DNA of 42,777 bases, taken from assembly GCA_017414525.1 (NCBI GenBank), contig JAFQLO010000008.1, forward strand, positions 1 through 42,777, read 5' to 3'. This DNA comes from Clostridia bacterium (GTDB taxonomy: Bacteria; Bacillota; Clostridia; Christensenellales; Borkfalkiaceae). Below, piece after piece: positions 1-42,777 of the stretch. A model generated the notes under the pieces. It made no database searches. It saw only the letters and a list, made by a program, of their open reading frames with translations, and was not told the DNA's origin. Within the stretch, counting starts at the first letter, position 1. Each line of letters opens with the position of its first letter. The translations under genes and the position numbers were made by a program.

Positions 1-1
1 A

Positions 2-1036
2 GCTGGCAAAGGAAACACTACTTATTATAAGAGTGTTATTCAAAACGTCGGACTTGTTATGTTCGTCGGTTCAGTTGGTTTTATTGCTGGTCCTAAATTC
101 TTTAGAGATTTAGCAAAGAACTTTAAAACTTATATCGTAATGGGCGTTTTGATTATCCTTTCTGGTACTGCCGTTGCGGTTATATTTACTATTGCGTCTC
201 CTTACGGTGCAGACTTCTGGGCGGGTATTTTATCTGGTGCGCTCACTTCAACGCCCGGTTACTCAGCTGCTCAAGAAGCTATGGCTCAACTTGGAATGTC
301 CGATACTTTCGTAACCATAGGTCACGCTATTGCTTATCCTTTCGGTGTCGTTGGCGTAGTATTGTTCGTTCAACTTCTTCCTAGATTCGTTAAGGCTGAT
401 ATGGCTTATGAAAGAAGTCTTTTATCTCCAGAAGTAATTGCTTCAACAGAAACGAAAGAAGAAAAGAAGCTCTTTACTTGTGACGATTTTGGTTTTACTG
501 CTATGGCAATTGCAATCGTAGCGGGACTTATCGTTGGCGGTATTAAAATCCCGCTCTTCGGTGGTGTAAACTTCTCTCTTGGAACTACTGGTGGTGTGCT
601 TATTATGTGCCTCGTGTTCGGTCACTTTGGCAGAATCGGCAAGCTCTCAATGGAAGTCCCCGCTGCAACCGTTAAGACCTTAAAAGAACTTGGACTTATG
701 CTCTTCCTTATCGGTGCTGGTGTTGACGGCGGCGTAAGCCTCGTTTCTGCAATCGGTGGTGACGCTAGCATTGTCGCTTGGGGCTTTGTCGGTGGCGCGG
801 TTATGACTATCCTTCCTATGATAATAGGTTTCTTCCTCGGAAAGTCTATTTTGAAACTTCCACTCCTCAACAACCTCGGTTCAATTACTGGTGGTATGAC
901 GAGCACTCCCGCTCTCGGAACTCTTATTAACACCGCTAAAACCGATGACGTTGCAGGTTCATACGCTTCAACTTATCCTATCGCACTCGTGTTAATCGTT
1001 ATTGCTTGTAACTTAATGGTTAACTTATTGATATAA
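2..1036 (+). CDS. AspT/YidE/YbjL-family (aspartate:alanine-exchanger type) permease, 5' end outside the window
   Basis: The frame of the 59..1036 ORF stays open back to nt 2 (AGKGNTTYYKSVIQNVGLV...). The protein is polytopic and hydrophobic with two related halves (GFIAGPKFF... / LFLIGAGVDGG...). The motif GSITGGMTSTPALG is typical of this family. No TrkA_C insert lies between the halves. Confidence 0.6.
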   Translation, partial: AGKGNTTYYKSVIQNVGLVMFVGSVGFIAGPKFFRDLAKNFKTYIVMGVLIILSGTAVAVIFTIASPYGADFWAGILSGALTSTPGYSAAQEAMAQLGMSDTFVTIGHAIAYPFGVVGVVLFVQLLPRFVKADMAYERSLLSPEVIASTETKEEKKLFTCDDFGFTAMAIAIVAGLIVGGIKIPLFGGVNFSLGTTGGVLIMCLVFGHFGRIGKLSMEVPAATVKTLKELGLMLFLIGAGVDGGVSLVSAIGGDASIVAWGFVGGAVMTILPMIIGFFLGKSILKLPLLNNLGSITGGMTSTPALGTLINTAKTDDVAGSYASTYPIALVLIVIACNLMVNLLI

Positions 1037-1050
1037 GATAATTAGCAATA

Positions 1051-1085
1051 AAAAAACCGCTTGGCTTTTCCAAGCGGTTTTTTTA
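1051..1085. terminator. Bidirectional rho-independent terminator between convergent genes
   Basis: Sequence aaaaaaCCGCTTGG-ctttt-CCAAGCGGttttttt: an 8-bp GC-rich stem flanked by an A-run and a T-run. Confidence 0.8.
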
Positions 1086-1096
1086 GTTTAATTAAA

Positions 1097-2527
1097 TTAC
1101 TTTTTATCAATTGAATTTACTGCGTCGGTAATTGCGTTAAAATCAGCCATTTTACCGTATTTGTCGATTTTTAAGCGGTTTACGTCACCGTGGGTAAGAC
1201 AACCGGCGCCGCCCGCACAACCGCCAACGCACGCCATTCCTTCTATAAAGTTTCCGTCTAGAACACGCTTACTTGCTTTTAAGAGGGCAACTCTGCACGC
1301 GTCAATTCCGTCGCAAGGCACTGCTTTTAAGTCAAAACCGTCAATTCCGTGTTCCTTTATGCCTTCCGCAACAGCCTCGGAAAGTCCGCAGCTACGCCCA
1401 AAAATTCTGCCGTAATAAGATGCGCTATTTATGTTTTCCTCTTCAAGTGTGGTAATGTCGATACCTTTGCTGTCAAACAACGCTTGAAGTTCCTCAAAGG
1501 TAACTACGCTGTCGACGTAAGGACTAACCTCTTCGGACTTAAACTCCATTTTCTTTGCCGTGCACGGGCCGATAAAGATAACCTTTGCCGTCGGGTCTTT
1601 TTCCTTTAATATCTTTGAAATGGTAGCCATAGGGGAAAGGTTATGCGATATATATTGTGCTAGGTCTGGGAATTGCTTTTTAACGTAAGAAACGAATGCG
1701 GGACAGCACGAACTCGTTAAAAATCCCTTTTCAACCAGTTCTTTTGCCTCTTCTAGAGCAACTACGTCTGCACCGAGAGCCGCCTCAACCACGTCGTAAA
1801 AGCCTAATTTTTTGATTCCTTTTATTACTTGGCCAAGTTTTGCGTAAACGAACTGGCTAGCAACCGAGGGGGCAATTACTGCGTAAACCTTGTAGTTTTG
1901 GTTATTGTTGCTGTTTTTAATTATATCGATAACGTCTAGAATATACGACTTATCGTTTATTGCGCCCCACGGGCATTGATAAACGCAAGCACCGCAAGCG
2001 ATGCACTTTTCATCGTTGATTTTTGCAGCCTTATTGTCGTCCATAGAAATTGCTTTAACTTTGCACGCACTTTCACACGGACGCTTGTGGTTGATAATTG
2101 CGCTATAAGGGCAAACTTTAGCGCATTGACCGCACTCAACGCACTTTGACTTATCAATGTGCGCTTTTTGGTTGGAATCTATCGTTATCGCGCCTTTTTT
2201 GCAAGCGTCTTCACAGCGGTGAGCAAGACAACCTCTGCAAGCGTCGGTAACCTCGAAACCGCCCATAGGACATTCGTCGCAAGCAATATCTATAACTTCT
2301 ATAACGTTTTTGTTATTCTTATTCCCGCCCATAGCAAGTTTAACGCGCTCGTTTACGATCGCTTGCTCTTTATAGATACAGCAACGCATAGTGGGGGTTT
2401 TCCCCGGAACGATAATTTTTGGAATGTTCGGCAGGTTTTCAGTAAGCGTTCCTTCCCAACTAAACCTTGCAACTTCTCTTAAAACTTTGTATTTTAGATG
2501 TTGAACTTTAGTATCAAATTTTCTCAT
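1097..2527 (-). CDS. Monomeric [FeFe]-hydrogenase-like protein (ferredoxin-type FeS domains plus H-cluster domain)
   Basis: Two CxxCxxCxxxCP ferredoxin motifs are present (CVECGQCAKVCP, CIACGACVYQCP), plus extra Cys clusters. H-cluster signatures are L1 TSSCCPAF, L2 GPCTAKKME and L3 EGMACVGGCAGGAG. Confidence 0.75.
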   Translation of the reverse strand: MRKFDTKVQHLKYKVLREVARFSWEGTLTENLPNIPKIIVPGKTPTMRCCIYKEQAIVNERVKLAMGGNKNNKNVIEVIDIACDECPMGGFEVTDACRGCLAHRCEDACKKGAITIDSNQKAHIDKSKCVECGQCAKVCPYSAIINHKRPCESACKVKAISMDDNKAAKINDEKCIACGACVYQCPWGAINDKSYILDVIDIIKNSNNNQNYKVYAVIAPSVASQFVYAKLGQVIKGIKKLGFYDVVEAALGADVVALEEAKELVEKGFLTSSCCPAFVSYVKKQFPDLAQYISHNLSPMATISKILKEKDPTAKVIFIGPCTAKKMEFKSEEVSPYVDSVVTFEELQALFDSKGIDITTLEEENINSASYYGRIFGRSCGLSEAVAEGIKEHGIDGFDLKAVPCDGIDACRVALLKASKRVLDGNFIEGMACVGGCAGGAGCLTHGDVNRLKIDKYGKMADFNAITDAVNSIDKK

Positions 2528-2539
2528 AATTGCCTCGTA

Positions 2540-3463
2540 TTAAAAGTATTTGCGTTTTGCCTCTTCGATCTTAGAAATAAACTCTTGATCGTGTTTTGAG
2601 AGGTGATATTTTTTTCTGTAAATTAAAACGTCTTTATATGTTTTGGTGTTGAAAGAGCACTTTCTTTCCACCAAATCGTACTTCATTTTTAAGTCTTCTG
2701 GGATAGGGGAAACCCACATAAAAGTGTTTGGAACTTGCTCTAAAAGTGTGAACTGAACTCCCCTTTCAAACACGCTTATGCGCTTTTTAGCAAACTCTGA
2801 TAGCTCCGCTCTTTTTACGTCGATTAAGGGGAGTGAGGGAACGTAAGGGTCGCCGTGAGTTATTTCAATGCAACCGCCCAAATCCTCAGCAAAAATCTCA
2901 GGTTTCGTCGCTAGCGGATTATTCTTTGAAACAGCTAAAACGTAAGAGAATTCATTGAGTACTAAACTGTTTAGTTTCTTCTCTTCAAATAGAGTATTAA
3001 AGTATTTTTCAAAGGCACTTTGATACCTGACGATACCCAAATCGTATTCCTCTTTAACGACGTTAATAATCGCTCGCATAGAGTTTGTTTCTTTATAAAC
3101 TATGTCCGCGCGGGACTCGTTTGCAAGAGATTTTGAAAACTCAGAAAAGGCGTAGGAAAAATAGCTTGCTCTCGGCACGCACACCGAAAACCTAAGGTTC
3201 TTTTCGTTTTTGCTTTCATAAATAGACTCTATTTTTTTAATTTGTGAAAGTGCGTTCTTTGCGTAGAGAAGAAACTCTTCACCCTCAATGGTTATTTCAA
3301 GCCCCTTAGACGAACGCTTGAAAATTTTGATTTTAAGGTCGTTTTCAAGTGCTTTTATTGCCCTTGAAAGGTTTGGCTGAGAGGTGTAAAGATTCTCCGC
3401 TGCTTTACTTATCGAGCGGGTGTTTGCGACTTCTACTGCATATTTGATGTGCACAATATTCAT
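2540..3463 (-). CDS. LysR-family transcriptional regulator
   Basis: N-terminal LysR helix-turn-helix (IKYAVEVANTRSISKAAENLYTSQPNLSRAIKALENDL) followed by a substrate-binding-type C-terminal domain. It sits 12 nt upstream of, and is co-oriented with, the hydrogenase gene. Confidence 0.85.
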   Translation of the reverse strand: MNIVHIKYAVEVANTRSISKAAENLYTSQPNLSRAIKALENDLKIKIFKRSSKGLEITIEGEEFLLYAKNALSQIKKIESIYESKNEKNLRFSVCVPRASYFSYAFSEFSKSLANESRADIVYKETNSMRAIINVVKEEYDLGIVRYQSAFEKYFNTLFEEKKLNSLVLNEFSYVLAVSKNNPLATKPEIFAEDLGGCIEITHGDPYVPSLPLIDVKRAELSEFAKKRISVFERGVQFTLLEQVPNTFMWVSPIPEDLKMKYDLVERKCSFNTKTYKDVLIYRKKYHLSKHDQEFISKIEEAKRKYF

Positions 3464-3798
3464 AAATAGCCTTCCTTATTTACGCTATGTTATATCAACT
3501 ATAAAATTGTGGTTATTATAACATAATTTTTATATCATTTCAACTAAATTAAACGATAATAAAAATTTTTTTATTAAGAAAATTTTTAACGAAGAAAAAT
3601 AGACTAAAAAGTATGTTTTTACTGGTGTTCGTGCTCAAAAAACAAAATAAATATCTCTTAGGAAAAAAGTGGTTAAAATAACACAGTTTTAGGTTAAAGT
3701 TAGCAATTGAATATTGTTGAATGTTGTGATAAAATAAATATCGTATAAGTATGACTAAAATTGTGTAACGCAAATATTTTATTATAAGGAACAAGGTA

Positions 3799-6042
3799 AT
3801 GGCAGAAAAAATTTGGATTGGATACGTAACAGATAAAGACTATGATTTAACTAATCGCAAGCAACTTGAGGGAGCTAGAAGCCCGTATATAAGAAAGACT
3901 TTTAAGTTAAGTGGTGACGTAAAAAAAGCAACTTTAAGCATAAGTGCGCTCGGAATTTACGAGGCTAAAATTAACGGCAAAGACTTGACTGACGGTTTGT
4001 TCTGCCCTGGATATACCGATACTCATCATACTATTTTGTACGACGAATATGACGTTACTAATATGCTCAATAAGGGTGAAAACGCTATCGGCGTAGTGTT
4101 GGGTGACGGTTGGTATGCCGGTTGGATTTCTGGACTCGGGAAGTTCGTTTACGGCTATTATCCGTTAAAATTGTGGTTTGAACTTAACGTGGAATATGCT
4201 GACGGAACAAGCGAGGTTATTAAGACTGACGGAAGCGAAAAGGCGAGCGTCGGGGAGATTTTAGCTAACGATTTCTATAACGGTCAAACGATTGACAGAA
4301 GGGAAGATATCGGCGATTTTTCGCTTGCTAATTTTGACGATTCTGCTTTTGAGGCGGTTGAAACGTTCGATATTGACGTTCCTATGGTTAAAAATTATTT
4401 GCCTCAGGTTAAGACGCACGAGCCGTTAGAGGGTGAGATAATTGCAGAAACCGAGGACAGTATCCTTATCGACTTTAAGAAAAACTGCGCTGCTATTATG
4501 AAACTCGTTGCAGAAGGTGAAAATGGTAGCGAAATAACCGTTAAGTACGCAGAAACTTTAGAAGATGGAGATATATACACTCTTAATTTAAGAGCGGCTC
4601 TCTGCACGGATAAATATATCCTTGGCGGAAAAGGCAAAGAGGAATTTTTGCCTAAGTTTACTTATCACGGTTATAGATACGTTAAGATATTAAAGGATAA
4701 AAACACTAAGATTATCAGCGCGACTACTTATCCCGTTTACAACGATATTCCGTTCACCAGCACGTTTGAATGTTCTAATAAACTTATGAACGATATCCAT
4801 AAGATAACTTTAACGAGTATGACTTCAAACACCGTTTCAATTCCTACCGACTGCCCGCAGAGAAACGAGAGAATGGGCTGGACTGGCGATTCTCAAGCGT
4901 TCTGTGATACGGCTATGTATCTTATGGATTACGGCGATTTTTATAAAAAGCACGTTATGGATATGGTGGACTCAACTAAAGGTAGAGAAGACGGTTTGGT
5001 CGGTGCATTCGTGCCTTACGGTTTCCAGTACGCACTACTTGACGGAATAGTTAGAGCGGGCTTTGCCGCTTGGTCTGACGCGATAGTTATCGTACCTTAT
5101 CAGCACTACCTTTTCTACGGAGATAAGAGCATTTTAACTGAGAATATTTCCACGATGAAAAAACATGTAGATAAGTGCTATTTAGTATCGGAAGACGGCA
5201 TTGCAAGGGTCGGAACTTACGGCGAACACGTCAGTGCTTACGAACAATCGGATCGTCAGGTTTTCTCAACGCTTTACGGCGGTTACACTTCAATGCTTTT
5301 AGCAAAGATTTGCAAGATAATCGGGGATAAAGACGAGCAGAAATATTTGGATTTATACGAGAAAATGAAGGCTGCGTTTAGAAGAGAATTTATCGATTCT
5401 GACGATAGAATTAAGAGTGATACGATGGCTCTTTACGCAGAGGCTTACGACTTTGGATTCGTTGATAAAGAGTTTGCTAAAAAGAACTTAAAGAGAAAAC
5501 TCGAGCAGTTCGATAACCACTGCGTTTGCGGTATGTTCGGCGCAAGACTCATTCTTCCCGTACTTTGTGAATTAGGGTTTAAGGACGAGGCGTTTAAGAT
5601 GATAACGCACACCACTTATCCATCTTGGGGATATATGATTGCTAACGGAGCAACTAGCCTTTGGGAACTTTGGGATAGTAAGGTTGACGGAAAGATGAAC
5701 GCTGAAAAAATTAGTATGAACTCTCTTAACCACTATATGTTCGGCGGTTGCGTAAGATGGTATTACGCTTACGTTTTAGGTATTAGACCTACCGAAGAGG
5801 CTGTTGGCTTTAAGAAGGTTAAAATCGCTCCGATTTTCGTTAAACAGTTAGACTGGGCGAAAGGAAGTTTCAACTCTGCTAGTGGTCTGATTGAATCTAG
5901 TTGGGAAAGAAAAGACGGCGAAGTTACCTTCACTTTAAGTATTCCTAGCGATATGGAATTAGAGTGCGAGTTTGAATTGCCCGCTAAAAATGAAACTAAG
6001 ACCGTTAAGGACGGTAGAACGACTATTATTTGGAAATTTTAA
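3799..6042 (+). CDS. Alpha-L-rhamnosidase, GH78 family, no signal peptide
   Basis: GH78 N-terminal pattern (FKLSGDVKKATLSISALGIYEAKINGKDL) and the hallmark PTDCPQRNERMGWTGDSQ motif. At 747 aa the length is typical of bacterial GH78 enzymes. Confidence 0.85.
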   Translation: MAEKIWIGYVTDKDYDLTNRKQLEGARSPYIRKTFKLSGDVKKATLSISALGIYEAKINGKDLTDGLFCPGYTDTHHTILYDEYDVTNMLNKGENAIGVVLGDGWYAGWISGLGKFVYGYYPLKLWFELNVEYADGTSEVIKTDGSEKASVGEILANDFYNGQTIDRREDIGDFSLANFDDSAFEAVETFDIDVPMVKNYLPQVKTHEPLEGEIIAETEDSILIDFKKNCAAIMKLVAEGENGSEITVKYAETLEDGDIYTLNLRAALCTDKYILGGKGKEEFLPKFTYHGYRYVKILKDKNTKIISATTYPVYNDIPFTSTFECSNKLMNDIHKITLTSMTSNTVSIPTDCPQRNERMGWTGDSQAFCDTAMYLMDYGDFYKKHVMDMVDSTKGREDGLVGAFVPYGFQYALLDGIVRAGFAAWSDAIVIVPYQHYLFYGDKSILTENISTMKKHVDKCYLVSEDGIARVGTYGEHVSAYEQSDRQVFSTLYGGYTSMLLAKICKIIGDKDEQKYLDLYEKMKAAFRREFIDSDDRIKSDTMALYAEAYDFGFVDKEFAKKNLKRKLEQFDNHCVCGMFGARLILPVLCELGFKDEAFKMITHTTYPSWGYMIANGATSLWELWDSKVDGKMNAEKISMNSLNHYMFGGCVRWYYAYVLGIRPTEEAVGFKKVKIAPIFVKQLDWAKGSFNSASGLIESSWERKDGEVTFTLSIPSDMELECEFELPAKNETKTVKDGRTTIIWKF

Positions 6043-6053
6043 GGAGAAAAATT

Positions 6054-8585
6054 ATGGCAGTAAAACAATTAGGAAAGAAGAACGCAGCATTTTCACCTGA
6101 GAAATTTAATAACCCAGGTGGTAAGTATGGCTCTGTTTATAACTGGATTTGGTCAGTGCCTTTAAGTAAGGAAAAAACTGATGAAAGTTTGGAGAAATTT
6201 GCTGAACTGGGCATAACTGGTATCGCAATTATCCCTGAACCTAAAGAGTTTAGACCTACCAGTCAACCTACTTTTTTAGAACCAGGATATTTAACTGACG
6301 CATTTTTCGAGGCTTATAAGTACGCTTTTGAAAAGGCGTTCTCACTCGGTATGACCGCGTGGTTTTACGACGAGGGCGGTTGGCCCAGCGGTATGGCGTG
6401 CGGAAAAGTTATGCTCGCTCACCCAGAAGACGTTAGATACGTTTTGCGCTGTGACGACAAAGAGTGCAAAAAGGGCGAAACATACTCTAAACCCGAAAAG
6501 ATTATGGCGGCGTTTATCGGTGCAACCGAGATTAAAGATGGTTACGTTTTCACCGAAGACACCACCGTTAGCGAATATTATAGACTTCGTGCGTTCTGTT
6601 TGGGCGCAGGTCACCCCGACATTCCCGACTTAACTTATAGAAAGTCTGCGGAGGACTTTATCGAAATGGTTCACGAAGGTCACAAAAAATATATCGGTGA
6701 ACATTTTGGTAGTAAAATAACCGCGGTGTTTACCGATGAGCCCAGCGGACCTCAAATTCCATTTAGAGAGGAATTCGTGGCGGAATTTGAAAGACGTTTG
6801 GGAAAATCTATCGTTCCTTATCTTCCTTATATTGCGGGCAAAGTTCCCCAGACGGAAGAGAGCGCAGAGGTTCGCATTATGTGGTACGATATGTGTAGCG
6901 AATACTTCTGCAAGAACTTCCTCTTGGTAGAAAAGGAATGGACGAATAAAAATAATATGTCTTTTGCTGGTCACCTTAACGGGGACGACAGACCTATGAT
7001 CAATCCTGCTTTTGCTGGTTATCACGTTATGCGTGGTCTTAGATGTTTTGACGTTCCTGGTGTAGACGCTATTTGGCGTCAGATCTTCCCTGCAAAAGCA
7101 AAGCAAGATATAGACGGATTTAACGTTGAGGCGGATAACAAGTTCTTCCCGCGTTACGCGTCTTCTGCGATGACTCAGGTCGGTAGCGACGCTTGTCTTT
7201 CGGAGAGTTTTGGCGTTTATGGAAACAGTTTGGCTTTTGAAGAAATGCGTTACGTTTACGCTTATCAGGCGATAAGAGGGGTTAATATTTACAATCCGAT
7301 GAGTTTAGGATATACTAACGATATCCCGCTTATGATTCCAAGAAGTAGCCCTATGAACGAGAGGTACGCTTGCTCGTTTGCTGATATGAAACCCTTTAAC
7401 AAGTTCGTTGAACGTTTGGGCTACGTTTCATCGCTCGGTGATCCTAATAATAAGATTGCGCTTTACTTCCCGATGTGTGATAGTTGGGCAGCTTACGATA
7501 TTAAACCCGTAATCGACGCTTACGATCAAGCGGGTTGGGATATGGAACAATCTGGGCTTTCATTTGATATTTTCGACGACGAATTTATTGCAACTTGCGA
7601 TAGAGAAGAGTTGAAGAAAGGTAGAGCTGTTATGAACAAGGCTTGCTATACTAGCCTAGTTATTTCTCCCAACAAGTTTATGCCAGAAAAGACCAAGGAA
7701 AACCTAGAAGTTTTCATTAACGGTGGTGGTAAAGTTTTTGTCGTTGAAGGTAAATATACTCCTGAAATTAAGGGTGCAACTTACGTTAAAGATTGCAAGA
7801 ATATTTTGCCTCCTATCGTAGATTTTGATTGTGACGCAACTTACTTTAGAGTATTAGAGCGTGTGTTTGACAACGGTAGAGCGATTATGATTTATAACGA
7901 GAGCGTGGATGCAAAACAGGCAGTTATTAACGTTGGTGAAAAAACTCCGCTCCTTTTAGATATTACCGAAGGCAAAATTAGAAAGCTTGAAAATAACGGC
8001 GGTAAAGTTAAGTTTGATATGCGTTCTGGTGAAATTTTTGCTCTACTTTATACTGATGAGAAGTACGACGCAGAAGAGGAAAAAACTTATAGTGAAACTG
8101 CACTTGACGGCGAATATCTCTTCAAAAAAACTAGACGCTTTAAGATTTACGATATGAGCGTTGATTCTTTCGACATCGAGGAAGATTACGTTAAGGGTGC
8201 TCTAGGCGATTGGAGAGATACGGTTGGTGACGATTTCTCTGGAAGTTGCAAGTATAAAACCACTTTCAAAAAGCCGGCAACCGACGGTGACGTTATAGTC
8301 GATTTGGGTAAGGTTAGAGTATCTTGTGAGGCGTTCGTTAACGGTGAGTCAGTTGGCGTTAGAGTTATGCCTCCTTACCGCTTTAATATCCCCGCAAAAC
8401 TTCTAAAAGATGAAAACGTTTTAGAAGTTAGGGTAAGTAACACCGTTGCAAACGAAAGGGTTCATACGACGACTTTTGAAAAATGGGCAAACTGGCAACG
8501 TTCTCCTTACGAATTAAAGCTTGCAAAATTCGACAAGAGTTCGATGGATAGCGGACTTTTTGGACCAGTTAAAATTTTGTATTAA
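6054..8585 (+). CDS. Glycoside hydrolase-like protein, GH106-type (rhamnosidase-like) with C-terminal jelly-roll sugar-binding domain
   Basis: The start was moved to ATG 6054, which lies 7 nt after AAGGAG. The C-terminus (DLGKVRVSCEAFVNGESVGVRVMPPYRFNIPAKLLKDENVLEVRVSNTVANE...SGLFGPVKIL) matches the jelly-roll tail I associate with GH106-like hydrolases. It is adjacent to GH78. The family assignment is from memory of motifs, not from a search. Confidence 0.55.
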   Translation: MAVKQLGKKNAAFSPEKFNNPGGKYGSVYNWIWSVPLSKEKTDESLEKFAELGITGIAIIPEPKEFRPTSQPTFLEPGYLTDAFFEAYKYAFEKAFSLGMTAWFYDEGGWPSGMACGKVMLAHPEDVRYVLRCDDKECKKGETYSKPEKIMAAFIGATEIKDGYVFTEDTTVSEYYRLRAFCLGAGHPDIPDLTYRKSAEDFIEMVHEGHKKYIGEHFGSKITAVFTDEPSGPQIPFREEFVAEFERRLGKSIVPYLPYIAGKVPQTEESAEVRIMWYDMCSEYFCKNFLLVEKEWTNKNNMSFAGHLNGDDRPMINPAFAGYHVMRGLRCFDVPGVDAIWRQIFPAKAKQDIDGFNVEADNKFFPRYASSAMTQVGSDACLSESFGVYGNSLAFEEMRYVYAYQAIRGVNIYNPMSLGYTNDIPLMIPRSSPMNERYACSFADMKPFNKFVERLGYVSSLGDPNNKIALYFPMCDSWAAYDIKPVIDAYDQAGWDMEQSGLSFDIFDDEFIATCDREELKKGRAVMNKACYTSLVISPNKFMPEKTKENLEVFINGGGKVFVVEGKYTPEIKGATYVKDCKNILPPIVDFDCDATYFRVLERVFDNGRAIMIYNESVDAKQAVINVGEKTPLLLDITEGKIRKLENNGGKVKFDMRSGEIFALLYTDEKYDAEEEKTYSETALDGEYLFKKTRRFKIYDMSVDSFDIEEDYVKGALGDWRDTVGDDFSGSCKYKTTFKKPATDGDVIVDLGKVRVSCEAFVNGESVGVRVMPPYRFNIPAKLLKDENVLEVRVSNTVANERVHTTTFEKWANWQRSPYELKLAKFDKSSMDSGLFGPVKILY

Positions 8586-8594
8586 GAAAATCAC

Positions 8595-8621
8595 AAACCG
8601 CAAGGCAAATACTTGCGGTTT
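8595..8621 (+). terminator. Intercistronic stem-loop without a U-tract (attenuator or mRNA stabiliser)
   Basis: Sequence AAACCGCAAG-gcaaata-CTTGCGGTTT: a 10-bp stem. The downstream sequence is not T-rich. Confidence 0.3.
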
Positions 8622-8647
8622 AACATTGTAAAGCAAGAGGATTTACT

Positions 8648-9523
8648 ATGGAAATTTATTACGCGTTATTTGTATTTTCAATATTTTTAAACTGTGCATC
8701 GAGCATTTTTGGTGGGTTTTACAACAAGAAGATTGAAGGGCTCAAAAACACTTCTTCTCTCTATTCATTCTTGAAACTTGCTGCAATTTTCGCTTTTTGG
8801 TTCGTGCGCTTTGCAATCGATGGGTTTGCGCTAGACGCTGGCGTTTTGTTATACTCTTTGGTGCTTTCCGTTTGTTTCTTCGGTGGCGTTTATGGGTTTA
8901 TTAGTGCGCTTAAAACGGGTTCAAACGTAATTTCAACCCTTATGCTTAACGTTTCGTCTATAATCGTGTCAATTTGGGGAATAATATTTTGGGACCAACC
9001 GTTAACTACGCTTGTGGTCTTAGGACTTATTCTCGTAATCGTTGCAGTATTTTTGTGCTTATATAAGGGGAAAGAGGAAGATAAAAAAGCATCTTTATCT
9101 TGGCTAATGTACCTAGCAATAACCTTTTTCGGCAATGCGGGCTGCGGAATAATTATGAAGGAACAGCAAATTGCGTTTAATAATTTGTATTCGCCATTCT
9201 TTATGATGACGGCGATAGGCATTTGTACGATAGCGGCATTCTTGATGTTCTATTTTGGCGATAGAAGTGATGCAAAAGAACTCATAAAGAGAGCTTGGTA
9301 TTTCCCAGTCGTAGAAGGTCTTTGCAACGCTCTTATGAATATGATTTCGCTAATATTATTAACGACTTCACTATCCATAAACGTGCTTTATCCCGTTCGC
9401 GGAGTTATAACTTTAATGCTAGTTACCATGTTTTCTGCGCTAATATTTAAGGAACGTATGAAGTGGTGGCAATGGATTGGCGTTGCTGTAGGAATAGCCG
9501 CGGTAGGAATTCTATCGATTTAA
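8648..9523 (+). CDS. DMT-superfamily (EamA/GRP-like) 10-TM permease, possibly a sugar (rhamnose) transporter
   Basis: 291 aa, almost entirely hydrophobic, with about 10 predicted helices in two similar halves. It lies immediately downstream of two rhamnosidase-type genes. The substrate is inferred only from this context. Confidence 0.55.
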   Translation: MEIYYALFVFSIFLNCASSIFGGFYNKKIEGLKNTSSLYSFLKLAAIFAFWFVRFAIDGFALDAGVLLYSLVLSVCFFGGVYGFISALKTGSNVISTLMLNVSSIIVSIWGIIFWDQPLTTLVVLGLILVIVAVFLCLYKGKEEDKKASLSWLMYLAITFFGNAGCGIIMKEQQIAFNNLYSPFFMMTAIGICTIAAFLMFYFGDRSDAKELIKRAWYFPVVEGLCNALMNMISLILLTTSLSINVLYPVRGVITLMLVTMFSALIFKERMKWWQWIGVAVGIAAVGILSI

Positions 9524-9545
9524 TAAAAGGCTCTGTCCCAAACTC

Positions 9546-9685
9546 TGACTGATTTTTGGCGGAAAAATGCTGCGAATTACTTCGCGTTTTTCTCGACAAC
9601 ATACCGCTACGGGTATGCTCTCGTGAAACAACACTCGTTCTTCTTGTATTTTCCTCGCCAAAATCAAAAAAGTTTTTATCAGTCA
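9546..9685. repeat. About 140-bp element bounded by imperfect inverted repeats (MITE/REP-like or a structured RNA)
   Basis: The left arm is TGACTGAT-TTTTGGCGGAAAAAT (9546-9568). The reverse complement of the right arm (9648-9685) is TGACTGAT-[14 nt]-TTTTGGCGAGGAAAAT. The core contains the hairpin CATACC-gctacg-GGTATG. The element is GC-richer than the surrounding intergenic DNA. Confidence 0.45.
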
Positions 9686-9760
9686 TTTTTTGTGACATAG
9701 CCTAATAAAAAATGCTCGTTTGCTTAGAAAAATATTATAAAAAACACTTATTGGTAAAAG

Positions 9761-9790
9761 AAAAACCACGGAATAATCCGTGGTTTTTTT
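9761..9790. terminator. Bidirectional rho-independent terminator (DMT permease / AraC convergent pair)
   Basis: Sequence aaaaaCCACGG-aataat-CCGTGGttttttt. Confidence 0.75.
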
Positions 9791-9803
9791 GTGCTGTTTA
9801 AGA

Positions 9804-10727
9804 TTAATCTTCAAAGTCTTCAATTTTTCTTGGACCAGACTGTTCGTGTTTAGAATCTTTAAGCGGTTCAAGCTCGTGTTTTTTTGCCTTTGCCAAAGGA
9901 TTGATTGAATCCTTGTTGTTAAGCTTACGGTATTTGATTGGCGTAGTCCCGTATTTCTGCTTAAAAATCTTGTTTAGATAAGAGAGATTGTCAAGCCCTA
10001 CGAGATTGCAAATTTGTTGTAGAGAATAGTTTGTGTTCTCTAGATAGTAAGCCGCATGCGAAAGCCGAACGTCTTTCATGTAGTCGGAAATGGTAACGCC
10101 AACGTATCTCTTAAATAACCTAGAAATGTAAATGGGGGAATAGCCAAACCTAGAAATGAGAGTATTTACTTTTTTTCCAAGGTTTTCAGGGGTGGAAAGG
10201 CTTGCCAAAATCTTCTTTATCACGTCGGGATAAGAAGTGCCCTCGTCACTAGAAGTTAAGGAGTCGTGGAATTTTGACATAAACTTAGCAACTAGCTCTA
10301 ACGCGATGCACTGTTTTTTCTGAACGTTAGCTTGCTTAGAGAAGTCTGTTAAAATTCTCTCGAACTCCGTTACCTCGGTAATGGAAAGACGCACTTTCTT
10401 TTTGTGAAAATTTTCAGTAAGCAATTTTTCGTTCATAAACAGAAGTTGACAAATTCCTTCGAAGAAAGCTCTGTCTATAAGCACGTCGCGCTGAACGGAA
10501 TTTTTAATGGGTTTGAGTTCGTGGCGTGAGCCGATAGACATAAACCTCAAATCCCCCGCAGATAAAACTTCCGTCTGTTTTTGCGAGGTGTGAGAAACCG
10601 CGCCCGAAATCACGTAGAAGAACTCGTAGAAATCGTGCGAGTGGCTGTGCGCCGTGTTATTATACATTATTTGAGTTGAAATATGGGTGTCTTTCAAAAT
10701 GAAATCATGCCCTTGTAAAGTAATCAT
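9804..10727 (-). CDS. AraC/XylS-family transcriptional regulator (cupin sensor domain plus dual HTH)
   Basis: C-terminal AraC HTH (ISRLFKRYVGVTISDYMKDVRLSHAAYYLENTNYSLQQICNLVGLDNLSYLNKIFKQKYGTTP) and an N-terminal cupin-like His-rich segment (HSHSHDFYEFFYV). The start is ambiguous between ATG 10727 and GTG 10733. There is an unusual charged C-terminal tail of about 35 aa. Confidence 0.85.
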   Translation of the reverse strand: MITLQGHDFILKDTHISTQIMYNNTAHSHSHDFYEFFYVISGAVSHTSQKQTEVLSAGDLRFMSIGSRHELKPIKNSVQRDVLIDRAFFEGICQLLFMNEKLLTENFHKKKVRLSITEVTEFERILTDFSKQANVQKKQCIALELVAKFMSKFHDSLTSSDEGTSYPDVIKKILASLSTPENLGKKVNTLISRFGYSPIYISRLFKRYVGVTISDYMKDVRLSHAAYYLENTNYSLQQICNLVGLDNLSYLNKIFKQKYGTTPIKYRKLNNKDSINPLAKAKKHELEPLKDSKHEQSGPRKIEDFED

Positions 10728-10814
10728 CAGCACTATGATACCAGTTTGTGGAAAAAATTCAAGATGAAAATCGAAAGTGGTTTAAATAGCACAAAAATAA
10801 GTTAAAATAGACAA

Positions 10815-10843
10815 TTGAAATGACTGTATAAAAACTGTAAAAT
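10815..10843 (+). promoter_or_regulatory. Candidate sigma-A promoter for the ABC / giant-protein operon
   Basis: TTGAAA-17 nt-TAAAAT. This would give a leader of about 320 nt before the binding-protein start at 11164. Confidence 0.4.
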
Positions 10844-10867
10844 ATCTATGCTATAAGTGTCACTGTG

Positions 10868-10906
10868 GGGAAAATCTTCAATTTTCGAAAACGAGATTTT
10901 CGGCGG
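10868..10906 (+). promoter_or_regulatory. Nested palindrome in the operon leader / AraC divergent region
   Basis: GAAAATCT (10870-77) pairs with AGATTTTC (10894-901) around an inner TTTTCGAAAA palindrome. The flanking words GGGGAAAAT and TTTTCGGCGG resemble those of the 9546-9685 element. Confidence 0.35.
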
Positions 10907-10964
10907 TGGCGACGGATAAGCCATATATATGTAATATATATGTTCAAAGTTTAAAGGGGATTTT

Positions 10965-10985
10965 AAAGTCCAAATTTTGGACTTT
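10965..10985 (+). promoter_or_regulatory. Perfect 10-1-10 palindrome (candidate operator or leader hairpin)
   Basis: AAAGTCCAAA-T-TTTGGACTTT read directly from the sequence, followed by TTATAA. An AT-only palindrome, CATATATA-tgtaa-TATATATG, lies 23 bp upstream (10922-10942). Confidence 0.4.
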
Positions 10986-11163
10986 TATAAAGACCTCAGA
11001 CAAATGATTAAATCGCGAAATCTTCAGCGCGTTTAATATCGAGGTGCTATTAAAGCAGTTGTTTCAAAAGAGACTAAGATACGCCTACTTGTTATTTTTG
11101 ACCAAACTGCTCAAAATAAAACCTCAAAATAATAAAAAAATATTTTTAAGGAGTAACAAGAAA

Positions 11164-12972
11164 ATGAAGAAAAGACTTATTGCTATTGTTATGATGGTAG
11201 TGATGACAGTTGCATCAGCGTTTGCCTTTACTGGTTGTAAAGCCGAAGACAAGACTGATAGCAGCAACACCGTTTTGAACGTGCTTACTTTTAAAGCAGG
11301 TTACGGAACGACTTACTTAGACGCTATTAAACAAGCTTTCGAAGAAACGTTTAAGGCAGAAGGATATAAGATTAATATCTTGACGCCTAAGACCGACCTT
11401 CACGGTTCAATCGTTATTCAGGAAATCTATTCCGGAAGCACCGTTGACGTTTATATCCCTGGTAATATGAATGCCGAAGCAGCGGTTGCAGGTCAGTATA
11501 GCGATAAAGGCGATATTATTAGAGACGTAACCAATTCTGTTTTTAATAAGCCTGCAATTAAACTTGACGGAACGGAAGAGAGCCAAACTATCAAAGAAAA
11601 ACTTTCTTTCTTCTCTGAAGTTTCTGATAAGGTTATAAGTTATGACGGCAAATATTATGGAATTCCTATGACTATCGACGGTGCTGGTCTTGCTATTAAC
11701 CTCAACGTTTTAGAGGATGCAGGATATACTGAAGATGAAATCCCCGTAACTACTAACGAACTTTACGCTATCGCTGACAATATGATGGCAAACATCTCTC
11801 TCGGCGAAGCACCCTTTATCTTCTCTGCACAAGGTAACGGTTACTGCGCAGGCGTTGAACACACTTGGCTTGCTCAGTACGAAGGAATGGGCGGATATAA
11901 CGAGATTTTAGGTTTTGAAGACGCTGACGGCAATCGTTTGGATTGCGTTGTTCCTAACTGCGACGGCTCTAACTGTAACGGTCACGCTTATGACGTGTTT
12001 GAGAAAAACGGTCTTTTAGAAGTTATGGCTGCTTGCTTTGAAATGTACGATCCCTCAAAGCAGACTGTTGGTGGACCTCAAAAAGACTTTAAGGGTGTTC
12101 AGGCTGACTTCGTTCTCGGCAAAGCAGCATTCTACGGCGTATCTGCTTGGATGTACAACGAAGAATATCAAACCTATAACGAAGAAATTAAGGACGTAAC
12201 TTGGGTGCGTATCCCCGTTATCTCTGCATTAGGACCTAAGCTTGACCTCTGTAAGGCAGGTCACGTTGAAAAAACCGGCGAATGTTTCGCTACTTGCGAC
12301 GCTTGTGACGCACTTCTTTCTAAAATAGTTAAATTGACCGACGCTGGAAAGACTGCTGAAGAAATTCAAACGGAAGTTCCCGCAGCTAATATGGACGATA
12401 TCGAAAGAATTATGGAAAGCAGATACCTTGTTAAAGGTTCTGCTGGCGGAATGAGTGCTTGGATTAACGCAACCGTATCTGAAGAAAAGCAAGTTCTCGG
12501 TGAAAAGTTCTTGAGATTTATTGCAAGTGACGAAGTTGCATCTCTTATCTCTAAGCATACCAACACCGTTAACCCCTGCAACAGAAACGCTATCAGCGAC
12601 TCTAACCAGAAATGGTTGCAGAATTCATTCTCAATTTTTAACGACGAAAAAACTATTTTCTTTGAGTCTGGTGTAAGAGGATACAGACAGAAGATGGGTG
12701 TCGTTAACCTCGTTCCCCTTTACGGTAACGTTATGAGTTACGATTTCTATAACAAGCAAATTACTGCTTACGATAGAGGACAGGGCTACAAGAAGGTTGC
12801 TGACAGATCACTCTATACTGAGGCAGCAAAACTTGCTATGTACGGCGGAAAACTTACCCTTCCCGTTAGAGATAACGGCAAACTCGTAGAAGTAGACTTC
12901 GATATGGGTGCTTATAATCACGCTAAAAAGAACATTGAAACTGGCGGTTGGAAGATTCCCGAAAAAAAATAA
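11164..12972 (+). CDS. Large ABC-transporter extracellular solute-binding lipoprotein (CUT1 / LplA-like)
   Basis: The start was set to ATG 11164, after AAGGAG. Signal peptide with lipobox AFTG-C. At 602 aa the size and layout fit the oversized family-1 sugar-binding proteins that pair with LplB/LplC-type permeases. It carries two Cys-rich inserts. Confidence 0.75.
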   Translation: MKKRLIAIVMMVVMTVASAFAFTGCKAEDKTDSSNTVLNVLTFKAGYGTTYLDAIKQAFEETFKAEGYKINILTPKTDLHGSIVIQEIYSGSTVDVYIPGNMNAEAAVAGQYSDKGDIIRDVTNSVFNKPAIKLDGTEESQTIKEKLSFFSEVSDKVISYDGKYYGIPMTIDGAGLAINLNVLEDAGYTEDEIPVTTNELYAIADNMMANISLGEAPFIFSAQGNGYCAGVEHTWLAQYEGMGGYNEILGFEDADGNRLDCVVPNCDGSNCNGHAYDVFEKNGLLEVMAACFEMYDPSKQTVGGPQKDFKGVQADFVLGKAAFYGVSAWMYNEEYQTYNEEIKDVTWVRIPVISALGPKLDLCKAGHVEKTGECFATCDACDALLSKIVKLTDAGKTAEEIQTEVPAANMDDIERIMESRYLVKGSAGGMSAWINATVSEEKQVLGEKFLRFIASDEVASLISKHTNTVNPCNRNAISDSNQKWLQNSFSIFNDEKTIFFESGVRGYRQKMGVVNLVPLYGNVMSYDFYNKQITAYDRGQGYKKVADRSLYTEAAKLAMYGGKLTLPVRDNGKLVEVDFDMGAYNHAKKNIETGGWKIPEKK

Positions 12973-12990
12973 TTACTAACGAAAACCTTA

Positions 12991-13009
12991 CCGCCCGAAT
13001 TTCGGGCGG
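12991..13009 (+). other. Intercistronic GC-rich stem-loop after the binding-protein gene
   Basis: CCGCCCGAA-t-TTCGGGCGG with no U-tract. Hairpins like this typically raise the abundance of binding-protein mRNA relative to the permease genes. Confidence 0.5.
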
Positions 13010-13036
13010 TTGGGGATAAAAAATAAAGGTGAGAAA

Positions 13037-14056
13037 ATGGCAGATTTATCTAAACTTCAAGAAATTACTAGAAAAAGAAAGTGGTATGAGATAGGACATT
13101 ATTCTGCTGATGAGAAAAGATATTTCCCCGTAGTATATTTGCTCCTAATCATTCCAGTTCTTCATCTTATCGTATTTTATTTTTACGTTAACTTTTCGTC
13201 TTTTGCGCTCGCTTTCACCGATAGGTACGGCGACTTTACTTTGGGAAACTTCGAGGCTTTCTTAACAACCTTTTTCTCGGGTGGAGTTGACTCGCAAGGC
13301 GGTGGTAACCCTTCGTTATCTTTAAGAAACAGTTTGATTATTTACTGGATCGGATTTATTGTAGGTAACTCGGTCGGTTTGATAACCACTTATATGCTCA
13401 CTATGCATATCGCGGGAAGTAAATTCTTCCGTGTTTGCTTGCACGTTCCGGGTCTTATAGGCGGCGTCGTTTCCGTTTCAATTAACCAAGGTCTTTTGGC
13501 ATACGACGGACCTATTACTCAAGTAATATTTGCATTGTTCGGAAAAGATAACTTTAACTTTGCCGTTCAAGACGGAGGTTTGCTAGCGCACGAATCGACG
13601 GCGTTTTTAACACTTCTTATATGGAATCAGTGGGGCGCAATCGGTGGTGGCGGAATGGTTCTAGCCGGTGCGTTTAAGAGAATTCCACAAGAAGTATTTG
13701 AGGCTGCTAGCCTTGACGGCTGTGGATTCCTTCGTGAAACTTTCCAAATTGCAGTTCCCTGTGCTTGGCCTACCATTTCAACGAGTTTGATTTTCGGTTT
13801 CTGCGGAATGTTTACGGCTGACCTTAACTTCTATCTATATTCCGGAGGGCAGAACGCTCACGGAATGACGAGTATGGGTTCGTATCTATATAGGTATCAA
13901 GCACTTATTGCAGGTGCGATAGACGCGGGCGGTAACTACGATTGGTTGTACGGCTACGTTTCTGCGGCTGGTATGATTATAACCGCGATAACCGTTCCCT
14001 GTGCGTTCTTGGGAAGATACGTTCTTTCTAAGTTCATTGAAGACGTAAGCTTTTAA
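13037..14056 (+). CDS. ABC sugar transporter permease (MalF/LplB-like)
   Basis: The start was set to ATG 13037. Six or more hydrophobic helices and an EAA loop (EAASLDGCGFLRETFQIAVPCAWP). Confidence 0.85.
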   Translation: MADLSKLQEITRKRKWYEIGHYSADEKRYFPVVYLLLIIPVLHLIVFYFYVNFSSFALAFTDRYGDFTLGNFEAFLTTFFSGGVDSQGGGNPSLSLRNSLIIYWIGFIVGNSVGLITTYMLTMHIAGSKFFRVCLHVPGLIGGVVSVSINQGLLAYDGPITQVIFALFGKDNFNFAVQDGGLLAHESTAFLTLLIWNQWGAIGGGGMVLAGAFKRIPQEVFEAASLDGCGFLRETFQIAVPCAWPTISTSLIFGFCGMFTADLNFYLYSGGQNAHGMTSMGSYLYRYQALIAGAIDAGGNYDWLYGYVSAAGMIITAITVPCAFLGRYVLSKFIEDVSF

Positions 14057-14068
14057 GGAGGTGCTGAG

Positions 14069-14989
14069 ATGGCAGAAGTTGTTATTAGAAAACATAGTAG
14101 AATCAGATCGGCGCTTGCTAAGTGGAAGGCTAAACCCCTCTACGTTAAGGCTATATTGATCTTCTTCTTTATATTCTTTTGTTGTGAAACGTTCACTAGT
14201 TTATTCCCGTTTGCTTGGGTTATAAACAACTCGGTTAAATCGCCCGACCAGTTCGCTAAATTCGGCGCGTCGGCACTAGTTACCGATATTCATCTTGAAA
14301 ACTTTTTAAGAGTTTTCGATCCCGTTGACGGATTCGTTTCTAACGACGTTAGTTACTTCGGAATGCTCTCTAACTCTATTTGGATAACCTTCGTTTACTT
14401 AATCGTTAACATCGGTTCTAGTAGTTTGCTTGCATTCTGTTTGGCAAAATACCGTTTCCCCGGTCATAACCTCCTTTACGGACTTATGATTTTCGTTCAA
14501 ACCATTCCGATTATCGGTACTGGTGCAGCGGCGTATAAACTACTTACCGCTTTGGGCTTTATTAATAACCCCGCACTTATTTGGATGATTTGGTGTTCTG
14601 GTTTTGACTATTCGGCGTTCATTATGTACGGATATTTTAAGGGTATTTCTACCTCATATATGGAGTCTGCGAGAATCGACGGAGCAAACGAGTTCCAGAT
14701 AATTGGCAAGATAATTCTTCCTCTTGCATTCCCTTGTATGCTTGCTCTTATGATCACTAACTTCGTTGGACAGTGGAATAACTATTCAGTAGTTCAAATT
14801 AATCTCCGCGATTTCCCCAACCTTGCTTACGGTTTGTTCACTTATTCTAAGGACATTCTTCACAGCAATAACGATAAGGGAATGTATTACGCGGCACTTA
14901 TTATCACCGCGCTTCCCGGAATTATTTTGTACTCTTGTTTCCAGAAACTTATCCTTGCCAACCTCACCGTTGGTGGACTTAAAGGCTAA
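14069..14989 (+). CDS. ABC sugar transporter permease (MalG/LplC-like)
   Basis: GGAGG lies 8 nt upstream of the ATG. EAA loop ESARIDGANEFQIIGKIILPLAFP. Polytopic membrane protein. Confidence 0.85.
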   Translation: MAEVVIRKHSRIRSALAKWKAKPLYVKAILIFFFIFFCCETFTSLFPFAWVINNSVKSPDQFAKFGASALVTDIHLENFLRVFDPVDGFVSNDVSYFGMLSNSIWITFVYLIVNIGSSSLLAFCLAKYRFPGHNLLYGLMIFVQTIPIIGTGAAAYKLLTALGFINNPALIWMIWCSGFDYSAFIMYGYFKGISTSYMESARIDGANEFQIIGKIILPLAFPCMLALMITNFVGQWNNYSVVQINLRDFPNLAYGLFTYSKDILHSNNDKGMYYAALIITALPGIILYSCFQKLILANLTVGGLKG

Positions 14990-15000
14990 TAAACAAACCT

Positions 15001-15027
15001 TTCCAAGGCGGAAAACCCGCCTTGGAA
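15001..15027 (+). other. Intercistronic stem-loop between permease and giant lipoprotein gene
   Basis: TTCCAAGGCGG-aaaac-CCGCCTTGGAA: an 11-bp stem with only a weak T-tract. Confidence 0.5.
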
Positions 15028-15052
15028 GAACTCTTTTAACTAGGAGGTTTTT

Positions 15053-18000
15053 ATGAAAAAAACTAGAAAGATTTTAATTTTCGTTCTCTCCGTTATGTTT
15101 GCAATAAGCGCGTTTAGTTTCGTCGCTTGTGCACAGAAAAAAGAGGAAATGAAAATTACTACCGTTCCTCCCATCGTTCAACATTGTGTGGGGGAAAGTA
15201 TTAACCTTTACGACTATATAATCAGAGAGGCTGGTGCTACTTATACCTTCTCCGTTTCTTATAACGGTGGGGAAGCGAAAGCTCTTAATGCTAACGGTTA
15301 TTATCTCGCTGAAACTGGCGATTATACTTTTACCGTTAACGGCTCTTCCGCTACGAAAGAGGGTAGTGCAACGTTCTCACTCTCAGTCGTAGAAGTTGCA
15401 CCTACTATTTGGTATAAGACTGCTGAAATTCCTGCTTACTGGCTTGAATATACCATATTATATAAGTTGTTAGACGAAGCTGGTCCTTACACTATGCCTG
15501 TTGGCGGTGTTACCACCGAGCTTACGCACGTTTTCGTTTATCCCGCAGAGGACGATACCATAGGTTATAAAGTTGACCTTACCGGTACTCAGTCTTACGT
15601 TGAGAAGTTCAATAAAGAAACTCCCGACGATTTAACCAAGATTGAACTTACCGACGATAACATTGACGAACTTGGTTTCTACGTTAACAGAAAGAAACGT
15701 GTTGACGACACTTCTCCTATTAAGGCGGATGACGGAAAATACTACGGCGTTAAAGATATGCAGGGTATTTTTATGTACCTCATAGAAGGTCAATACGAAT
15801 TCCATTACAGATCTTATAACACTGGTGGTGAACAAAAGGCTAAGTTCTACGTTAAGTGTACTGAAAAACTTTTCGAACTCACCGAACTCGAAGGGGCACT
15901 CCAGTTCGATAGAGATACCGAAGTGGCTAGTTGGGCTCCCATTGAGGGCGCAGTTCAATATAAGGTTAAACTCCTTAATAAGAACTTCTTTACTACTGAC
16001 ACTTTCTTCGATTGTTCACAGTTAATCACTAATCCTATTATGGATTATACCATAGTCGTTCTTCCTATCGGTGAAAATCCCGAAAAGGCAAACGATTATC
16101 TCAACAACTGCAAGATGACCTATGAAACTCCTTACATAGGTAGTGAAGGCGCTGTTCAGAACGCTGATAAGTCTATCACCATTAAGGGTAACAACCCCGT
16201 TGGCGGTGACCTTTACGGACATATGGCTGCTGTTGAAAACGAATACTACGCTCTCCGTGGTAACTACGGAATCGGTAACTACATTGACGTTAAGTTTAAG
16301 GGCAACAATATGCCTACTATCGTTCTATTTGCCGACGCTATTAACAAGTCTGTTACTTGGCACGGTGGTAGAGGTATCGTAGTTATGAACGGTCTCGTTT
16401 CTTATACTGAAGGTGGCGATCTCGTTAAAAGTTACTTGGATAGAACGTATGTTTTCGGACCTAACAGAGTAAACACTCACTTTACTCATAAGCCACTTGC
16501 AGCTCTTTCGGGTAATAACACCAACCTTACCCAAAATTATTTAAAGAGCAACTCAAACACCACGTTTACTTATACCGTTGGTACTCGTATTGACTCGAGC
16601 GAGATGATTCTTCTCTCGTCAACGCTTAAAAACGCTGATACTGGCGAGGTTATTTCTACTCAAGAATATCCGCTCCACTATCAATACGATGCGTCTAAGT
16701 CAATCAAAGACATAAGTCCTACCAGATATTTGACTACTGACGACGTTAACCCTGGTAGCTTCATTCTTTTCGGCGCGTATAAAGAGAACGGTGAAGACAC
16801 TACTATCCTTTCAGTAAGCGATCCTTATTACGTTGATCCTCGTTCAACCGTGGAAAACGAAGACGGTTCGTTCACCGTAACTTCTTCTAGAGTAGTAGGT
16901 ACTGATTGGAACGCTCTTAAAACTTCTAACAGTAAGTTTGGTTACGTTCTCCAAGAAGGCAAGTTCGGTGTAAACACTTACGCTGAATACGTTTTCAAGG
17001 GCAACAATATGCCTCAAATTCTTCTCTTCGCTGATAAGATTGACGGCAACTTCACGGGTAATGGTGGCGGTAAGGGTATCCTTATCTCTAACGGTATGGT
17101 AAGTTATACCGTTGATAAGGACGGAAATTACGTTGCTACTAACGACACTGCTAGTCTTAAGATTTACGGACCTAACAGAATCGCTGGTAAGCCCGCATTC
17201 GTTAAAGAGGACAGTGCGTTCTCACAAGATAATTTAAGCAAATCTTCTTCTGCCGAATACAGAATGGTTGTAGGTACGAAGGTTGTTTATGAAGACGTTA
17301 ACACTTACACTCCCGTTAAGAAGTCTTACATCGGTAAAGACGGATTTATGGAAGAAGTAGTTTACGTCGTTCTCGAACTCTATAACAACAAGACTGGACG
17401 TTTAATCGAAAAGATTGAAACTCCCGTTCAGTCAAATGAAAACAATTACGATAAACTCGCTAGAAATAAGTTCGTTACCACTCAGGATATAACTGCTGGT
17501 AGCATCGTTGCATTCGCTGGTATTAAGGGCGTTGACGCAACTGGTAAGGCTCTTACCACTACTTTCTTCTGCTCAAAAGCACCTGAAACGATTGCGCCTT
17601 CTACCTCTGGTCACGTTCACGACTTTACTAACTACAACAACGACGGAACTTATCACTGGTTCGAATGTACTTGTGGTGCTAAATGCACGAAGGGTACTTG
17701 CGTAGGCGGAACTGCAACTTGTAGCGAACTCGCAGTTTGTGACGTTTGTGGCAAGGGTCACGGCGAATTGCTCCCACACGTAGGTGGAACTGCAACTTGT
17801 ACTGAAAAGGCAGTTTGTACCGCTTGTGGTCAGTCTTACGGATACTTCGGTCACGTATTTAACGCTGAAACGGCTAACGTTCAGTCTAACGACGATTACC
17901 ACTGGTTCACTTGTGATAAGTGTGGCGTTGTAACCGAGCAGATGGTTCACGTTGGTGGCGAAGCAACTTACGAAGACAGGGCAGAGTGTGAAATTTGTGG

Positions 18001-21000
18001 CAAACCTCACGGCGATTACAAAGCACCTGAAAGTTCTGATGAAGTTACTCTCGTTAACGTAACTAATACTCAAGGCAACCTCTTTAAGGATAAGAGAACG
18101 CTTACTGCTCAAAGCGGTAGTATTACCTTTGATAACGCGCTTGACGATCCTATCTATACTGGTCAGACCGCTGCTATCGTTCTTAACGAACAGTTCACCG
18201 ATCAGTTCATAAAAGTAAGCTTTACTGCACTTGATACGGTTAACGAAACTGCAACTAACTTCCAAGATGCAATCGGTTTCTCAATCGGCTTTAGAAGACA
18301 GACCAGCGACGTGTCAGTTGCTATTAACGATTGGACGATTTCTCCTTGGGCTAACACTAACTACTTCTATATTACCAACACCGCGTCTTACCTCAAAGCG
18401 TTCTCTAACGCAACGGGCGCAAAACACGAAATAGAGAATAAATCGTTCAGATCAATCGTTATCGGCGAAAGATATTCGTTGGTATTCGGTATCACCGAAG
18501 AACAGAACGGTGACGACGTGTTCCACTTGATGTGGCTCGACGAAAACGATAACGTTCTCGCTTATCGTGTCGCAAGACAAGATTACTTTGATTCTAAGTG
18601 GGCGGGCGTTAAGACGTTAGAAGACAGCGGTTACTTCACGATTAACGCGTTTGCCGCTGAAAGAATTACTCTCGATTACGAGATTATCTCTGAAGAAGAT
18701 TCTCACACCGTTCTCGGAATTCACACCTTTGACATTTACGAGAAGATTGACGAAGTTTACCACTCAATCGAATGTAAGTGTGGCGAGGCTGGAAACAACC
18801 AAGTTCATAGTGGTGGAGAAGCAACCGAAACTTCAAGAGCTGTTTGTGATTTCTGTGGCGAAGAATACGGCACGGTTAAACAGCCTATCGCTGAAGACGT
18901 TATCGTAACTGGAACTATTAACGAAACGGCTAACGAATTTGACGGAAAAACTGAACTTACTACTGAAAGCGGTAGTTTGACTTTCAGTTCTAAAGTTGAT
19001 GGACTTAACTGGCAAAAGACTTCCAACATAAACCTCTGCAAGGAATACTCTTCTGAGTTCATTAAGATCGGCTTTACTGCTCTTTGCGACGGTCAAGGTG
19101 AACCGCTTGAAGGTGGCAAGATTAACTACAAGGTAGCAGACGCTATGGGCTTCGTAGTTGGCTTTAAGAAGGCTAAAGTTGAAGAGTCTGGAAACCTCGT
19201 TCTTTCTGATTGGCTGCTCAAGTTTAATAACGACGCAAACATCGGTTATCTCTATAACAAACCTGCTAACTCTTTTGCTCTCGCAGCGTTTGCTACGAAG
19301 TTGAATACTAGTGGAAGCTTCATCGATATGGTTAAAGGAGAACAGTACTACTTAACCGTCGGCGTTGTTGGTCAGGGTGATAACAGCACTATTTACTTGA
19401 TGCTTTTAGATAGCGACAATCAGATTATGGCTGGTTATAGCGCAACTATGGCACAGTTCAAGGCGCTTAGACCTGACGCAGAGATGCCTGATAAAGGTTA
19501 CTTTGCAATCGGTAGCTACGCAACTGAAGAAACGACCTTAACTTACGAAATCCTTTCTCCTGCAGAAAGATGTGAACTCTTAGGAATTCACGAATTTAAC
19601 ACTTACGAATACCTCGATAAGCGCGTTCACAAAGTTTCTTGTAGCGTTTGCGGTACGGAAACGGATAACGCAGCACATGTAGGCGGCGAAGCAACCTTAA
19701 CCGAAAAGGCTGTTTGCGACTTGTGTGGCGAAGAATATGGTAACTTCAAACAACCTATTGCTGAAGACGTTGCAATCTTCAATATGGTTGACGAATACGT
19801 TGAGGAATTCGACGGGGGAAGAGAACTTACCACCGAAAGCGGTAAAGTTACCTTCACCGGCACTACTGGCACTAACAGAGACGCTGCAACCATCGTTCTT
19901 AAAAAGCAATATGCAAATCAATTCATAAAAGTTGGATTTACTGCACTTTGCGATGGTTCAAGTACGGCTTGCCCTGCAATCTCTTGGGGACTTGACGTAG
20001 GCGTTAGAGGCGTTGAAACTACTAGCGCACTTACCAACTGGACCATGGTTGGGTGGACCAACACTAACTATTTCTACTTCTGTAAAGACGGTGCAAACCG
20101 CAGCCACTTCGGTGGAATCGGTACTAGAACCGGTAGCACAGACTTTAGAAGTGTTAAGGAAGGACAACAGTACTATATCGTTGCGGGTATGACTGGTACT
20201 GGTGAAAACGCAGTATTCCACTGGATGTGGCTTGACGCAAACGATAACGTACTTAGAACTAGCACGATTACCGCTGCTGAAATGGCAGCAAAACACCCCG
20301 CAGGTGTGATTGAAGATACTGGATACTTCACTATTCACAGTTCTGCTACCGTTGAAAGAACTATTACTTACGAAGTTCTCTCTGACGTGGAAAGATGCGA
20401 ACTCTTCGGCGTTCACGTCTTTGGTGAATACACTTTGGTTGACAAGGAAAATCACCAAGCAACCTGTAAAGACTGCGGTGAAAAATTTGGCGATCTTATC
20501 GCTCACGAAGGTGGCACTGCTGATTGTGATACCAAAGCAATCTGTGAAGTTTGTGGCGAAGAATACGGTGAATTCGAACATAAGTTAGATGGCGAAGATT
20601 CAATTCAGAGCAATGCTGATTACCACTGGTTCACTTGTGGGCTCTGCGGAGAACCGTCAGAACAAATCAAGCACTTTGGTGGCGAGGCAACTTACGAAGA
20701 ACAAGCAAAATGTGAAGTTTGCGGTCAGCCTCACGGCGAATATAAACTCTTCGAGGGTAGTGAAGACGTTGAGCTTCTAAATGTAACTAATCTTAAACTC
20801 GACCTCTTTGACGGTAAGAGAACTCCGAACTTAGAAAGCGGTAAGATTACCGTTAACGCAACCACTCCTAGTGAACTTAACTGGCAGAACACCGCAGTAG
20901 TTGGATTAAAGAAACAGTATACCGATGAATTCATTAAGATCGGATTTACCGCACTTTCTGGCGATGGCTCGAAAGTTAACCTCTACGACGCGATGGGCTT

Positions 21001-22300
21001 TGCAGTAGGCTTTAGAAGAACTGCTCTTGCGGCTAACCCCGTTCTTTCAGACTGGATGTTTAAGCCAAATAACGACACTAACTACGGCTACTTCTATAAC
21101 AGAGCGGCTAATGCATTTGCTTACGGACACGGTGGCGTTGCGATGGGTGCTATGGCTAACCTTAAACTCGTTAAGGGTCAGCAGTACTATTTCGTACTCG
21201 GCGTAACTGGAACTGCTCCTGAAGCAGGCGTAGAAGATACTAGAGTAATGTACGCAATGTGGCTTGACGCTAACAACGCTTTAATTGGCGGTTTCAACGT
21301 TCCGATGAAGAAGTTCTTAACCGTTAGACCTAGTGGTTCAATGAGTGATAGTGGTTATTACACCATTCACGCTTACATTGACGGAGTAACCCTTTCTTAT
21401 GAAGTACTTTCCGCAAAAGAAAGATGTGAACTTTTAGGAATTCACGACTATGCAACTTACGCTTTCGTTGACGACACCTATCACGCACTTTCTTGTGACT
21501 GTGGCGCAAACAAGGGCAACGAAACGCATCAAGGCGGAGAAGCAACCTTTACCGAAAAGGCAGTTTGCGATTTCTGCAAACAGCCTTACGGAACGGTAAA
21601 ACAAGCGATTGCGGACGACGTTACGCTCATCAATATGACCAACGTTACCGCTATCCCCGCAGCAGGTAAAGAAGTTATCGATACCCAAGAAGGTACGATT
21701 AAGTTCACTTCAACGCTTGCAAGTAGCGGTTGGGGTAGCGAAAATGCAACCGTAGTATTACAGAAACAATATACTAGCGAATTCATCAAAGTGGGCTTTA
21801 CCGCCCGCTCTGGTGATGGCACCGCTCTTAACGGCTATTCAGCAATGGGCTTTGGCGTTGGTTTTAGAAAGGCAGCAGTTAACTCAATAGCAACCAGTAC
21901 TGACTGGTGTGTAGTTGGTTCTGACTCAGGTACTTACTGCGTATTCTACGGCAATAAAGCGGCTAACGCATTCCACGATGGACATGGACCTACACGTCAC
22001 GGCACAAAAACCAACTTGAAGTTTGTTGAAGGTCAGAAGTATTACTTCGTAGTAGGCGTTGCAGGAACTGTTGATGGAACTACTGATAACAGAACTATGT
22101 ACGCCATTTGGCTTGATGCAAACGATAACTTGATTGCAGGATTCTCCGTACCAATGACTAAGTTCGTTTCTGTAAGAGCAGATGCAACGATGCCAGAGAG
22201 CGGATACTTCTCAATTAACGCTTTTGCAGTTAATGAAGAAATGACACTTTCCTATGAAATAATCGATGCGGCAACAGCACTCGGTTACGTAGGCAAATAA
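15053..22300 (+). CDS. Giant (2415 aa) modular surface lipoprotein of unknown family
   Basis: AGGAGG lies 6 nt upstream of the ATG. Signal peptide with lipobox SFVA-C. Single uninterrupted ORF. Internal modules: an Ig/FN3-like N-terminal region, 2 A modules, a Cys/His knuckle block and 5 B modules. No LPXTG, SLH, dockerin or catalytic motif was recognised. Confidence 0.9.
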   Translation: MKKTRKILIFVLSVMFAISAFSFVACAQKKEEMKITTVPPIVQHCVGESINLYDYIIREAGATYTFSVSYNGGEAKALNANGYYLAETGDYTFTVNGSSATKEGSATFSLSVVEVAPTIWYKTAEIPAYWLEYTILYKLLDEAGPYTMPVGGVTTELTHVFVYPAEDDTIGYKVDLTGTQSYVEKFNKETPDDLTKIELTDDNIDELGFYVNRKKRVDDTSPIKADDGKYYGVKDMQGIFMYLIEGQYEFHYRSYNTGGEQKAKFYVKCTEKLFELTELEGALQFDRDTEVASWAPIEGAVQYKVKLLNKNFFTTDTFFDCSQLITNPIMDYTIVVLPIGENPEKANDYLNNCKMTYETPYIGSEGAVQNADKSITIKGNNPVGGDLYGHMAAVENEYYALRGNYGIGNYIDVKFKGNNMPTIVLFADAINKSVTWHGGRGIVVMNGLVSYTEGGDLVKSYLDRTYVFGPNRVNTHFTHKPLAALSGNNTNLTQNYLKSNSNTTFTYTVGTRIDSSEMILLSSTLKNADTGEVISTQEYPLHYQYDASKSIKDISPTRYLTTDDVNPGSFILFGAYKENGEDTTILSVSDPYYVDPRSTVENEDGSFTVTSSRVVGTDWNALKTSNSKFGYVLQEGKFGVNTYAEYVFKGNNMPQILLFADKIDGNFTGNGGGKGILISNGMVSYTVDKDGNYVATNDTASLKIYGPNRIAGKPAFVKEDSAFSQDNLSKSSSAEYRMVVGTKVVYEDVNTYTPVKKSYIGKDGFMEEVVYVVLELYNNKTGRLIEKIETPVQSNENNYDKLARNKFVTTQDITAGSIVAFAGIKGVDATGKALTTTFFCSKAPETIAPSTSGHVHDFTNYNNDGTYHWFECTCGAKCTKGTCVGGTATCSELAVCDVCGKGHGELLPHVGGTATCTEKAVCTACGQSYGYFGHVFNAETANVQSNDDYHWFTCDKCGVVTEQMVHVGGEATYEDRAECEICGKPHGDYKAPESSDEVTLVNVTNTQGNLFKDKRTLTAQSGSITFDNALDDPIYTGQTAAIVLNEQFTDQFIKVSFTALDTVNETATNFQDAIGFSIGFRRQTSDVSVAINDWTISPWANTNYFYITNTASYLKAFSNATGAKHEIENKSFRSIVIGERYSLVFGITEEQNGDDVFHLMWLDENDNVLAYRVARQDYFDSKWAGVKTLEDSGYFTINAFAAERITLDYEIISEEDSHTVLGIHTFDIYEKIDEVYHSIECKCGEAGNNQVHSGGEATETSRAVCDFCGEEYGTVKQPIAEDVIVTGTINETANEFDGKTELTTESGSLTFSSKVDGLNWQKTSNINLCKEYSSEFIKIGFTALCDGQGEPLEGGKINYKVADAMGFVVGFKKAKVEESGNLVLSDWLLKFNNDANIGYLYNKPANSFALAAFATKLNTSGSFIDMVKGEQYYLTVGVVGQGDNSTIYLMLLDSDNQIMAGYSATMAQFKALRPDAEMPDKGYFAIGSYATEETTLTYEILSPAERCELLGIHEFNTYEYLDKRVHKVSCSVCGTETDNAAHVGGEATLTEKAVCDLCGEEYGNFKQPIAEDVAIFNMVDEYVEEFDGGRELTTESGKVTFTGTTGTNRDAATIVLKKQYANQFIKVGFTALCDGSSTACPAISWGLDVGVRGVETTSALTNWTMVGWTNTNYFYFCKDGANRSHFGGIGTRTGSTDFRSVKEGQQYYIVAGMTGTGENAVFHWMWLDANDNVLRTSTITAAEMAAKHPAGVIEDTGYFTIHSSATVERTITYEVLSDVERCELFGVHVFGEYTLVDKENHQATCKDCGEKFGDLIAHEGGTADCDTKAICEVCGEEYGEFEHKLDGEDSIQSNADYHWFTCGLCGEPSEQIKHFGGEATYEEQAKCEVCGQPHGEYKLFEGSEDVELLNVTNLKLDLFDGKRTPNLESGKITVNATTPSELNWQNTAVVGLKKQYTDEFIKIGFTALSGDGSKVNLYDAMGFAVGFRRTALAANPVLSDWMFKPNNDTNYGYFYNRAANAFAYGHGGVAMGAMANLKLVKGQQYYFVLGVTGTAPEAGVEDTRVMYAMWLDANNALIGGFNVPMKKFLTVRPSGSMSDSGYYTIHAYIDGVTLSYEVLSAKERCELLGIHDYATYAFVDDTYHALSCDCGANKGNETHQGGEATFTEKAVCDFCKQPYGTVKQAIADDVTLINMTNVTAIPAAGKEVIDTQEGTIKFTSTLASSGWGSENATVVLQKQYTSEFIKVGFTARSGDGTALNGYSAMGFGVGFRKAAVNSIATSTDWCVVGSDSGTYCVFYGNKAANAFHDGHGPTRHGTKTNLKFVEGQKYYFVVGVAGTVDGTTDNRTMYAIWLDANDNLIAGFSVPMTKFVSVRADATMPESGYFSINAFAVNEEMTLSYEIIDAATALGYVGK
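16140..17590 (+). repeat. Two tandem A modules (about 233 aa each) inside the giant ORF
   Basis: The motif KGNNMP(T/Q)I(V/L)LFAD recurs at nt 16301 and 17000, a 699-nt period. Both copies share GG(R/K)GI...NG(L/M)VSYT, (V/I)(F/Y)GPNR and the tail GS(F/I)(I/V)(L/A)F(G/A). A third copy is in the 1401-aa protein at nt 25264 (TGNNMPNVILYAD). Confidence 0.8.
17609..18030 (+). repeat. Block of His/Cys knuckle repeats (zinc-ribbon-like or disulfide knots)
   Basis: The block contains HWFECTCG...GGTATCSELAVCDVCGKGHG, HVGGTATCTEKAVCTACGQSYG and HWFTCDKCG...HVGGEATYEDRAECEICGKPHG. The same unit recurs as a linker after each of B modules 1-4 and once in the 1401-aa protein. Confidence 0.8.
18040..22297 (+). 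repeat. Five tandem B modules with knuckle linkers (period about 852-864 nt; 1007 nt where the linker is doubled)
   Basis: The motif (Q/E)FIK(V/I)(S/G)FTA(L/R) recurs at nt 18206, 19058, 19922, 20929 and 21782. Each module also carries G(E/Q)(R/Q/K)Y(Y/S)..(V/F/A)G(I/V/M)(T/V/A), (M/I)(W/L)LD(E/S/A)(N/D)(D/N)N, (S/K/T)GY(F/Y)(T/A/S)I and a (L/I)(T/S/D)YE(I/V)(I/L) tail. Linkers begin ERCEL(L/F)G(I/V)H. Confidence 0.85.
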
Positions 22301-22319
22301 GGACAGGAGGGCATTATAA

Positions 22320-23918
22320 ATGAAAAAACGTTTTACAAAAATATTAACATTAGCGATGTCTTCAATAATGGCGGTTGGCACACTCTTCGGATGTGCCACC
22401 GAGCAAACGGGAAGAATAGTTAGTGCAACTCTTCCCGAGGGATATTTCTTCCCAGAATATACCATTGAGCAGTCGGGCAAAACTTACGAAACGTTTGCTT
22501 ACGGCGCGTCAAGAAACCCGTATTTAACGTTTGACGGTGAACAAAGAGAGTTCGTTGATACTACTTCTGTTGAGTATATGCAAACTTATAAGGACGCAGG
22601 ATTCACCGTTTACTTCTCGACATTCTCGGAAAGTGCTGATATAATGAGCGTTCTTGATAACGCAGAAAAGGTTGGCTTGAAAGTTCTAGTAACTGACTTC
22701 TGGATTCTTGATGCGGTAGGCACTGACGGAAAACTCGTTGACGAGAACAACGACGGAACTAAGAGCAGAGATTATAGAACGAAAGAAGAATTGCAAGAAG
22801 CCGTTAGAGTGCAGATTGAAGAGTGGTGTTCACACCCTGCATTCTTTGGACTTAACATGCGTGACGAGCCGATAATTGACTTCCATGAAGACTACGGCGA
22901 CTTGTATAAAGCAATTCGTGCGATTGAACCCACGCTCAAAAAAGCAGACGGAACGTTCTATAAACCTGGTGAACTTTATCTCCACGTTAATATGTTGCCT
23001 CTCGGCATCAACGTTGGAACGAGTTACTATAAGGAATACGAAACACTTGGCGAAGCGTATGATAAATACGTAAGAAATATGTTCGAAGTTTCTGGCGCTG
23101 ACAGACTTTCAGTGGATATTTACGAATTCAGAAGAGACGGCGTGTTCCCTGGCTTCTTCCCGACCATGCAGATGTTCGCAAACGCTTGTAGGGACTATAA
23201 AGCAGGATTCACTTACGTTCAGCAATCGTTCAACACTTTCTCTGGAACAACCGAATCTTACGGCAGAGTAACGAGAGCGGAAATGATGAGTGAAACTTAC
23301 ACTGCAATCGGCTTAGGTGCAACCCACCTTTCGTACTATACTTACACACCGTATGCAGAACAATCAGTAGCAGGTACGCACACCATTCACCACTTCTTGG
23401 ATTTTGAGGGCAAACCCACCAACGTTTATTACTACGGTCAGGCTGCAATGAAAGAAGCAAGATTCTTGGCTGATTACGTGTTTAACTTTGATTATCAAGG
23501 TTGTAACTTCGTAACCAACCCCGATCCCGACTCAATGACGTTTGGTATCGGTGCATATCTCACTAGCCGTGGTGATAGCGTAACTGGTACTAGTGCTCAG
23601 TTTGACAGAACTTACGAGTTCGAAAAGATTAAGAACGAGGACATCGTTATCGATAACGATATACTTTTGGTCAGCGAACTCAAAGATTCAAAGAACGATT
23701 TGTATATGTACATGTTCCAGAACGTATTGAACCCCTCTGACGAGAAGATCGGTAGGGTAGACGTAAACGTAAGCGTTGACTTCGGAACGGAATACGACTG
23801 GGTAGCAGAAATCGGTGGCGGAATGGTTAACTACGTTAAACTTGATAAAGGCGTATACACCGCATCACTCGGTGCAGGCTATGCAAACTTCGTAGTACCC
23901 CTAGCAAAAGCAAACTAA
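22320..23918 (+). CDS. Surface lipoprotein, uncharacterised enzyme-like family (paralogue of 28628..30013 and 30034..31410)
   Basis: Signal peptide with lipobox LFG-C. It shares ordered motifs with the two downstream paralogues: AGF(T/N)V, FFGLNMRDEP vs FYG(I/V)QLYDEP, LHVNMLPLGIN vs LQCNLLPYCGID, VDIYEFRRD vs (V/F)DEYFFR(R/K)D, QQSF vs (L/I)QSF, and LSYYTYT vs (I/A)(G/A)FFTYMT. The alternating beta-alpha style pattern suggests a TIM-barrel hydrolase, but this is unproven. Confidence 0.6.
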   Translation: MKKRFTKILTLAMSSIMAVGTLFGCATEQTGRIVSATLPEGYFFPEYTIEQSGKTYETFAYGASRNPYLTFDGEQREFVDTTSVEYMQTYKDAGFTVYFSTFSESADIMSVLDNAEKVGLKVLVTDFWILDAVGTDGKLVDENNDGTKSRDYRTKEELQEAVRVQIEEWCSHPAFFGLNMRDEPIIDFHEDYGDLYKAIRAIEPTLKKADGTFYKPGELYLHVNMLPLGINVGTSYYKEYETLGEAYDKYVRNMFEVSGADRLSVDIYEFRRDGVFPGFFPTMQMFANACRDYKAGFTYVQQSFNTFSGTTESYGRVTRAEMMSETYTAIGLGATHLSYYTYTPYAEQSVAGTHTIHHFLDFEGKPTNVYYYGQAAMKEARFLADYVFNFDYQGCNFVTNPDPDSMTFGIGAYLTSRGDSVTGTSAQFDRTYEFEKIKNEDIVIDNDILLVSELKDSKNDLYMYMFQNVLNPSDEKIGRVDVNVSVDFGTEYDWVAEIGGGMVNYVKLDKGVYTASLGAGYANFVVPLAKAN

Positions 23919-23928
23919 TAAAAAAAGA

Positions 23929-23972
23929 CCTTGAAGTTATCGGGTGACCGATAACTTCGGGGCAAACTTTTA
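23929..23972 (+). terminator. Strong stem-loop / probable partial terminator
   Basis: CCTTGAAGTTATCGG-gtga-CCGATAACTTCGGGG: a 15-bp stem including 2 G-U pairs, followed by caaacTTTT. Confidence 0.55.
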
Positions 23973-24083
23973 AGGGAAAAAGTTAATGCCTTAAAAGACG
24001 TAACAATGGAAAAAGCGTGGACTCTCATAACCACGGAATATATCGGCGAGTTGCCGAAATACAAAAATAAAGGAGAAAAAAAT

Positions 24084-24215
24084 ATGAGAAAAATTTACGA
24101 ACAGGCAGAGATGGAGATTCTTTATTTTGAATCTTCAGACGTAATGGACGTATCTGCGCCGACTGGTTCTAACTTTGACGGCACGATAGAGGACTGTTAC
24201 GGAGACCAGTTGTAA
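24084..24215 (+). CDS. Small acidic protein (43 aa), unknown function
   Basis: AAAGGAG lies 7 nt upstream of ATG 24084. Product: MRKIYEQAEMEILYFESSDVMDVSAPTGSNFDGTIEDCYGDQL. Its TAA stop overlaps the GGAGG of the next gene. The longer 24006 start has no ribosome-binding site. Confidence 0.5.
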   Translation: MRKIYEQAEMEILYFESSDVMDVSAPTGSNFDGTIEDCYGDQL

Positions 24216-24231
24216 GGAGGTGGCAGAGAGT

Positions 24232-27200
24232 ATGAATAAGACTATTAAAACAAAATTGATTTCACTTTTTGCTGTTCTTCTTTCAATATGTATGCTTTTC
24301 AGTGTGGCTAGCATGGTAACGACAACGGCAAAAGCAGAAGGCACGACCACCGCAGCAACTTTGGTTGAAGGTGCAGCTGTTAGAGTTAATAGTGCTGAAT
24401 CTTCAGGTTTGAAGTTTAAGGCTTCAATCGATAAGGCTCAGTACAACGCTCTTTATAACCAAGCTGGTGGCAAACTTAAAGCAGGTATGATCATCGTTCC
24501 GACTGATTATATCACCGCTGCAAACGGTTACACGTTTAACGCATTTGCTGCTGCTGGCAAAACGGTAGCATCAAACACCATCGCAGAGTTTAAGAATGCA
24601 AGCGAAAGCACTTACGAGTTCACGATGAGTATTATTAATCTCAAACTCGCTAACTACGACAGAGATTTTGAAGCAATCGTTTACTTGGAGAGTGAAGTTG
24701 CTCTTGACGGTTTCGTTGCTTACGGCGACAAGTATTATGCTTACGCTGAAAGAAATGAATCTTACGCAAGAAACATTTATGAAGTTGCTAAAGGCGTTTA
24801 TAACGACAGAGCAGACGCTCAAGACGACGTTAAGTACATCTATCCTGTTGACGGCAAGTACGCAACTTTGGATACTGACGGCTTAGCAATCGCTAAAACC
24901 TTTATCGACGGCGTAACTGAAATTGTTCTTGATAACGGTAAACCCGCTGCATATTCAAGTGAATACTACGCAGCAAAGGACAGCGTTTTAACTAACGACA
25001 CTGAGGCTTATCTCTTGGGCGAACACAAAAACGTTGTTTATAAGGGCGAAAGCATTTCTTCTTATCCCTTCACCGCTGACGGTATAGCTATTAAACAGAT
25101 GTATACCGCTAGAGCAACCTATGCTAACGGTGAGTATACTACCGCTGGTTATGCAATTGGTGCTCTTCTTTGGTCAGCGGGTAATGCTGGTAATGGAACT
25201 TATGGCTACGTAGCATTTGACGGAGAATATGGTCCTAGCACTTACGTTGAATTTACTTTCACTGGTAATAATATGCCTAACGTTATTCTCTATGCAGATG
25301 ACGTAACTGATGGTAATATGACTCACAATTCAGGTGGTAAGGGTATTGCCATGATCAACGGTATATCTTATGACGGTACAGCTTCTACTGGTAGAACTAC
25401 TGACTTAGAAGTTTGGGCACCATATAGATGGAATGGACACTACGTAGGATACAATTCATATAGATATTACGGTGATTCAAAAGTTCCTATGATGAAATAT
25501 TTTATCAACAATCCTACGACTGAATTCAGATACGTTGTTGGTACTTATATCGTTAAGGAAGACGTTCATAACGCTTCTGGCGTTGTTTATGGCGCGGAAG
25601 AGGAGAAGGACGGCGTATTAGAAGAAGTTATCTATCTTGATATGGCTATTTATAATAATAGCACTGGAGCGTCTTTATATACTCTTAAAACTCCCCTTTG
25701 GGCTAAAAACACCACCTCTTCTACTGCAACAACAGATCGTGTAACTACAGAAGATTTGTCAAGTGGCGCAATTATGGCGTTCTCAGCTTTGAAGGGTGCT
25801 GATGCGACTACTGGTGACGTTCTTAACACCACCTTTAAGGTAACCAAAGCTCCTTATCACGTTCATAATTTCAATTCTGAAATTAAGAGCGATGCAACTC
25901 ACCACTGGTATGAATGTGCTTGTGGCGAAGTTGGCGAAAAGGCTGAACACTTGGGCGGAACTGCAACTCACACCGAAAAGGCAAAATGTGAAGTTTGTGG
26001 AACTGCTTACGGCGACCTCAAACCCGCTTGGGAAGTAGACGACGTAGCACTCGTTCAAATGACTAACCAGTCTGCTGCACAGGTTATCACTGCTGATAAA
26101 GGTACTATTACCTTTACTGGTTCACAAGAAACTCCTTCACAGACTAACGCATCTTCTATCGTTCTTAAGAAACAGTATACTACTGAATTCGTTAGGGTAG
26201 GATTCACTGCACTTGCAGATTATGTAAGAGAAGGCACTGTAACCAACTTGAACTCCGTTCTCGGACTCAACGTTGAATATAGAACTTCAAGCGAAACTAG
26301 TAAGAGTGGTGTTGACAGTTGGGGCTTTGATATTATGAATACCACCAACTACTTCCGTTTGTATCCTGTTCATAGCGGACACTACGGTGGATATGCTTCA
26401 GATAGAACAGTTGCTAAGGCATTCGTTGCTGGCGAACAGTATTACTTAATTGCTGGTATCGATAGCAATAACACCTTATATTTCTATATTCTTGATGAAG
26501 ACAACACCGTTATGGCTAAGTCTACTATGGACGAAGCAGCGTTAATTGCAGCTGGAACTCATGCAACTAATAAAACTCTTGATTATTCAATGCCTGAATC
26601 AGGTTACTGGACTATCAACAGCTGGGCAACCTCAGAGAGAACCCTTTCTTGGGAAACCATTTCTGAAACTCAAGCAATGTACTACATTAACGGCGGAAAG
26701 GGTGTTGAAGGTCTTGCTGTTAGCGGCAACACCGCAAGCTGGACTGCTTATAACGGCGCAACCTCTTATAAGGTAAAAGTTGATAACGGCGAATGGACTG
26801 ACGTTGGTAACGTAACCTCTTACGCTATTGCTAACCTCGCCGCATTTGACACTTATAGCGTAACTGTTAAGGCTGTATGCTCAGGCTTTGAAACTAAAGA
26901 AACCGCAACTCAATTTACTTACGTTCCTAGTGGAATTACCCTTGCTAACGTTGATAGTATTAAGGCTGATGGAAACGCAACTGCAACTAGTGGAAAGGTA
27001 ACTGTAACGGCTGATACTGCATCTGCAATCGGTTTTGCTGCAGACGCTACCGACTTTATTAAAGTTAAATTTGCCGCAACTGGCGCTGCTGTTGAAGCAA
27101 TGTCAATAAACTTCCGTCAAGCAAGCGTTGCTGCAAACTGGCAGAGTGGTTGGGGTATAGTACCTAACGGAACGCACGGAATGATGCTTAATTACGGCGG

Positions 27201-28425
27201 TAATAACTATATGAACCGTATCAATAGTTACGGCTTATATACTAGCGTTATCGGTGGAAACGGTATAGAAGCAAAGAGTGACTTTACCGAAGGCAACGAG
27301 TATGCTTATATGTTTGGTATTACTGGAACTGGTACTGATAAAGTATTGCACTTTATGATTATCGACGAAACAAATGCAGTAGTTATGAGATATGTAACTT
27401 GGACTTGGGCTCAGATATCTGAGTATAGAGACACTGCCTTCTCTGGCTGGACCCTCGTTGATATTGCTGAAAGTGGTTCGTTTGTATTCAACTTTACTGG
27501 TGCTGTAAACGATATGACTATTTCTTATGAAATCATCGAAGCTGCTGACGTATTTAAGAACGCTAACTACGGCGCAATCGCTAACGTAGCTGCTAACGGT
27601 GCAACCGTTTCTTGGGATGCTGTTGCTAACGCAACTAACTATTTAGTAAGCGTAAACGGCGGCGCTTATGAAACTGTTAACACCAACTCTTATACTATTG
27701 CTAACCCCGTATCTTTCGCTAACTACGAAGTTGAAATTAAGGCAAATATGGGTTACTACGCAGCAACTGGTTCTTTGAACTTTGTTTATACTCCCGCTGG
27801 CGTTAAATTGGTTAATATAGATACCATAGCTGCTAACGGTGCTGTTTCTGCTACTAGTGGTAGCGTAACGTTTGCTGATAAAGGAACTGGTACTCAAAAT
27901 TCTTCAACGATTGCCGTTAAAGCAGAAAATGCAACAGATTTCTTAAAAGTTAAGTTTACCGCTCTTTCAACTCCTGTTCGTGGTGGCTTACAGGCTGCTA
28001 CCGCACTTTGGTTTGGTCTTAGAAGAACTGAGGCTCAGATCACGATAAACGGAAACGAAGCAAACTCTTGGAACGCTGGTCCTAGAACAGACACAAACGA
28101 CTTCTGTGCATATTATGGTAGTAATGTTAGTTACTTCCATGCGACTGGAAACACCAAAGAAATGCCGACTTGGTACTGGAATGGTGGTATTACCGAAGGT
28201 GACACTTGCTACTATTTGATCGGTGTAACTTCTGAAGGCGAGATTAAGCTCGTGCTCGTTAACGAAACCACGAATAAGCTTCTTTGCAGAGGTACTGTTG
28301 GTGCAGATAACGCAACCAATCTTGCTGCTGATGGTTACTTCACTATCCACAGCTTCTCTAACGCAGAAAGAACTCTTTCTTGGGAGATCGTTTCTGAAGC
28401 ATCAGTTGCTGATTATCTCGGCTAA
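24232..28425 (+). CDS. Large (1397 aa from ATG 24232) secreted modular protein sharing A, knuckle and B modules with the giant lipoprotein, plus two FN3-like inserts
   Basis: Type-I signal peptide (…TTAKA-EG). Modules: one A (GNNMPNVILYAD, nt 25264), one knuckle unit (nt 25855-26020: HHWYECACG...GGTATHTEKAKCEVCGTAYG), and B-like modules at about 26035-26670, 26929-27540 and 27796-28422. FN3-like segments lie at 26704-26928 and 27580-27795 (…ASWTAYNGATSYKVKV…, …VSWDAVANATNYLVSV…). Confidence 0.9.
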   Translation: MNKTIKTKLISLFAVLLSICMLFSVASMVTTTAKAEGTTTAATLVEGAAVRVNSAESSGLKFKASIDKAQYNALYNQAGGKLKAGMIIVPTDYITAANGYTFNAFAAAGKTVASNTIAEFKNASESTYEFTMSIINLKLANYDRDFEAIVYLESEVALDGFVAYGDKYYAYAERNESYARNIYEVAKGVYNDRADAQDDVKYIYPVDGKYATLDTDGLAIAKTFIDGVTEIVLDNGKPAAYSSEYYAAKDSVLTNDTEAYLLGEHKNVVYKGESISSYPFTADGIAIKQMYTARATYANGEYTTAGYAIGALLWSAGNAGNGTYGYVAFDGEYGPSTYVEFTFTGNNMPNVILYADDVTDGNMTHNSGGKGIAMINGISYDGTASTGRTTDLEVWAPYRWNGHYVGYNSYRYYGDSKVPMMKYFINNPTTEFRYVVGTYIVKEDVHNASGVVYGAEEEKDGVLEEVIYLDMAIYNNSTGASLYTLKTPLWAKNTTSSTATTDRVTTEDLSSGAIMAFSALKGADATTGDVLNTTFKVTKAPYHVHNFNSEIKSDATHHWYECACGEVGEKAEHLGGTATHTEKAKCEVCGTAYGDLKPAWEVDDVALVQMTNQSAAQVITADKGTITFTGSQETPSQTNASSIVLKKQYTTEFVRVGFTALADYVREGTVTNLNSVLGLNVEYRTSSETSKSGVDSWGFDIMNTTNYFRLYPVHSGHYGGYASDRTVAKAFVAGEQYYLIAGIDSNNTLYFYILDEDNTVMAKSTMDEAALIAAGTHATNKTLDYSMPESGYWTINSWATSERTLSWETISETQAMYYINGGKGVEGLAVSGNTASWTAYNGATSYKVKVDNGEWTDVGNVTSYAIANLAAFDTYSVTVKAVCSGFETKETATQFTYVPSGITLANVDSIKADGNATATSGKVTVTADTASAIGFAADATDFIKVKFAATGAAVEAMSINFRQASVAANWQSGWGIVPNGTHGMMLNYGGNNYMNRINSYGLYTSVIGGNGIEAKSDFTEGNEYAYMFGITGTGTDKVLHFMIIDETNAVVMRYVTWTWAQISEYRDTAFSGWTLVDIAESGSFVFNFTGAVNDMTISYEIIEAADVFKNANYGAIANVAANGATVSWDAVANATNYLVSVNGGAYETVNTNSYTIANPVSFANYEVEIKANMGYYAATGSLNFVYTPAGVKLVNIDTIAANGAVSATSGSVTFADKGTGTQNSSTIAVKAENATDFLKVKFTALSTPVRGGLQAATALWFGLRRTEAQITINGNEANSWNAGPRTDTNDFCAYYGSNVSYFHATGNTKEMPTWYWNGGITEGDTCYYLIGVTSEGEIKLVLVNETTNKLLCRGTVGADNATNLAADGYFTIHSFSNAERTLSWEIVSEASVADYLG

Positions 28426-28467
28426 TCTTTAGATTTCTAATCTAACAGATTAAAACTTAAAACATTA

Positions 28468-28496
28468 AAGGCAATTCTTCGGAATTGCCTTTTTGT
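28468..28496 (+). terminator. Rho-independent terminator
   Basis: AAGGCAATTC-ttcg-GAATTGCCTTtttg. Confidence 0.8.
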
Positions 28497-28565
28497 TACT
28501 TTAAATTAAAAAGTTAAATAATTAAAAAAAGTAAAAATAAAACAAAAACAAGTTATTATTGCACA

Positions 28566-28594
28566 TTGACATTAACAATCGTCAGTGTTAAACT
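28566..28594 (+). promoter_or_regulatory. Candidate sigma-A promoter for the tandem paralogue pair
   Basis: TTGACA-17 nt-TAAACT, located 34 nt upstream of the ATG at 28628. Confidence 0.5.
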
Positions 28595-28627
28595 ATTGAT
28601 AATGATATTATTGTGAGGACTTTGGTT

Positions 28628-30013
28628 ATGAACGATAAGTTTATGGTTTACGGCTACAACTCGCCCACGGACGGCAAGTTTTATATTAACGATTTTGAAT
28701 ATTCTTACGGCGAAGATTACCGCTCGGTTAAGCGTTATAAAGAGTATACTAACGCGGGCTTTAACGTATTACTTCTTCAGCACAAGAACGAATACCACGG
28801 CGAAGAGTGGGAGACCTGTTCTACCAAAAAGTGTATGGAAGAGGCTTATAAGGCGGGTATTGATAAAATCGTTTTGGGTGATACTCGCTTAAAGGATATG
28901 TGCATTGACGAAAACCTTTTGGGGGAGAACGGTACTTATAAGACGGAGGCTGAACTCTTAAAGGCTATTGAAGACTGCACTAAGCCTTACCGCGATATGC
29001 CTGGTTTTTACGGTATTCAACTTTACGACGAACCCAGATGGACTAAATTACATAGTTATGCGCTCGTCGGTAAGGGGCTCAAAAAACTTTATCCGAATAT
29101 TTATTTACAATGCAATCTTTTGCCTTACTGCGGTATTGACCTTATCGCTGCGGAAACTACCGACGATTACTCGGGTTATAAAAAGTATCTTGACGACTGG
29201 CTAACGATGACGAACCTTGGCAATCTCACTTTTGACGAATATTTCTTCCGTAAAGATTATTTGCAGGGTTCAGAAGGCGGTTCGTTTATGACTTATATGC
29301 TCGCTGCAGAGGCGTGCAAAAAGCACAATGCGGTTATGGGGGCAACGCTTCAGTCTTTTGCGTGTATGTCGCACGCGGGGCTTCATCACCGTCACGTCAC
29401 CGAGCCTGATATGTATTTCCAGTGCAATATGGCTATGGGTTTTGGTGCGAGAGAAATTGCTTTCTTCACCTATATGACAAAAATCAAGTTTACTTTACAT
29501 AAAGAAAGCAAAGGGGCAAACGACTCTCTTGACGGCGGTGCGTGGATTAATCACGACGGTTCTAGAACTAGACTTTATTACTTTGGTAAAAAAGTTTTAG
29601 CCGAGATGCAAAACTTTGCGCCCACGCTCTTTAAGTATAAATATAACAACTACTGGATGAGTTTCCCCAAGGGCGTTAAGCATACTGACGTAATTGACAC
29701 TCGCCGTATCGTTGAACCTCATTATATCGACGAGTCTTGTGATATTAAAGTTAAAAACTCAACTGGCGTAGTGATGGTTACCGAGCAAATCAAGGTTGAC
29801 GGCTCTAAAGGGCGTTTGTTTATGGTTGAGAACGTTACCAATCTTAAATATCAGCTTGAGGGTGAAGTTCAGAGAGTTACCATCGATCTTGGCGCGCTCG
29901 CTGACGGTGCTAAGTTCTATTATAGAGGTAAGGAAGTTAAGAAGAACGTTAAAAACGGCGTTTTAAGACTAGTGCTTAAAAACGGCGACGCGCTCTTTAT
30001 TGAAACTAAATAA
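28628..30013 (+). CDS. Cytoplasmic paralogue 1 of the uncharacterised enzyme-like family (461 aa)
   Basis: The start was set to ATG 28628 (MNDKFMVYGY, matching the MKDQFMVYGY start of the neighbour; GAGGA lies 8 nt upstream). No signal peptide. Motifs YGIQLYDEPRW, LQCNLLPYCGID and QSFACMSHAGLHHRHVTEPDMYFQ. Confidence 0.75.
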   Translation: MNDKFMVYGYNSPTDGKFYINDFEYSYGEDYRSVKRYKEYTNAGFNVLLLQHKNEYHGEEWETCSTKKCMEEAYKAGIDKIVLGDTRLKDMCIDENLLGENGTYKTEAELLKAIEDCTKPYRDMPGFYGIQLYDEPRWTKLHSYALVGKGLKKLYPNIYLQCNLLPYCGIDLIAAETTDDYSGYKKYLDDWLTMTNLGNLTFDEYFFRKDYLQGSEGGSFMTYMLAAEACKKHNAVMGATLQSFACMSHAGLHHRHVTEPDMYFQCNMAMGFGAREIAFFTYMTKIKFTLHKESKGANDSLDGGAWINHDGSRTRLYYFGKKVLAEMQNFAPTLFKYKYNNYWMSFPKGVKHTDVIDTRRIVEPHYIDESCDIKVKNSTGVVMVTEQIKVDGSKGRLFMVENVTNLKYQLEGEVQRVTIDLGALADGAKFYYRGKEVKKNVKNGVLRLVLKNGDALFIETK

Positions 30014-30033
30014 ACTGGATTATCGAGGCTATT

Positions 30034-31410
30034 ATGAAAGATCAATTTATGGTTTACGGATATTGTTCTCCAACGAATGGTGTGTTCAACATCAACGGCT
30101 GTAATTACAGTTACGGCGAAGATTTTCGCTCGGTTAAACGTTATAAAGAACACAAGAACGCAGGTTTTAACGTGCTTTTGTTGCAGGGCGGTAACGGTTA
30201 TCACGGTGGTGACTGGGAAACTAGCGGCGGTAAAATTTGTATGGAGGCAGGCTACAAGGCAGGTTACGACAAAATTATTATTGACGACGGTAGGCTTAAA
30301 GCAATGTGTGTGGACGATGAACTTATCGGTGGCACATATAAAGACGAAGACGAACTTTTAAGAGTCATTGAAGAGTACACTAAACCTTACCGCGATATGC
30401 CTGGGTTTTACGGCGTTCAACTTTACGATGAACCTAGATGGGCAAAATTAAAAAGTTACGCGGCAGTTGTTAGAGCACTCAAAAAACTTTATCCTAATAT
30501 TTATTTACAATGCAACCTTTTGCCTTACTGTGGTATTGACCTTATCGCTGCGGAAACTACCGACGATTACGACGGCTATAAAAAATATCTCGACGAGTGG
30601 TTGACAACCTCGGGATCTGGAAACGTTACCGTTGACGAATATTTCTTCCGCCGTGATTATCTTATGGGAAGCGAAGGTGCTGCGTTCAACACGTTCATTA
30701 TTGCGGCAGAGGCGTGCAAAAAACATAACGCCACTTTAGGCTTGGTTATTCAGTCTTTTGCGTGTATGTCGCACGCGGGGCTTCATCATCGCCACGTCAC
30801 CGAGCCCGATATGTATTTTCAAACTAACCTTGCTATGGGTTTTGGTGCTAGGGAGATAGGGTTCTTTACTTATATGACTAAAACCTCGTTCATCTTGAAC
30901 GCGCAAAGCAGTATTGCAAACGATTCTGTTGACGGCGGTGCGTGGATTAATCATGACGGCTCTAGAACTAGACTTTATTACTTTGGCAAAAAAGTATTAA
31001 AAGAGATGCAAAACTTTGCGCCTACGCTCTTTAAGTATAAATATAACAACTGCTGGTTCTCATTTCCAAAGGGCGTTAAGCATACGGACGTGCTTGATAC
31101 TCGCCGTATCGTTAACCCTAATTATATGGACGAAACTTGCCCGATAAAGGTTAAAAACTCAACTGGCGTCGTTATCGTTACTGAGCAGGTCGCAAAAGAG
31201 GGTAGTGGTAAAATTTTTATGGTTGAGAACGTTACCAACCTTAAATATCAACTTGAGGGCAAAGTTCAGAGAGTTACCATCGATCTCGGCGCGCTCGCTG
31301 ACGGTGCGAAGTTCTATTATAGAGGCAAGGAAGTTAAGAAGAACGTTAAAAACGGCGTTTTAAGACTAGTGATTAAAAACGGCGACGCGCTCTTTATTGA
31401 AACTAAATAG
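30034..31410 (+). CDS. Cytoplasmic paralogue 2 of the uncharacterised enzyme-like family (458 aa)
   Basis: Collinear with the 28628..30013 product along its whole length. High identity by eye, with near-identical central and C-terminal blocks. Confidence 0.75.
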   Translation: MKDQFMVYGYCSPTNGVFNINGCNYSYGEDFRSVKRYKEHKNAGFNVLLLQGGNGYHGGDWETSGGKICMEAGYKAGYDKIIIDDGRLKAMCVDDELIGGTYKDEDELLRVIEEYTKPYRDMPGFYGVQLYDEPRWAKLKSYAAVVRALKKLYPNIYLQCNLLPYCGIDLIAAETTDDYDGYKKYLDEWLTTSGSGNVTVDEYFFRRDYLMGSEGAAFNTFIIAAEACKKHNATLGLVIQSFACMSHAGLHHRHVTEPDMYFQTNLAMGFGAREIGFFTYMTKTSFILNAQSSIANDSVDGGAWINHDGSRTRLYYFGKKVLKEMQNFAPTLFKYKYNNCWFSFPKGVKHTDVLDTRRIVNPNYMDETCPIKVKNSTGVVIVTEQVAKEGSGKIFMVENVTNLKYQLEGKVQRVTIDLGALADGAKFYYRGKEVKKNVKNGVLRLVIKNGDALFIETK

Positions 31411-31438
31411 ATTTTTCGAGTTACTATTTCTCTTCTTT

Positions 31439-31476
31439 AGTCGGGTGTGCGATTTTCGCGCACTCGACTATTTTTT
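31439..31476 (+). terminator. Rho-independent terminator
   Basis: AGTCGGGTGTGC-gattttc-GCGCACTCGACT: a 12-bp stem with 2 G-U pairs, followed by aTTTTTT. Confidence 0.8.
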
Positions 31477-31495
31477 ATTTATCTTTTTATTTGCT

Positions 31496-31524
31496 TTGAC
31501 AAACGCCTCAGTTTGTGTTATTAT
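31496..31524 (+). promoter_or_regulatory. Candidate sigma-A promoter of the phosphohexomutase gene
   Basis: TTGACA-17 nt-TATTAT. TAGGAG lies 6 nt upstream of ATG 31557. Confidence 0.6.
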
Positions 31525-31556
31525 TTTTCTATAAAATACTATCTTAGGAGTATATA

Positions 31557-33059
31557 ATGGATTACAAAAAATTGCAGAATGGCAGCGACATTCGTGGCGT
31601 TGCGTTAGAGGGTATTGAAGGGCAAAGCGTAAACCTTACCGAAGAGGTTTGCCGTAACATCGGTAGAGGTTTTGCTTTGTGGCTTATTAAAAAGACTGGC
31701 AAAAAGGTTAACCGCGTTGCAGTTGGTAGAGATTCTCGTCTTTCCGGCGAAAAACTTTGCGGTTGGATTTGCTCTGCTATGGTTGAGGTTGGACTTATCG
31801 TTACCGATTTTAAGATGGCGTCAACTCCCGCTATGTTTATGTCAACCGTAACCAAGGGCTACGAGTTTGACGGCTCGGTTATGATCACCGCTTCACATCT
31901 TCCTTTCAACCGCAACGGCTTTAAGTTCTTCACCGCAGAGGGTGGGCTCGAAAAGGGCGATATTAAAGAAATTTTGGAGTACGCTGAAAGTGACCAAAAA
32001 ACTAATCTTCCCGCTGGCGAACTTAAAGACGGGGAGTTTATGGACACCTATTCAAAAATTCTCGCTGATAAAATTCGCGCGGCAACGGGCGAAGATAAAC
32101 CCCTTGCAGGCTTTAAGATCGTCGTTGACGCTGGTAACGGTGCAGGCGGTTTCTACGTTGATAAGGTGTTAAAACCTTTGGGTGCTATTACCGACGGTAG
32201 TCGCTATTTAGAGCCCGATGGAAGTTTCCCTAATCACATTCCCAACCCCGAGAATAAAGAGGCTATGGAGAGCATTACCGAAGCTGTAAAGGAAACTGGC
32301 GCAGACCTTGGTATAATCTTCGATACCGACGTTGACCGTGCCGGTGCGGTTTTATCTGACGGAAGCGAACTTAACCGTAACCGTATTATTGCTATGCTTG
32401 CAGCTATTCTTCTCCGTGAACACCCTGGTACTACTATCGTTACCGACTCTATCACTTCAACTGGGCTTGCTAAGTTCATTGAAGAAAAAGGTGGCGTTCA
32501 TCACAGATTTAAGAGGGGTTATAGAAACGTTATCAACGAATCTATCCGCCTCAACGGTTTGGGTCAAGATAGCCAACTTGCTATTGAAACTTCTGGTCAC
32601 GGCGCGTTTAAGGAAAACTTTTTCTTGGACGACGGCGCGTATATCGTAACTAAACTCCTTATCGAACTTGCAAGAGGTAAGAAAGAGGGTTATACTTTAG
32701 AATCTCTTATCGCATCGCTTGAAGAACCCAAGGAGAGCGTAGAGTTTAGAATGAACATTCTTCTTGACGAATTTAAGCCTTACGGTCAGCAGGTTATTGA
32801 CGACCTTAACGCCTACGCTGCGGGTAAGGACGGTTGGTCACTCGCACCCAACAATTTCGAGGGCGTAAGAGTAAATTTGGACGCTAAACACGGCAACGGT
32901 TGGTTCTTGCTCCGCTTATCCTTGCACGACCCGTTGCTCCCCTTAAACATTGAATCAAACGACGAGGGCGGTGCAAAGATTATTGCAAGCGAACTTGCAG
33001 AATTTATCGCAAAATACGACAAACTCGATGCAAAAGCATTGATTGATTTTACTAAATAA
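31557..33059 (+). CDS. Phosphomannomutase/phosphoglucomutase-family phosphohexomutase
   Basis: Active-site Ser loop ITASHLPFNRNG, Mg loop FDTDVDRAG and sugar loop ETSGHG. 500 aa with the four-domain length typical of the family. Confidence 0.85.
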   Translation: MDYKKLQNGSDIRGVALEGIEGQSVNLTEEVCRNIGRGFALWLIKKTGKKVNRVAVGRDSRLSGEKLCGWICSAMVEVGLIVTDFKMASTPAMFMSTVTKGYEFDGSVMITASHLPFNRNGFKFFTAEGGLEKGDIKEILEYAESDQKTNLPAGELKDGEFMDTYSKILADKIRAATGEDKPLAGFKIVVDAGNGAGGFYVDKVLKPLGAITDGSRYLEPDGSFPNHIPNPENKEAMESITEAVKETGADLGIIFDTDVDRAGAVLSDGSELNRNRIIAMLAAILLREHPGTTIVTDSITSTGLAKFIEEKGGVHHRFKRGYRNVINESIRLNGLGQDSQLAIETSGHGAFKENFFLDDGAYIVTKLLIELARGKKEGYTLESLIASLEEPKESVEFRMNILLDEFKPYGQQVIDDLNAYAAGKDGWSLAPNNFEGVRVNLDAKHGNGWFLLRLSLHDPLLPLNIESNDEGGAKIIASELAEFIAKYDKLDAKALIDFTK

Positions 33060-33074
33060 AATAGTTAAAAACAA

Positions 33075-33108
33075 AACACCCCGCTAAGGAAATCCTTAGC
33101 GGGGTGTT
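33075..33108. terminator. Bidirectional terminator between convergent mutase and ATPase genes
   Basis: AACACCCCGCTAAGG-loop-CCTTAGCGGGGTGTT, with T-rich sequence on both strands. Confidence 0.8.
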
Positions 33109-33124
33109 CTTTTATTGTTTTAAT

Positions 33125-35809
33125 TTATTTGTGATGGTGCGTTTTGATAAAGCCTACGGCTTTTGCAACTTCCATTACGAGAATGGGGAGGAGCGAAAGA
33201 CCGAGTCCGATTAAATACATCCACCACTGAAGTGAAATCATTCCAAATACGTTTACTACACCGGGAACGAATAGAACGAACGCGGTAAGTGCCGTACAAG
33301 CAAGGAGCGAAAGGTTCATAGTCTTGTTTGAGAAGAAACCAACCTTAAAGAGTGAGTGCGAAGAACGCATATTAAGTGCTTGAACGAGCTGGCTCATTGC
33401 AAGGACCATAAACGCCATCGTGCTCCCAGCCTCGTGGTTGAGAAGTCCAGTAGTTGGATCTTTCATTAAAACTGACGCCAAGATATAACCCGTTAGAGTG
33501 GTAATAGTTAGAAGTATACCGTTAAGTCCTATCTTTACGCCAAGGCCGTGAGCAAATAAACTTTCGTTCTTTGATTTAGGTTTATGGAACATAATGTCCT
33601 TTTCAACCGCTTCCATACCCAGCGCGACGGCGGGGAGGGAGTCTGTAACGAGGTTAATCCAAAGAAGTTGGATAGGGATAAAGGGGTTTCCAAGCCCTGC
33701 AATAGAGCCTAGAATTACCGTTGAGATAAATACTACCAAAACTTCCGCTAGGTTAGTTGAGAGCAAGAATCCAACGACCTTTTTAATGTTTTCAAATATG
33801 CCTCTGCCTTCTTTAACCGCTTCAACGATAGTTGCAAAGTTATCGTCGGTAAGAGTCATATCTGCTGCGCCTTTAGCAACGTCTGTACCAGTAATACCCA
33901 TTGCGCAACCGATATCCGCTGCTTTTAGTGCGGGAGCGTCGTTTACGCCGTCACCAGTCATTGATACGACTTCGCCTTTCTTCTGCCAAGCTTTTACGAT
34001 TCTAATCTTGTTTTCGGGAGAAACTCTTGCGTAAACGGAGATGTTTCTTACCTCTCTATCAAGTTCTTCATCGCTCATTTCGTCAAGTTCAGCGCCAGTA
34101 ATCGCTTTGTCGCCGTCTAAAAATATTCCGAGTTCTTTCGCGATTGCAGTTGCCGTTATAATGTGGTCACCAGTAATCATTACGGGTTTAATGCCCGCTT
34201 GACGACAGGTTGCAACGGCTACTTTACATTCAGGTCTTGGCGGGTCAATCATACCGACTAAGCCGACGAAGGTAAGTTCGTTTTCAAGTTCTTCAAACGA
34301 GGGGTTAGCGGGAACTTCGTCTAGTTCTTTATAGGCAACAGCCAAAACACGGAGGGCGTTTGAACTCATCTCGTCACAAGCGGTTTTTGCCTTTTCTATA
34401 TCGCCCTTAACCGTTCTCTTTGCGATAACGTCGAACGCGCCCTTAACGATTGCTATGGGCTTACCGTTAACCATATTGATAGTGGTCATAAGTTTTCTAT
34501 CTGAGTCAAAGGGAAGTTCGCCGACTCTGGGGCTTGCCGCGTTAAGTTGGTCTTGAACGCCGCCAGCTTTATGCGCAGCTAAAACGATTGCCGTTTCGGT
34601 GGGATCGCCTAAATGCTTTTCCGCACCGTCCTCAAATACTACTTTACCGTCCGAGCAGAGGCTACCGTAACAAAGCATCTTATAAGTTTCACCCTCGGCA
34701 CTTCCGTTAAAGTCGGTAATCTCTCCGCCGTCAACGTAAGTTTTAACGAGAGTCATTCTGTTTTGGGTAAGAGTACCAGTTTTATCAGAGCAAATAACCG
34801 ACGAACTGCCGAGCGTTTCAACTGCGGGAAGTCTTCTTATTATAGCGTTTCTCTTTACCATACGCTGAACGCCGATAGATAAAACTATGGTAACTACTGC
34901 GGGTAAGCCCTCAGGTATTGCGGAAACTGCTAGGGAGATAGCAGACATAAACGAGCCGATTATGTTGGTAAAATCAAGTCCGTCTCTAACTAGTTGAACG
35001 ATGAACATAACGCCACAAATAGCGAGAACGAGAATACCTAGCATACTGCCGAGCTTTGCAAGTTTTTCTTGGAGGGGAGTTTTGGTTTCTTCTTCGTTTG
35101 CCAAAATTCCTGCGATTTTACCCATTTCGGTGTTCATACCGATAGCGGTTACTACTGCGAGCGCAGTACCGTAAGTAATAGAGCAACCAGAGAAAACCAT
35201 ATTCGTTCTATCACCGATAGGCGCTTTTTCTTTTATAACTGCATCAGCGAACTTTTCAGAGGGAACTGATTCACCGGTAAGTGCAGATTCTTCCGACTTT
35301 AAGTTTACGCTTTTAAGAAGTCTTGCGTCAGCGGGGACGAAGTCGCCTGCTTCAAGTTTAATTATATCGCCGGGAACGAGTTCTGACGACATAATAATCT
35401 TTTCTACGCCGTTACGGATAACCCTAGCGTGTGGGGCAGACATATTTTTTAAGGCGTCTAGCGCTTTTTCCGCTTTGCTTTCTTGAACCACGCCCATACT
35501 CGCGTTGATTAGAACGATTGCAAGAATTAAGAAGGGTTCTATCATTTCAACTGGATCAAAGCCGTGGGTTACGCCGTCGTAAATTGCTACGCCGAGCGAG
35601 ATAGCGGCTGCGATGAGAAGAATAATAATCATCGCGTCTTTGAACTGGTTAAAGAACCGTTCTAAAAAGGTCTTTTTTTTCTTTTCTTCGAGTTTGTTGA
35701 GTCCGTGTTTTTCTCTTAACGCTAAGACTTTTTCGTCGGTAAGACCGAGCGAAGAGTCAGTTTCTAGAGCCTTCAACACTTCTTCACTACTAGTTGAATG
35801 TGCAATCAA
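33125..35809 (-). CDS. P-type Ca2+-transporting ATPase (P2A, YloB/LMCA1-like)
   Basis: Motifs CSDKTGTLTQNRM, TGDGVNDAPALK, TM4 IPEGLPAVVT and TM6 NLVTDSLPAVALG, which resembles the Ca-ATPase NLVTDGLPA. 894 aa. Confidence 0.9.
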   Translation of the reverse strand: MIAHSTSSEEVLKALETDSSLGLTDEKVLALREKHGLNKLEEKKKKTFLERFFNQFKDAMIIILLIAAAISLGVAIYDGVTHGFDPVEMIEPFLILAIVLINASMGVVQESKAEKALDALKNMSAPHARVIRNGVEKIIMSSELVPGDIIKLEAGDFVPADARLLKSVNLKSEESALTGESVPSEKFADAVIKEKAPIGDRTNMVFSGCSITYGTALAVVTAIGMNTEMGKIAGILANEEETKTPLQEKLAKLGSMLGILVLAICGVMFIVQLVRDGLDFTNIIGSFMSAISLAVSAIPEGLPAVVTIVLSIGVQRMVKRNAIIRRLPAVETLGSSSVICSDKTGTLTQNRMTLVKTYVDGGEITDFNGSAEGETYKMLCYGSLCSDGKVVFEDGAEKHLGDPTETAIVLAAHKAGGVQDQLNAASPRVGELPFDSDRKLMTTINMVNGKPIAIVKGAFDVIAKRTVKGDIEKAKTACDEMSSNALRVLAVAYKELDEVPANPSFEELENELTFVGLVGMIDPPRPECKVAVATCRQAGIKPVMITGDHIITATAIAKELGIFLDGDKAITGAELDEMSDEELDREVRNISVYARVSPENKIRIVKAWQKKGEVVSMTGDGVNDAPALKAADIGCAMGITGTDVAKGAADMTLTDDNFATIVEAVKEGRGIFENIKKVVGFLLSTNLAEVLVVFISTVILGSIAGLGNPFIPIQLLWINLVTDSLPAVALGMEAVEKDIMFHKPKSKNESLFAHGLGVKIGLNGILLTITTLTGYILASVLMKDPTTGLLNHEAGSTMAFMVLAMSQLVQALNMRSSHSLFKVGFFSNKTMNLSLLACTALTAFVLFVPGVVNVFGMISLQWWMYLIGLGLSLLPILVMEVAKAVGFIKTHHHK

Positions 35810-35950
35810 AATAAAACCTCCTAAAAATATATAATGTTTATAATTGGAATTATTATAGCAGATAAAAATCGTTTTGTCTTGTAAAAATATGTATTTTTTT
35901 AAAACTCAACAATATTTGATTTTTTTCCTTGCCTTTTAGAAACTTACTCG

Positions 35951-35979
35951 TTGACAAAACTTGCGCTTTTTGTTATACT
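35951..35979 (+). promoter_or_regulatory. Candidate sigma-A promoter of the DUF1538 operon
   Basis: TTGACA-17 nt-TATACT. The ORF-track start at 35951 is actually this -35 box. Confidence 0.6.
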
Positions 35980-36007
35980 AAATCAAATGCTAAAAGGAGG
36001 TAACGAG

Positions 36008-37546
36008 GTGAAAAAAAGGATTGGTTTTATCAGAAGAGATAGAACTATTATTTCTGAAAAAGTTAAAGAGGCTTTTTCTTCCGTTTTACCTATTACGGTA
36101 ATAGTCTTAATATTATGTTTCACCATCGTTCCTATCGAGAGCGGGGTTTTTCTCGCTTTCATTTTGGGTGCACTTTTGGTTATCGTTGGAATGGGGCTAT
36201 TTACTCTAGGTGCTGATACCGCGATGACGCCTATCGGTGAGTACGTGGGTACTACCGTTATGAGTTCTAAAAAACTATGGATTATTGCTCCCGTATGCTT
36301 TATCGTTGGCGTACTTATAACCATTTCTGAACCCGACCTTCAAGTGCTCGCAAACCAACTTTCCCAAACGATTGATAACTGGACGCTAATTCTCGCCGTA
36401 GGCGTGGGTGTGGGCGTGTTTTTGGTTATTGCTTTTTTGCGTATAGTATTAAAAATAAAACTTTCCTACCTTTTAATTGGTTCGTATATTGCTGTGTTTA
36501 CCTTATCGTTTTTCGTTCCGGAAACCTTCGTTCCGTTAGCGTTTGATGCGGGCGGAGTTACTACTGGGCCGATGAGCGTTCCCTTTATTATTGCTATCGG
36601 TGTGGGCGTTGCGGCAATGCGCAGCGACAAAGGCGCGGAAACCGACGGCTTTGGATTGACTGCTCTTTGCTCGGTTGGACCTATTCTTGCAGTTATGATT
36701 TTGGGGATAATTTTTCAGCCTGAAAGTATAGTTCCCCCGAAAAACGATCCTATTAACGTACCCGATTCGAGAGCGCTTTTAAGCGCGTTTGGAAGTGCTC
36801 TCCCGCACTATATGCAAGAGGTGGGTATCGCACTTTTACCGATAGTAGCGTTCTTTTTGGTGTTTAGATTTTTTGGGCAAAAGATTTCTAAGCACGATTT
36901 TATAAGAATTTTAATCGGTGTGCTATATACTTACGTGGGGTTAGTGCTCTTCCTCCTTGGTGTAAACGTAGGATTCTTGCCAGTCGGCAGTTATTTGGGG
37001 GCGGCGATAGGTAATCTCGATTATAACTGGATTATTATTCCTATCGGTATGGTTATAGGTTACTTTGTCGTAGCAGCAGAACCCGCAGTTCACGTTTTAA
37101 CCAAGCAAGTGTATGAAATAACTTCTGGTTCTATCCCTAAAAAGGCACTTAGAACTAGCCTTATGATAGGCGTTGCCGTGTCGGTAGGGCTCGCGATGTC
37201 AAGAATAATTTTTAATATTCCGATTATGTATTTTTTAATACCAGGATATTTAATATCAATAGTGTTAACATTTTTTGTTCCCGATATATTCACGGCTATC
37301 GCATTCGACTCGGGCGGTGTAGCATCGGGTGCGATGACAGCTAGTTTTTTGCTTCCGCTTGCACTCGGCGTGTGCTCGTCGGTTGGCGGAAATATCGCTA
37401 CTCAAGGCTTTGGCGTGGTCGCAATGGTTGCAATGACACCGCTTATAACCATTCAAATTTTAGGACTTGTTTATAAGCTCAAAATGGCAAAACTCAAAAA
37501 GAAAGAGTTGGAAAAATCTTCAGCAGAAGAAGATATTATCGCGTAA
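36008..37546 (+). CDS. DUF1538-type polytopic membrane protein with an internal duplication
   Basis: Start GTG 36008, 7 nt after AAAGGAGG. The two halves each carry the motif AFD(A/S)GGV(T/A)(T/S)G(P/A)M(S/T) (PLAFDAGGVTTGPMSVPF and AIAFDSGGVASGAMTASF). About 12 or more hydrophobic helices. The family name is from memory. Confidence 0.7.
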   Translation: MKKRIGFIRRDRTIISEKVKEAFSSVLPITVIVLILCFTIVPIESGVFLAFILGALLVIVGMGLFTLGADTAMTPIGEYVGTTVMSSKKLWIIAPVCFIVGVLITISEPDLQVLANQLSQTIDNWTLILAVGVGVGVFLVIAFLRIVLKIKLSYLLIGSYIAVFTLSFFVPETFVPLAFDAGGVTTGPMSVPFIIAIGVGVAAMRSDKGAETDGFGLTALCSVGPILAVMILGIIFQPESIVPPKNDPINVPDSRALLSAFGSALPHYMQEVGIALLPIVAFFLVFRFFGQKISKHDFIRILIGVLYTYVGLVLFLLGVNVGFLPVGSYLGAAIGNLDYNWIIIPIGMVIGYFVVAAEPAVHVLTKQVYEITSGSIPKKALRTSLMIGVAVSVGLAMSRIIFNIPIMYFLIPGYLISIVLTFFVPDIFTAIAFDSGGVASGAMTASFLLPLALGVCSSVGGNIATQGFGVVAMVAMTPLITIQILGLVYKLKMAKLKKKELEKSSAEEDIIA

Positions 37547-37556
37547 GGAGGAGAGT

Positions 37557-38237
37557 ATGTTAGGACTTAAATATTTAGTAGTGATAACGAAAAGAGAATA
37601 TTCCGAACAATACCTTGAATTTTTCCACGATAAAGGCGTGAATATGGTCGTTACCCGTCTTTGTACGGGTACTGCAAGCGATTCTATGTTAGACTTATTA
37701 GGCGTTGAGAAAACGGAAAAGACGATGTTTTCAGCAGTCGTTCCAGACGATCTCGTTGATGGAATAAAAGAAGGACTAGTTGACAGAATGGATATCGAGG
37801 CTGCTGGAAACGGTATCGCAGTATTTATACAAGTAGACGGCGTTGGCGGAGCAACGTCACTTAAAAATCTCGTAGGTGATAAAGAGATTGAAAAAAAGGA
37901 GAAAGAGGATATGTCTGAAGAAAAGAAATCCGTTTTAATAATTACGATAGTGGATAAAGGTTATAACGATCAAGTTATGGACGCTGCAAGAGCGGCAGGC
38001 GCGGGTGGTGGCACCGTCGTTAGAGCGAAGGGAACTGGTGCGGAAATAGCTAAATTTTTCGGCGTTTCCATAAGCGAAGAAAAGGAGATGGTTTATATCG
38101 TTGCGTCTGGCGATATGCGTGACGGCATTATGAAAGCTATTATGGAAAAGGCGGGTGCAAATACCGACGCTCACGGAATAGTGTTCTCCATTCCCGTTGA
38201 TAGCGTTTTAGGCATTAGGAGTTTGGAAAGGGCGTAG
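37557..38237 (+). CDS. Fused tandem P-II-like signalling protein (two GlnB-like domains, shortened T-loops)
   Basis: Start ATG 37557, 6 nt after AAGGAGG. The second half (VLIITIVDKGYNDQVMDAARAAGAGGGTVVRAKGTG...MVYIVASGD...) resembles the P-II fold signature. The first half has the same beta-alpha-beta layout (YLVVITKREYSEQYLEFFHDKGVNMVVTRLCTGT...). An acidic linker, EKKEKEDMSEEKK, joins them. Confidence 0.6.
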   Translation: MLGLKYLVVITKREYSEQYLEFFHDKGVNMVVTRLCTGTASDSMLDLLGVEKTEKTMFSAVVPDDLVDGIKEGLVDRMDIEAAGNGIAVFIQVDGVGGATSLKNLVGDKEIEKKEKEDMSEEKKSVLIITIVDKGYNDQVMDAARAAGAGGGTVVRAKGTGAEIAKFFGVSISEEKEMVYIVASGDMRDGIMKAIMEKAGANTDAHGIVFSIPVDSVLGIRSLERA

Positions 38238-38238
38238 T

Positions 38239-38715
38239 ATGGAAAAACCATTAAGTTCGGCGGCTTACAAGGCGGAAGTTGAGCGCAAAGGCGTTATCGC
38301 TTTCGTTCCAAACGGCGTAAGCATGTGGCCGATATTAAAAAATCACGGTCAATCAGTCGTGGTGGAAAAGAAAACTTCTCGTTTAAAGAAGTACGACGTG
38401 GCTTTCTACGCAAGGGAAAGTGGAGCGTGCGTCCTTCATCGCGTAATGGAGGTAACTGACGACGGTTACGTTATGTGCGGGGATAGTCAGTTTACGCTGG
38501 AAAGAGTCAAAGAAGAGCAAGTTTTCGGCGTTATGACGGGCTTTTATAAAAAAGACGAGTACGTGCCAGCAGACTCTGAAAAATACCTTAAAAAGGTTGA
38601 GAAGTATTATAAGAGAAAACTTCTTAGAAAGATTAGGATTAAGGGTTTTATGTTTGTTTGGCGAGTAAAAAACAAACTAAAAAGTATTTTTAAAAAAGGT
38701 AAGAAAAATGTTTGA
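38239..38715 (+). CDS. S24/S26-family peptidase-like protein, Ser/His (SipW/Sec11-like) signature, no membrane anchor
   Basis: The motif NGVSMWPIL corresponds to the SMxP nucleophile box. VLHRVMEV sits where S26A enzymes have KRV, as in the ER/archaeal-type HRV box. A CGDSQ box is also present. No N-terminal TM helix. Very basic C-terminal tail. Confidence 0.5.
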   Translation: MEKPLSSAAYKAEVERKGVIAFVPNGVSMWPILKNHGQSVVVEKKTSRLKKYDVAFYARESGACVLHRVMEVTDDGYVMCGDSQFTLERVKEEQVFGVMTGFYKKDEYVPADSEKYLKKVEKYYKRKLLRKIRIKGFMFVWRVKNKLKSIFKKGKKNV

Positions 38716-39967
38716 TTTGAAATCGTTGTGTGAAAAGGCAAAGGTGGCGGCTGGTAGCGTTAGGCAACTCTCTGACGAAAAGATTGAGAAAACGTTGTTG
38801 CTCGCTGCTAAACTTCTTCGTGAAAATAAAGAGTATCTTATGTCTGAAAACGCAGAAGACGTAAAAAACGCTGAGGAAAAGGGCGCGAGTGCAGCGTTTA
38901 TAGATAGATTAACCCTAACTGAGAAGGTTATCTTTGGAATGGCTGAGGGGTTAGAGCAAGTCGCAACCTTAAAATCCCCAGTTGGTAACGTTCTATATTC
39001 CTACGAAAATAAAGAACAAGGGATTAGTATAGTTAAAAAAGCCGTGCCTTTCGGGGTTGTTGGGATTATTTACGAGTCACGCCCGAACGTTACGGCAGAT
39101 GCGTTTGCACTTTGCTTTAAGACCTCAAACGCAGTTATTTTAAAGGGCGGTAGCGATTCGCTTAAATCTAACGTAGCAATAGTAAAAGTTCTAAGAAAAG
39201 CTCTGGTAGAGATGGGAGTGGACGAATACGCTATCTCCGTTATAGAAGACACTTCGCACGAAACTACTAAGGAGTTTATGCGTATGAATAAATACGTTGA
39301 CCTTCTTATTCCTCGCGGAAGCGCAAGGCTCATTAACGCAGCGGTTGAGAATTCCACCATTCCTATTATTGAAACGGGAACTGGTAATTGCCACGTTTAC
39401 GTTGATAAGAGTGCGGACGTGGATATGGCGGCGGAAGTAATCTTCAATGCGAAAACCCAAAGATATAGCGTTTGTAACGCTTGCGAATCGCTCGTTATTC
39501 ACTCAAAAGTTTTAGAAAAAGCACTTCCCGCTATTGCCGAAAAACTTAAAACCAAACAAGTGGAAATAAGATGTGACGACAGGGCGCTTAAAGCGATTCC
39601 CGATTATTCATATTTGACTAAGGCTACCGAGGAAGACTTTTATACCGAGTACGGCGGTGCGATAATTTCCGTAAAAACGGTTGATTCTCTCGACGAGGCT
39701 ATCGCTCATATCAACGAACATAGCACCAAACACTCCGAGTCAATTATAACCGCTGATAACGAGGCGGCGGAAAAGTTCTTAAATGCAATAGATTCTTCGT
39801 CTGTATATATGAACGCCTCAACACGCTTTACTGACGGTTTCGTTTTTGGGCTTGGCGCGGAAATAGGGATTTCCACACAGAAACTTCACGCAAGAGGTCC
39901 TATGGGGCTTGACGCGCTAGTTACTTCAAAATATTTCGTAGTTGGCAACGGTTCTGTTAGAAAATAA
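38708..39967 (+). CDS. proA: Gamma-glutamyl phosphate reductase
   Basis: 419 aa aldehyde-dehydrogenase-like protein with typical ProA blocks (VGIIYESRPNVT, NAVILKGGS, and the catalytic Cys context QRYSVCNACESLVIH). It overlaps the previous gene by 8 nt (ATGTTTGA). Confidence 0.85.
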   Translation: MFDLKSLCEKAKVAAGSVRQLSDEKIEKTLLLAAKLLRENKEYLMSENAEDVKNAEEKGASAAFIDRLTLTEKVIFGMAEGLEQVATLKSPVGNVLYSYENKEQGISIVKKAVPFGVVGIIYESRPNVTADAFALCFKTSNAVILKGGSDSLKSNVAIVKVLRKALVEMGVDEYAISVIEDTSHETTKEFMRMNKYVDLLIPRGSARLINAAVENSTIPIIETGTGNCHVYVDKSADVDMAAEVIFNAKTQRYSVCNACESLVIHSKVLEKALPAIAEKLKTKQVEIRCDDRALKAIPDYSYLTKATEEDFYTEYGGAIISVKTVDSLDEAIAHINEHSTKHSESIITADNEAAEKFLNAIDSSSVYMNASTRFTDGFVFGLGAEIGISTQKLHARGPMGLDALVTSKYFVVGNGSVRK

Positions 39968-39978
39968 CATTTAGTGAA

Positions 39979-40016
39979 AGAGAATGACAAAAATATAGTC
40001 ATTCTCTTAATTTTTT
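39979..40016 (+). terminator. Rho-independent terminator after proA
   Basis: AGAGAATGAC-aaaaatata-GTCATTCTCTtaaTTTTTT. Confidence 0.8.
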
Positions 40017-40059
40017 GTGAAAAATTTTCAAATATTTTGCTTTTGGGTGTCTTAAACCG

Positions 40060-40088
40060 TTGACAAGAGTATGGCAAGGTATTATAAT
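40060..40088 (+). promoter_or_regulatory. Perfect consensus sigma-A promoter
   Basis: TTGACA-17 nt-TATAAT read directly from the sequence. The -35 box overlaps a TTAAACCGTTGAC copy of the palindromic box repeated downstream. Confidence 0.7.
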
Positions 40089-40204
40089 ATAATCGAAAAT
40101 TCAAAGGAGTTTTCAACACAACTTAATAAGTTATGCCTTAACAAGTTAAGTGAGTATGCTCGTTCACAAAAACGATAATACCGAGCGGGCGAGGGAGGTG
40201 TGAC

Positions 40205-40297
40205 GTGAAAAAATTCTTTGAAGAATGCTTAAAGATGTATGACAAAGTTGGTTTCATTGATTTGATGATGATGACCGCTAACGAAGAAAGAATTTAA
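40205..40297 (+). CDS. Candidate 30-aa small protein or leader peptide
   Basis: GGGAGG lies 6 nt upstream of GTG 40205. Product: MKKFFEECLKMYDKVGFIDLMMMTANEERI. It is bracketed by a consensus promoter and a terminator. Coding status is unproven. Confidence 0.4.
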   Translation: MKKFFEECLKMYDKVGFIDLMMMTANEERI

Positions 40298-40333
40298 GCA
40301 ACAGGAAAAGAAAGATTAAACTTTCTTAGGGTA

Positions 40334-40372
40334 CTCTTGGTTCAATGGTGAATCGAGGGGCTTTTTCTTTTT
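40334..40372 (+). terminator. Rho-independent terminator of the mini-transcript
   Basis: CTCTTGGTTCA-atgg-TGAATCGAGGG: an 11-bp stem with 3 G-U pairs, followed by gcTTTTTCTTTTT. Confidence 0.65.
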
Positions 40373-40755
40373 AAACGGTTGAAATACTTCGCATCTCTTC
40401 GTTCTGCTGCGTGCTGCTCGGGTTACGTACAGACGTACGCGCCCCTTCGCAGTACTCGCGAGCCTTGACCTGCTCGCATTTGAACCGTTTAAGGATAAAC
40501 CGAGTCTTGAACTGCTTACTTCTAAACCGTTTAATGATGTAGTACGCGCACTTCGGAAAATACTCGAACCGCACGTCTTGCTTGTATCTCCACTGTTTAA
40601 GGGTGGAGAGAGCCTTGCCTAACTTGCTTTTAAACCGTTTAATGATGTAGTACGCGCCCCGTCGCGGTACTCGCTCGTCTCGACCTGCTAGTATTTGAAC
40701 CGCTTAAGTGTGGAGAGGGGCTTGAACTGCTTGCCTCTAAACCGTTTATTGTTAA
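40371..40755. repeat. About 3.5 degenerate tandem copies of a 107-108-bp unit carrying TTAAACCGTTTAA-type palindromic boxes
   Basis: A perfect 27-nt direct repeat, TAAACCGTTTAATGATGTAGTACGCGC, occurs at 40523-40549 and 40631-40657. GTACGCGCCCCnTCGCnGTACTCGC occurs at 40435 and 40650. CTTGAACTGCTTnCnTCTAAACCGTTTA occurs at 40506 and 40721. Seven 13-mer boxes are present, and the one at 40630-40642 is a perfect 6-1-6 palindrome. Confidence 0.8.
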
Positions 40756-40802
40756 ACATTAGAAAATATCAAAGGGAATATTCGTTTTTGCGTTAAAAGC
40801 AC

Positions 40803-40831
40803 TTGACGACAATTTTGATTTGAGTTATAAT
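40803..40831 (+). promoter_or_regulatory. Candidate sigma-A promoter of the PHP-domain gene
   Basis: TTGACG-17 nt-TATAAT, 33 nt upstream of ATG 40864. Confidence 0.6.
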
Positions 40832-40863
40832 TTTATCGTAAAATAACTATAAAGGGGCAGTTT

Positions 40864-42126
40864 ATGCAAGATTTAATAAAGAAGTTAAACGGCGGCAGCA
40901 TGGAAGACAGACTTAACGCGCTAAAAGAAATCGTTAAGACAGAAAAAGAAAAGCCTGTTCGCCGCGATAACGATGCAAACAACCACATTCATACCATTTA
41001 TTCTTTCTCTCCGTACTCTCCCACGAAAGCCGCTTATATGGCTTATAAGGCAGGGCTTACCAGTGCGGGAATTATGGACCACGATAGCCTTTCTGGCGTA
41101 GAAGAGTTCAAAAAAGCTTGCGAAATCGTTGGCTTGGGCTCAACTTGTGGCGTGGAAGTAAGATGTAAATATAACAAGGGATTTGGCAAGATGAACCACC
41201 CCGACCAAGCGGAATGCATTTATATGGCGGCTCACGGTATTCCCGCACAAAACGTTAAGGCGTTCAACGAATATTTAGCACCTTATCGCCAGAAGAGAAA
41301 CGAGCGTGACGCAGAGATGTGCAAACTCATTACTGGCAAGTTCGGTAAATTCGGCGTGGAATTAGATTTTGATAAGGACGTTAAGCCTTTATCTGAAGCG
41401 CAAGACGGCGGCAGCGTAACTGAAAGACACCTTCTTTACGCTTTGGCTGTTAAACTCGATAAAAAATTCGGCAGAACTCCTGAACTTATCGCTTTTCTTG
41501 AAAACGATTTGGGACTTAAAGTTTCCGATAAAATTAAGGGTTTCCTCTTGGACGCTGAAAACGAACACTTCCTTTACGACCTTTTAGGCGTGCTTAAAGC
41601 AGATACTGCCTTCTTCTATATCGATGCAGACGAAGAAATGCCCGATGCGGAAGAATTCGTTAAAAAGGCAAAAGAATTCGGCGCAATTCCCGCTTACGCA
41701 TACCTCGGCGACGTTGGCGATTCTGTAACTGGAGACAAAAAGGCGCAGAAGTTTGAGGACGATTTCCTCCCTGAACTCATTAAAGAAATTAAAAAGTCGG
41801 GTTTCTTAGCGTGTGCGTATATGCCCACCAGAAACACTCCCGCTCAACTTCAAAGACTCGGCAAGATGCTCAAAGAAAACTGCTTGTTCGAGATAAGCGG
41901 CGAAGACGTTAACTCACCTCGTCAGAAGTTTGCTTGTGCGGCTCTCGCTCTTCCCGAATACGCTCACCTCATTGATTCTACTTGGGCACTCATCGGTCAC
42001 GAGGCAATTTCCTCTGAAAAGGGCGTTGAATACGGAATGTTCTCCGAAAAGAGCATAAAAGAAACACCCGACCTTTACGAAAGAATTAAAAAGTTTGCGG
42101 CTATCGGCCACGCAACTGTAAAATAA
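40864..42126 (+). CDS. PHP (polymerase/histidinol-phosphatase) domain metal-dependent phosphoesterase-like protein
   Basis: N-terminal PHP motif NNHIHTIYSFSPYS...AGIMDHDS. 420 aa. Specific function unknown. Confidence 0.65.
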   Translation: MQDLIKKLNGGSMEDRLNALKEIVKTEKEKPVRRDNDANNHIHTIYSFSPYSPTKAAYMAYKAGLTSAGIMDHDSLSGVEEFKKACEIVGLGSTCGVEVRCKYNKGFGKMNHPDQAECIYMAAHGIPAQNVKAFNEYLAPYRQKRNERDAEMCKLITGKFGKFGVELDFDKDVKPLSEAQDGGSVTERHLLYALAVKLDKKFGRTPELIAFLENDLGLKVSDKIKGFLLDAENEHFLYDLLGVLKADTAFFYIDADEEMPDAEEFVKKAKEFGAIPAYAYLGDVGDSVTGDKKAQKFEDDFLPELIKEIKKSGFLACAYMPTRNTPAQLQRLGKMLKENCLFEISGEDVNSPRQKFACAALALPEYAHLIDSTWALIGHEAISSEKGVEYGMFSEKSIKETPDLYERIKKFAAIGHATVK

Positions 42127-42152
42127 AAAAATTTATTTAGGAGATATATATT

Positions 42153-42777
42153 ATGAGTACACTTAACTTGAATGGAAAAGTAGCAGTAGTAACCGGTGCA
42201 AGCCAAGGTCTTGGTGAAGCACTTGCAATGCGTCTTGACAGCGAAGGCTGCAAGGTTGCAGTTTGCGATATTAACTTTGACGGTGCGCAGGCTGTTGCAT
42301 CAAAACTTAAAGACGCTATGGCTCTCGCTGTAGACGTAACTAAATACGACCAGTTAGAAGCTGCTGCAAAAGCAGTAATCGAAAAATGGGGGAAAGTTGA
42401 CGTTCTTATCTGTAACGCAGCAATCGTTAAGAGCGGTGACATCTTCAATCTTTCACCCGAAGCGTTCGGTCTTGTTACCAACATTAACTTGAACGGTTAC
42501 TTTAACACCGTTAAGGCTTTCGCTCCTTATATGTTAGAAGCAAAAAGCGGTAGCATTATTCAAATCAACTCTAAGTCAGGCAGAAAGGGTAGCTTTAAAA
42601 ACGGCGCATACGCTGCAAGTAAGTTCGGTGGCGTAGGTCTTACCCAATCACTCGCTCTTGAATTCGCTGAACAGGGCGTAAGAGTAAACTGCATTTGCCC
42701 CGGTAACCTTCTTAACTCTCCGCTTTGGGTAAACAGCCTCTTCAAACAGTACGCTGCAAACCAAGGTATCACCGAGG
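42153..42777 (+). CDS. Short-chain dehydrogenase, sorbitol-6-phosphate 2-dehydrogenase (SrlD/GutD)-like, 3' end outside the window
   Basis: This ORF is not in the supplied track because it runs off the window. TAGGAG lies 9 nt upstream of ATG 42153. Translation: MSTLNLNGKVAVVTGASQGLG...IIQINSKSGRKGSFKNGAYAASKFGGVGLTQSLALEFAEQGVRVNCICPGNLLNSPLW. This closely parallels the E. coli SrlD block INSKSGKVGSKHNSGYSAAKFGGVGLTQSLALDLAEYGITV..LMLGNLLKSPMF. Confidence 0.75.
   Translation, partial: MSTLNLNGKVAVVTGASQGLGEALAMRLDSEGCKVAVCDINFDGAQAVASKLKDAMALAVDVTKYDQLEAAAKAVIEKWGKVDVLICNAAIVKSGDIFNLSPEAFGLVTNINLNGYFNTVKAFAPYMLEAKSGSIIQINSKSGRKGSFKNGAYAASKFGGVGLTQSLALEFAEQGVRVNCICPGNLLNSPLWVNSLFKQYAANQGITE

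Follow-up and report, generated by a model that had tools for sequence, protein, structure and literature searches.

A probable polysaccharide-utilisation locus built around an unclassified glycoside-hydrolase-like family in an uncultured gut Clostridia bacterium

The locus described here, which comes from an uncultured gut Clostridia bacterium that is Christensenellales-like, is probably a Gram-positive polysaccharide-utilisation locus built around an unclassified glycoside-hydrolase-like enzyme family, named Par in this work and represented here by three paralogues, ParL, ParC1 and ParC2. This reading, put forward in a preliminary description of the DNA, is now supported by the fold of Par, the fold of the modules that make up two giant surface proteins (G1 and G2), a recurrent gene order and the presence of a GH78 gene nearby.

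Layout of the locus and its importer

In an ORF check of the window (the whole 42.8 kb stretch of DNA that was analysed), the divergent AraC gene and every other gene named in the preliminary description were found with the sizes and orientations given there (Table 1). The twelve co-oriented genes that had been counted are in fact nine, or ten if a separately transcribed PGM gene is included. The label "accessory" is not supported either, as the GC content of the window is uniform and the closest related contig retains the entire locus as well as its downstream flank.

Table 1. Positions of genes and regulatory elements in the window
Feature	Position	Strand	Details
GH78 alpha-L-rhamnosidase	3799..6042	+	Bac_rhamnosid6H 1.2e-81, plus N, concanavalin-like and C domains; no signal peptide (cytoplasmic)
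GH106-like alpha-L-rhamnosidase	6054..8585	+	Glyco_hydro_106 3.3e-8, 33 bits (cut-off 29); no signal peptide
AraC-family regulator with cupin sensor domain, divergent from operon	9804..10733	-	HTH_18 3.9e-19, HTH_AraC, AraC_binding, Cupin_2 (Pfam)
Divergent control region, 430 bp	10734..11163	.	promoter-like sites on both strands
Solute-binding protein (SBP) of CUT1/LplA-like oligosaccharide ABC importer, 602-aa lipoprotein	11164..12972	+	lipobox AFTGC
ABC permease 1, MalF/LplB-like, 339 aa	13037..14056	+	BPD_transp_1 8.6e-5; MalF model 1.7e-7
ABC permease 2, MalG/LplC-like, 306 aa	14069..14989	+	BPD_transp_1 4.1e-19; MalG model 1.2e-21
GC-rich stem-loop, 12-bp, between transporter genes and G1	15000..15028	+	
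G1, 2415-aa surface lipoprotein	15053..22300	+	lipobox FVAC
ParL, 532-aa lipoprotein, extracellular Par member	22320..23918	+	lipobox LFGC
43-aa ORF, directly 5' of the G2-type gene	24084..24215	+	own RBS AAAGGAG
G2, 1397-aa secreted protein	24232..28425	+	type-I signal peptide ending AKA/EG
Intrinsic-terminator-like hairpin 3' of G2	28467..28492	+	followed by promoter-like site 28566-28594
ParC1, 461-aa cytoplasmic Par-family enzyme	28628..30013	+	ATG 28628, GAGGA RBS; no signal peptide
ParC2, 458-aa cytoplasmic Par-family enzyme	30034..31410	+	no signal peptide; protein modelled
Strong intrinsic terminator closing the locus	31438..31470	+	

The control region carries promoter-like sites at 10815-10843 (+), 10781-10808 (+) and 10762-10735 (-), and no Rfam element was found within it; of 38 related loci, 11 likewise have a divergent AraC gene. 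The stem-loop upstream of G1 may act as a partial terminator or influence mRNA stability. Since a terminator-like hairpin and a promoter-like site follow one another between G2 and ParC1, the sequence suggests that the locus holds at least two transcription units, and the PGM/PMM gene downstream of the locus has its own promoter-like site (31496-31524).

The SBP, whose true start is the ATG at 11164 with an AAGGAG RBS, matched SBP_bac_8 of Pfam (3.3e-7) and the carbohydrate-SBP model TIGR03850 (1.8e-20), and has homologues in L021, L022, L024, L030, L032, L033, L035 and L046, the last of which also holds a 339-aa orthologue of permease 1. That the importer has no ATPase gene of its own, as first noticed, is borne out by the lack of any Walker-A or LSGGQ motif in all six frames of the whole window. 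ATPase-less importers are ordinary among the CUT1-type systems of Firmicutes, in which an ATPase encoded elsewhere is commonly shared; such an ATPase is not seen here because the sequence covers 42.8 kb only. The importer resembles the LplABC and CUT1 importers with an orphan ATPase of the MsmX/MsmK type, in that a large lipoprotein SBP and MalF-like and MalG-like permeases form an operon without an ATPase gene, but its SBP is unusually long and matches the curated SBP models weakly.

The Par enzyme family

The proposal that three genes of the locus are paralogues is confirmed by similarity far beyond chance, ParC1 and ParC2 being 78% identical and ParL aligning to ParC2 with 26% identity across 439 residues (E = 8e-29). 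Their placement, one outside the cell and two inside, also stands, given the lipobox of ParL and the lack of a signal peptide on both ParC proteins. None of the three had a sequence match in Pfam, NCBIfam or the PDB, nor did profile searches give a significant match of Par to any curated GH family, in keeping with the original view of an unrecognised enzyme-like family. At the profile level the family comprises 4045 clusters at 50% identity, none of them named, and ParC2 has 47 close clusters.

An AlphaFold (AF2) model of ParC2 (pLDDT 92.5, pTM 0.91) showed a (β/α)8 barrel followed by a β-sandwich, and all of its top 50 Foldseek matches in the PDB were glycoside hydrolases, of families GH66, GH13, GH30, GH157, GH29, GH35, GH140, GH5 and GH79 (best E 1.9e-9, TM ≤0.52, identity ≤11%). 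Over 90 diverse Par members, the only recurrent weak Pfam matches were to DUF4434, GH42 and GH35, and weak PDB profile matches were to GH35, GH5 and GH26, with 8k2j in addition at noise level. In the PDB profile alignments to GH35, GH5 and GH26 the Par D-E-P falls on the NEP/NEY acid/base motif and the D.Y of β6 on the D.Y of GH26. Both motifs are among the family-wide invariants (D85, D132-E133-P134, N161, Y185, D201, Y203, Y280 and N399), all of which are kept in ParL.

Par would therefore seem, by sub-threshold matches that agree with one another (E 0.02-1) and structural matches of TM about 0.5, to be a divergent barrel of the clan GH-A type with a C-terminal β-sandwich, in which E133 is the predicted acid/base. 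It shares with that clan (GH35, GH42, GH5, GH26, GH30, GH140) the TIM barrel and C-terminal β-sandwich, the Glu of an x-E-P motif after β4, a D/H-x-Y motif on β6 and an aromatic-rich β8. It differs from the clan in its low identity and TM, in having no significant sequence or profile match, in carrying Asp in place of the NEP Asn, in the invariant residues E384 and N399 located in the β-sandwich, and in lacking the canonical β7 Glu nucleophile, the place of which is taken by Gln240-Ser241. As this nucleophile is absent, canonical hydrolase chemistry cannot be assumed for Par. Judged against Pfam, NCBIfam and the PDB, Par is a candidate new glycoside-hydrolase family, and a recent CAZy number may already have been assigned to it.

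An adjacent D-E pair (or D-x-E, D-D) without a nucleophile is a hallmark of GH20, GH18, GH84 and GH123. The invariant Asp-Glu pair of Par, at β4 where clan GH-A has Asn-Glu, fits this pattern, as does the replacement of the β7 Glu, and it was suggested from this that Par might consist of N-acetylhexosaminidase-type glycosidases with substrate-assisted catalysis, D132 polarising the 2-acetamido group and E133 acting as acid/base with no need for an enzyme nucleophile. The architecture of the locus would be the same, and the target would be a microbial glycan containing rhamnose and HexNAc, for example an O-antigen or one of the rhamnan-type polysaccharides found in Gram-positive cell walls, and not a plant pectin or gum; pectin-type enzymes (PL, GH28, GH105) were found in none of the loci examined, and 8k2j, a beta-N-acetylgalactosaminidase, was the sole sugar enzyme outside clan GH-A among the weak PDB profile matches, albeit at noise level (E 1.2). 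We nonetheless hold this alternative to be rather unlikely, as structures of GH20, GH18, GH84 and GH123 are absent from the top 50 Foldseek matches, the surroundings hold no nagA/nagB-type genes, the role of nucleophile or base could be taken instead by D201 (β6) or D85 (β3), and the GH127, GH36 and AXE1-like esterase neighbours of Par suit plant glycans better.

The giant surface proteins and their modules

Self-BLAST and HMMs showed that the repeats of G1 and G2 are real, and that both giants are built from common modules, as had been claimed. G1 opens with an Ig/fn3-like N-terminus (27-360) and two A modules (365-594 and 597-845), and further holds eight Cys-rich Zn-ribbon-like linkers and five B modules. 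In G2 the signal peptide is followed by an N-terminal domain marked by 'GA.VR...GLKF', one A, one Zn linker and three B modules, with an fn3-like domain between successive B modules (two in all). Orthologues of 2115 aa (G1, in L046) and 1048 aa (G2, in L039/L046) were found. G1 had no match in Pfam or NCBIfam, and a borderline fn3 match in G2 (9.9e-6) was the only one among the Par paralogues and the A and B modules. No CBM, SLH, dockerin or sortase signal is recognised in the giants, as the preliminary description had stated, and G2 has no recognisable wall anchor.

In an AF2 model of G2 residues 298-818, which is of moderate confidence (pLDDT 72) with a shallow alignment, modules A and B are both all-β, and their Foldseek matches included DUF1080, L-type lectins, calreticulin, galectins, CBM66 and GH16, as well as SPRY domains. 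From this model we are moderately confident that both modules have a ConA-like lectin/CBM-type fold, a fold that is also found in proteins that do not bind glycans. Like known ConA-like lectin/glucanase-fold modules (DUF1080, CBM66 and L-type lectins such as ERGIC-53), they are predicted β-sandwich jelly-rolls of about 220-250 residues, occur in tandem copies and adjoin carbohydrate-active enzymes. Unlike them, A and B have no sequence similarity to any of these families and show no detectable relationship to one another, A has its own invariant GNNMP...FAD...GG.G..NG signature, and Cys4/His Zn-ribbon-like linkers lie between the B modules.

The ConA-like fold is not sugar-specific, only this lineage has module B and the Cys-rich linkers, and the giants lack the recognised binding and anchoring signals listed above; all of this would suit adhesins or structural proteins of the cell envelope, with no part in glycan catabolism and an incidental position in the locus. 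This we consider improbable, since in other genomes module A and a Par domain are found in one polypeptide, in the order N-terminal domain, A, A, Par in L013 and also in many proteins of 900-2500 aa, one of them with a dockerin, and since in many MAGs the gene of an A-module protein consistently lies between those for the permease and ParL.

Gene context and proposed working of the locus

The rhamnosidase genes upstream are confirmed, and the link to rhamnose that they had hinted at is supported and extends beyond this window. A GH78-like gene is present in 27 of the 38 related MAG loci, directly adjacent and on the same strand in 24, and this pairing reaches the most distant Par relatives (23-26% identity). 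The GH78 gene, the product of which has as its closest PDB relative the 'putative rhamnosidase' 3w5m (E 1.9e-123), is functionally linked to the locus although it lay outside the coordinates first drawn. GH106 is found in 4 of the 38 loci, with homologues (38% identical) between Par genes in L012, L019 and L026; in the window the GH106 ORF begins at TTG 6030, and translation likely starts at ATG 6054. Because the pairing of Par with GH78-like genes is near-obligate, the substrate glycan probably carries alpha-L-rhamnose. Genes for the catabolism of rhamnose, uronates or amino sugars, which would pin down the substrate, are absent, and further neighbours of Par include GH36, GH4, GH63-like, GH125, GH127 and GH1 genes and carbohydrate esterases.

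When neighbourhoods were compared across MAGs, the order SBP, permeases, A-module lipoprotein, extracellular Par, small ORF, secreted A-module protein and cytoplasmic Par was seen to recur in many of them, the stretch from importer through A-module lipoprotein, ParL, small ORF and G2-like gene to ParC being kept in L022, L024, L030, L032 and L041-L046. The small ORF had been listed as a gene and is a real one, having its own RBS and nine homologues of 39-50 aa (ten counting the ORF of the window) at the equivalent position in L003, L012, L018, L027, L039, L041 (two), L043 and L045; it had no match in Pfam or NCBIfam and is, on sequence grounds, a conserved small partner gene of G2-type secreted proteins. 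The PGM/PMM gene directly 3' of ParC in the window, L040 and L046, together with the missing canonical nucleophile, could indicate that Par is a sugar-active TIM-barrel enzyme other than a hydrolase, be it an esterase, an epimerase or, for the cytoplasmic copies, a glycoside phosphorylase whose sugar-1-phosphate product the phosphohexomutase would process, but this is very improbable, as a strong terminator and a separate promoter-like site set PGM apart from ParC2, PGM is missing from the 38 more distant loci, phosphorolysis is implausible outside the cell, where ParL and the fused giant forms are located, and the structural neighbours are all hydrolases.

Gram-positive polysaccharide-utilisation loci (gpPULs) were defined for the gut Firmicutes Roseburia/Eubacterium rectale (PMC5320581). 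As in these, genes for degradative enzymes and an ABC importer of carbohydrates cluster with a regulator gene of AraC type, some of the enzymes are extracellular, with a signal peptide or as lipoproteins, and others cytoplasmic, and glycan capture would rely on appended β-sandwich modules rather than SusC/D. The present locus differs in that its core enzymes, binding modules and 43-aa partner fall into no recognised family of CAZy or Pfam, and in that the modules are carried on separate giants and not on the enzyme. Given that the SBP, G1 and ParL have lipoboxes, that G2 has a type-I signal peptide and that ParC1, ParC2, GH78 and GH106 have no such signals, a polysaccharide-utilisation locus of this kind would work as follows. 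G1 and G2 would display 11 ConA-like modules (3 A, 8 B) on or close to the cell surface and would capture a complex glycan, which ParL would cut outside the cell; the SBP and the two permeases would import the fragments, with energy from a shared ATPase whose gene lies elsewhere; ParC1 and ParC2 would finish the breakdown in the cytoplasm together with GH78 and GH106; and the divergent AraC/cupin protein would activate the locus on sensing a product.

Gene content and transcription of the locus

Listing and translating the open reading frames bore out the gene inventory given in the preliminary description, except that nine genes on the plus strand, and not twelve, follow the divergent AraC-type regulator. 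The first of these encodes a lipoprotein binding protein (SBP), and the importer to which it belongs was proposed to lack an ATPase gene. This holds, as all frames of the 42.8-kb window are free of Walker-A and LSGGQ motifs. The locus also ends where it had been placed, at a strong terminator after ParC2, and the phosphohexomutase gene that follows (PGM) has a promoter-like site of its own. Consensus scans further gave signals between the transporter genes and the gene for the surface lipoprotein G1, as well as between those for the secreted protein G2 and ParC1, and the sequence suggests that the locus comprises more than one transcription unit. In the leader ahead of SBP a repeat search returned short, chance-level repeats alone, and an Rfam scan of the window, this leader included, gave no riboswitch or other RNA element.

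The label "accessory" that the locus had received is unproven, since the window has an even GC content and no mark of an island was seen. A mobile or horizontally acquired island is likewise unsupported, the GC content being even and no integrase or transposase having been found within the window. Elsewhere in the window a [FeFe]-hydrogenase large-subunit-like gene with ferredoxin domains adjoins a LysR regulator gene, a pair that fits the host being a strictly anaerobic fermenter. The gene for a P-II-domain protein comes after that for a DUF1538 membrane protein and overlaps it; the two form a conserved-looking pair, with a putative role in transport or regulation, that is unrelated to the glycan locus.

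Features of the window and of related MAG or contig loci (L numbers); positions are nucleotides of the window unless a related locus or amino acids (aa) are named
Feature	Position	Strand	Remarks
[FeFe]-hydrogenase-like and LysR genes	1097-2527; 2540-3463	-	
GH78 gene	3799-6042	+	
GH106-like gene	6054-8585	+	
AraC regulator	9804-10733	-	HTH_18, HTH_AraC, AraC_binding/cupin; divergent from operon
Control region	between AraC and SBP genes		430 bp
SBP	ATG at 11164	+	602 aa; AAGGAG site; lipobox AFTGC; matches SBP_bac_8 and carbohydrate-SBP model TIGR03850
Permease, MalF-like	13037-14056	+	
Permease, MalG-like	14069-14989	+	
Stem-loop between transporter genes and G1	15000-15028		consensus scan
G1	15053-22300	+	2415 aa; lipobox FVAC
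ParL	22320-23918	+	532 aa; lipobox LFGC
Small ORF (sORF)	24084-24215	+	43 aa; own AAAGGAG site
G2	start 24232	+	1397 aa; type-I signal peptide
Terminator-like hairpin after G2	28467-28492		consensus scan
Promoter-like site ahead of ParC1	28566-28594		consensus scan
ParC1	28628-30013	+	no signal peptide
ParC2	30034-31410	+	no signal peptide
Strong terminator after ParC2	31438-31470		consensus scan
PGM	31557-33059		phosphoglucomutase/phosphomannomutase family; 500 aa; own promoter-like site
DUF1538 and P-II-domain genes	35951-38237	+	
Linkers of G1	aa 854-990, 1220-1277, 1510-1567, 1785-1898, 2128-2184		nt ~17612-21604
Linker of G2	aa 546-601		nt ~25867-26034
Related sORFs	L039 6522-6650; L003 1419-1547; L018 670-789; L027 11675-11827; L012 20869-21021; L041 3477-3611 and 19759-19893; L043 4018-4158; L045 5171-5296		
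Second cytoplasmic-Par context	L013 3854-9142; L015; L018 8294-14560; L025		
Beta-lactamase-fold and PGA_cap (CapA-like) genes	L009 12880-15471; L006; L008; L045 12590-14071		

The Par family and its predicted fold

Three genes of the locus encode members of an unclassified enzyme-like family, Par: the lipoprotein ParL and the tandem ParC1 and ParC2. ParC1 and ParC2 share 78% identity and are a local duplication, and ParL aligns with ParC2 at 26% identity along 439 residues (E = 8e-29). None of the three matched a Pfam or NCBIfam family above its curated threshold, or any PDB sequence, nor did three Par profiles of growing breadth (A1, A9 and A10) or single sequences give a significant match in these databases. 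In a word-indexed search of 5.8 billion proteins 47 clusters were found for ParC2 and 13 for ParL, all of them unnamed or "hypothetical" and without a precomputed Pfam domain. When 1.84 billion cluster representatives were searched exhaustively by profile, 4045 Par representatives were retrieved at E ≤ 1e-3, 2390 at E ≤ 1e-10 and 388 at E ≤ 1e-30. Every member is named "hypothetical protein" by NCBI and JGI, no relative has a solved structure, and in the literature on Christensenellales rhamnosidases, new GH families, DUF4434 and Gram-positive polysaccharide-utilisation loci (gpPULs) the family was not found described. A scan of GTDB species genomes gave 38 Par loci, all in MAGs and nearly all labelled Christensenellales, Christensenellaceae, "Candidatus Scatosoma" or uncultured Clostridia and derived from the gut of animals or humans; the exceptions are L007 ("bacterium" only) and L038 (uncultured Acidiphilium sp.). 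Two Par loci were present in several of these MAGs, making the family multi-copy per genome.

Thirty-five sequences went into the AlphaFold2 model of ParC2, which has a mean pLDDT of 92.5 and a pTM of 0.91 and consists of a (β/α)8 barrel (residues ~1-330) followed by a β-sandwich (335-458). Foldseek returned 275 PDB matches at E ≤ 1e-3, the best 50 of which are all glycoside hydrolases with a barrel-plus-sandwich layout, including members of GH66, GH13, GH30, GH157, GH29, GH35, GH140, GH5 and GH79; these best 50 of the 275 are distant neighbours, with TM ≤ 0.52 and identity ≤ 11%. Over ~148 members, namely the three window paralogues and 145 representatives, the conserved residues are D85, D132-E133-P134, N161, Y185, D201, Y203, Q240 (~90%), Y280, E384 and N399. 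In the model they sit after β3, β4, β5, β6, β7 and β8, with E384 and N399 within the sandwich.

In a Pfam scan of 90 diverse members (E ≤ 1) the weak matches that recurred most were to DUF4434 (four members, best 0.0078), GH42 (three members, best 1.7e-4) and GH35, and weak PDB profile matches were obtained to GH35 (8uid, 8qqh), a GH5 mannanase (3ziz) and GH26 (4zxo). The sole carbohydrate-active PDB match outside GH-A, the β-N-acetylgalactosaminidase 8k2j (E 1.2), was at noise level among non-enzyme noise. In these sub-significant matches the Par motif "FYGvqLrDEP" aligns on "IGIQVENEY" of GH35 and "ELANEP" of GH5, which is the acid/base motif of clan GH-A, and "D.Y" of β6 aligns on "DVY" of GH26. 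The alternating β/α elements of a GH-A barrel are present in the confident ParC2 model, and the invariant D132-E133-P134 follows strand 125-129 at the acid/base position, with Asp instead of Asn. At the position of the β7 nucleophile Glu, strand 234-239 is followed by Q240-S241; among 20 diverse members displayed none had an acidic residue there, and 18 had Gln. From these converging but weak and sub-significant matches we conclude that Par is probably a very divergent GH-A-type barrel with E133 as the putative acid/base. Because Gln-Ser takes the place of the β7 Glu, the family departs from clan GH-A in one defining feature, and its chemistry would have to be non-canonical.

In GH20, GH18 and GH123, which hydrolyse 2-acetamido sugars with the assistance of the substrate, the hallmark is an Asp-Glu pair without a nucleophile. 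By analogy Par, which has such a pair after β4 and no β7 nucleophile, might be a hydrolase of this kind, and its substrate a rhamnose-HexNAc polysaccharide of microbial walls. We consider this unlikely, as no GH20, GH18 or GH123 structure was among the best 50 of the 275 Foldseek matches of ParC2. The idea that Par is a phosphorylase working with PGM was downgraded, since PGM has a promoter and terminator of its own and is linked to Par in close relatives only.

Giant surface proteins and the small open reading frame

Self-comparison and repeat HMMs divided G1 into a lipoprotein signal, an Ig/fn3-like N-terminus (27-360), two A modules (365-594, 597-845) and five B modules, each with between one and three Cys-rich linkers ahead of it (eight linkers altogether). 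In G2 the signal peptide is followed by an N-terminal domain with the motif "GAAVR...GLKF", an A module, a linker, and then B, fn3, B, fn3 and B. The linker, of ~55 aa, has the pattern H-x-F...C-x(1,2)-C-G...H-x-G-G-x-A-T...C-x-x-C-G-x-x-Y-G and looks like a zinc ribbon. Copies of the modules are 23-57% identical, so the duplications must be old; the notion that A and B are diverged copies of one module was rejected (hhalign probability 0.1%). Neither module had a match among Pfam, NCBIfam or PDB sequences, and no profile match to a Pfam CBM, SLH, dockerin or LPXTG was obtained in G1 or G2, where a borderline fn3 in G2 was the only match.

Modelling of the A, linker and B segment of G2 (residues 298-818) gave an all-β structure of moderate confidence (pLDDT 72, from a shallow 15-row alignment), and its Foldseek neighbours are proteins of the ConA-like lectin/glucanase fold. 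Among them are DUF1080 "putative glycosyl hydrolases", of which the two-domain BT3469 aligns along the entire model (E 2.4e-7), and also the L-type lectin ERGIC-53, calreticulin, galectins, CBM66, GH16 glucanases and the Aap lectin domain. The likeness of A and B to CBM66 and the lectins is structural only, with none in sequence, and the model supports a role of both as putative carbohydrate-binding modules.

Module A, and not B, is conserved in proteins of 720-1330 aa encoded beside the Par genes of the MAG loci. Furthermore, A-A-Par fusions occur in L013, and the consensus of 24 long Par members (740-2484 aa) is a "GA..R...G.RF" N-terminal domain followed by A, A and Par. The other domains of Par-fusion proteins are Big_2 Ig-like only, plus a dockerin in one case. 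This fusion and neighbourhood of A with Par, which is genetic, appears to be the strongest functional link for the giant proteins. Among the MAG loci and contigs compared, the window and its closest relative alone carried B modules and linkers. JGI metagenome contigs scanned with a four-sequence B alignment gave 325 pattern matches and no B relative, and a word-indexed protein search with A-linker-B gave seven proteins, none with a B module. The linker repeat by itself was seen in a few other surface proteins; in P0049 and P0050 it accounts for the greater part of the protein, with 10-12 copies, and in P0054 it accompanies SLH domains.

Directly ahead of G2 lies the small ORF, for which nine homologues of 39-50 aa were found (ten with that of the window), sharing the pattern M-[RK]-K-x-Y...F-x(2,3)-[DE]-D-[VI]-[VIM]-x-[TA]-S...[DE]-D-x-[YFW] and having no Pfam or NCBIfam match. 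Each member ends within ~15 nt of the start of a secreted-protein gene, or overlaps that start by at least 4 nt. The protein encoded there combines a type-I signal peptide with a "GA.[VI]R...G.RF" N-terminal domain, and one of the nine homologues precedes a Listeria-Bacteroides-repeat protein. The small ORF is a real gene, and it could couple translation, have a regulatory part or assist secretion as a partner.

Conserved neighbourhood, proposed working and substrate

All ORFs of the 38 MAG loci were compared by BLAST with the proteins of the window and clustered, and recurrent neighbours were scanned against Pfam. A GH78-type (α/α)6 rhamnosidase-like gene was present in 27 of the 38 loci, and in 24 of these 27 it adjoins, on the same strand, a gene from the one sequence cluster to which both Par enzymes and A-module proteins belong. 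Its presence extends to L036-L038, where Par is only 23-26% identical to ParC2, and a GH106 gene lies between Par genes in L012, L019 and L026. The GH78 and GH106 genes immediately upstream of the locus, which had been taken as a hint of rhamnose, are therefore no peculiarity of the window. Other recurrent neighbours were GH36, GH4, GH63/MGH1-like and GH125, together with AraC regulators and an importer of the same LplABC-like type. To these, GH127, GH1, an AXE1-like esterase and GDSL esterases are added by five more contigs, read by their precomputed Pfam domains. In these five the order is an A-module lipoprotein, an extracellular Par, a 41-46-aa ORF, a secreted G2-like protein, a cytoplasmic Par, GH78-like/GH36 and a cytoplasmic Par, which is the order of the window. 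The closest relative, a Logan contig from run SRR27608094 whose proteins are 44-86% identical to those of the window, keeps the entire order: SBP (587 aa), two permeases (339 and 305), G1 (2115), ParL (537), sORF (42), G2 (1048), ParC (458) and PGM. Since the same order recurs in related contigs, the genes of the locus are co-conserved, a property on which the preliminary description had made its proposal depend.

In the window, L040 and L046 PGM comes immediately after the last Par gene, and it is absent from more distant loci. In several MAGs genes for beta-lactamase-fold and PGA_cap (CapA-like) proteins lie downstream of tandem ParC genes. A second context of cytoplasmic Par was also seen, made up of a giant Par-fusion, GH36, GH63/MGH1-like, GH4, Par, a short GH78-like protein (~475 aa) and GH125; being rich in alpha-glycosidases, it suggests a glycan that differs from the target of the window locus.

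A gpPUL has been defined as a transcriptional regulator, a carbohydrate transport system and at least one polysaccharide-degrading enzyme (PMC5320581). The locus has the divergent AraC/cupin regulator and a transport system of lipoprotein SBP and two MalFG/CUT1-type permeases. The enzymes immediately upstream, GH78 and GH106, are exo-rhamnosidases without signal peptides, which places them in the cytoplasm alongside ParC1 and ParC2, and ParL, with its modelled GH-like fold, is the extracellular candidate. The layout that had been proposed thus stands for the regulator and transporter, and for the enzyme it depends on Par being accepted as polysaccharide-degrading. The architecture as such is a known kind of system, the gpPUL. 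What appears uncatalogued, from sequence and models, is a large GH-like family whose catalytic signature is atypical, a family of lectin-fold A modules genetically tied to it, lineage-specific B modules with zinc ribbon-like linkers, and a conserved micro-ORF.

The localisation signals, the GH-like fold of Par, the lectin-like fold of A and B, the ATPase-less importer, the divergent AraC, and the fusion and synteny links among A, Par, GH78 and GH106 are the basis of the working that we propose, which, like all functional statements on the locus, is a prediction. G1 and G2 would capture a complex glycan and ParL would fragment it at the cell surface. The importer would take up the oligosaccharides, powered by a shared ATPase, the usual arrangement in CUT1 systems. 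ParC1, ParC2, GH78 and GH106 would dismantle them in the cytoplasm, and AraC would sense a product. That rhamnosidases accompany Par loci argues for an alpha-L-rhamnose-bearing glycan as the likely substrate, and the lack of PL, GH28 and GH105 in any locus examined speaks against breakdown of a pectin backbone in the classical way. The nearest solved relatives of GH78 and GH106 gave no discrimination between substrates. The mixed neighbours (alpha-Gal, beta-L-Araf, alpha-Man, esterases) suggest different Par paralogues for different glycans.

Taken jointly, Par may be a new GH family, module A a new CBM family and the 39-50-aa ORF an undescribed partner, a combination that we hold tentatively and rate somewhat short of probable; Par may already hold a recent CAZy number. 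Par would then be a GH-A-like barrel minus the β7 nucleophile, using an Asp-Glu dyad with substrate assistance or a relocated nucleophile, and would act with GH78 and GH106 on a rhamnose glycan unseen by current CAZy-based annotation in Christensenellales. The small ORF would be a translationally coupled, regulatory or secretion-related partner of the giant secreted proteins, and it raises the separate question of how such proteins are made or controlled.

Gut bacteria of the Christensenellales are widespread and associated with health, and their carbohydrate niche is poorly defined because few have been cultured. About 5,300 codons of the locus are invisible to standard annotation, and the Par system is both conserved and multi-copy, a single MAG having several loci and the sequence clusters numbering more than 4,000. 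If Par is a new GH family partnered with rhamnosidases, CAZy-based profiles would underestimate the glycan-degrading capacity of Christensenellales, and constructs of ParL, ParC, module A and SBP would directly open up a new specificity, perhaps along with a non-canonical mechanism.

Follow-up and report, generated by a model that had tools for sequence, protein, structure and literature searches.

A candidate multivalent glycan-capture lipoprotein built from two uncatalogued module types in a Clostridia sugar-uptake operon

The 2415-aa protein encoded in the window (the whole 42,777-nt stretch of Clostridia DNA that was analysed) appears, on balance, to be anchored by lipid and to capture glycans multivalently as part of a Gram-positive polysaccharide utilisation locus, with carbohydrate binding as the inferred step. 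Its repeated modules match no catalogued family and it is encoded in a sugar-uptake operon, and it is therefore most likely to capture a complex carbohydrate. In the mechanism that we propose, Cys26 would be lipidated after export, fixing the protein on the external side of the membrane. A stalk of three Ig/fn3-like N-terminal domains would carry a long array of binding sites, composed of two A and five B lectin-like beta-sandwiches, and four-cysteine spacers would keep the B modules apart. A complex polysaccharide that probably contains rhamnose would be held on the cell surface by the array, and there a surface lipoprotein of an orphan family (GHx) and a secreted A/B paralog would process it. 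The fragments would be imported via the adjacent ABC importer, and two cytoplasmic GHx paralogs would complete the breakdown. The features are collected in Table 1.

Table 1. Features of the large lipoprotein gene and its neighbours (positions in the window)
Feature	Residues	Position	Strand	Basis
GH78 alpha-L-rhamnosidase and GH106-like rhamnosidase, just upstream		3799..8585	+	Pfam, NCBIfam
AraC-family regulator, divergent, head of operon		9804..10733	-	Pfam HTH_18, HTH_AraC, AraC_binding; synteny L001-L003
Carbohydrate ABC importer: lipoprotein SBP and two permeases		11044..14989	+	SBP_bac_8, TIGR03850, BPD_transp_1, SBP lipobox
Intercistronic hairpin, 12 bp, between permease gene and large gene		15000..15028	+
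Large lipoprotein, open reading frame	1-2415	15053..22300	+	no internal stops
Predicted lipoprotein signal peptide with lipobox (..SFVAC, Cys26)		15053..15130	+	regex match
Three N-terminal domains: bigN1, bigN2, bigN3 (fn3-resembling)	27-130, 131-270, 271-352	15131..16108	+	home-made HMMs
A module, copy 1	356-592	16118..16828	+	A profile hmmsearch, i-Evalue 1.9e-101; KGNNMP, GPNR
A module, copy 2 (modelled copy)	593-844	16829..17584	+	A profile hmmsearch
Cys-rich spacer cluster, two full units and one half unit	867-990	17651..18022	+
B module, copy 1	990-1214	18020..18694	+	hmmsearch, i-Evalue 1e-82
Cys-rich spacer unit	1236-1276	18758..18880	+
B module, copy 2	1275-1503	18875..19561	+	hmmsearch
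Cys-rich spacer unit	1525-1566	19625..19750	+
B module, copy 3	1565-1778	19745..20386	+	hmmsearch
Two Cys-rich spacer units	1800-1898	20450..20746	+
B module, copy 4 (modelled copy)	1898-2121	20744..21415	+	AlphaFold, Foldseek
Cys-rich spacer unit	2143-2183	21479..21601	+
B module, copy 5	2182-2406	21596..22270	+	hmmsearch
532-aa lipoprotein of orphan family GHx, putative extracellular enzyme		22320..23918	+
Conserved 43-aa small ORF (MRKIYEQAEMEILYFESSDVMDVSAPTGSNFDGTIEDCYGDQL)		24084..24215	+	called at matching position in L001, L002, L005
1401-aa secreted A/B paralog		24220..28425	+	hmmsearch with A and B profiles
Two tandem cytoplasmic GHx paralogs, 466 and 458 aa, without signal peptide		28613..31410	+

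The N-terminus of the large protein, MKKTRKILIFVLSVMFAISAFSFVAC, fits the Gram-positive lipobox pattern, and the lipobox cysteine is kept in all orthologues (P0002-P0006) and in the distant equivalents in loci L005 and L006. By its signal peptide and this invariant cysteine, the protein is a bacterial lipoprotein of predicted lipidation, which fits the cell-surface location suggested in the first-pass annotation of this DNA. That annotation had described the protein as built from two A and five B modules. The copy counts are correct, but of the 2415 residues the modules account for no more than about 1600; the others form the three N-terminal domains (aa 27-352) and about eight Cys-rich spacer units. 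A second count given there, eight B and three A copies, holds only when the neighbouring 1401-aa protein (one A and three B) is counted in. The Cys-rich spacers, the N-terminal domains, the adjoining paralog, and the operon setting had been overlooked. The description of the modules as belonging to no recognisable family was borne out by searches of Pfam-A, NCBIfam, and PDB sequences, none of which gave a real match: in Pfam-A and NCBIfam, the whole protein and the single modules had no significant match even at E≤5, and among all the sequences in the A, B, and GHx alignments, Pfam/NCBIfam searches likewise turned up no family that recurred or reached significance. Pfam cohesin, dockerin, and SLH domains are absent from the protein, as is an LPXTG-like motif, and on these grounds a cellulosome/amylosome scaffoldin or an LPXTG adhesin was ruled out.

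The repeats are old. The B pairs of the large protein share 31-47% protein identity and 59-66% DNA identity, with BLAST E-values down to 1e-48, and the two A copies are 33% identical (E 6e-19). The E-values were obtained with 150-aa pieces of the protein, a whole-protein self-BLAST having given the identity match alone. For most module copies, the nearest relative lies in a different protein or lineage and not within the copy's own protein. Compared with the 88%-identical orthologue, every segment has a dN/dS value of 0.03-0.16 (about 0.1), and all modules are under purifying selection. These results agree with the earlier proposal of selectively maintained duplications that are not an assembly artefact. 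The contig is of metagenome type and contains internally repeated sequence, from which an array collapsed or expanded during assembly could arise. However, DNA repeats within the gene are at most 152 nt long and 60-88% identical, the longest being 72% identical, and the copies share only 59-66% DNA identity. The reading frame is intact and under purifying selection, and two other assemblies, making three independent ones in all, carry the 2A+5B architecture in the identical order at 88% protein identity. We thus regard an artefact as having a negligible probability. The near-identical DNA stretch that had been placed at 19566 and 21419 is a 29-mer, present at 21419 as given but with its other copy at 19565; it encodes ERCELLGIH, the start of a Cys-rich spacer after a B module, and lies outside the B core.

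The B motifs listed previously are present with minor deviations; copy 1, for instance, reads QFTDQFIKVSFTAL. Among 47 B copies, conservation of at least 80% was found at only 12 positions (three Gly, two Phe, two Thr, and one each of Lys, Val, Arg, Tyr, and Glu). By position, these map to predicted strands and not to loops, suggesting that the loops are free to vary. The large protein and its relatives contain two to five B modules each, and B sub-types are shuffled among the proteins. Tandem diverged copies are typical of binding modules that build avidity. Only about 20 B-containing proteins emerged when 1.84 billion representatives were searched exhaustively with HMMER; every representative stands for one 50%-identity cluster, and the clusters derive from about 15 billion proteins. 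Three further hits (P0024, P0029, and P0030) were dismissed as partial matches of about 100 aa in fn3-type repeat proteins. The extreme rarity of the families suggests a narrow, specialised niche function.

The AlphaFold model of B copy 4 is confident (pLDDT 87.9, pTM 0.88). A Foldseek search of the PDB with this model gave 43 matches at E≤1e-3, nearly all ConA-like, with a Foldseek probability of about 1.0. The best matches were 4jqt and 3hbk (DUF1080), 3ipv and 1gz9 (legume lectins), 4b1m (CBM66), 2duq (VIP36), 3wht (ERGIC-53), and 7sie (Aap lectin domain), all of them ConA-like domains of carbohydrate-binding type, which favours glycan capture; SPRY was also matched. The predicted structure therefore places B in the ConA-like lectin/glucanase fold, a two-sheet antiparallel beta-sandwich. 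The relationship to the superfamily is distant, with E-values from 4e-5 to 1e-3, TM scores of 0.35-0.52, and an identity of about 10-12% (9-15% for the best PDB matches), and it is not seen in sequence profiles. None of 13 B modules searched matched Pfam at E≤5, including DUF1080/3-keto-disaccharide hydrolase (PF06439) and CBM66, and the B profile had no match at E≤10 among PDB sequences, a set that includes 4jqt, 3hbk, and 4b1m. Likewise, B differs from the legume and L-type lectins in having no sequence-profile match to them in Pfam or PDB sequences.

The A modules are less well defined in structure. The AlphaFold model is weak (pLDDT 66.9, pTM 0.70), and the Foldseek matches of this low-confidence model (best E 1.1e-3, TM 0.3-0.4) to a galectin-like coronavirus spike NTD, VIP36, and galectins give only hints of a galectin-like fold. 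The jelly-roll or lectin-like domains suggested in the first-pass annotation are therefore supported for B and only tentative for A. The A profile had no real match among PDB sequences, a match to designed kelch-like repeat proteins being dismissed as a summed artefact, and the A and B profiles have no detectable relationship (hhalign probability 0.2). Only two fragments came back when homologues of the A alignment were sought with a word-indexed method, which missed known members; further A modules were obtained by direct inspection of distant loci. One to four A modules occur per protein in the large protein and its relatives. In the large protein, KGNNMP lies at aa 416 and 649 and GPNR at aa 469 and 706. 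Across 20 A copies from distant loci, a polar signature is strongly conserved (F.GNNMP, GPNR, VGT, N652, R709, D812, and K825), and it could mark a catalytic site as plausibly as a binding site.

This signature bears on the question of whether the large protein is itself an enzyme, in which A or some B modules would be a beta-jelly-roll glycoside hydrolase or polysaccharide lyase of a new family and the other modules would target the substrate. Such an invariant polar signature, kept across distant loci, is unusually strong, and in L005 and L006 A is the anciently conserved core of the corresponding lipoprotein, which carries A modules only and no B. On the side of B, enzymes also adopt the ConA-like fold (GH16, PL7, and DUF1080 3-keto-glycoside hydrolases), so that a non-catalytic role does not follow from the fold, and the top Foldseek matches include a PL7 lyase and DUF1080 proteins described as "putative glycosyl hydrolases". 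Nevertheless, neither A nor B has an evident conserved acidic pair, it would be unusual for a catalytic domain to occur, as A does, in two to four tandem copies per protein, and profile searches of the PDB gave no sequence match to any solved glycoside hydrolase or polysaccharide lyase structure. In addition, B occurs fused to a different putative enzyme: in P0020 and P0022, from other genomes, the GHx domain carries bigN1, fn3, and one B on its C-terminal side, suggesting that B behaves as an accessory module. We consider it unlikely that the large protein is an enzyme, and glycan capture remains our preferred explanation.

The gene neighbourhood is consistent with glycan capture. The operon is of the sugar-uptake type, and almost all of it consists of protein families that are unknown. 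Its SBP matches the TIGR03850 carbohydrate SBP family and likely starts at Met41 (nt 11164); as a point against the proposed role, an ABC ATPase gene is absent from the locus. The large gene begins 64 nt past the permease genes, and the next gene follows 20 nt downstream. A hairpin with a compensatory stem change occupies the equivalent intercistronic position in L001; the hairpin in L002 differs in sequence. Loci L001-L003 share the order AraC, SBP-permease-permease, large protein, GHx lipoprotein, small ORF, A/B paralog, and cytoplasmic GHx. The paralog consists of an N-domain, A (aa 291-546), one Cys unit, B (602-816), fn3, B (899-1108), fn3, and B (1189-1393). GHx has only 13 relatives that we could find and no Pfam, NCBIfam, or PDB match (the best PDB hit was a designed protein, E 0.065); its invariant D182-E183-P184 motif and its context suggest a putative enzyme. 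The cytoplasmic paralogs are 78% identical to each other and 25% identical to the 532-aa lipoprotein. A further point against the role is that the divergent AraC gene stands between the operon and the rhamnosidase genes. In both distant GHx/A loci, L005 and L006, rhamnosidase six-hairpin genes (Bac_rhamnosid6H) are found again; GH28 and melibiase genes also lie in L006, and a GH1 gene in L005. The GH78 and GH106-like genes and the recurrent rhamnosidase genes hint that the glycan substrate is probably rhamnose-containing.

The same neighbourhood also bears on a role as an adhesin for host mucus, plant particles, or other microbes, only loosely tied to nutrient import. The big size, the surface anchor, and the repeated lectin-like modules would suit an adhesin, and the structure predicted for B resembles the lectin domain of Aap, a staphylococcal adhesin. 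However, the gene lies within an operon, with the short gaps given above, that is conserved in at least five loci, and LPXTG, SLH, and other adhesin-type anchors were not found. Adhesion to food particles would in any case be compatible with glycan capture. We judge a dedicated adhesin to be quite improbable and retain glycan capture as the more plausible role.

The N-terminal domains and the spacers have no Pfam match. With home-made HMMs, bigN1 was found again behind the GHx domain in the fusion proteins described above, and bigN1 and bigN3 were found in the L005 and L006 lipoproteins. The consensus of the spacer unit is HW..C..CG.......H.GGTAT..EKAVC.VCG..YG, of the CxxC...CxxC type, and the four-cysteine pattern is kept in 11 aligned units; the units are putative metal binders. 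With C.(1-3)C and CxxCG as its Cys pairs, each unit recalls zinc-ribbon and rubredoxin-type knuckles, although the similarity to the rubredoxin knuckle K.VC.VCG.EY is weak and below significance: a profile search of PDB sequences gave non-significant rubredoxin and zinc-finger knuckle matches (best E 0.08). The spacer unit further differs from these in being extracellular and in its peculiar conserved His and GG(T/E)AT elements. A literature search on the unit found nothing relevant. The unit is also present in an unrelated SLH-anchored protein (P0007), and such extracellular spacers, shared with unrelated giant surface proteins, form an uncharacterised building block of Clostridia surface architecture.

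A broader proposal, to which we give somewhat less than an even chance, is that the locus is a self-contained carbohydrate-utilisation system composed almost wholly of undescribed families and targeting a rhamnose-containing polysaccharide closed to known enzyme families. It would comprise two new carbohydrate-binding module families (A and B), the conserved 43-residue peptide, GHx as a new enzyme family acting outside and inside the cell, and the extracellular four-cysteine metal-binding spacer. In the boldest version, A would found a new catalytic family instead of a binding module. Much dietary fibre is degraded by gut and rumen Clostridia, yet most of their surface machinery is unannotated. 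The locus offers bounded, expressible modules (A, about 240 aa; B, about 220 aa; GHx, about 460-530 aa) that could found new CBM and enzyme families, and it could reveal how a Gram-positive bacterium captures a complex, probably rhamnose-containing glycan.

Comparable capture proteins are known from other bacteria. The SusE/SusF-type SGBPs of Bacteroides are lipoproteins with an N-terminal Ig-like spacer. Sas20 and Sas6 of the Ruminococcus bromii amylosome are reported to be non-catalytic surface glycan-binding proteins (PMC9112005; bioRxiv 10.1101/2022.11.20.514607). The large protein resembles both groups in its surface display, its tandem beta-sandwich modules, its lack of a recognisable catalytic domain, and its being encoded or working with degradative enzymes and a transporter. 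It differs in its much larger size (seven modules), in its different and uncatalogued module families, in its Cys-rich spacers, in being a lipoprotein of a Gram-positive-type cell that is not outer-membrane or dockerin-attached, and in a context pointing away from starch. A minimal definition of the Gram-positive polysaccharide utilisation locus (gpPUL) has been set for Roseburia/Eubacterium rectale (PMC5320581). The present locus differs from a typical gpPUL in that the A/B proteins and the three GHx paralogs of the core operon fall in no CAZy-linked Pfam family and the recognisable glycoside hydrolases are exo-acting rhamnosidases outside the core operon, but it contains the components of the definition: an AraC regulator, an SBP with two permeases, and the GH78 and GH106-like enzymes.

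The 2415-aa open reading frame is free of internal stops. Its N-terminus, MKKTRKILIFVLSVMFAISAFSFVAC, fits the Gram-positive lipobox pattern, and the lipobox cysteine is kept in all orthologues and distant equivalents. Cutting the protein into 150-aa pieces and comparing these by BLAST revealed two repeat systems, A and B, and module boundaries were set by HMMs built from the module copies. The two A and five B modules of the first-pass annotation were placed in this way and their anchor motifs were found in the translation, confirming its observation. Its other count, eight B and three A copies, matches the window total, because the 1401-aa paralog adds one A and three B. The near-identical 29-mer that it assigned to the B copies is real, at 19565 and 21419, but is not B core: it encodes ERCELLGIH, the spacer start after B. 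The A copies share 33% identity and the B copies 31–47% (59–66% in DNA); intragenic DNA repeats span at most 152 nt at 60–88% identity. Given such short, diverged DNA repeats and the relatives in other assemblies, the array can for practical purposes not be an assembly artefact.

Positions of the features discussed (aa, residues of the 2415-aa protein; otherwise nucleotides of the window or of the related locus named)
Feature	Position	Strand	Remark
Big lipoprotein gene	15053..22300	+	2415 aa
bigN1, bigN2, fn3-like bigN3	aa 27-352		three further domains; HMM
A modules	aa 356-592, 593-844		HMM
B modules	aa 990-1214, 1275-1503, 1565-1778, 1898-2121, 2182-2406		HMM
Cys-rich spacer units	17651-18022		further spacers up to 21601
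1401-aa secreted paralog	24220..28425	+	two genes downstream of big gene; A/B HMMs
GHx paralogs	22320-23918, 28613-30013, 30034-31410		first, 532 aa
Small conserved ORF	24084-24215	+	
Small ORF, related loci	L001 19018-19149; L002 13378-13506; L005 5171-5296		
Solute-binding protein ORF	11044-12972		GTG start as listed
Hairpin, last permease gene to big gene	15000-15028		12 bp, strong
Its counterparts	L001 ~9950-9980; L002 ~5145-5175		
Similar hairpins	23933-23958; 28467-28492		after 532-aa and 1401-aa genes
826-aa protein gene	L004 8093-10573		Clostridia MAG HGM11410

The modules had been described as belonging to no recognisable family, and the searches agree. Nothing significant was obtained in Pfam-A or NCBIfam with the whole protein, with excised segments, or with 13 B and nine A modules searched singly (E ≤ 5). 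The A and B profiles had no real match among 177,635 PDB sequences, and no kinship between the two was detectable. Only five full-length relatives emerged from a word-indexed search across 5.8 billion proteins; exhaustive HMMER against 1.84 billion cluster representatives gave 26 matches to B at E ≤ 1e-3 (about 20 genuine), and B is carried by one of 185,579 species-representative genomes, that of Clostridia MAG HGM11410.

AlphaFold with a 13-copy alignment gave a confident B model (pLDDT 87.9, pTM 0.88), for which Foldseek returned 43 PDB matches at E ≤ 1e-3. The ConA-like lectin/glucanase fold accounts for nearly all of them (TM 0.35–0.52, 9–15% identity): DUF1080 proteins, legume lectins, VIP36/ERGIC-53, the Aap lectin domain, CBM66, and SPRY. 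The model supports the ConA-like fold class only and does not imply membership of the matched families. The A model is of low confidence (pLDDT 66.9), and its best matches (E ≥ 1e-3; galectin-like coronavirus spike NTD, VIP36, and galectins) make a galectin-like fold suggestive only. The proposal of jelly-roll or lectin-like modules is thus supported for B and tentative for A. Of the B positions, just 12 are shared by 80% or more of 47 copies (three Gly, two Phe, two Thr, and one each of Lys, Val, Arg, Tyr, and Glu), and 20 A copies retain a strong polar signature (F.GNNMP, GPNR, VGT, D812, and K825). This strikingly conserved signature would suit a catalytic A; B, a less likely enzyme, is predicted to share the ConA-like fold that also houses GH16, PL7, and DUF1080 enzymes. 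We consider catalysis by either module unlikely.

For most B copies the closest relative belongs to a different protein or lineage. B4, for instance, shares 61% identity with a copy in the relatives P0004/P0006 versus at most 47% with its own neighbours, and the 1401-aa protein's second B has its nearest match in the GHx fusions described below; the duplications are therefore old and the modules shuffled. Compared with the 88%-identical orthologue in locus L001, dN/dS is 0.03–0.16 in all segments, spacers included, which bears out the earlier claim of old, selectively maintained duplications. The big protein's clade (P0001–P0003) has two A and five B, P0004–P0006 have three of each, at times with fn3 replacing a Cys unit, and P0011–P0019 have two to four B without A.

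About eight copies of a 40-residue Cys-rich unit (HW..C..CG.......H.GGTAT..EKAVC.VCG..YG) separate A2 from B1 and one B module from the next. Having two Cys pairs, the unit resembles a zinc ribbon, although matches to rubredoxin and zinc-finger knuckles were non-significant only. By HMM scan, P0007, a 2862-aa surface protein that is SLH-anchored and unrelated, has at least five copies, so the unit has the look of an uncatalogued extracellular spacer in general use among Clostridia.

The big gene belongs to a tight co-directional cluster, in the order divergent AraC regulator, TIGR03850-like lipoprotein carbohydrate solute-binding protein, two permeases, big gene, 532-aa lipoprotein, 43-aa ORF, 1401-aa paralog, 466- and 458-aa proteins, and phosphoglucomutase. 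The order is kept in L001–L003, and in the window GH78 and GH106-like rhamnosidase genes lie directly upstream. The listed start of the solute-binding protein sits 40 codons upstream of a much better one, Met41 (MKKRLIAIVMMVVMTVASAFAFTGC), which yields a lipoprotein signal; orthologues have 587–600 aa. The hairpin preceding the big gene persists in L001, where the stem has changed in a compensatory manner; at the same place L002 has one of different sequence. Since its T-tail is weak, it may be an attenuator or mRNA-stabilising element.

The 1401-aa paralog reads N-domain, A, Cys unit, B, fn3, B, fn3, B. Its N-domain (~250 aa) also heads the B-only P0008–P0010 (HMM); by eye, the motif G.S.R...YGIKF is N-terminal in P0011–P0014, P0018, P0022, and P0031 too. 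The 532-, 466-, and 458-aa proteins form one orphan family, GHx: the first is a surface lipoprotein, and the other two are tandem duplicates, cytoplasmic and with 78% mutual identity. GHx has an invariant D-E-P motif and no match in Pfam, NCBIfam, or PDB sequences, and is a candidate new carbohydrate-active enzyme family. P0020 and P0022 combine a GHx domain with bigN1, fn3, and a single B in one chain, the classic layout in which an accessory binding module accompanies an enzyme. A conserved ORF of 41–43 aa (window copy, MRKIYEQAEMEILYFESSDVMDVSAPTGSNFDGTIEDCYGDQL) separates the gene of the GHx lipoprotein from that of the A/B paralog; a similar tail, GDNNDG..D.Y, closes both fusions and could be a Ca-loop-like or recognition motif.

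In L005 and L006/L007, the equivalent lipoprotein lacks B and Cys units and reads bigN1-fn3 with three to four A; the second protein reads N-domain-A-A. Consequently, A, GHx, and the transporter make up the ancient core, with B and Cys spacers a lineage-specific extension. L005 and L006 both have rhamnosidase six-hairpin and beta-lactamase-family genes; L006 adds GH28 and melibiase genes, and L005 a GH1 gene. The recurrence of rhamnosidase and GH28 neighbours hints weakly at a rhamnose-containing, possibly pectic, substrate. The 826-aa protein of L004 reads N-domain, B, fn3, B, without A or Cys units. Its gene adjoins phosphoglucomutase, DUF1538, aldehyde dehydrogenase, and PHP genes, with a P-type ATPase gene on the opposite side. 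The first four are the genes found on the right-hand side of the window, which means that the chromosomal position is conserved while its surface-protein locus varies.

We propose that the big protein is probably anchored by lipid and serves a Gram-positive polysaccharide utilisation locus, as defined in PMC5320581, by capturing glycans multivalently. A mainly adhesive role seems to us slightly less likely even than a catalytic one. Carbohydrate binding is our inference, and so are the substrate, what A does, and what kind of protein GHx is; sequence and predicted structure, as far as they reach, support the interpretation in the first-pass annotation. A glycan-capture protein would be of a known type, the surface binding protein of a sugar-uptake locus, newly built from orphan families; the surprise is moderate, not radical, and A, B, and GHx are a good lead toward new CBM and enzyme families. 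SusE/F-type proteins are surface glycan-binding lipoproteins of Bacteroides. They would be functional analogues of the big protein, as would Sas20 and Sas6 of Ruminococcus bromii, reported to be non-catalytic starch-binding proteins (PMC9112005; bioRxiv 10.1101/2022.11.20.514607); the modules of the big protein differ from those of both and are uncatalogued.

Follow-up and report, generated by a model that had tools for sequence, protein, structure and literature searches.

An exported protein of a Clostridia bacterium carries most of its cysteines, a residue that Firmicutes tend to exclude from exported proteins (PMC2823432), in the stretches that join its modules. The protein is encoded by a giant open reading frame on the forward strand (15053..22300; 2415 aa) of the 42,777-nucleotide stretch of DNA analyzed here, referred to as the window. 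It comprises a Sec/lipoprotein-type signal that ends in a lipobox-like FVAC26 and has no twin-arginine motif, an A block (aa 27-852), a first linker and five B modules with His/Cys units between them, and 38 of its 51 cysteines fall within 424 linker residues. The gene lies in a glycan-utilisation locus together with a rhamnosidase and an ABC-transporter, and the gene content of the host is of the anaerobe type, [FeFe]-hydrogenase included. Two orthologues (P0006 and P0007), both 88% identical to the giant protein, retain the gene order. An antisense open reading frame (17573..18265) overlaps the first linker and is interrupted by a stop codon in an orthologue. Substitutions relative to an 88%-identical orthologue are biased across codon positions 1, 2 and 3 of the forward frame (19/10/64), which confirms this frame as the coding one. 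Our preferred reading, to which we assign a probability of about 0.68, is that the units of ~55 residues are small, independently folding, metal-stapled modules with two junction-bridging sites each, which would form stiff spacers between lectin-like modules.

His/Cys units recur at module junctions

The original prediction described a bipartite His/Cys module that recurs between neighbouring modules of secreted proteins. Regular expressions for the knuckle (GGxA[TD]x5-7CxxC) and for the half-unit (Hx3Cx1-2CG) reproduced its count for the giant protein, with eight GG-knuckles starting at aa 885, 911, 968, 1254, 1544, 1820, 1876 and 2161 and seven H..CxC half-units starting at H868, H950, H1237, H1526, H1801, H1858 and H2144. 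The chance expectation is ~0.002 (0.0015 and 0.003 matches per shuffle for the two patterns in 2000 residue shuffles of the giant protein), and a profile built from eight units matched the protein with an E-value of 9e-161. The placement was also as described: three knuckles separate the A block from B1, a single unit comes after B1, after B2 and after B4, a pair of units after B3, and one knuckle plus one half-unit (aa 562-594) occur in a second, 1401-aa protein. Two details had to be corrected. The first His of the window units sits 11-15 residues ahead of the second instead of the 3-8 proposed, and the CxxCG ending of the knuckle holds generally but not for one knuckle that ends in CxxCK (aa 2172-2176).

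Each unit would consist of a three-stranded beta-meander (H3...H16-x3-C20-x1-2-C22...H31) followed by a GG-knuckle (G-G-x-A-T-C38-x5-C44-x2-C47-G-x2-Y-G), and we use this numbering throughout. All features lie on the forward strand. Linker 1 (17609..18031; aa 853-993), the region for which the prediction had been made (17609-18030), contains U1 (aa 854-904, starting with H854-V-H856), the knuckle-only unit 1b (aa 909-930) and U2 (aa 934-987). B1 (18014..18703; aa 988-1217), a module of the concanavalin-A-like lectin type, is followed by U3 (18704..18871; aa 1218-1273; cap H1218) with the predicted ligands H1224, H1237, C1241, C1243, H1252, C1265 and C1268 and with E1259 at position 38. B2 (18872-19570) precedes U4 (19571..19741; aa 1507-1563; cap C1507), where H1513, H1526, C1530, C1533, H1542, C1555 and C1558 are the predicted ligands and L1549 occupies position 38. 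B3 (19742-20395) leads into the double unit U5+U6 (20396..20737; aa 1782-1895; cap C1782). Its first half has the predicted ligands H1788, H1801, C1805, C1808, H1818, C1825 (the Cys of an 'ADC' motif, kept here), C1831 and C1834, its second half H1843, H1858, C1862, C1865, H1874, C1887 and C1890 with Y1881 at position 38. B4 (20738-21424) is followed by U7 (21425..21592; aa 2125-2180; cap C2125; predicted ligands H2131, H2144, C2148, C2150, H2159, C2172 and C2175; F2166 at position 38) and B5 (21593-22297) completes the protein. The cap, a conserved ligand-like residue that the prediction had missed, stands six residues before the first His, at the end of every B module with a unit behind it. 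The proposed ligands, cap H1218 included, are all unchanged in P0006 and P0007.

The 1401-aa protein (24220..28425) is a secreted paralogue with a single His/Cys unit. It begins with a signal peptide and an A-like block and has three B-like modules. The unit (25858..26013; aa 547-598) sits between the A-like block and the first B-like module, starts with H547-V-H549, has the predicted ligands H562, C566, C568, H577, C590 and C593 and carries H584 at position 38. As for the modules that the units separate, the AlphaFold2 model of B2 (pLDDT 87.7, pTM 0.89) matched legume lectins, DUF1080 'glycosyl hydrolase', CBM66 and SPRY structures in Foldseek (best E 2.6e-6, probability 1.0, TM-scores 0.35-0.47).

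The unit is predicted to be a small all-beta domain of a large family

An AlphaFold2 model of U5+U6 (aa 1785-1898) was all-beta, with a mean pLDDT of 90.8 and no residue below 50. This argues against a disordered linker and suggests that the unit is a real, confidently predicted mini-domain of ~55 residues. Strands were predicted at positions 6-11, 16-21 and 27-33; if they form an up-and-down meander, H3, C20 and C22 would share one end, opposite H16 and H31. Foldseek searches of the unit model against PDB and BFVD gave no match at E<=0.001, zinc ribbons included. No model covered the unit in Pfam and NCBIfam searches either, in agreement with the earlier statement that no family could be named and against the possibility that the motif is a known Pfam repeat. 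TIGR02605 reached 13.7 bits (E 0.051) against a cut-off of 31.3, rubredoxin an E-value of ~1, and the weak matches to the zinc-finger Pfam families HNH_5, zf-BED and zf-DBF were cumulative, none reaching its cut-off.

A profile search, as had been suggested, retrieved 5,259 protein clusters (50% identity) among 1.84 billion. The large repeat family thus found bears out in substance the suspected link to 'ATCTxxG...CxxCG' repeats of gut Firmicutes surface proteins. Calling the unit unusual has to be qualified: it is widespread in gut Clostridia but almost undescribed, with no curated family and only one brief mention in the literature. Family proteins contain up to ~25 copies and some consist almost entirely of repeats. 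Their partner domains are extracellular and of kinds typical for surface proteins of Clostridia (BspA-LRR (LRR_5), cohesin, SLH, Flg_new and dockerin), and 132 of 152 had a signal-like N-terminus in a crude test.

A weakly homologous region is found in an IgA protease

Among PDB sequences, the sole significant match to the profile of the window units was the ZBD2 region of the Thomasclavelia ramosa IgA protease, IgAse (UniProt Q9AES2; 9qa6_A; E 1.6e-5), and this match was absent with a broader double-unit profile. Judged by sequence, ZBD2 appears to be the only described relative of the unit, and a weak homologue. ZBD1 and ZBD2 were modelled as three-stranded subdomains whose interfaces hold 2His+2Cys sites and, in one case, a 3Cys+1His site; both are AlphaFold3 models that the authors term 'putative' zinc-binding domains, the experimental coordinates covering only S32-N876 (PMC12237041). 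No disulfides were seen in the IgAse and reductant improved its monodispersity. Catalysis did not require the C-terminal domains ZBD1, BB8 and ZBD2, which as a set even impaired the cleavage of IgA in vitro (PMC12237041).

The meander half of ZBD2 aligns residue for residue with the window units (IHDYGTEWKSNADNHWHECNCGDKKDEAAH versus H-x-[FY]-x11-H-W-x-x-C-x-C-G-x7-H). Further common features are three-stranded beta subdomains of ~30-40 residues, predicted His2Cys2 and His1Cys3 ligand sets and an extracellular location in a gut Firmicute. In contrast, the second IgAse subdomain is a longer hairpin, SFKWVVDKEATATKKGSKHEECKICG, without the H-x-G-G-x-A-T-C...A-x-C-x-x-C-G-x-x-Y-G knuckle of the window units. 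Moreover, the two to three IgAse subdomains sit at the C-terminus of a protease, whereas the window units space modules apart and take their cap, a Cys or His, from a lectin-like one.

Metal sites proposed from conservation and covariation are shared between neighbours

Family statistics (513 full units; 152 other proteins) revealed near-invariance of H3 (0.99), H16 (1.00), C20 (0.97), C22 (0.97), C44 (1.00) and C47 (1.00), with C38 at 0.86 and position 31 occupied by His (0.88) or Cys (0.11). The eight-ligand pattern HHCC-HCCC accounts for 71% of the 513 units, and H16, H31, C44 and C47 are invariant across all window units. A canonical family unit has five cysteines and three invariant histidines. 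This odd number of cysteines, together with the His/Cys alternation at position 31, would fit metal ligands better than disulfides. The units are best read as binding metal, most likely Zn2+.

The cysteine of the 'ATC' motif, C38, had been thought probably not to be a ligand. Its conservation and its covariation suggest otherwise. C38 covaries with a His 9-14 residues past C47, the first His of the next unit (counts 837, 62, 6 and 38; odds ratio 85, p 3e-34), and the next unit starts with HxH in only 7 of 431 cases if the previous knuckle has C38 and in 24 of 35 if it does not (p 1e-25), although these counts are drawn from related sequences (rare classes: 28 and 23 proteins) and the p-values therefore overstate independence. 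In the window, C38 is kept only in the three knuckles with a following unit (C890, C916 and C1825) and is lost in the six terminal ones, four of which carry a non-ligand residue (Y, L, Y and F). B-like modules that are followed by a unit have a Cys or His at -6 (five cases) or HxH (two cases), compared with none of ten other modules.

We propose that each unit holds two tetrahedral sites, each bridging a junction between subdomains. Site beta {H16, H31, C44, C47} would clamp the meander to its own knuckle, while site alpha {H3, C20, C22} would take one further ligand from whatever precedes the unit. This donor could be C38 of the knuckle before it, another His located two positions upstream (HxH), or a Cys or His from the last helix of a lectin-like B module before it (ERCELLGIH or DSHTVLGIH). 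The partition is based on covariation and strand order, not on interatomic distances, and under it the absence of C38 from six of the nine window knuckles would do no harm. Sharing of sites would yield 15 of them in the giant protein and two in the 1401-aa protein. For linker 1, AlphaFold2 strands and family covariation suggest five, namely {H854,H856,C872,C874}, {H868,C883,C896,C899}, {C890,H909,C922,C925}, {C916,H934,C954,C957} and {H950,H966,C979,C982}, with C878 outside them. Such a chain of shared sites would turn the units into stiff rods. Extrapolated from the IgAse ZBD1 model, in which 129 residues extend over ~110 Å, the linkers with their 424 residues might span ~36 nm, and the rods could space and project the five ConA-like glycan-binding modules of a membrane-anchored lipoprotein. 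Zinc would take the job done elsewhere by disulfides because the protein is exported unfolded by the Sec route, the habitat is anoxic and reducing, and the host group generally avoids exported disulfides.

Alternative explanations

The simplest reading of HHCC-HCCC would be self-contained sites with one zinc per half, that of the meander bound by {H3,H16,C20,C22} and that of the knuckle by {H31,C38,C44,C47}. No ligands would then be shared between units, which would therefore resemble beads on a flexible string and not a continuous rod. Indeed, this arrangement reproduces the 2His+2Cys and 3Cys+1His compositions of IgAse ZBD2, and SEC-SAXS indicated flexible linkers among ZBD1, BB8 and ZBD2 (PMC12237041). 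It leaves unexplained, however, why C38 is lost exactly where no His-starting unit follows, why HxH appears after knuckles that lack C38 and why a Cys or His at -6 occurs in B modules only before a unit. In addition, six of the nine knuckles here would be left with three ligands, yet they are perfectly conserved in the orthologues. We regard self-contained sites as unlikely, albeit worth serious consideration.

A single Cys4 zinc ribbon, one of the two structures originally envisaged, is disfavored as well. Zinc ribbons and rubredoxin-like domains (FmdB/CxxC_CxxC_SSSS TIGR02605, the TFIIS C-terminal domain) resemble the units in their beta hairpins and in CxC and CxxC knuckles ~22 residues apart, and a distant likeness of IgAse subdomain I to the TFIIS zinc domain was noted by the authors of that study (PMC12237041). 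However, a Cys4 ribbon has no place for three invariant His and a fifth Cys, and knuckle-only units without a CxC partner exist in the family and keep all their ligands, position 31 being His or Cys in 251 of 251 knuckles without an upstream meander. Unlike these ribbons, the window units are extracellular and neither cytoplasmic nor nucleic-acid-associated.

The second structure envisaged, a disulfide knot, would make the units EGF-like or knottin-like linkers without metal. Disulfides are the usual state of Cys-rich extracellular repeats in other organisms, and the window units have an even number of cysteines, four in six of them. Nevertheless, we consider this reading very improbable: the canonical unit has an odd number of cysteines and its invariant histidines, His and Cys alternate at position 31, the loss of Cys38 is made good by a His (HxH) and not matched by that of a second cysteine, and the CxC and CxxC spacings are knuckle-like. 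The anaerobe-type host, the disulfide-free IgAse that behaves better with reductant and the cysteine-poor exported proteins of Firmicutes all speak against it, too.

Rieske-type and mitoNEET-type [2Fe-2S] proteins likewise have 2His+2Cys and 3Cys+1His ligand sets. This, the near-pure repeat proteins and the co-occurrence with adhesin-type domains could hint at a redox iron or Fe-S centre, a zinc-scavenging or storage 'sponge' or an adhesive repeat in its own right, but we find such a functional site the least probable reading, since cofactor-loaded proteins need Tat and the Sec-type signal makes a pre-assembled cluster unlikely, the ligand spacings are unlike Rieske or CDGSH motifs, surface positions outside the ligands and the GG/YG turns are poorly conserved in the 513 units, which fits a scaffold better than a binding site, and units occur only at module junctions in the giant protein.

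Comparison with other extracellular repeats

The variant-specific surface proteins (VSPs) of Giardia (Pfam VSP, PF03302), an anaerobe of the gut, are likewise extracellular and rich in CxxC and have been reported to bind zinc. The likeness is an analogy only, as both the motif and the organismal domain differ; two family fragments carry a precomputed PF03302 match, and the window proteins gave none. The proposed metal-stapled units, small all-beta modules set in tandem between functional domains, also recall the rigid spacers of Gram-positive surface proteins (fn3, Ig-like/Big_2 and SpaA-type domains, cohesin-linker scaffolds) and eukaryotic EGF-like repeats, the last comparison having been drawn already for the IgAse (PMC12237041). 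There is no sequence or fold relationship to these spacers, which rely on a hydrophobic core, isopeptide bonds or disulfides in place of the metal staples proposed here, and an fn3 or Ig domain is more than twice as large as a unit. In the 1401-aa paralogue, fn3 domains (E 9.9e-6) separate the B-like modules where the giant protein has His/Cys units.

A His/Cys repeat separates the modules of two large proteins

The region at 17609-18030 of the + strand encodes residues 853-993 of a 2415-residue protein (ORF 15053..22300, hereafter the giant protein) and forms the linker between its A block and the first of its five B modules. The repeat found here is a unit of about 55 residues, in which a β-meander with H3, H16, C20 and C22 is followed by a GG-knuckle with His or Cys at position 31, C38 (the cysteine of the 'ATC' string), C44 and C47. 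The original prediction had counted eight knuckles and seven CxCG half-units in the giant ORF. A regular-expression count reproduced both numbers, with eight matches to GGxA[TD]-x5-7-CxxC and seven to H-x3-C-x1-2-C-G, compared with 0.0015 and 0.003 matches per shuffle when the residues of the giant protein were shuffled. One knuckle and one half-unit are present in the paralogous 1401-residue protein (24220..28425, + strand). The placement of the units relative to the A block and B1-B4 was also as described, with two half-units and three knuckles in the linker from the A block to B1, a single full unit after each of B1, B2 and B4, and two full units after B3. Two details had to be revised. The first and second His are 11-15 residues apart and not 3-8, and a Cys or His six residues before the first His, at the end of the preceding B module (C1507, C1782, C2125 and H1218), had been missed.

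Alignment of the eight full units of the window (alignment A1) revealed 12 invariant columns (H3, H16, C20, C23, G24, G34, G35, A37, A43, C45, C48 and G53, numbered by alignment column), and 38 of the 51 Cys of the giant protein fall within its 424 linker residues. C38 is kept in exactly those three window knuckles that another unit follows (C890, C916 and C1825) and lost in the six terminal ones (Y973, E1259, L1549, Y1881, F2166 and H584). H16, H31, C44 and C47 show no variation among the window units, and all the residues that we propose as ligands, H1218 included, are unchanged in both 88%-identical orthologues of the giant protein. The unit U1 has features of its own: position 31 is Cys (C883) and not His, position 51 is His (H903) and not Tyr, and an extra Cys (C878, window 17684-17686, in 'GAKC878TKGTC883') has no place in the site model presented below. 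The first unit of the array may therefore contain a variant site.

An antisense ORF of 230 residues (17573..18265, minus strand) overlaps the linker. Its conservation is just 69% and a stop codon interrupts it in an 88%-identical orthologue, and the differences from this orthologue (L001) are distributed 19/10/64 over codon positions 1/2/3 of the + frame. The preference of substitutions for third codon positions of the + frame and the interruption of the antisense ORF argue that the + frame is the real one and that the antisense ORF is not a gene.

The units lie between predicted lectin-like modules

The B modules of the giant protein (B1, 18014-18703; B2, 18872-19570; B3, 19742-20395; B4, 20738-21424; B5, 21593-22297; all on the + strand) are 28-46% identical to B2 (alignment A4) and have no Pfam match. 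A structural model of B2 (pLDDT 87.7, pTM 0.89) yielded 64 Foldseek matches in the PDB at E≤0.001. Legume lectins ranked top (E 2.6e-6, probability 1.0) and were accompanied by DUF1080 'glycosyl hydrolases', CBM66 and SPRY domains, at modest TM-scores of 0.35-0.47. The B modules are thus predicted to adopt a concanavalin-A-like lectin/glucanase β-sandwich and probably represent an undescribed family of carbohydrate-binding modules. Based on these fold matches, the giant protein reads as five lectin-like modules on His/Cys units. The 1401-residue protein has three B-like modules with fn3 domains between them. As a whole protein, the giant protein belongs to a small family, with six relatives among 5.8 billion clusters.

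The N-terminus of the giant protein (MKKTRKILIFVLSVMFAISAFSFVAC, aa 1-26, window 15053-15130) has the features of a Sec-type signal and lacks a twin-arginine motif. The protein has no anchor of the LPXTG, SLH or dockerin type. Because the signal ends in a lipobox-like FVAC26, the giant protein is probably a Sec-exported lipoprotein that is lipid-anchored at its N-terminus.

Within the A block, a module of some 200 residues occurs in duplicate and is marked by F[KT]GNNMPx[IV][IVL]L[FY]AD followed by GG[RK]GI..NG. The mark occurs twice in the giant ORF (16301-16336 and 17000-17035, aa 417-428 and 650-661) and in single copy in the 1401-residue ORF (25264-25299, aa 349-360). No Pfam, NCBIfam or PDB-sequence relative of the A block was found. 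It is conceivable that the A-block module provides catalysis or the main binding activity in both proteins.

Conservation points to metal ligands and covariation crosses unit borders

We aligned 513 full units from 152 proteins, with the window protein and its two close orthologues left out. H16, C44 and C47 were conserved at 1.00, H3 at 0.99 and both C20 and C22 at 0.97, while C38 reached 0.86 and position 31 was His in 0.88 and Cys in 0.11 of the units. The remaining conserved positions were G52 (0.98), G33 (0.96), G34 (0.95), Y51 (0.94), A36 (0.91), A42 (0.88), T37 (0.85) and W17 (0.84). Read over the eight Cys/His positions, 71% of the units follow the pattern HHCC-HCCC and 8% the pattern HHCC-CCCC. 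A canonical unit therefore holds five Cys and three invariant His, a composition that, together with the exchange of His and Cys at position 31, argues for metal ligands rather than disulfides. By their number, these eight putative ligands would amount to two four-ligand sites per unit.

The 'ATC' cysteine had been judged variable and hence probably not a ligand. This view does not hold across the family, since this residue is C38, which is Cys in 0.86 of the family and covaries with the next His. C38 is the family norm and the window proteins are the exception. Among knuckles with C38, 837 have a His 9-14 residues after C47 and 6 do not; among knuckles lacking C38, these numbers are 62 and 38 (odds ratio 85, p 3e-34, with related sequences treated as independent). 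The 44 knuckles without that His stem from 28 proteins and are followed by non-repeat sequence or an unusually long spacer. Moreover, the following unit starts with HxH after 24 of 35 knuckles without C38 versus 7 of 431 knuckles with C38 (p 1e-25, kinship ignored). These counts suggest that one and the same role beside H3 of a unit can be filled either by C38 of the knuckle before it or by the unit's own extra His. A cruder test, which expected C38 solely where a further full unit comes next, gave no significant result across the family (odds ratio 1.5, p 0.07). Nor did we find a compensating change within the unit when C38 is missing; His at position 51, for example, was not enriched.

A similar picture emerged at the junctions with B-like modules in the window and its relatives. 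Modules that precede a unit end in ...ERC-ELLG[IV]-H (four cases) or ...DSH-TVLGI-H (one case), and the remaining two, which end in ...GIHTH or GVHVH, have no Cys but an HxH. Neither a Cys/His ending nor an HxH was present in any of the ten B-like modules without a following unit. Finally, in all 251 knuckles without a meander or another knuckle upstream, position 31 is His or Cys, which argues that it belongs with C44 and C47 of its own knuckle.

The unit resembles putative zinc-binding domains of an IgA protease

The window double unit (aa 1785-1898) was modelled with AlphaFold2 using an alignment of 44 tandem pairs from other proteins. The model is all-β, with a mean pLDDT of 90.8 and no residue below 50, which speaks against the disordered linker that had been considered as an alternative. 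DSSP assigned strands to residues 6-11, 16-21 and 27-33, the first half of the unit, and only short bridges to the knuckle half. Foldseek searches with this model gave no match at E≤0.001 in the PDB, where the best TM-score was 0.22, or in BFVD.

At the sequence level, a profile of the eight window units had one significant match among PDB sequences, the IgA protease of Thomasclavelia ramosa (IgAse, 9qa6_A; E 1.6e-5, 28 bits). The match is weak and 9qa6_A was not recovered with a broader profile of 45 double-unit sequences. It comprises chain residues 1074-1129, covering 'IHDYGTEWKSNADNHWHECNCGDKKDEAAH...', and coincides with the domain ZBD2; a weaker second stretch at 906-959 coincides with ZBD1. 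Both have been named 'putative zinc-binding domains' and are known from AlphaFold3 models only, as they are absent from the deposited coordinates, which comprise S32-N876 (PMC12237041). Their subdomains have about 30-40 residues and form a three-stranded antiparallel up-and-down β-sheet, and their tetrahedral sites, located at subdomain interfaces, consist of two His and two Cys or, in one case, of three Cys and one His (PMC12237041). Disulfides were seen nowhere in IgAse, and its monodispersity was better with DTT (PMC12237041).

The three-stranded first half of our model is like the fold of the IgAse subdomains, and the meander half of the window unit is the counterpart of subdomain II. In contrast, the GG-knuckle half is without counterpart in IgAse. 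The ligand counts, three His and five Cys in the canonical unit, would be compatible with the IgAse sites, and the covariation groups C38 with the His of the next unit. Our literature search on motif strings and zinc-repeat descriptions returned nothing beyond the IgAse paper (PMC12237041). Small extracellular His/Cys 'zinc-binding' β subdomains of gut Firmicutes have been mentioned once, as an unvalidated model in a protease paper. New here are the repeat in its GG-knuckle form, the large number of its members and the absence of a curated model, as well as the spacer architecture between lectin-like modules. Also new is the evidence from covariation that ligands are shared across junctions, by which the 'ATC' Cys is reinstated as a candidate ligand.

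A proposed model of ligand-sharing zinc sites

We speculated how the ligands might be distributed over sites. In the partition that we propose, site β would consist of H16, H31, C44 and C47, and site α of H3, C20, C22 and a donor from upstream. Three kinds of residue would serve as this donor: C38 of the knuckle before the unit, the first of the two His in HxH, or a Cys/His in the last helix of the preceding module. A repeat that has a knuckle only, such as aa 909-930, would build its site from C38 of the previous knuckle and its own H31, C44 and C47. We prefer this partition because it leaves first, internal and last units all with complete sites. It would also agree with the strand order of the model, since an up-and-down meander would bring H3, C20 and C22 together at one end and leave H16 and H31 at the opposite end, and, by analogy, with the interface sites of two His and two Cys or three Cys and one His described for IgAse. 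The partition predicts 15 sites in the giant protein, using 37 of its 51 Cys, and two in the 1401-residue protein. A C2H2-like site {C44, C47, H3', H16'} was also considered and rejected, because in first and terminal units some invariant ligands would then have no partners; the weak match to the TAX1BP1 UBZ that prompted this idea was at chance level (E 0.3).

As Sec export implies an unfolded, cofactor-free protein and the habitat is reducing, zinc taken up outside the cell would be the most plausible metal. Taken as a whole, we give a probability of about 0.45 to the reading that the units represent an uncurated, very large class of extracellular 'ligand-sharing' zinc staples, in which every site is completed by a residue of the preceding module and arrays form metal-dependent rigid rods. 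A chain in which each small module is stapled to its neighbours, and the first of them to the lectin module in front, would create a stiff spacer. Scaled from the approximately 110 Å per 129 residues modelled for ZBD1, the 424 linker residues would extend over about 36 nm, which should suffice to carry the lectin modules of the lipoprotein through and beyond the Gram-positive wall. Such a spacer role fits the presence of fn3 domains at equivalent junctions of the paralogous 1401-residue protein.

The best competing explanation, which we nevertheless regard as unlikely, is that each half of the unit forms a self-contained site, {H3, H16, C20, C22} and {H31, C38, C44, C47}. The covariation of C38 with the following His, the replacement of C38 by HxH and the Cys/His ending of those B modules that precede a unit would all be left unexplained. 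A disulfide knot of the EGF or knottin type, one of the two resemblances initially put forward, is highly improbable. The five conserved Cys of a canonical unit provide no even set of invariant Cys, three His are invariant, and position 31 swaps between His (88%) and Cys (11%). A knot would also be at odds with the anaerobic setting, with the observations on IgAse and with the tendency of Firmicutes to avoid Cys in exported proteins (PMC2823432). The other resemblance, a zinc ribbon with a single metal on C20/C22 and C44/C47, is disfavoured: TIGR02605 scored 13.7 bits against a cut-off of 31.3, no Pfam zinc-ribbon model exceeded its threshold, and the Foldseek search of the PDB was negative. 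The partition {C20, C22, C44, C47} is disfavoured, though less so for full units, by knuckle-only units, as aa 909-930 and 298 family knuckles without the first half upstream keep C44, C47 and His31 without a CxC. That the units hold a redox or Fe-S centre or have a binding function of their own seems highly improbable as well, given Sec export and the poor conservation of non-ligand surface positions.

If the zinc-staple reading is true, ligand-sharing staples would serve anaerobic Firmicutes in place of EGF repeats and other disulfide-rich spacers, and the architecture of surface proteins, hence gut glycan capture and adhesion, would depend on extracellular zinc. The covariation offers a concrete rule for site building, according to which Cys38 pairs with the His at the start of the following unit and may be substituted by HxH or by a Cys/His from a helix. 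This rule would explain the existence of Cys-rich exported proteins in a Cys-avoiding phylum.

The repeat is widespread and lacks a curated model

A word-indexed protein search recovered only four short fragments with the unit profile and short unnamed fragments with the double-unit profile, and none of the sources consulted names these proteins. A search with the unit profile that used no word index and covered 1.84 billion representative proteins (clusters at 50% identity) identified at least 5,259 proteins at E≤1e-3, at least 2,040 at E≤1e-10 and at least 370 at E≤1e-30. In the top 150 proteins, 1,358 copies of the unit were re-detected, with a maximum of 23 per protein. The carriers look secreted, as a crude test assigned a signal-like N-terminus to 132 of 152. 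The partner domains are those of Clostridia surface proteins: among 47 carriers we found BspA-type LRR_5 (8/47), cohesin (5/47), Flg_new (3/47) and SLH (2/47), and dockerin, choline-binding repeat, trypsin and CBM26 in one carrier each. Using tblastn against annotated records, the repeat was located in a 'MucBP domain-containing protein' on a megaplasmid of Lachnospira ([Eubacterium]) eligens and in Vescimonas fastidiosa. It is also encoded on four unannotated human-faecal contigs labelled 'Bacteriophage sp.' (MT835472.1, MT836742.1, MT836789.1 and MT839755.1), where it may belong to genuine proteins of phages, for instance tail fibres or receptor-binding proteins, or to contaminating bacterial DNA.

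The original prediction could not name a family, and our scans bear this out. No Pfam-A or NCBIfam model exceeded its threshold on the linker, the giant protein or the 1401-residue protein, and scans of the IgAse fragment, of repeat-only proteins and of canonical units were equally negative. No curated repeat passed its cut-off in 47 other repeat-carrying proteins either. All that appeared in these scans were scattered, single-member, cumulative matches to unrelated zinc-finger models. Annotation pipelines leave the repeat blank, and many of its carriers are huge surface proteins of gut Clostridia (BspA-LRR, cohesin/dockerin, SLH, MucBP, a relative of IgA protease). With a family model in place, tens of thousands of 'dark' residues could be annotated, and a predictable need for extracellular metal would be flagged.

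The repeat arrays mix several types of subdomain, all of which start with His. One family protein from outside the window (P0017) has HWH..TCGH meanders without C20, three others (P0018, P0041 and P0067) have arrays of GGxAT[TE] knuckles with HxH starts, and in P0034 long acidic spacers separate units with neither C38 nor an adjacent His. These sub-types represent natural 'mutants' of the ligand model.

The two ORFs lie in a glycan-utilisation-type locus

Judging from its gene content, the locus that contains the two large ORFs is of the glycan-utilisation type. It encodes a GH78 α-L-rhamnosidase (3799..6042), a GH106-like protein (6030..8585), an EamA transporter (within 3799-14989), an AraC regulator (9804..10733, minus strand) and a large solute-binding protein with two ABC permeases (11044..14989). 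Three ORFs have no Pfam match at all (22320..23918, 28613..30013 and 30034..31410), and a phosphoglucomutase is listed after them. The gene order recurs in the MAG contig JAZXXT010000028.1 (GCA_052848535.1). The substrate is probably a rhamnose-containing plant polysaccharide. The picture of the locus is that of a lipoprotein of about 2,400 residues which would display five lectin-like modules on stiff stalks beside rhamnosidases and a sugar ABC importer. An [FeFe]-hydrogenase (1097..2527, minus strand), the 42% G+C and the layout of the locus, which is ABC-type and not SusC/D, suggest a Clostridia-like anaerobe.

Further downstream, a DUF1538 ORF (35951..37546) as listed shares 80 nt with the start of the next ORF (37467..38237), which has a P-II-like C-terminus. 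This second ORF begins at a TTG that was probably called too far upstream.
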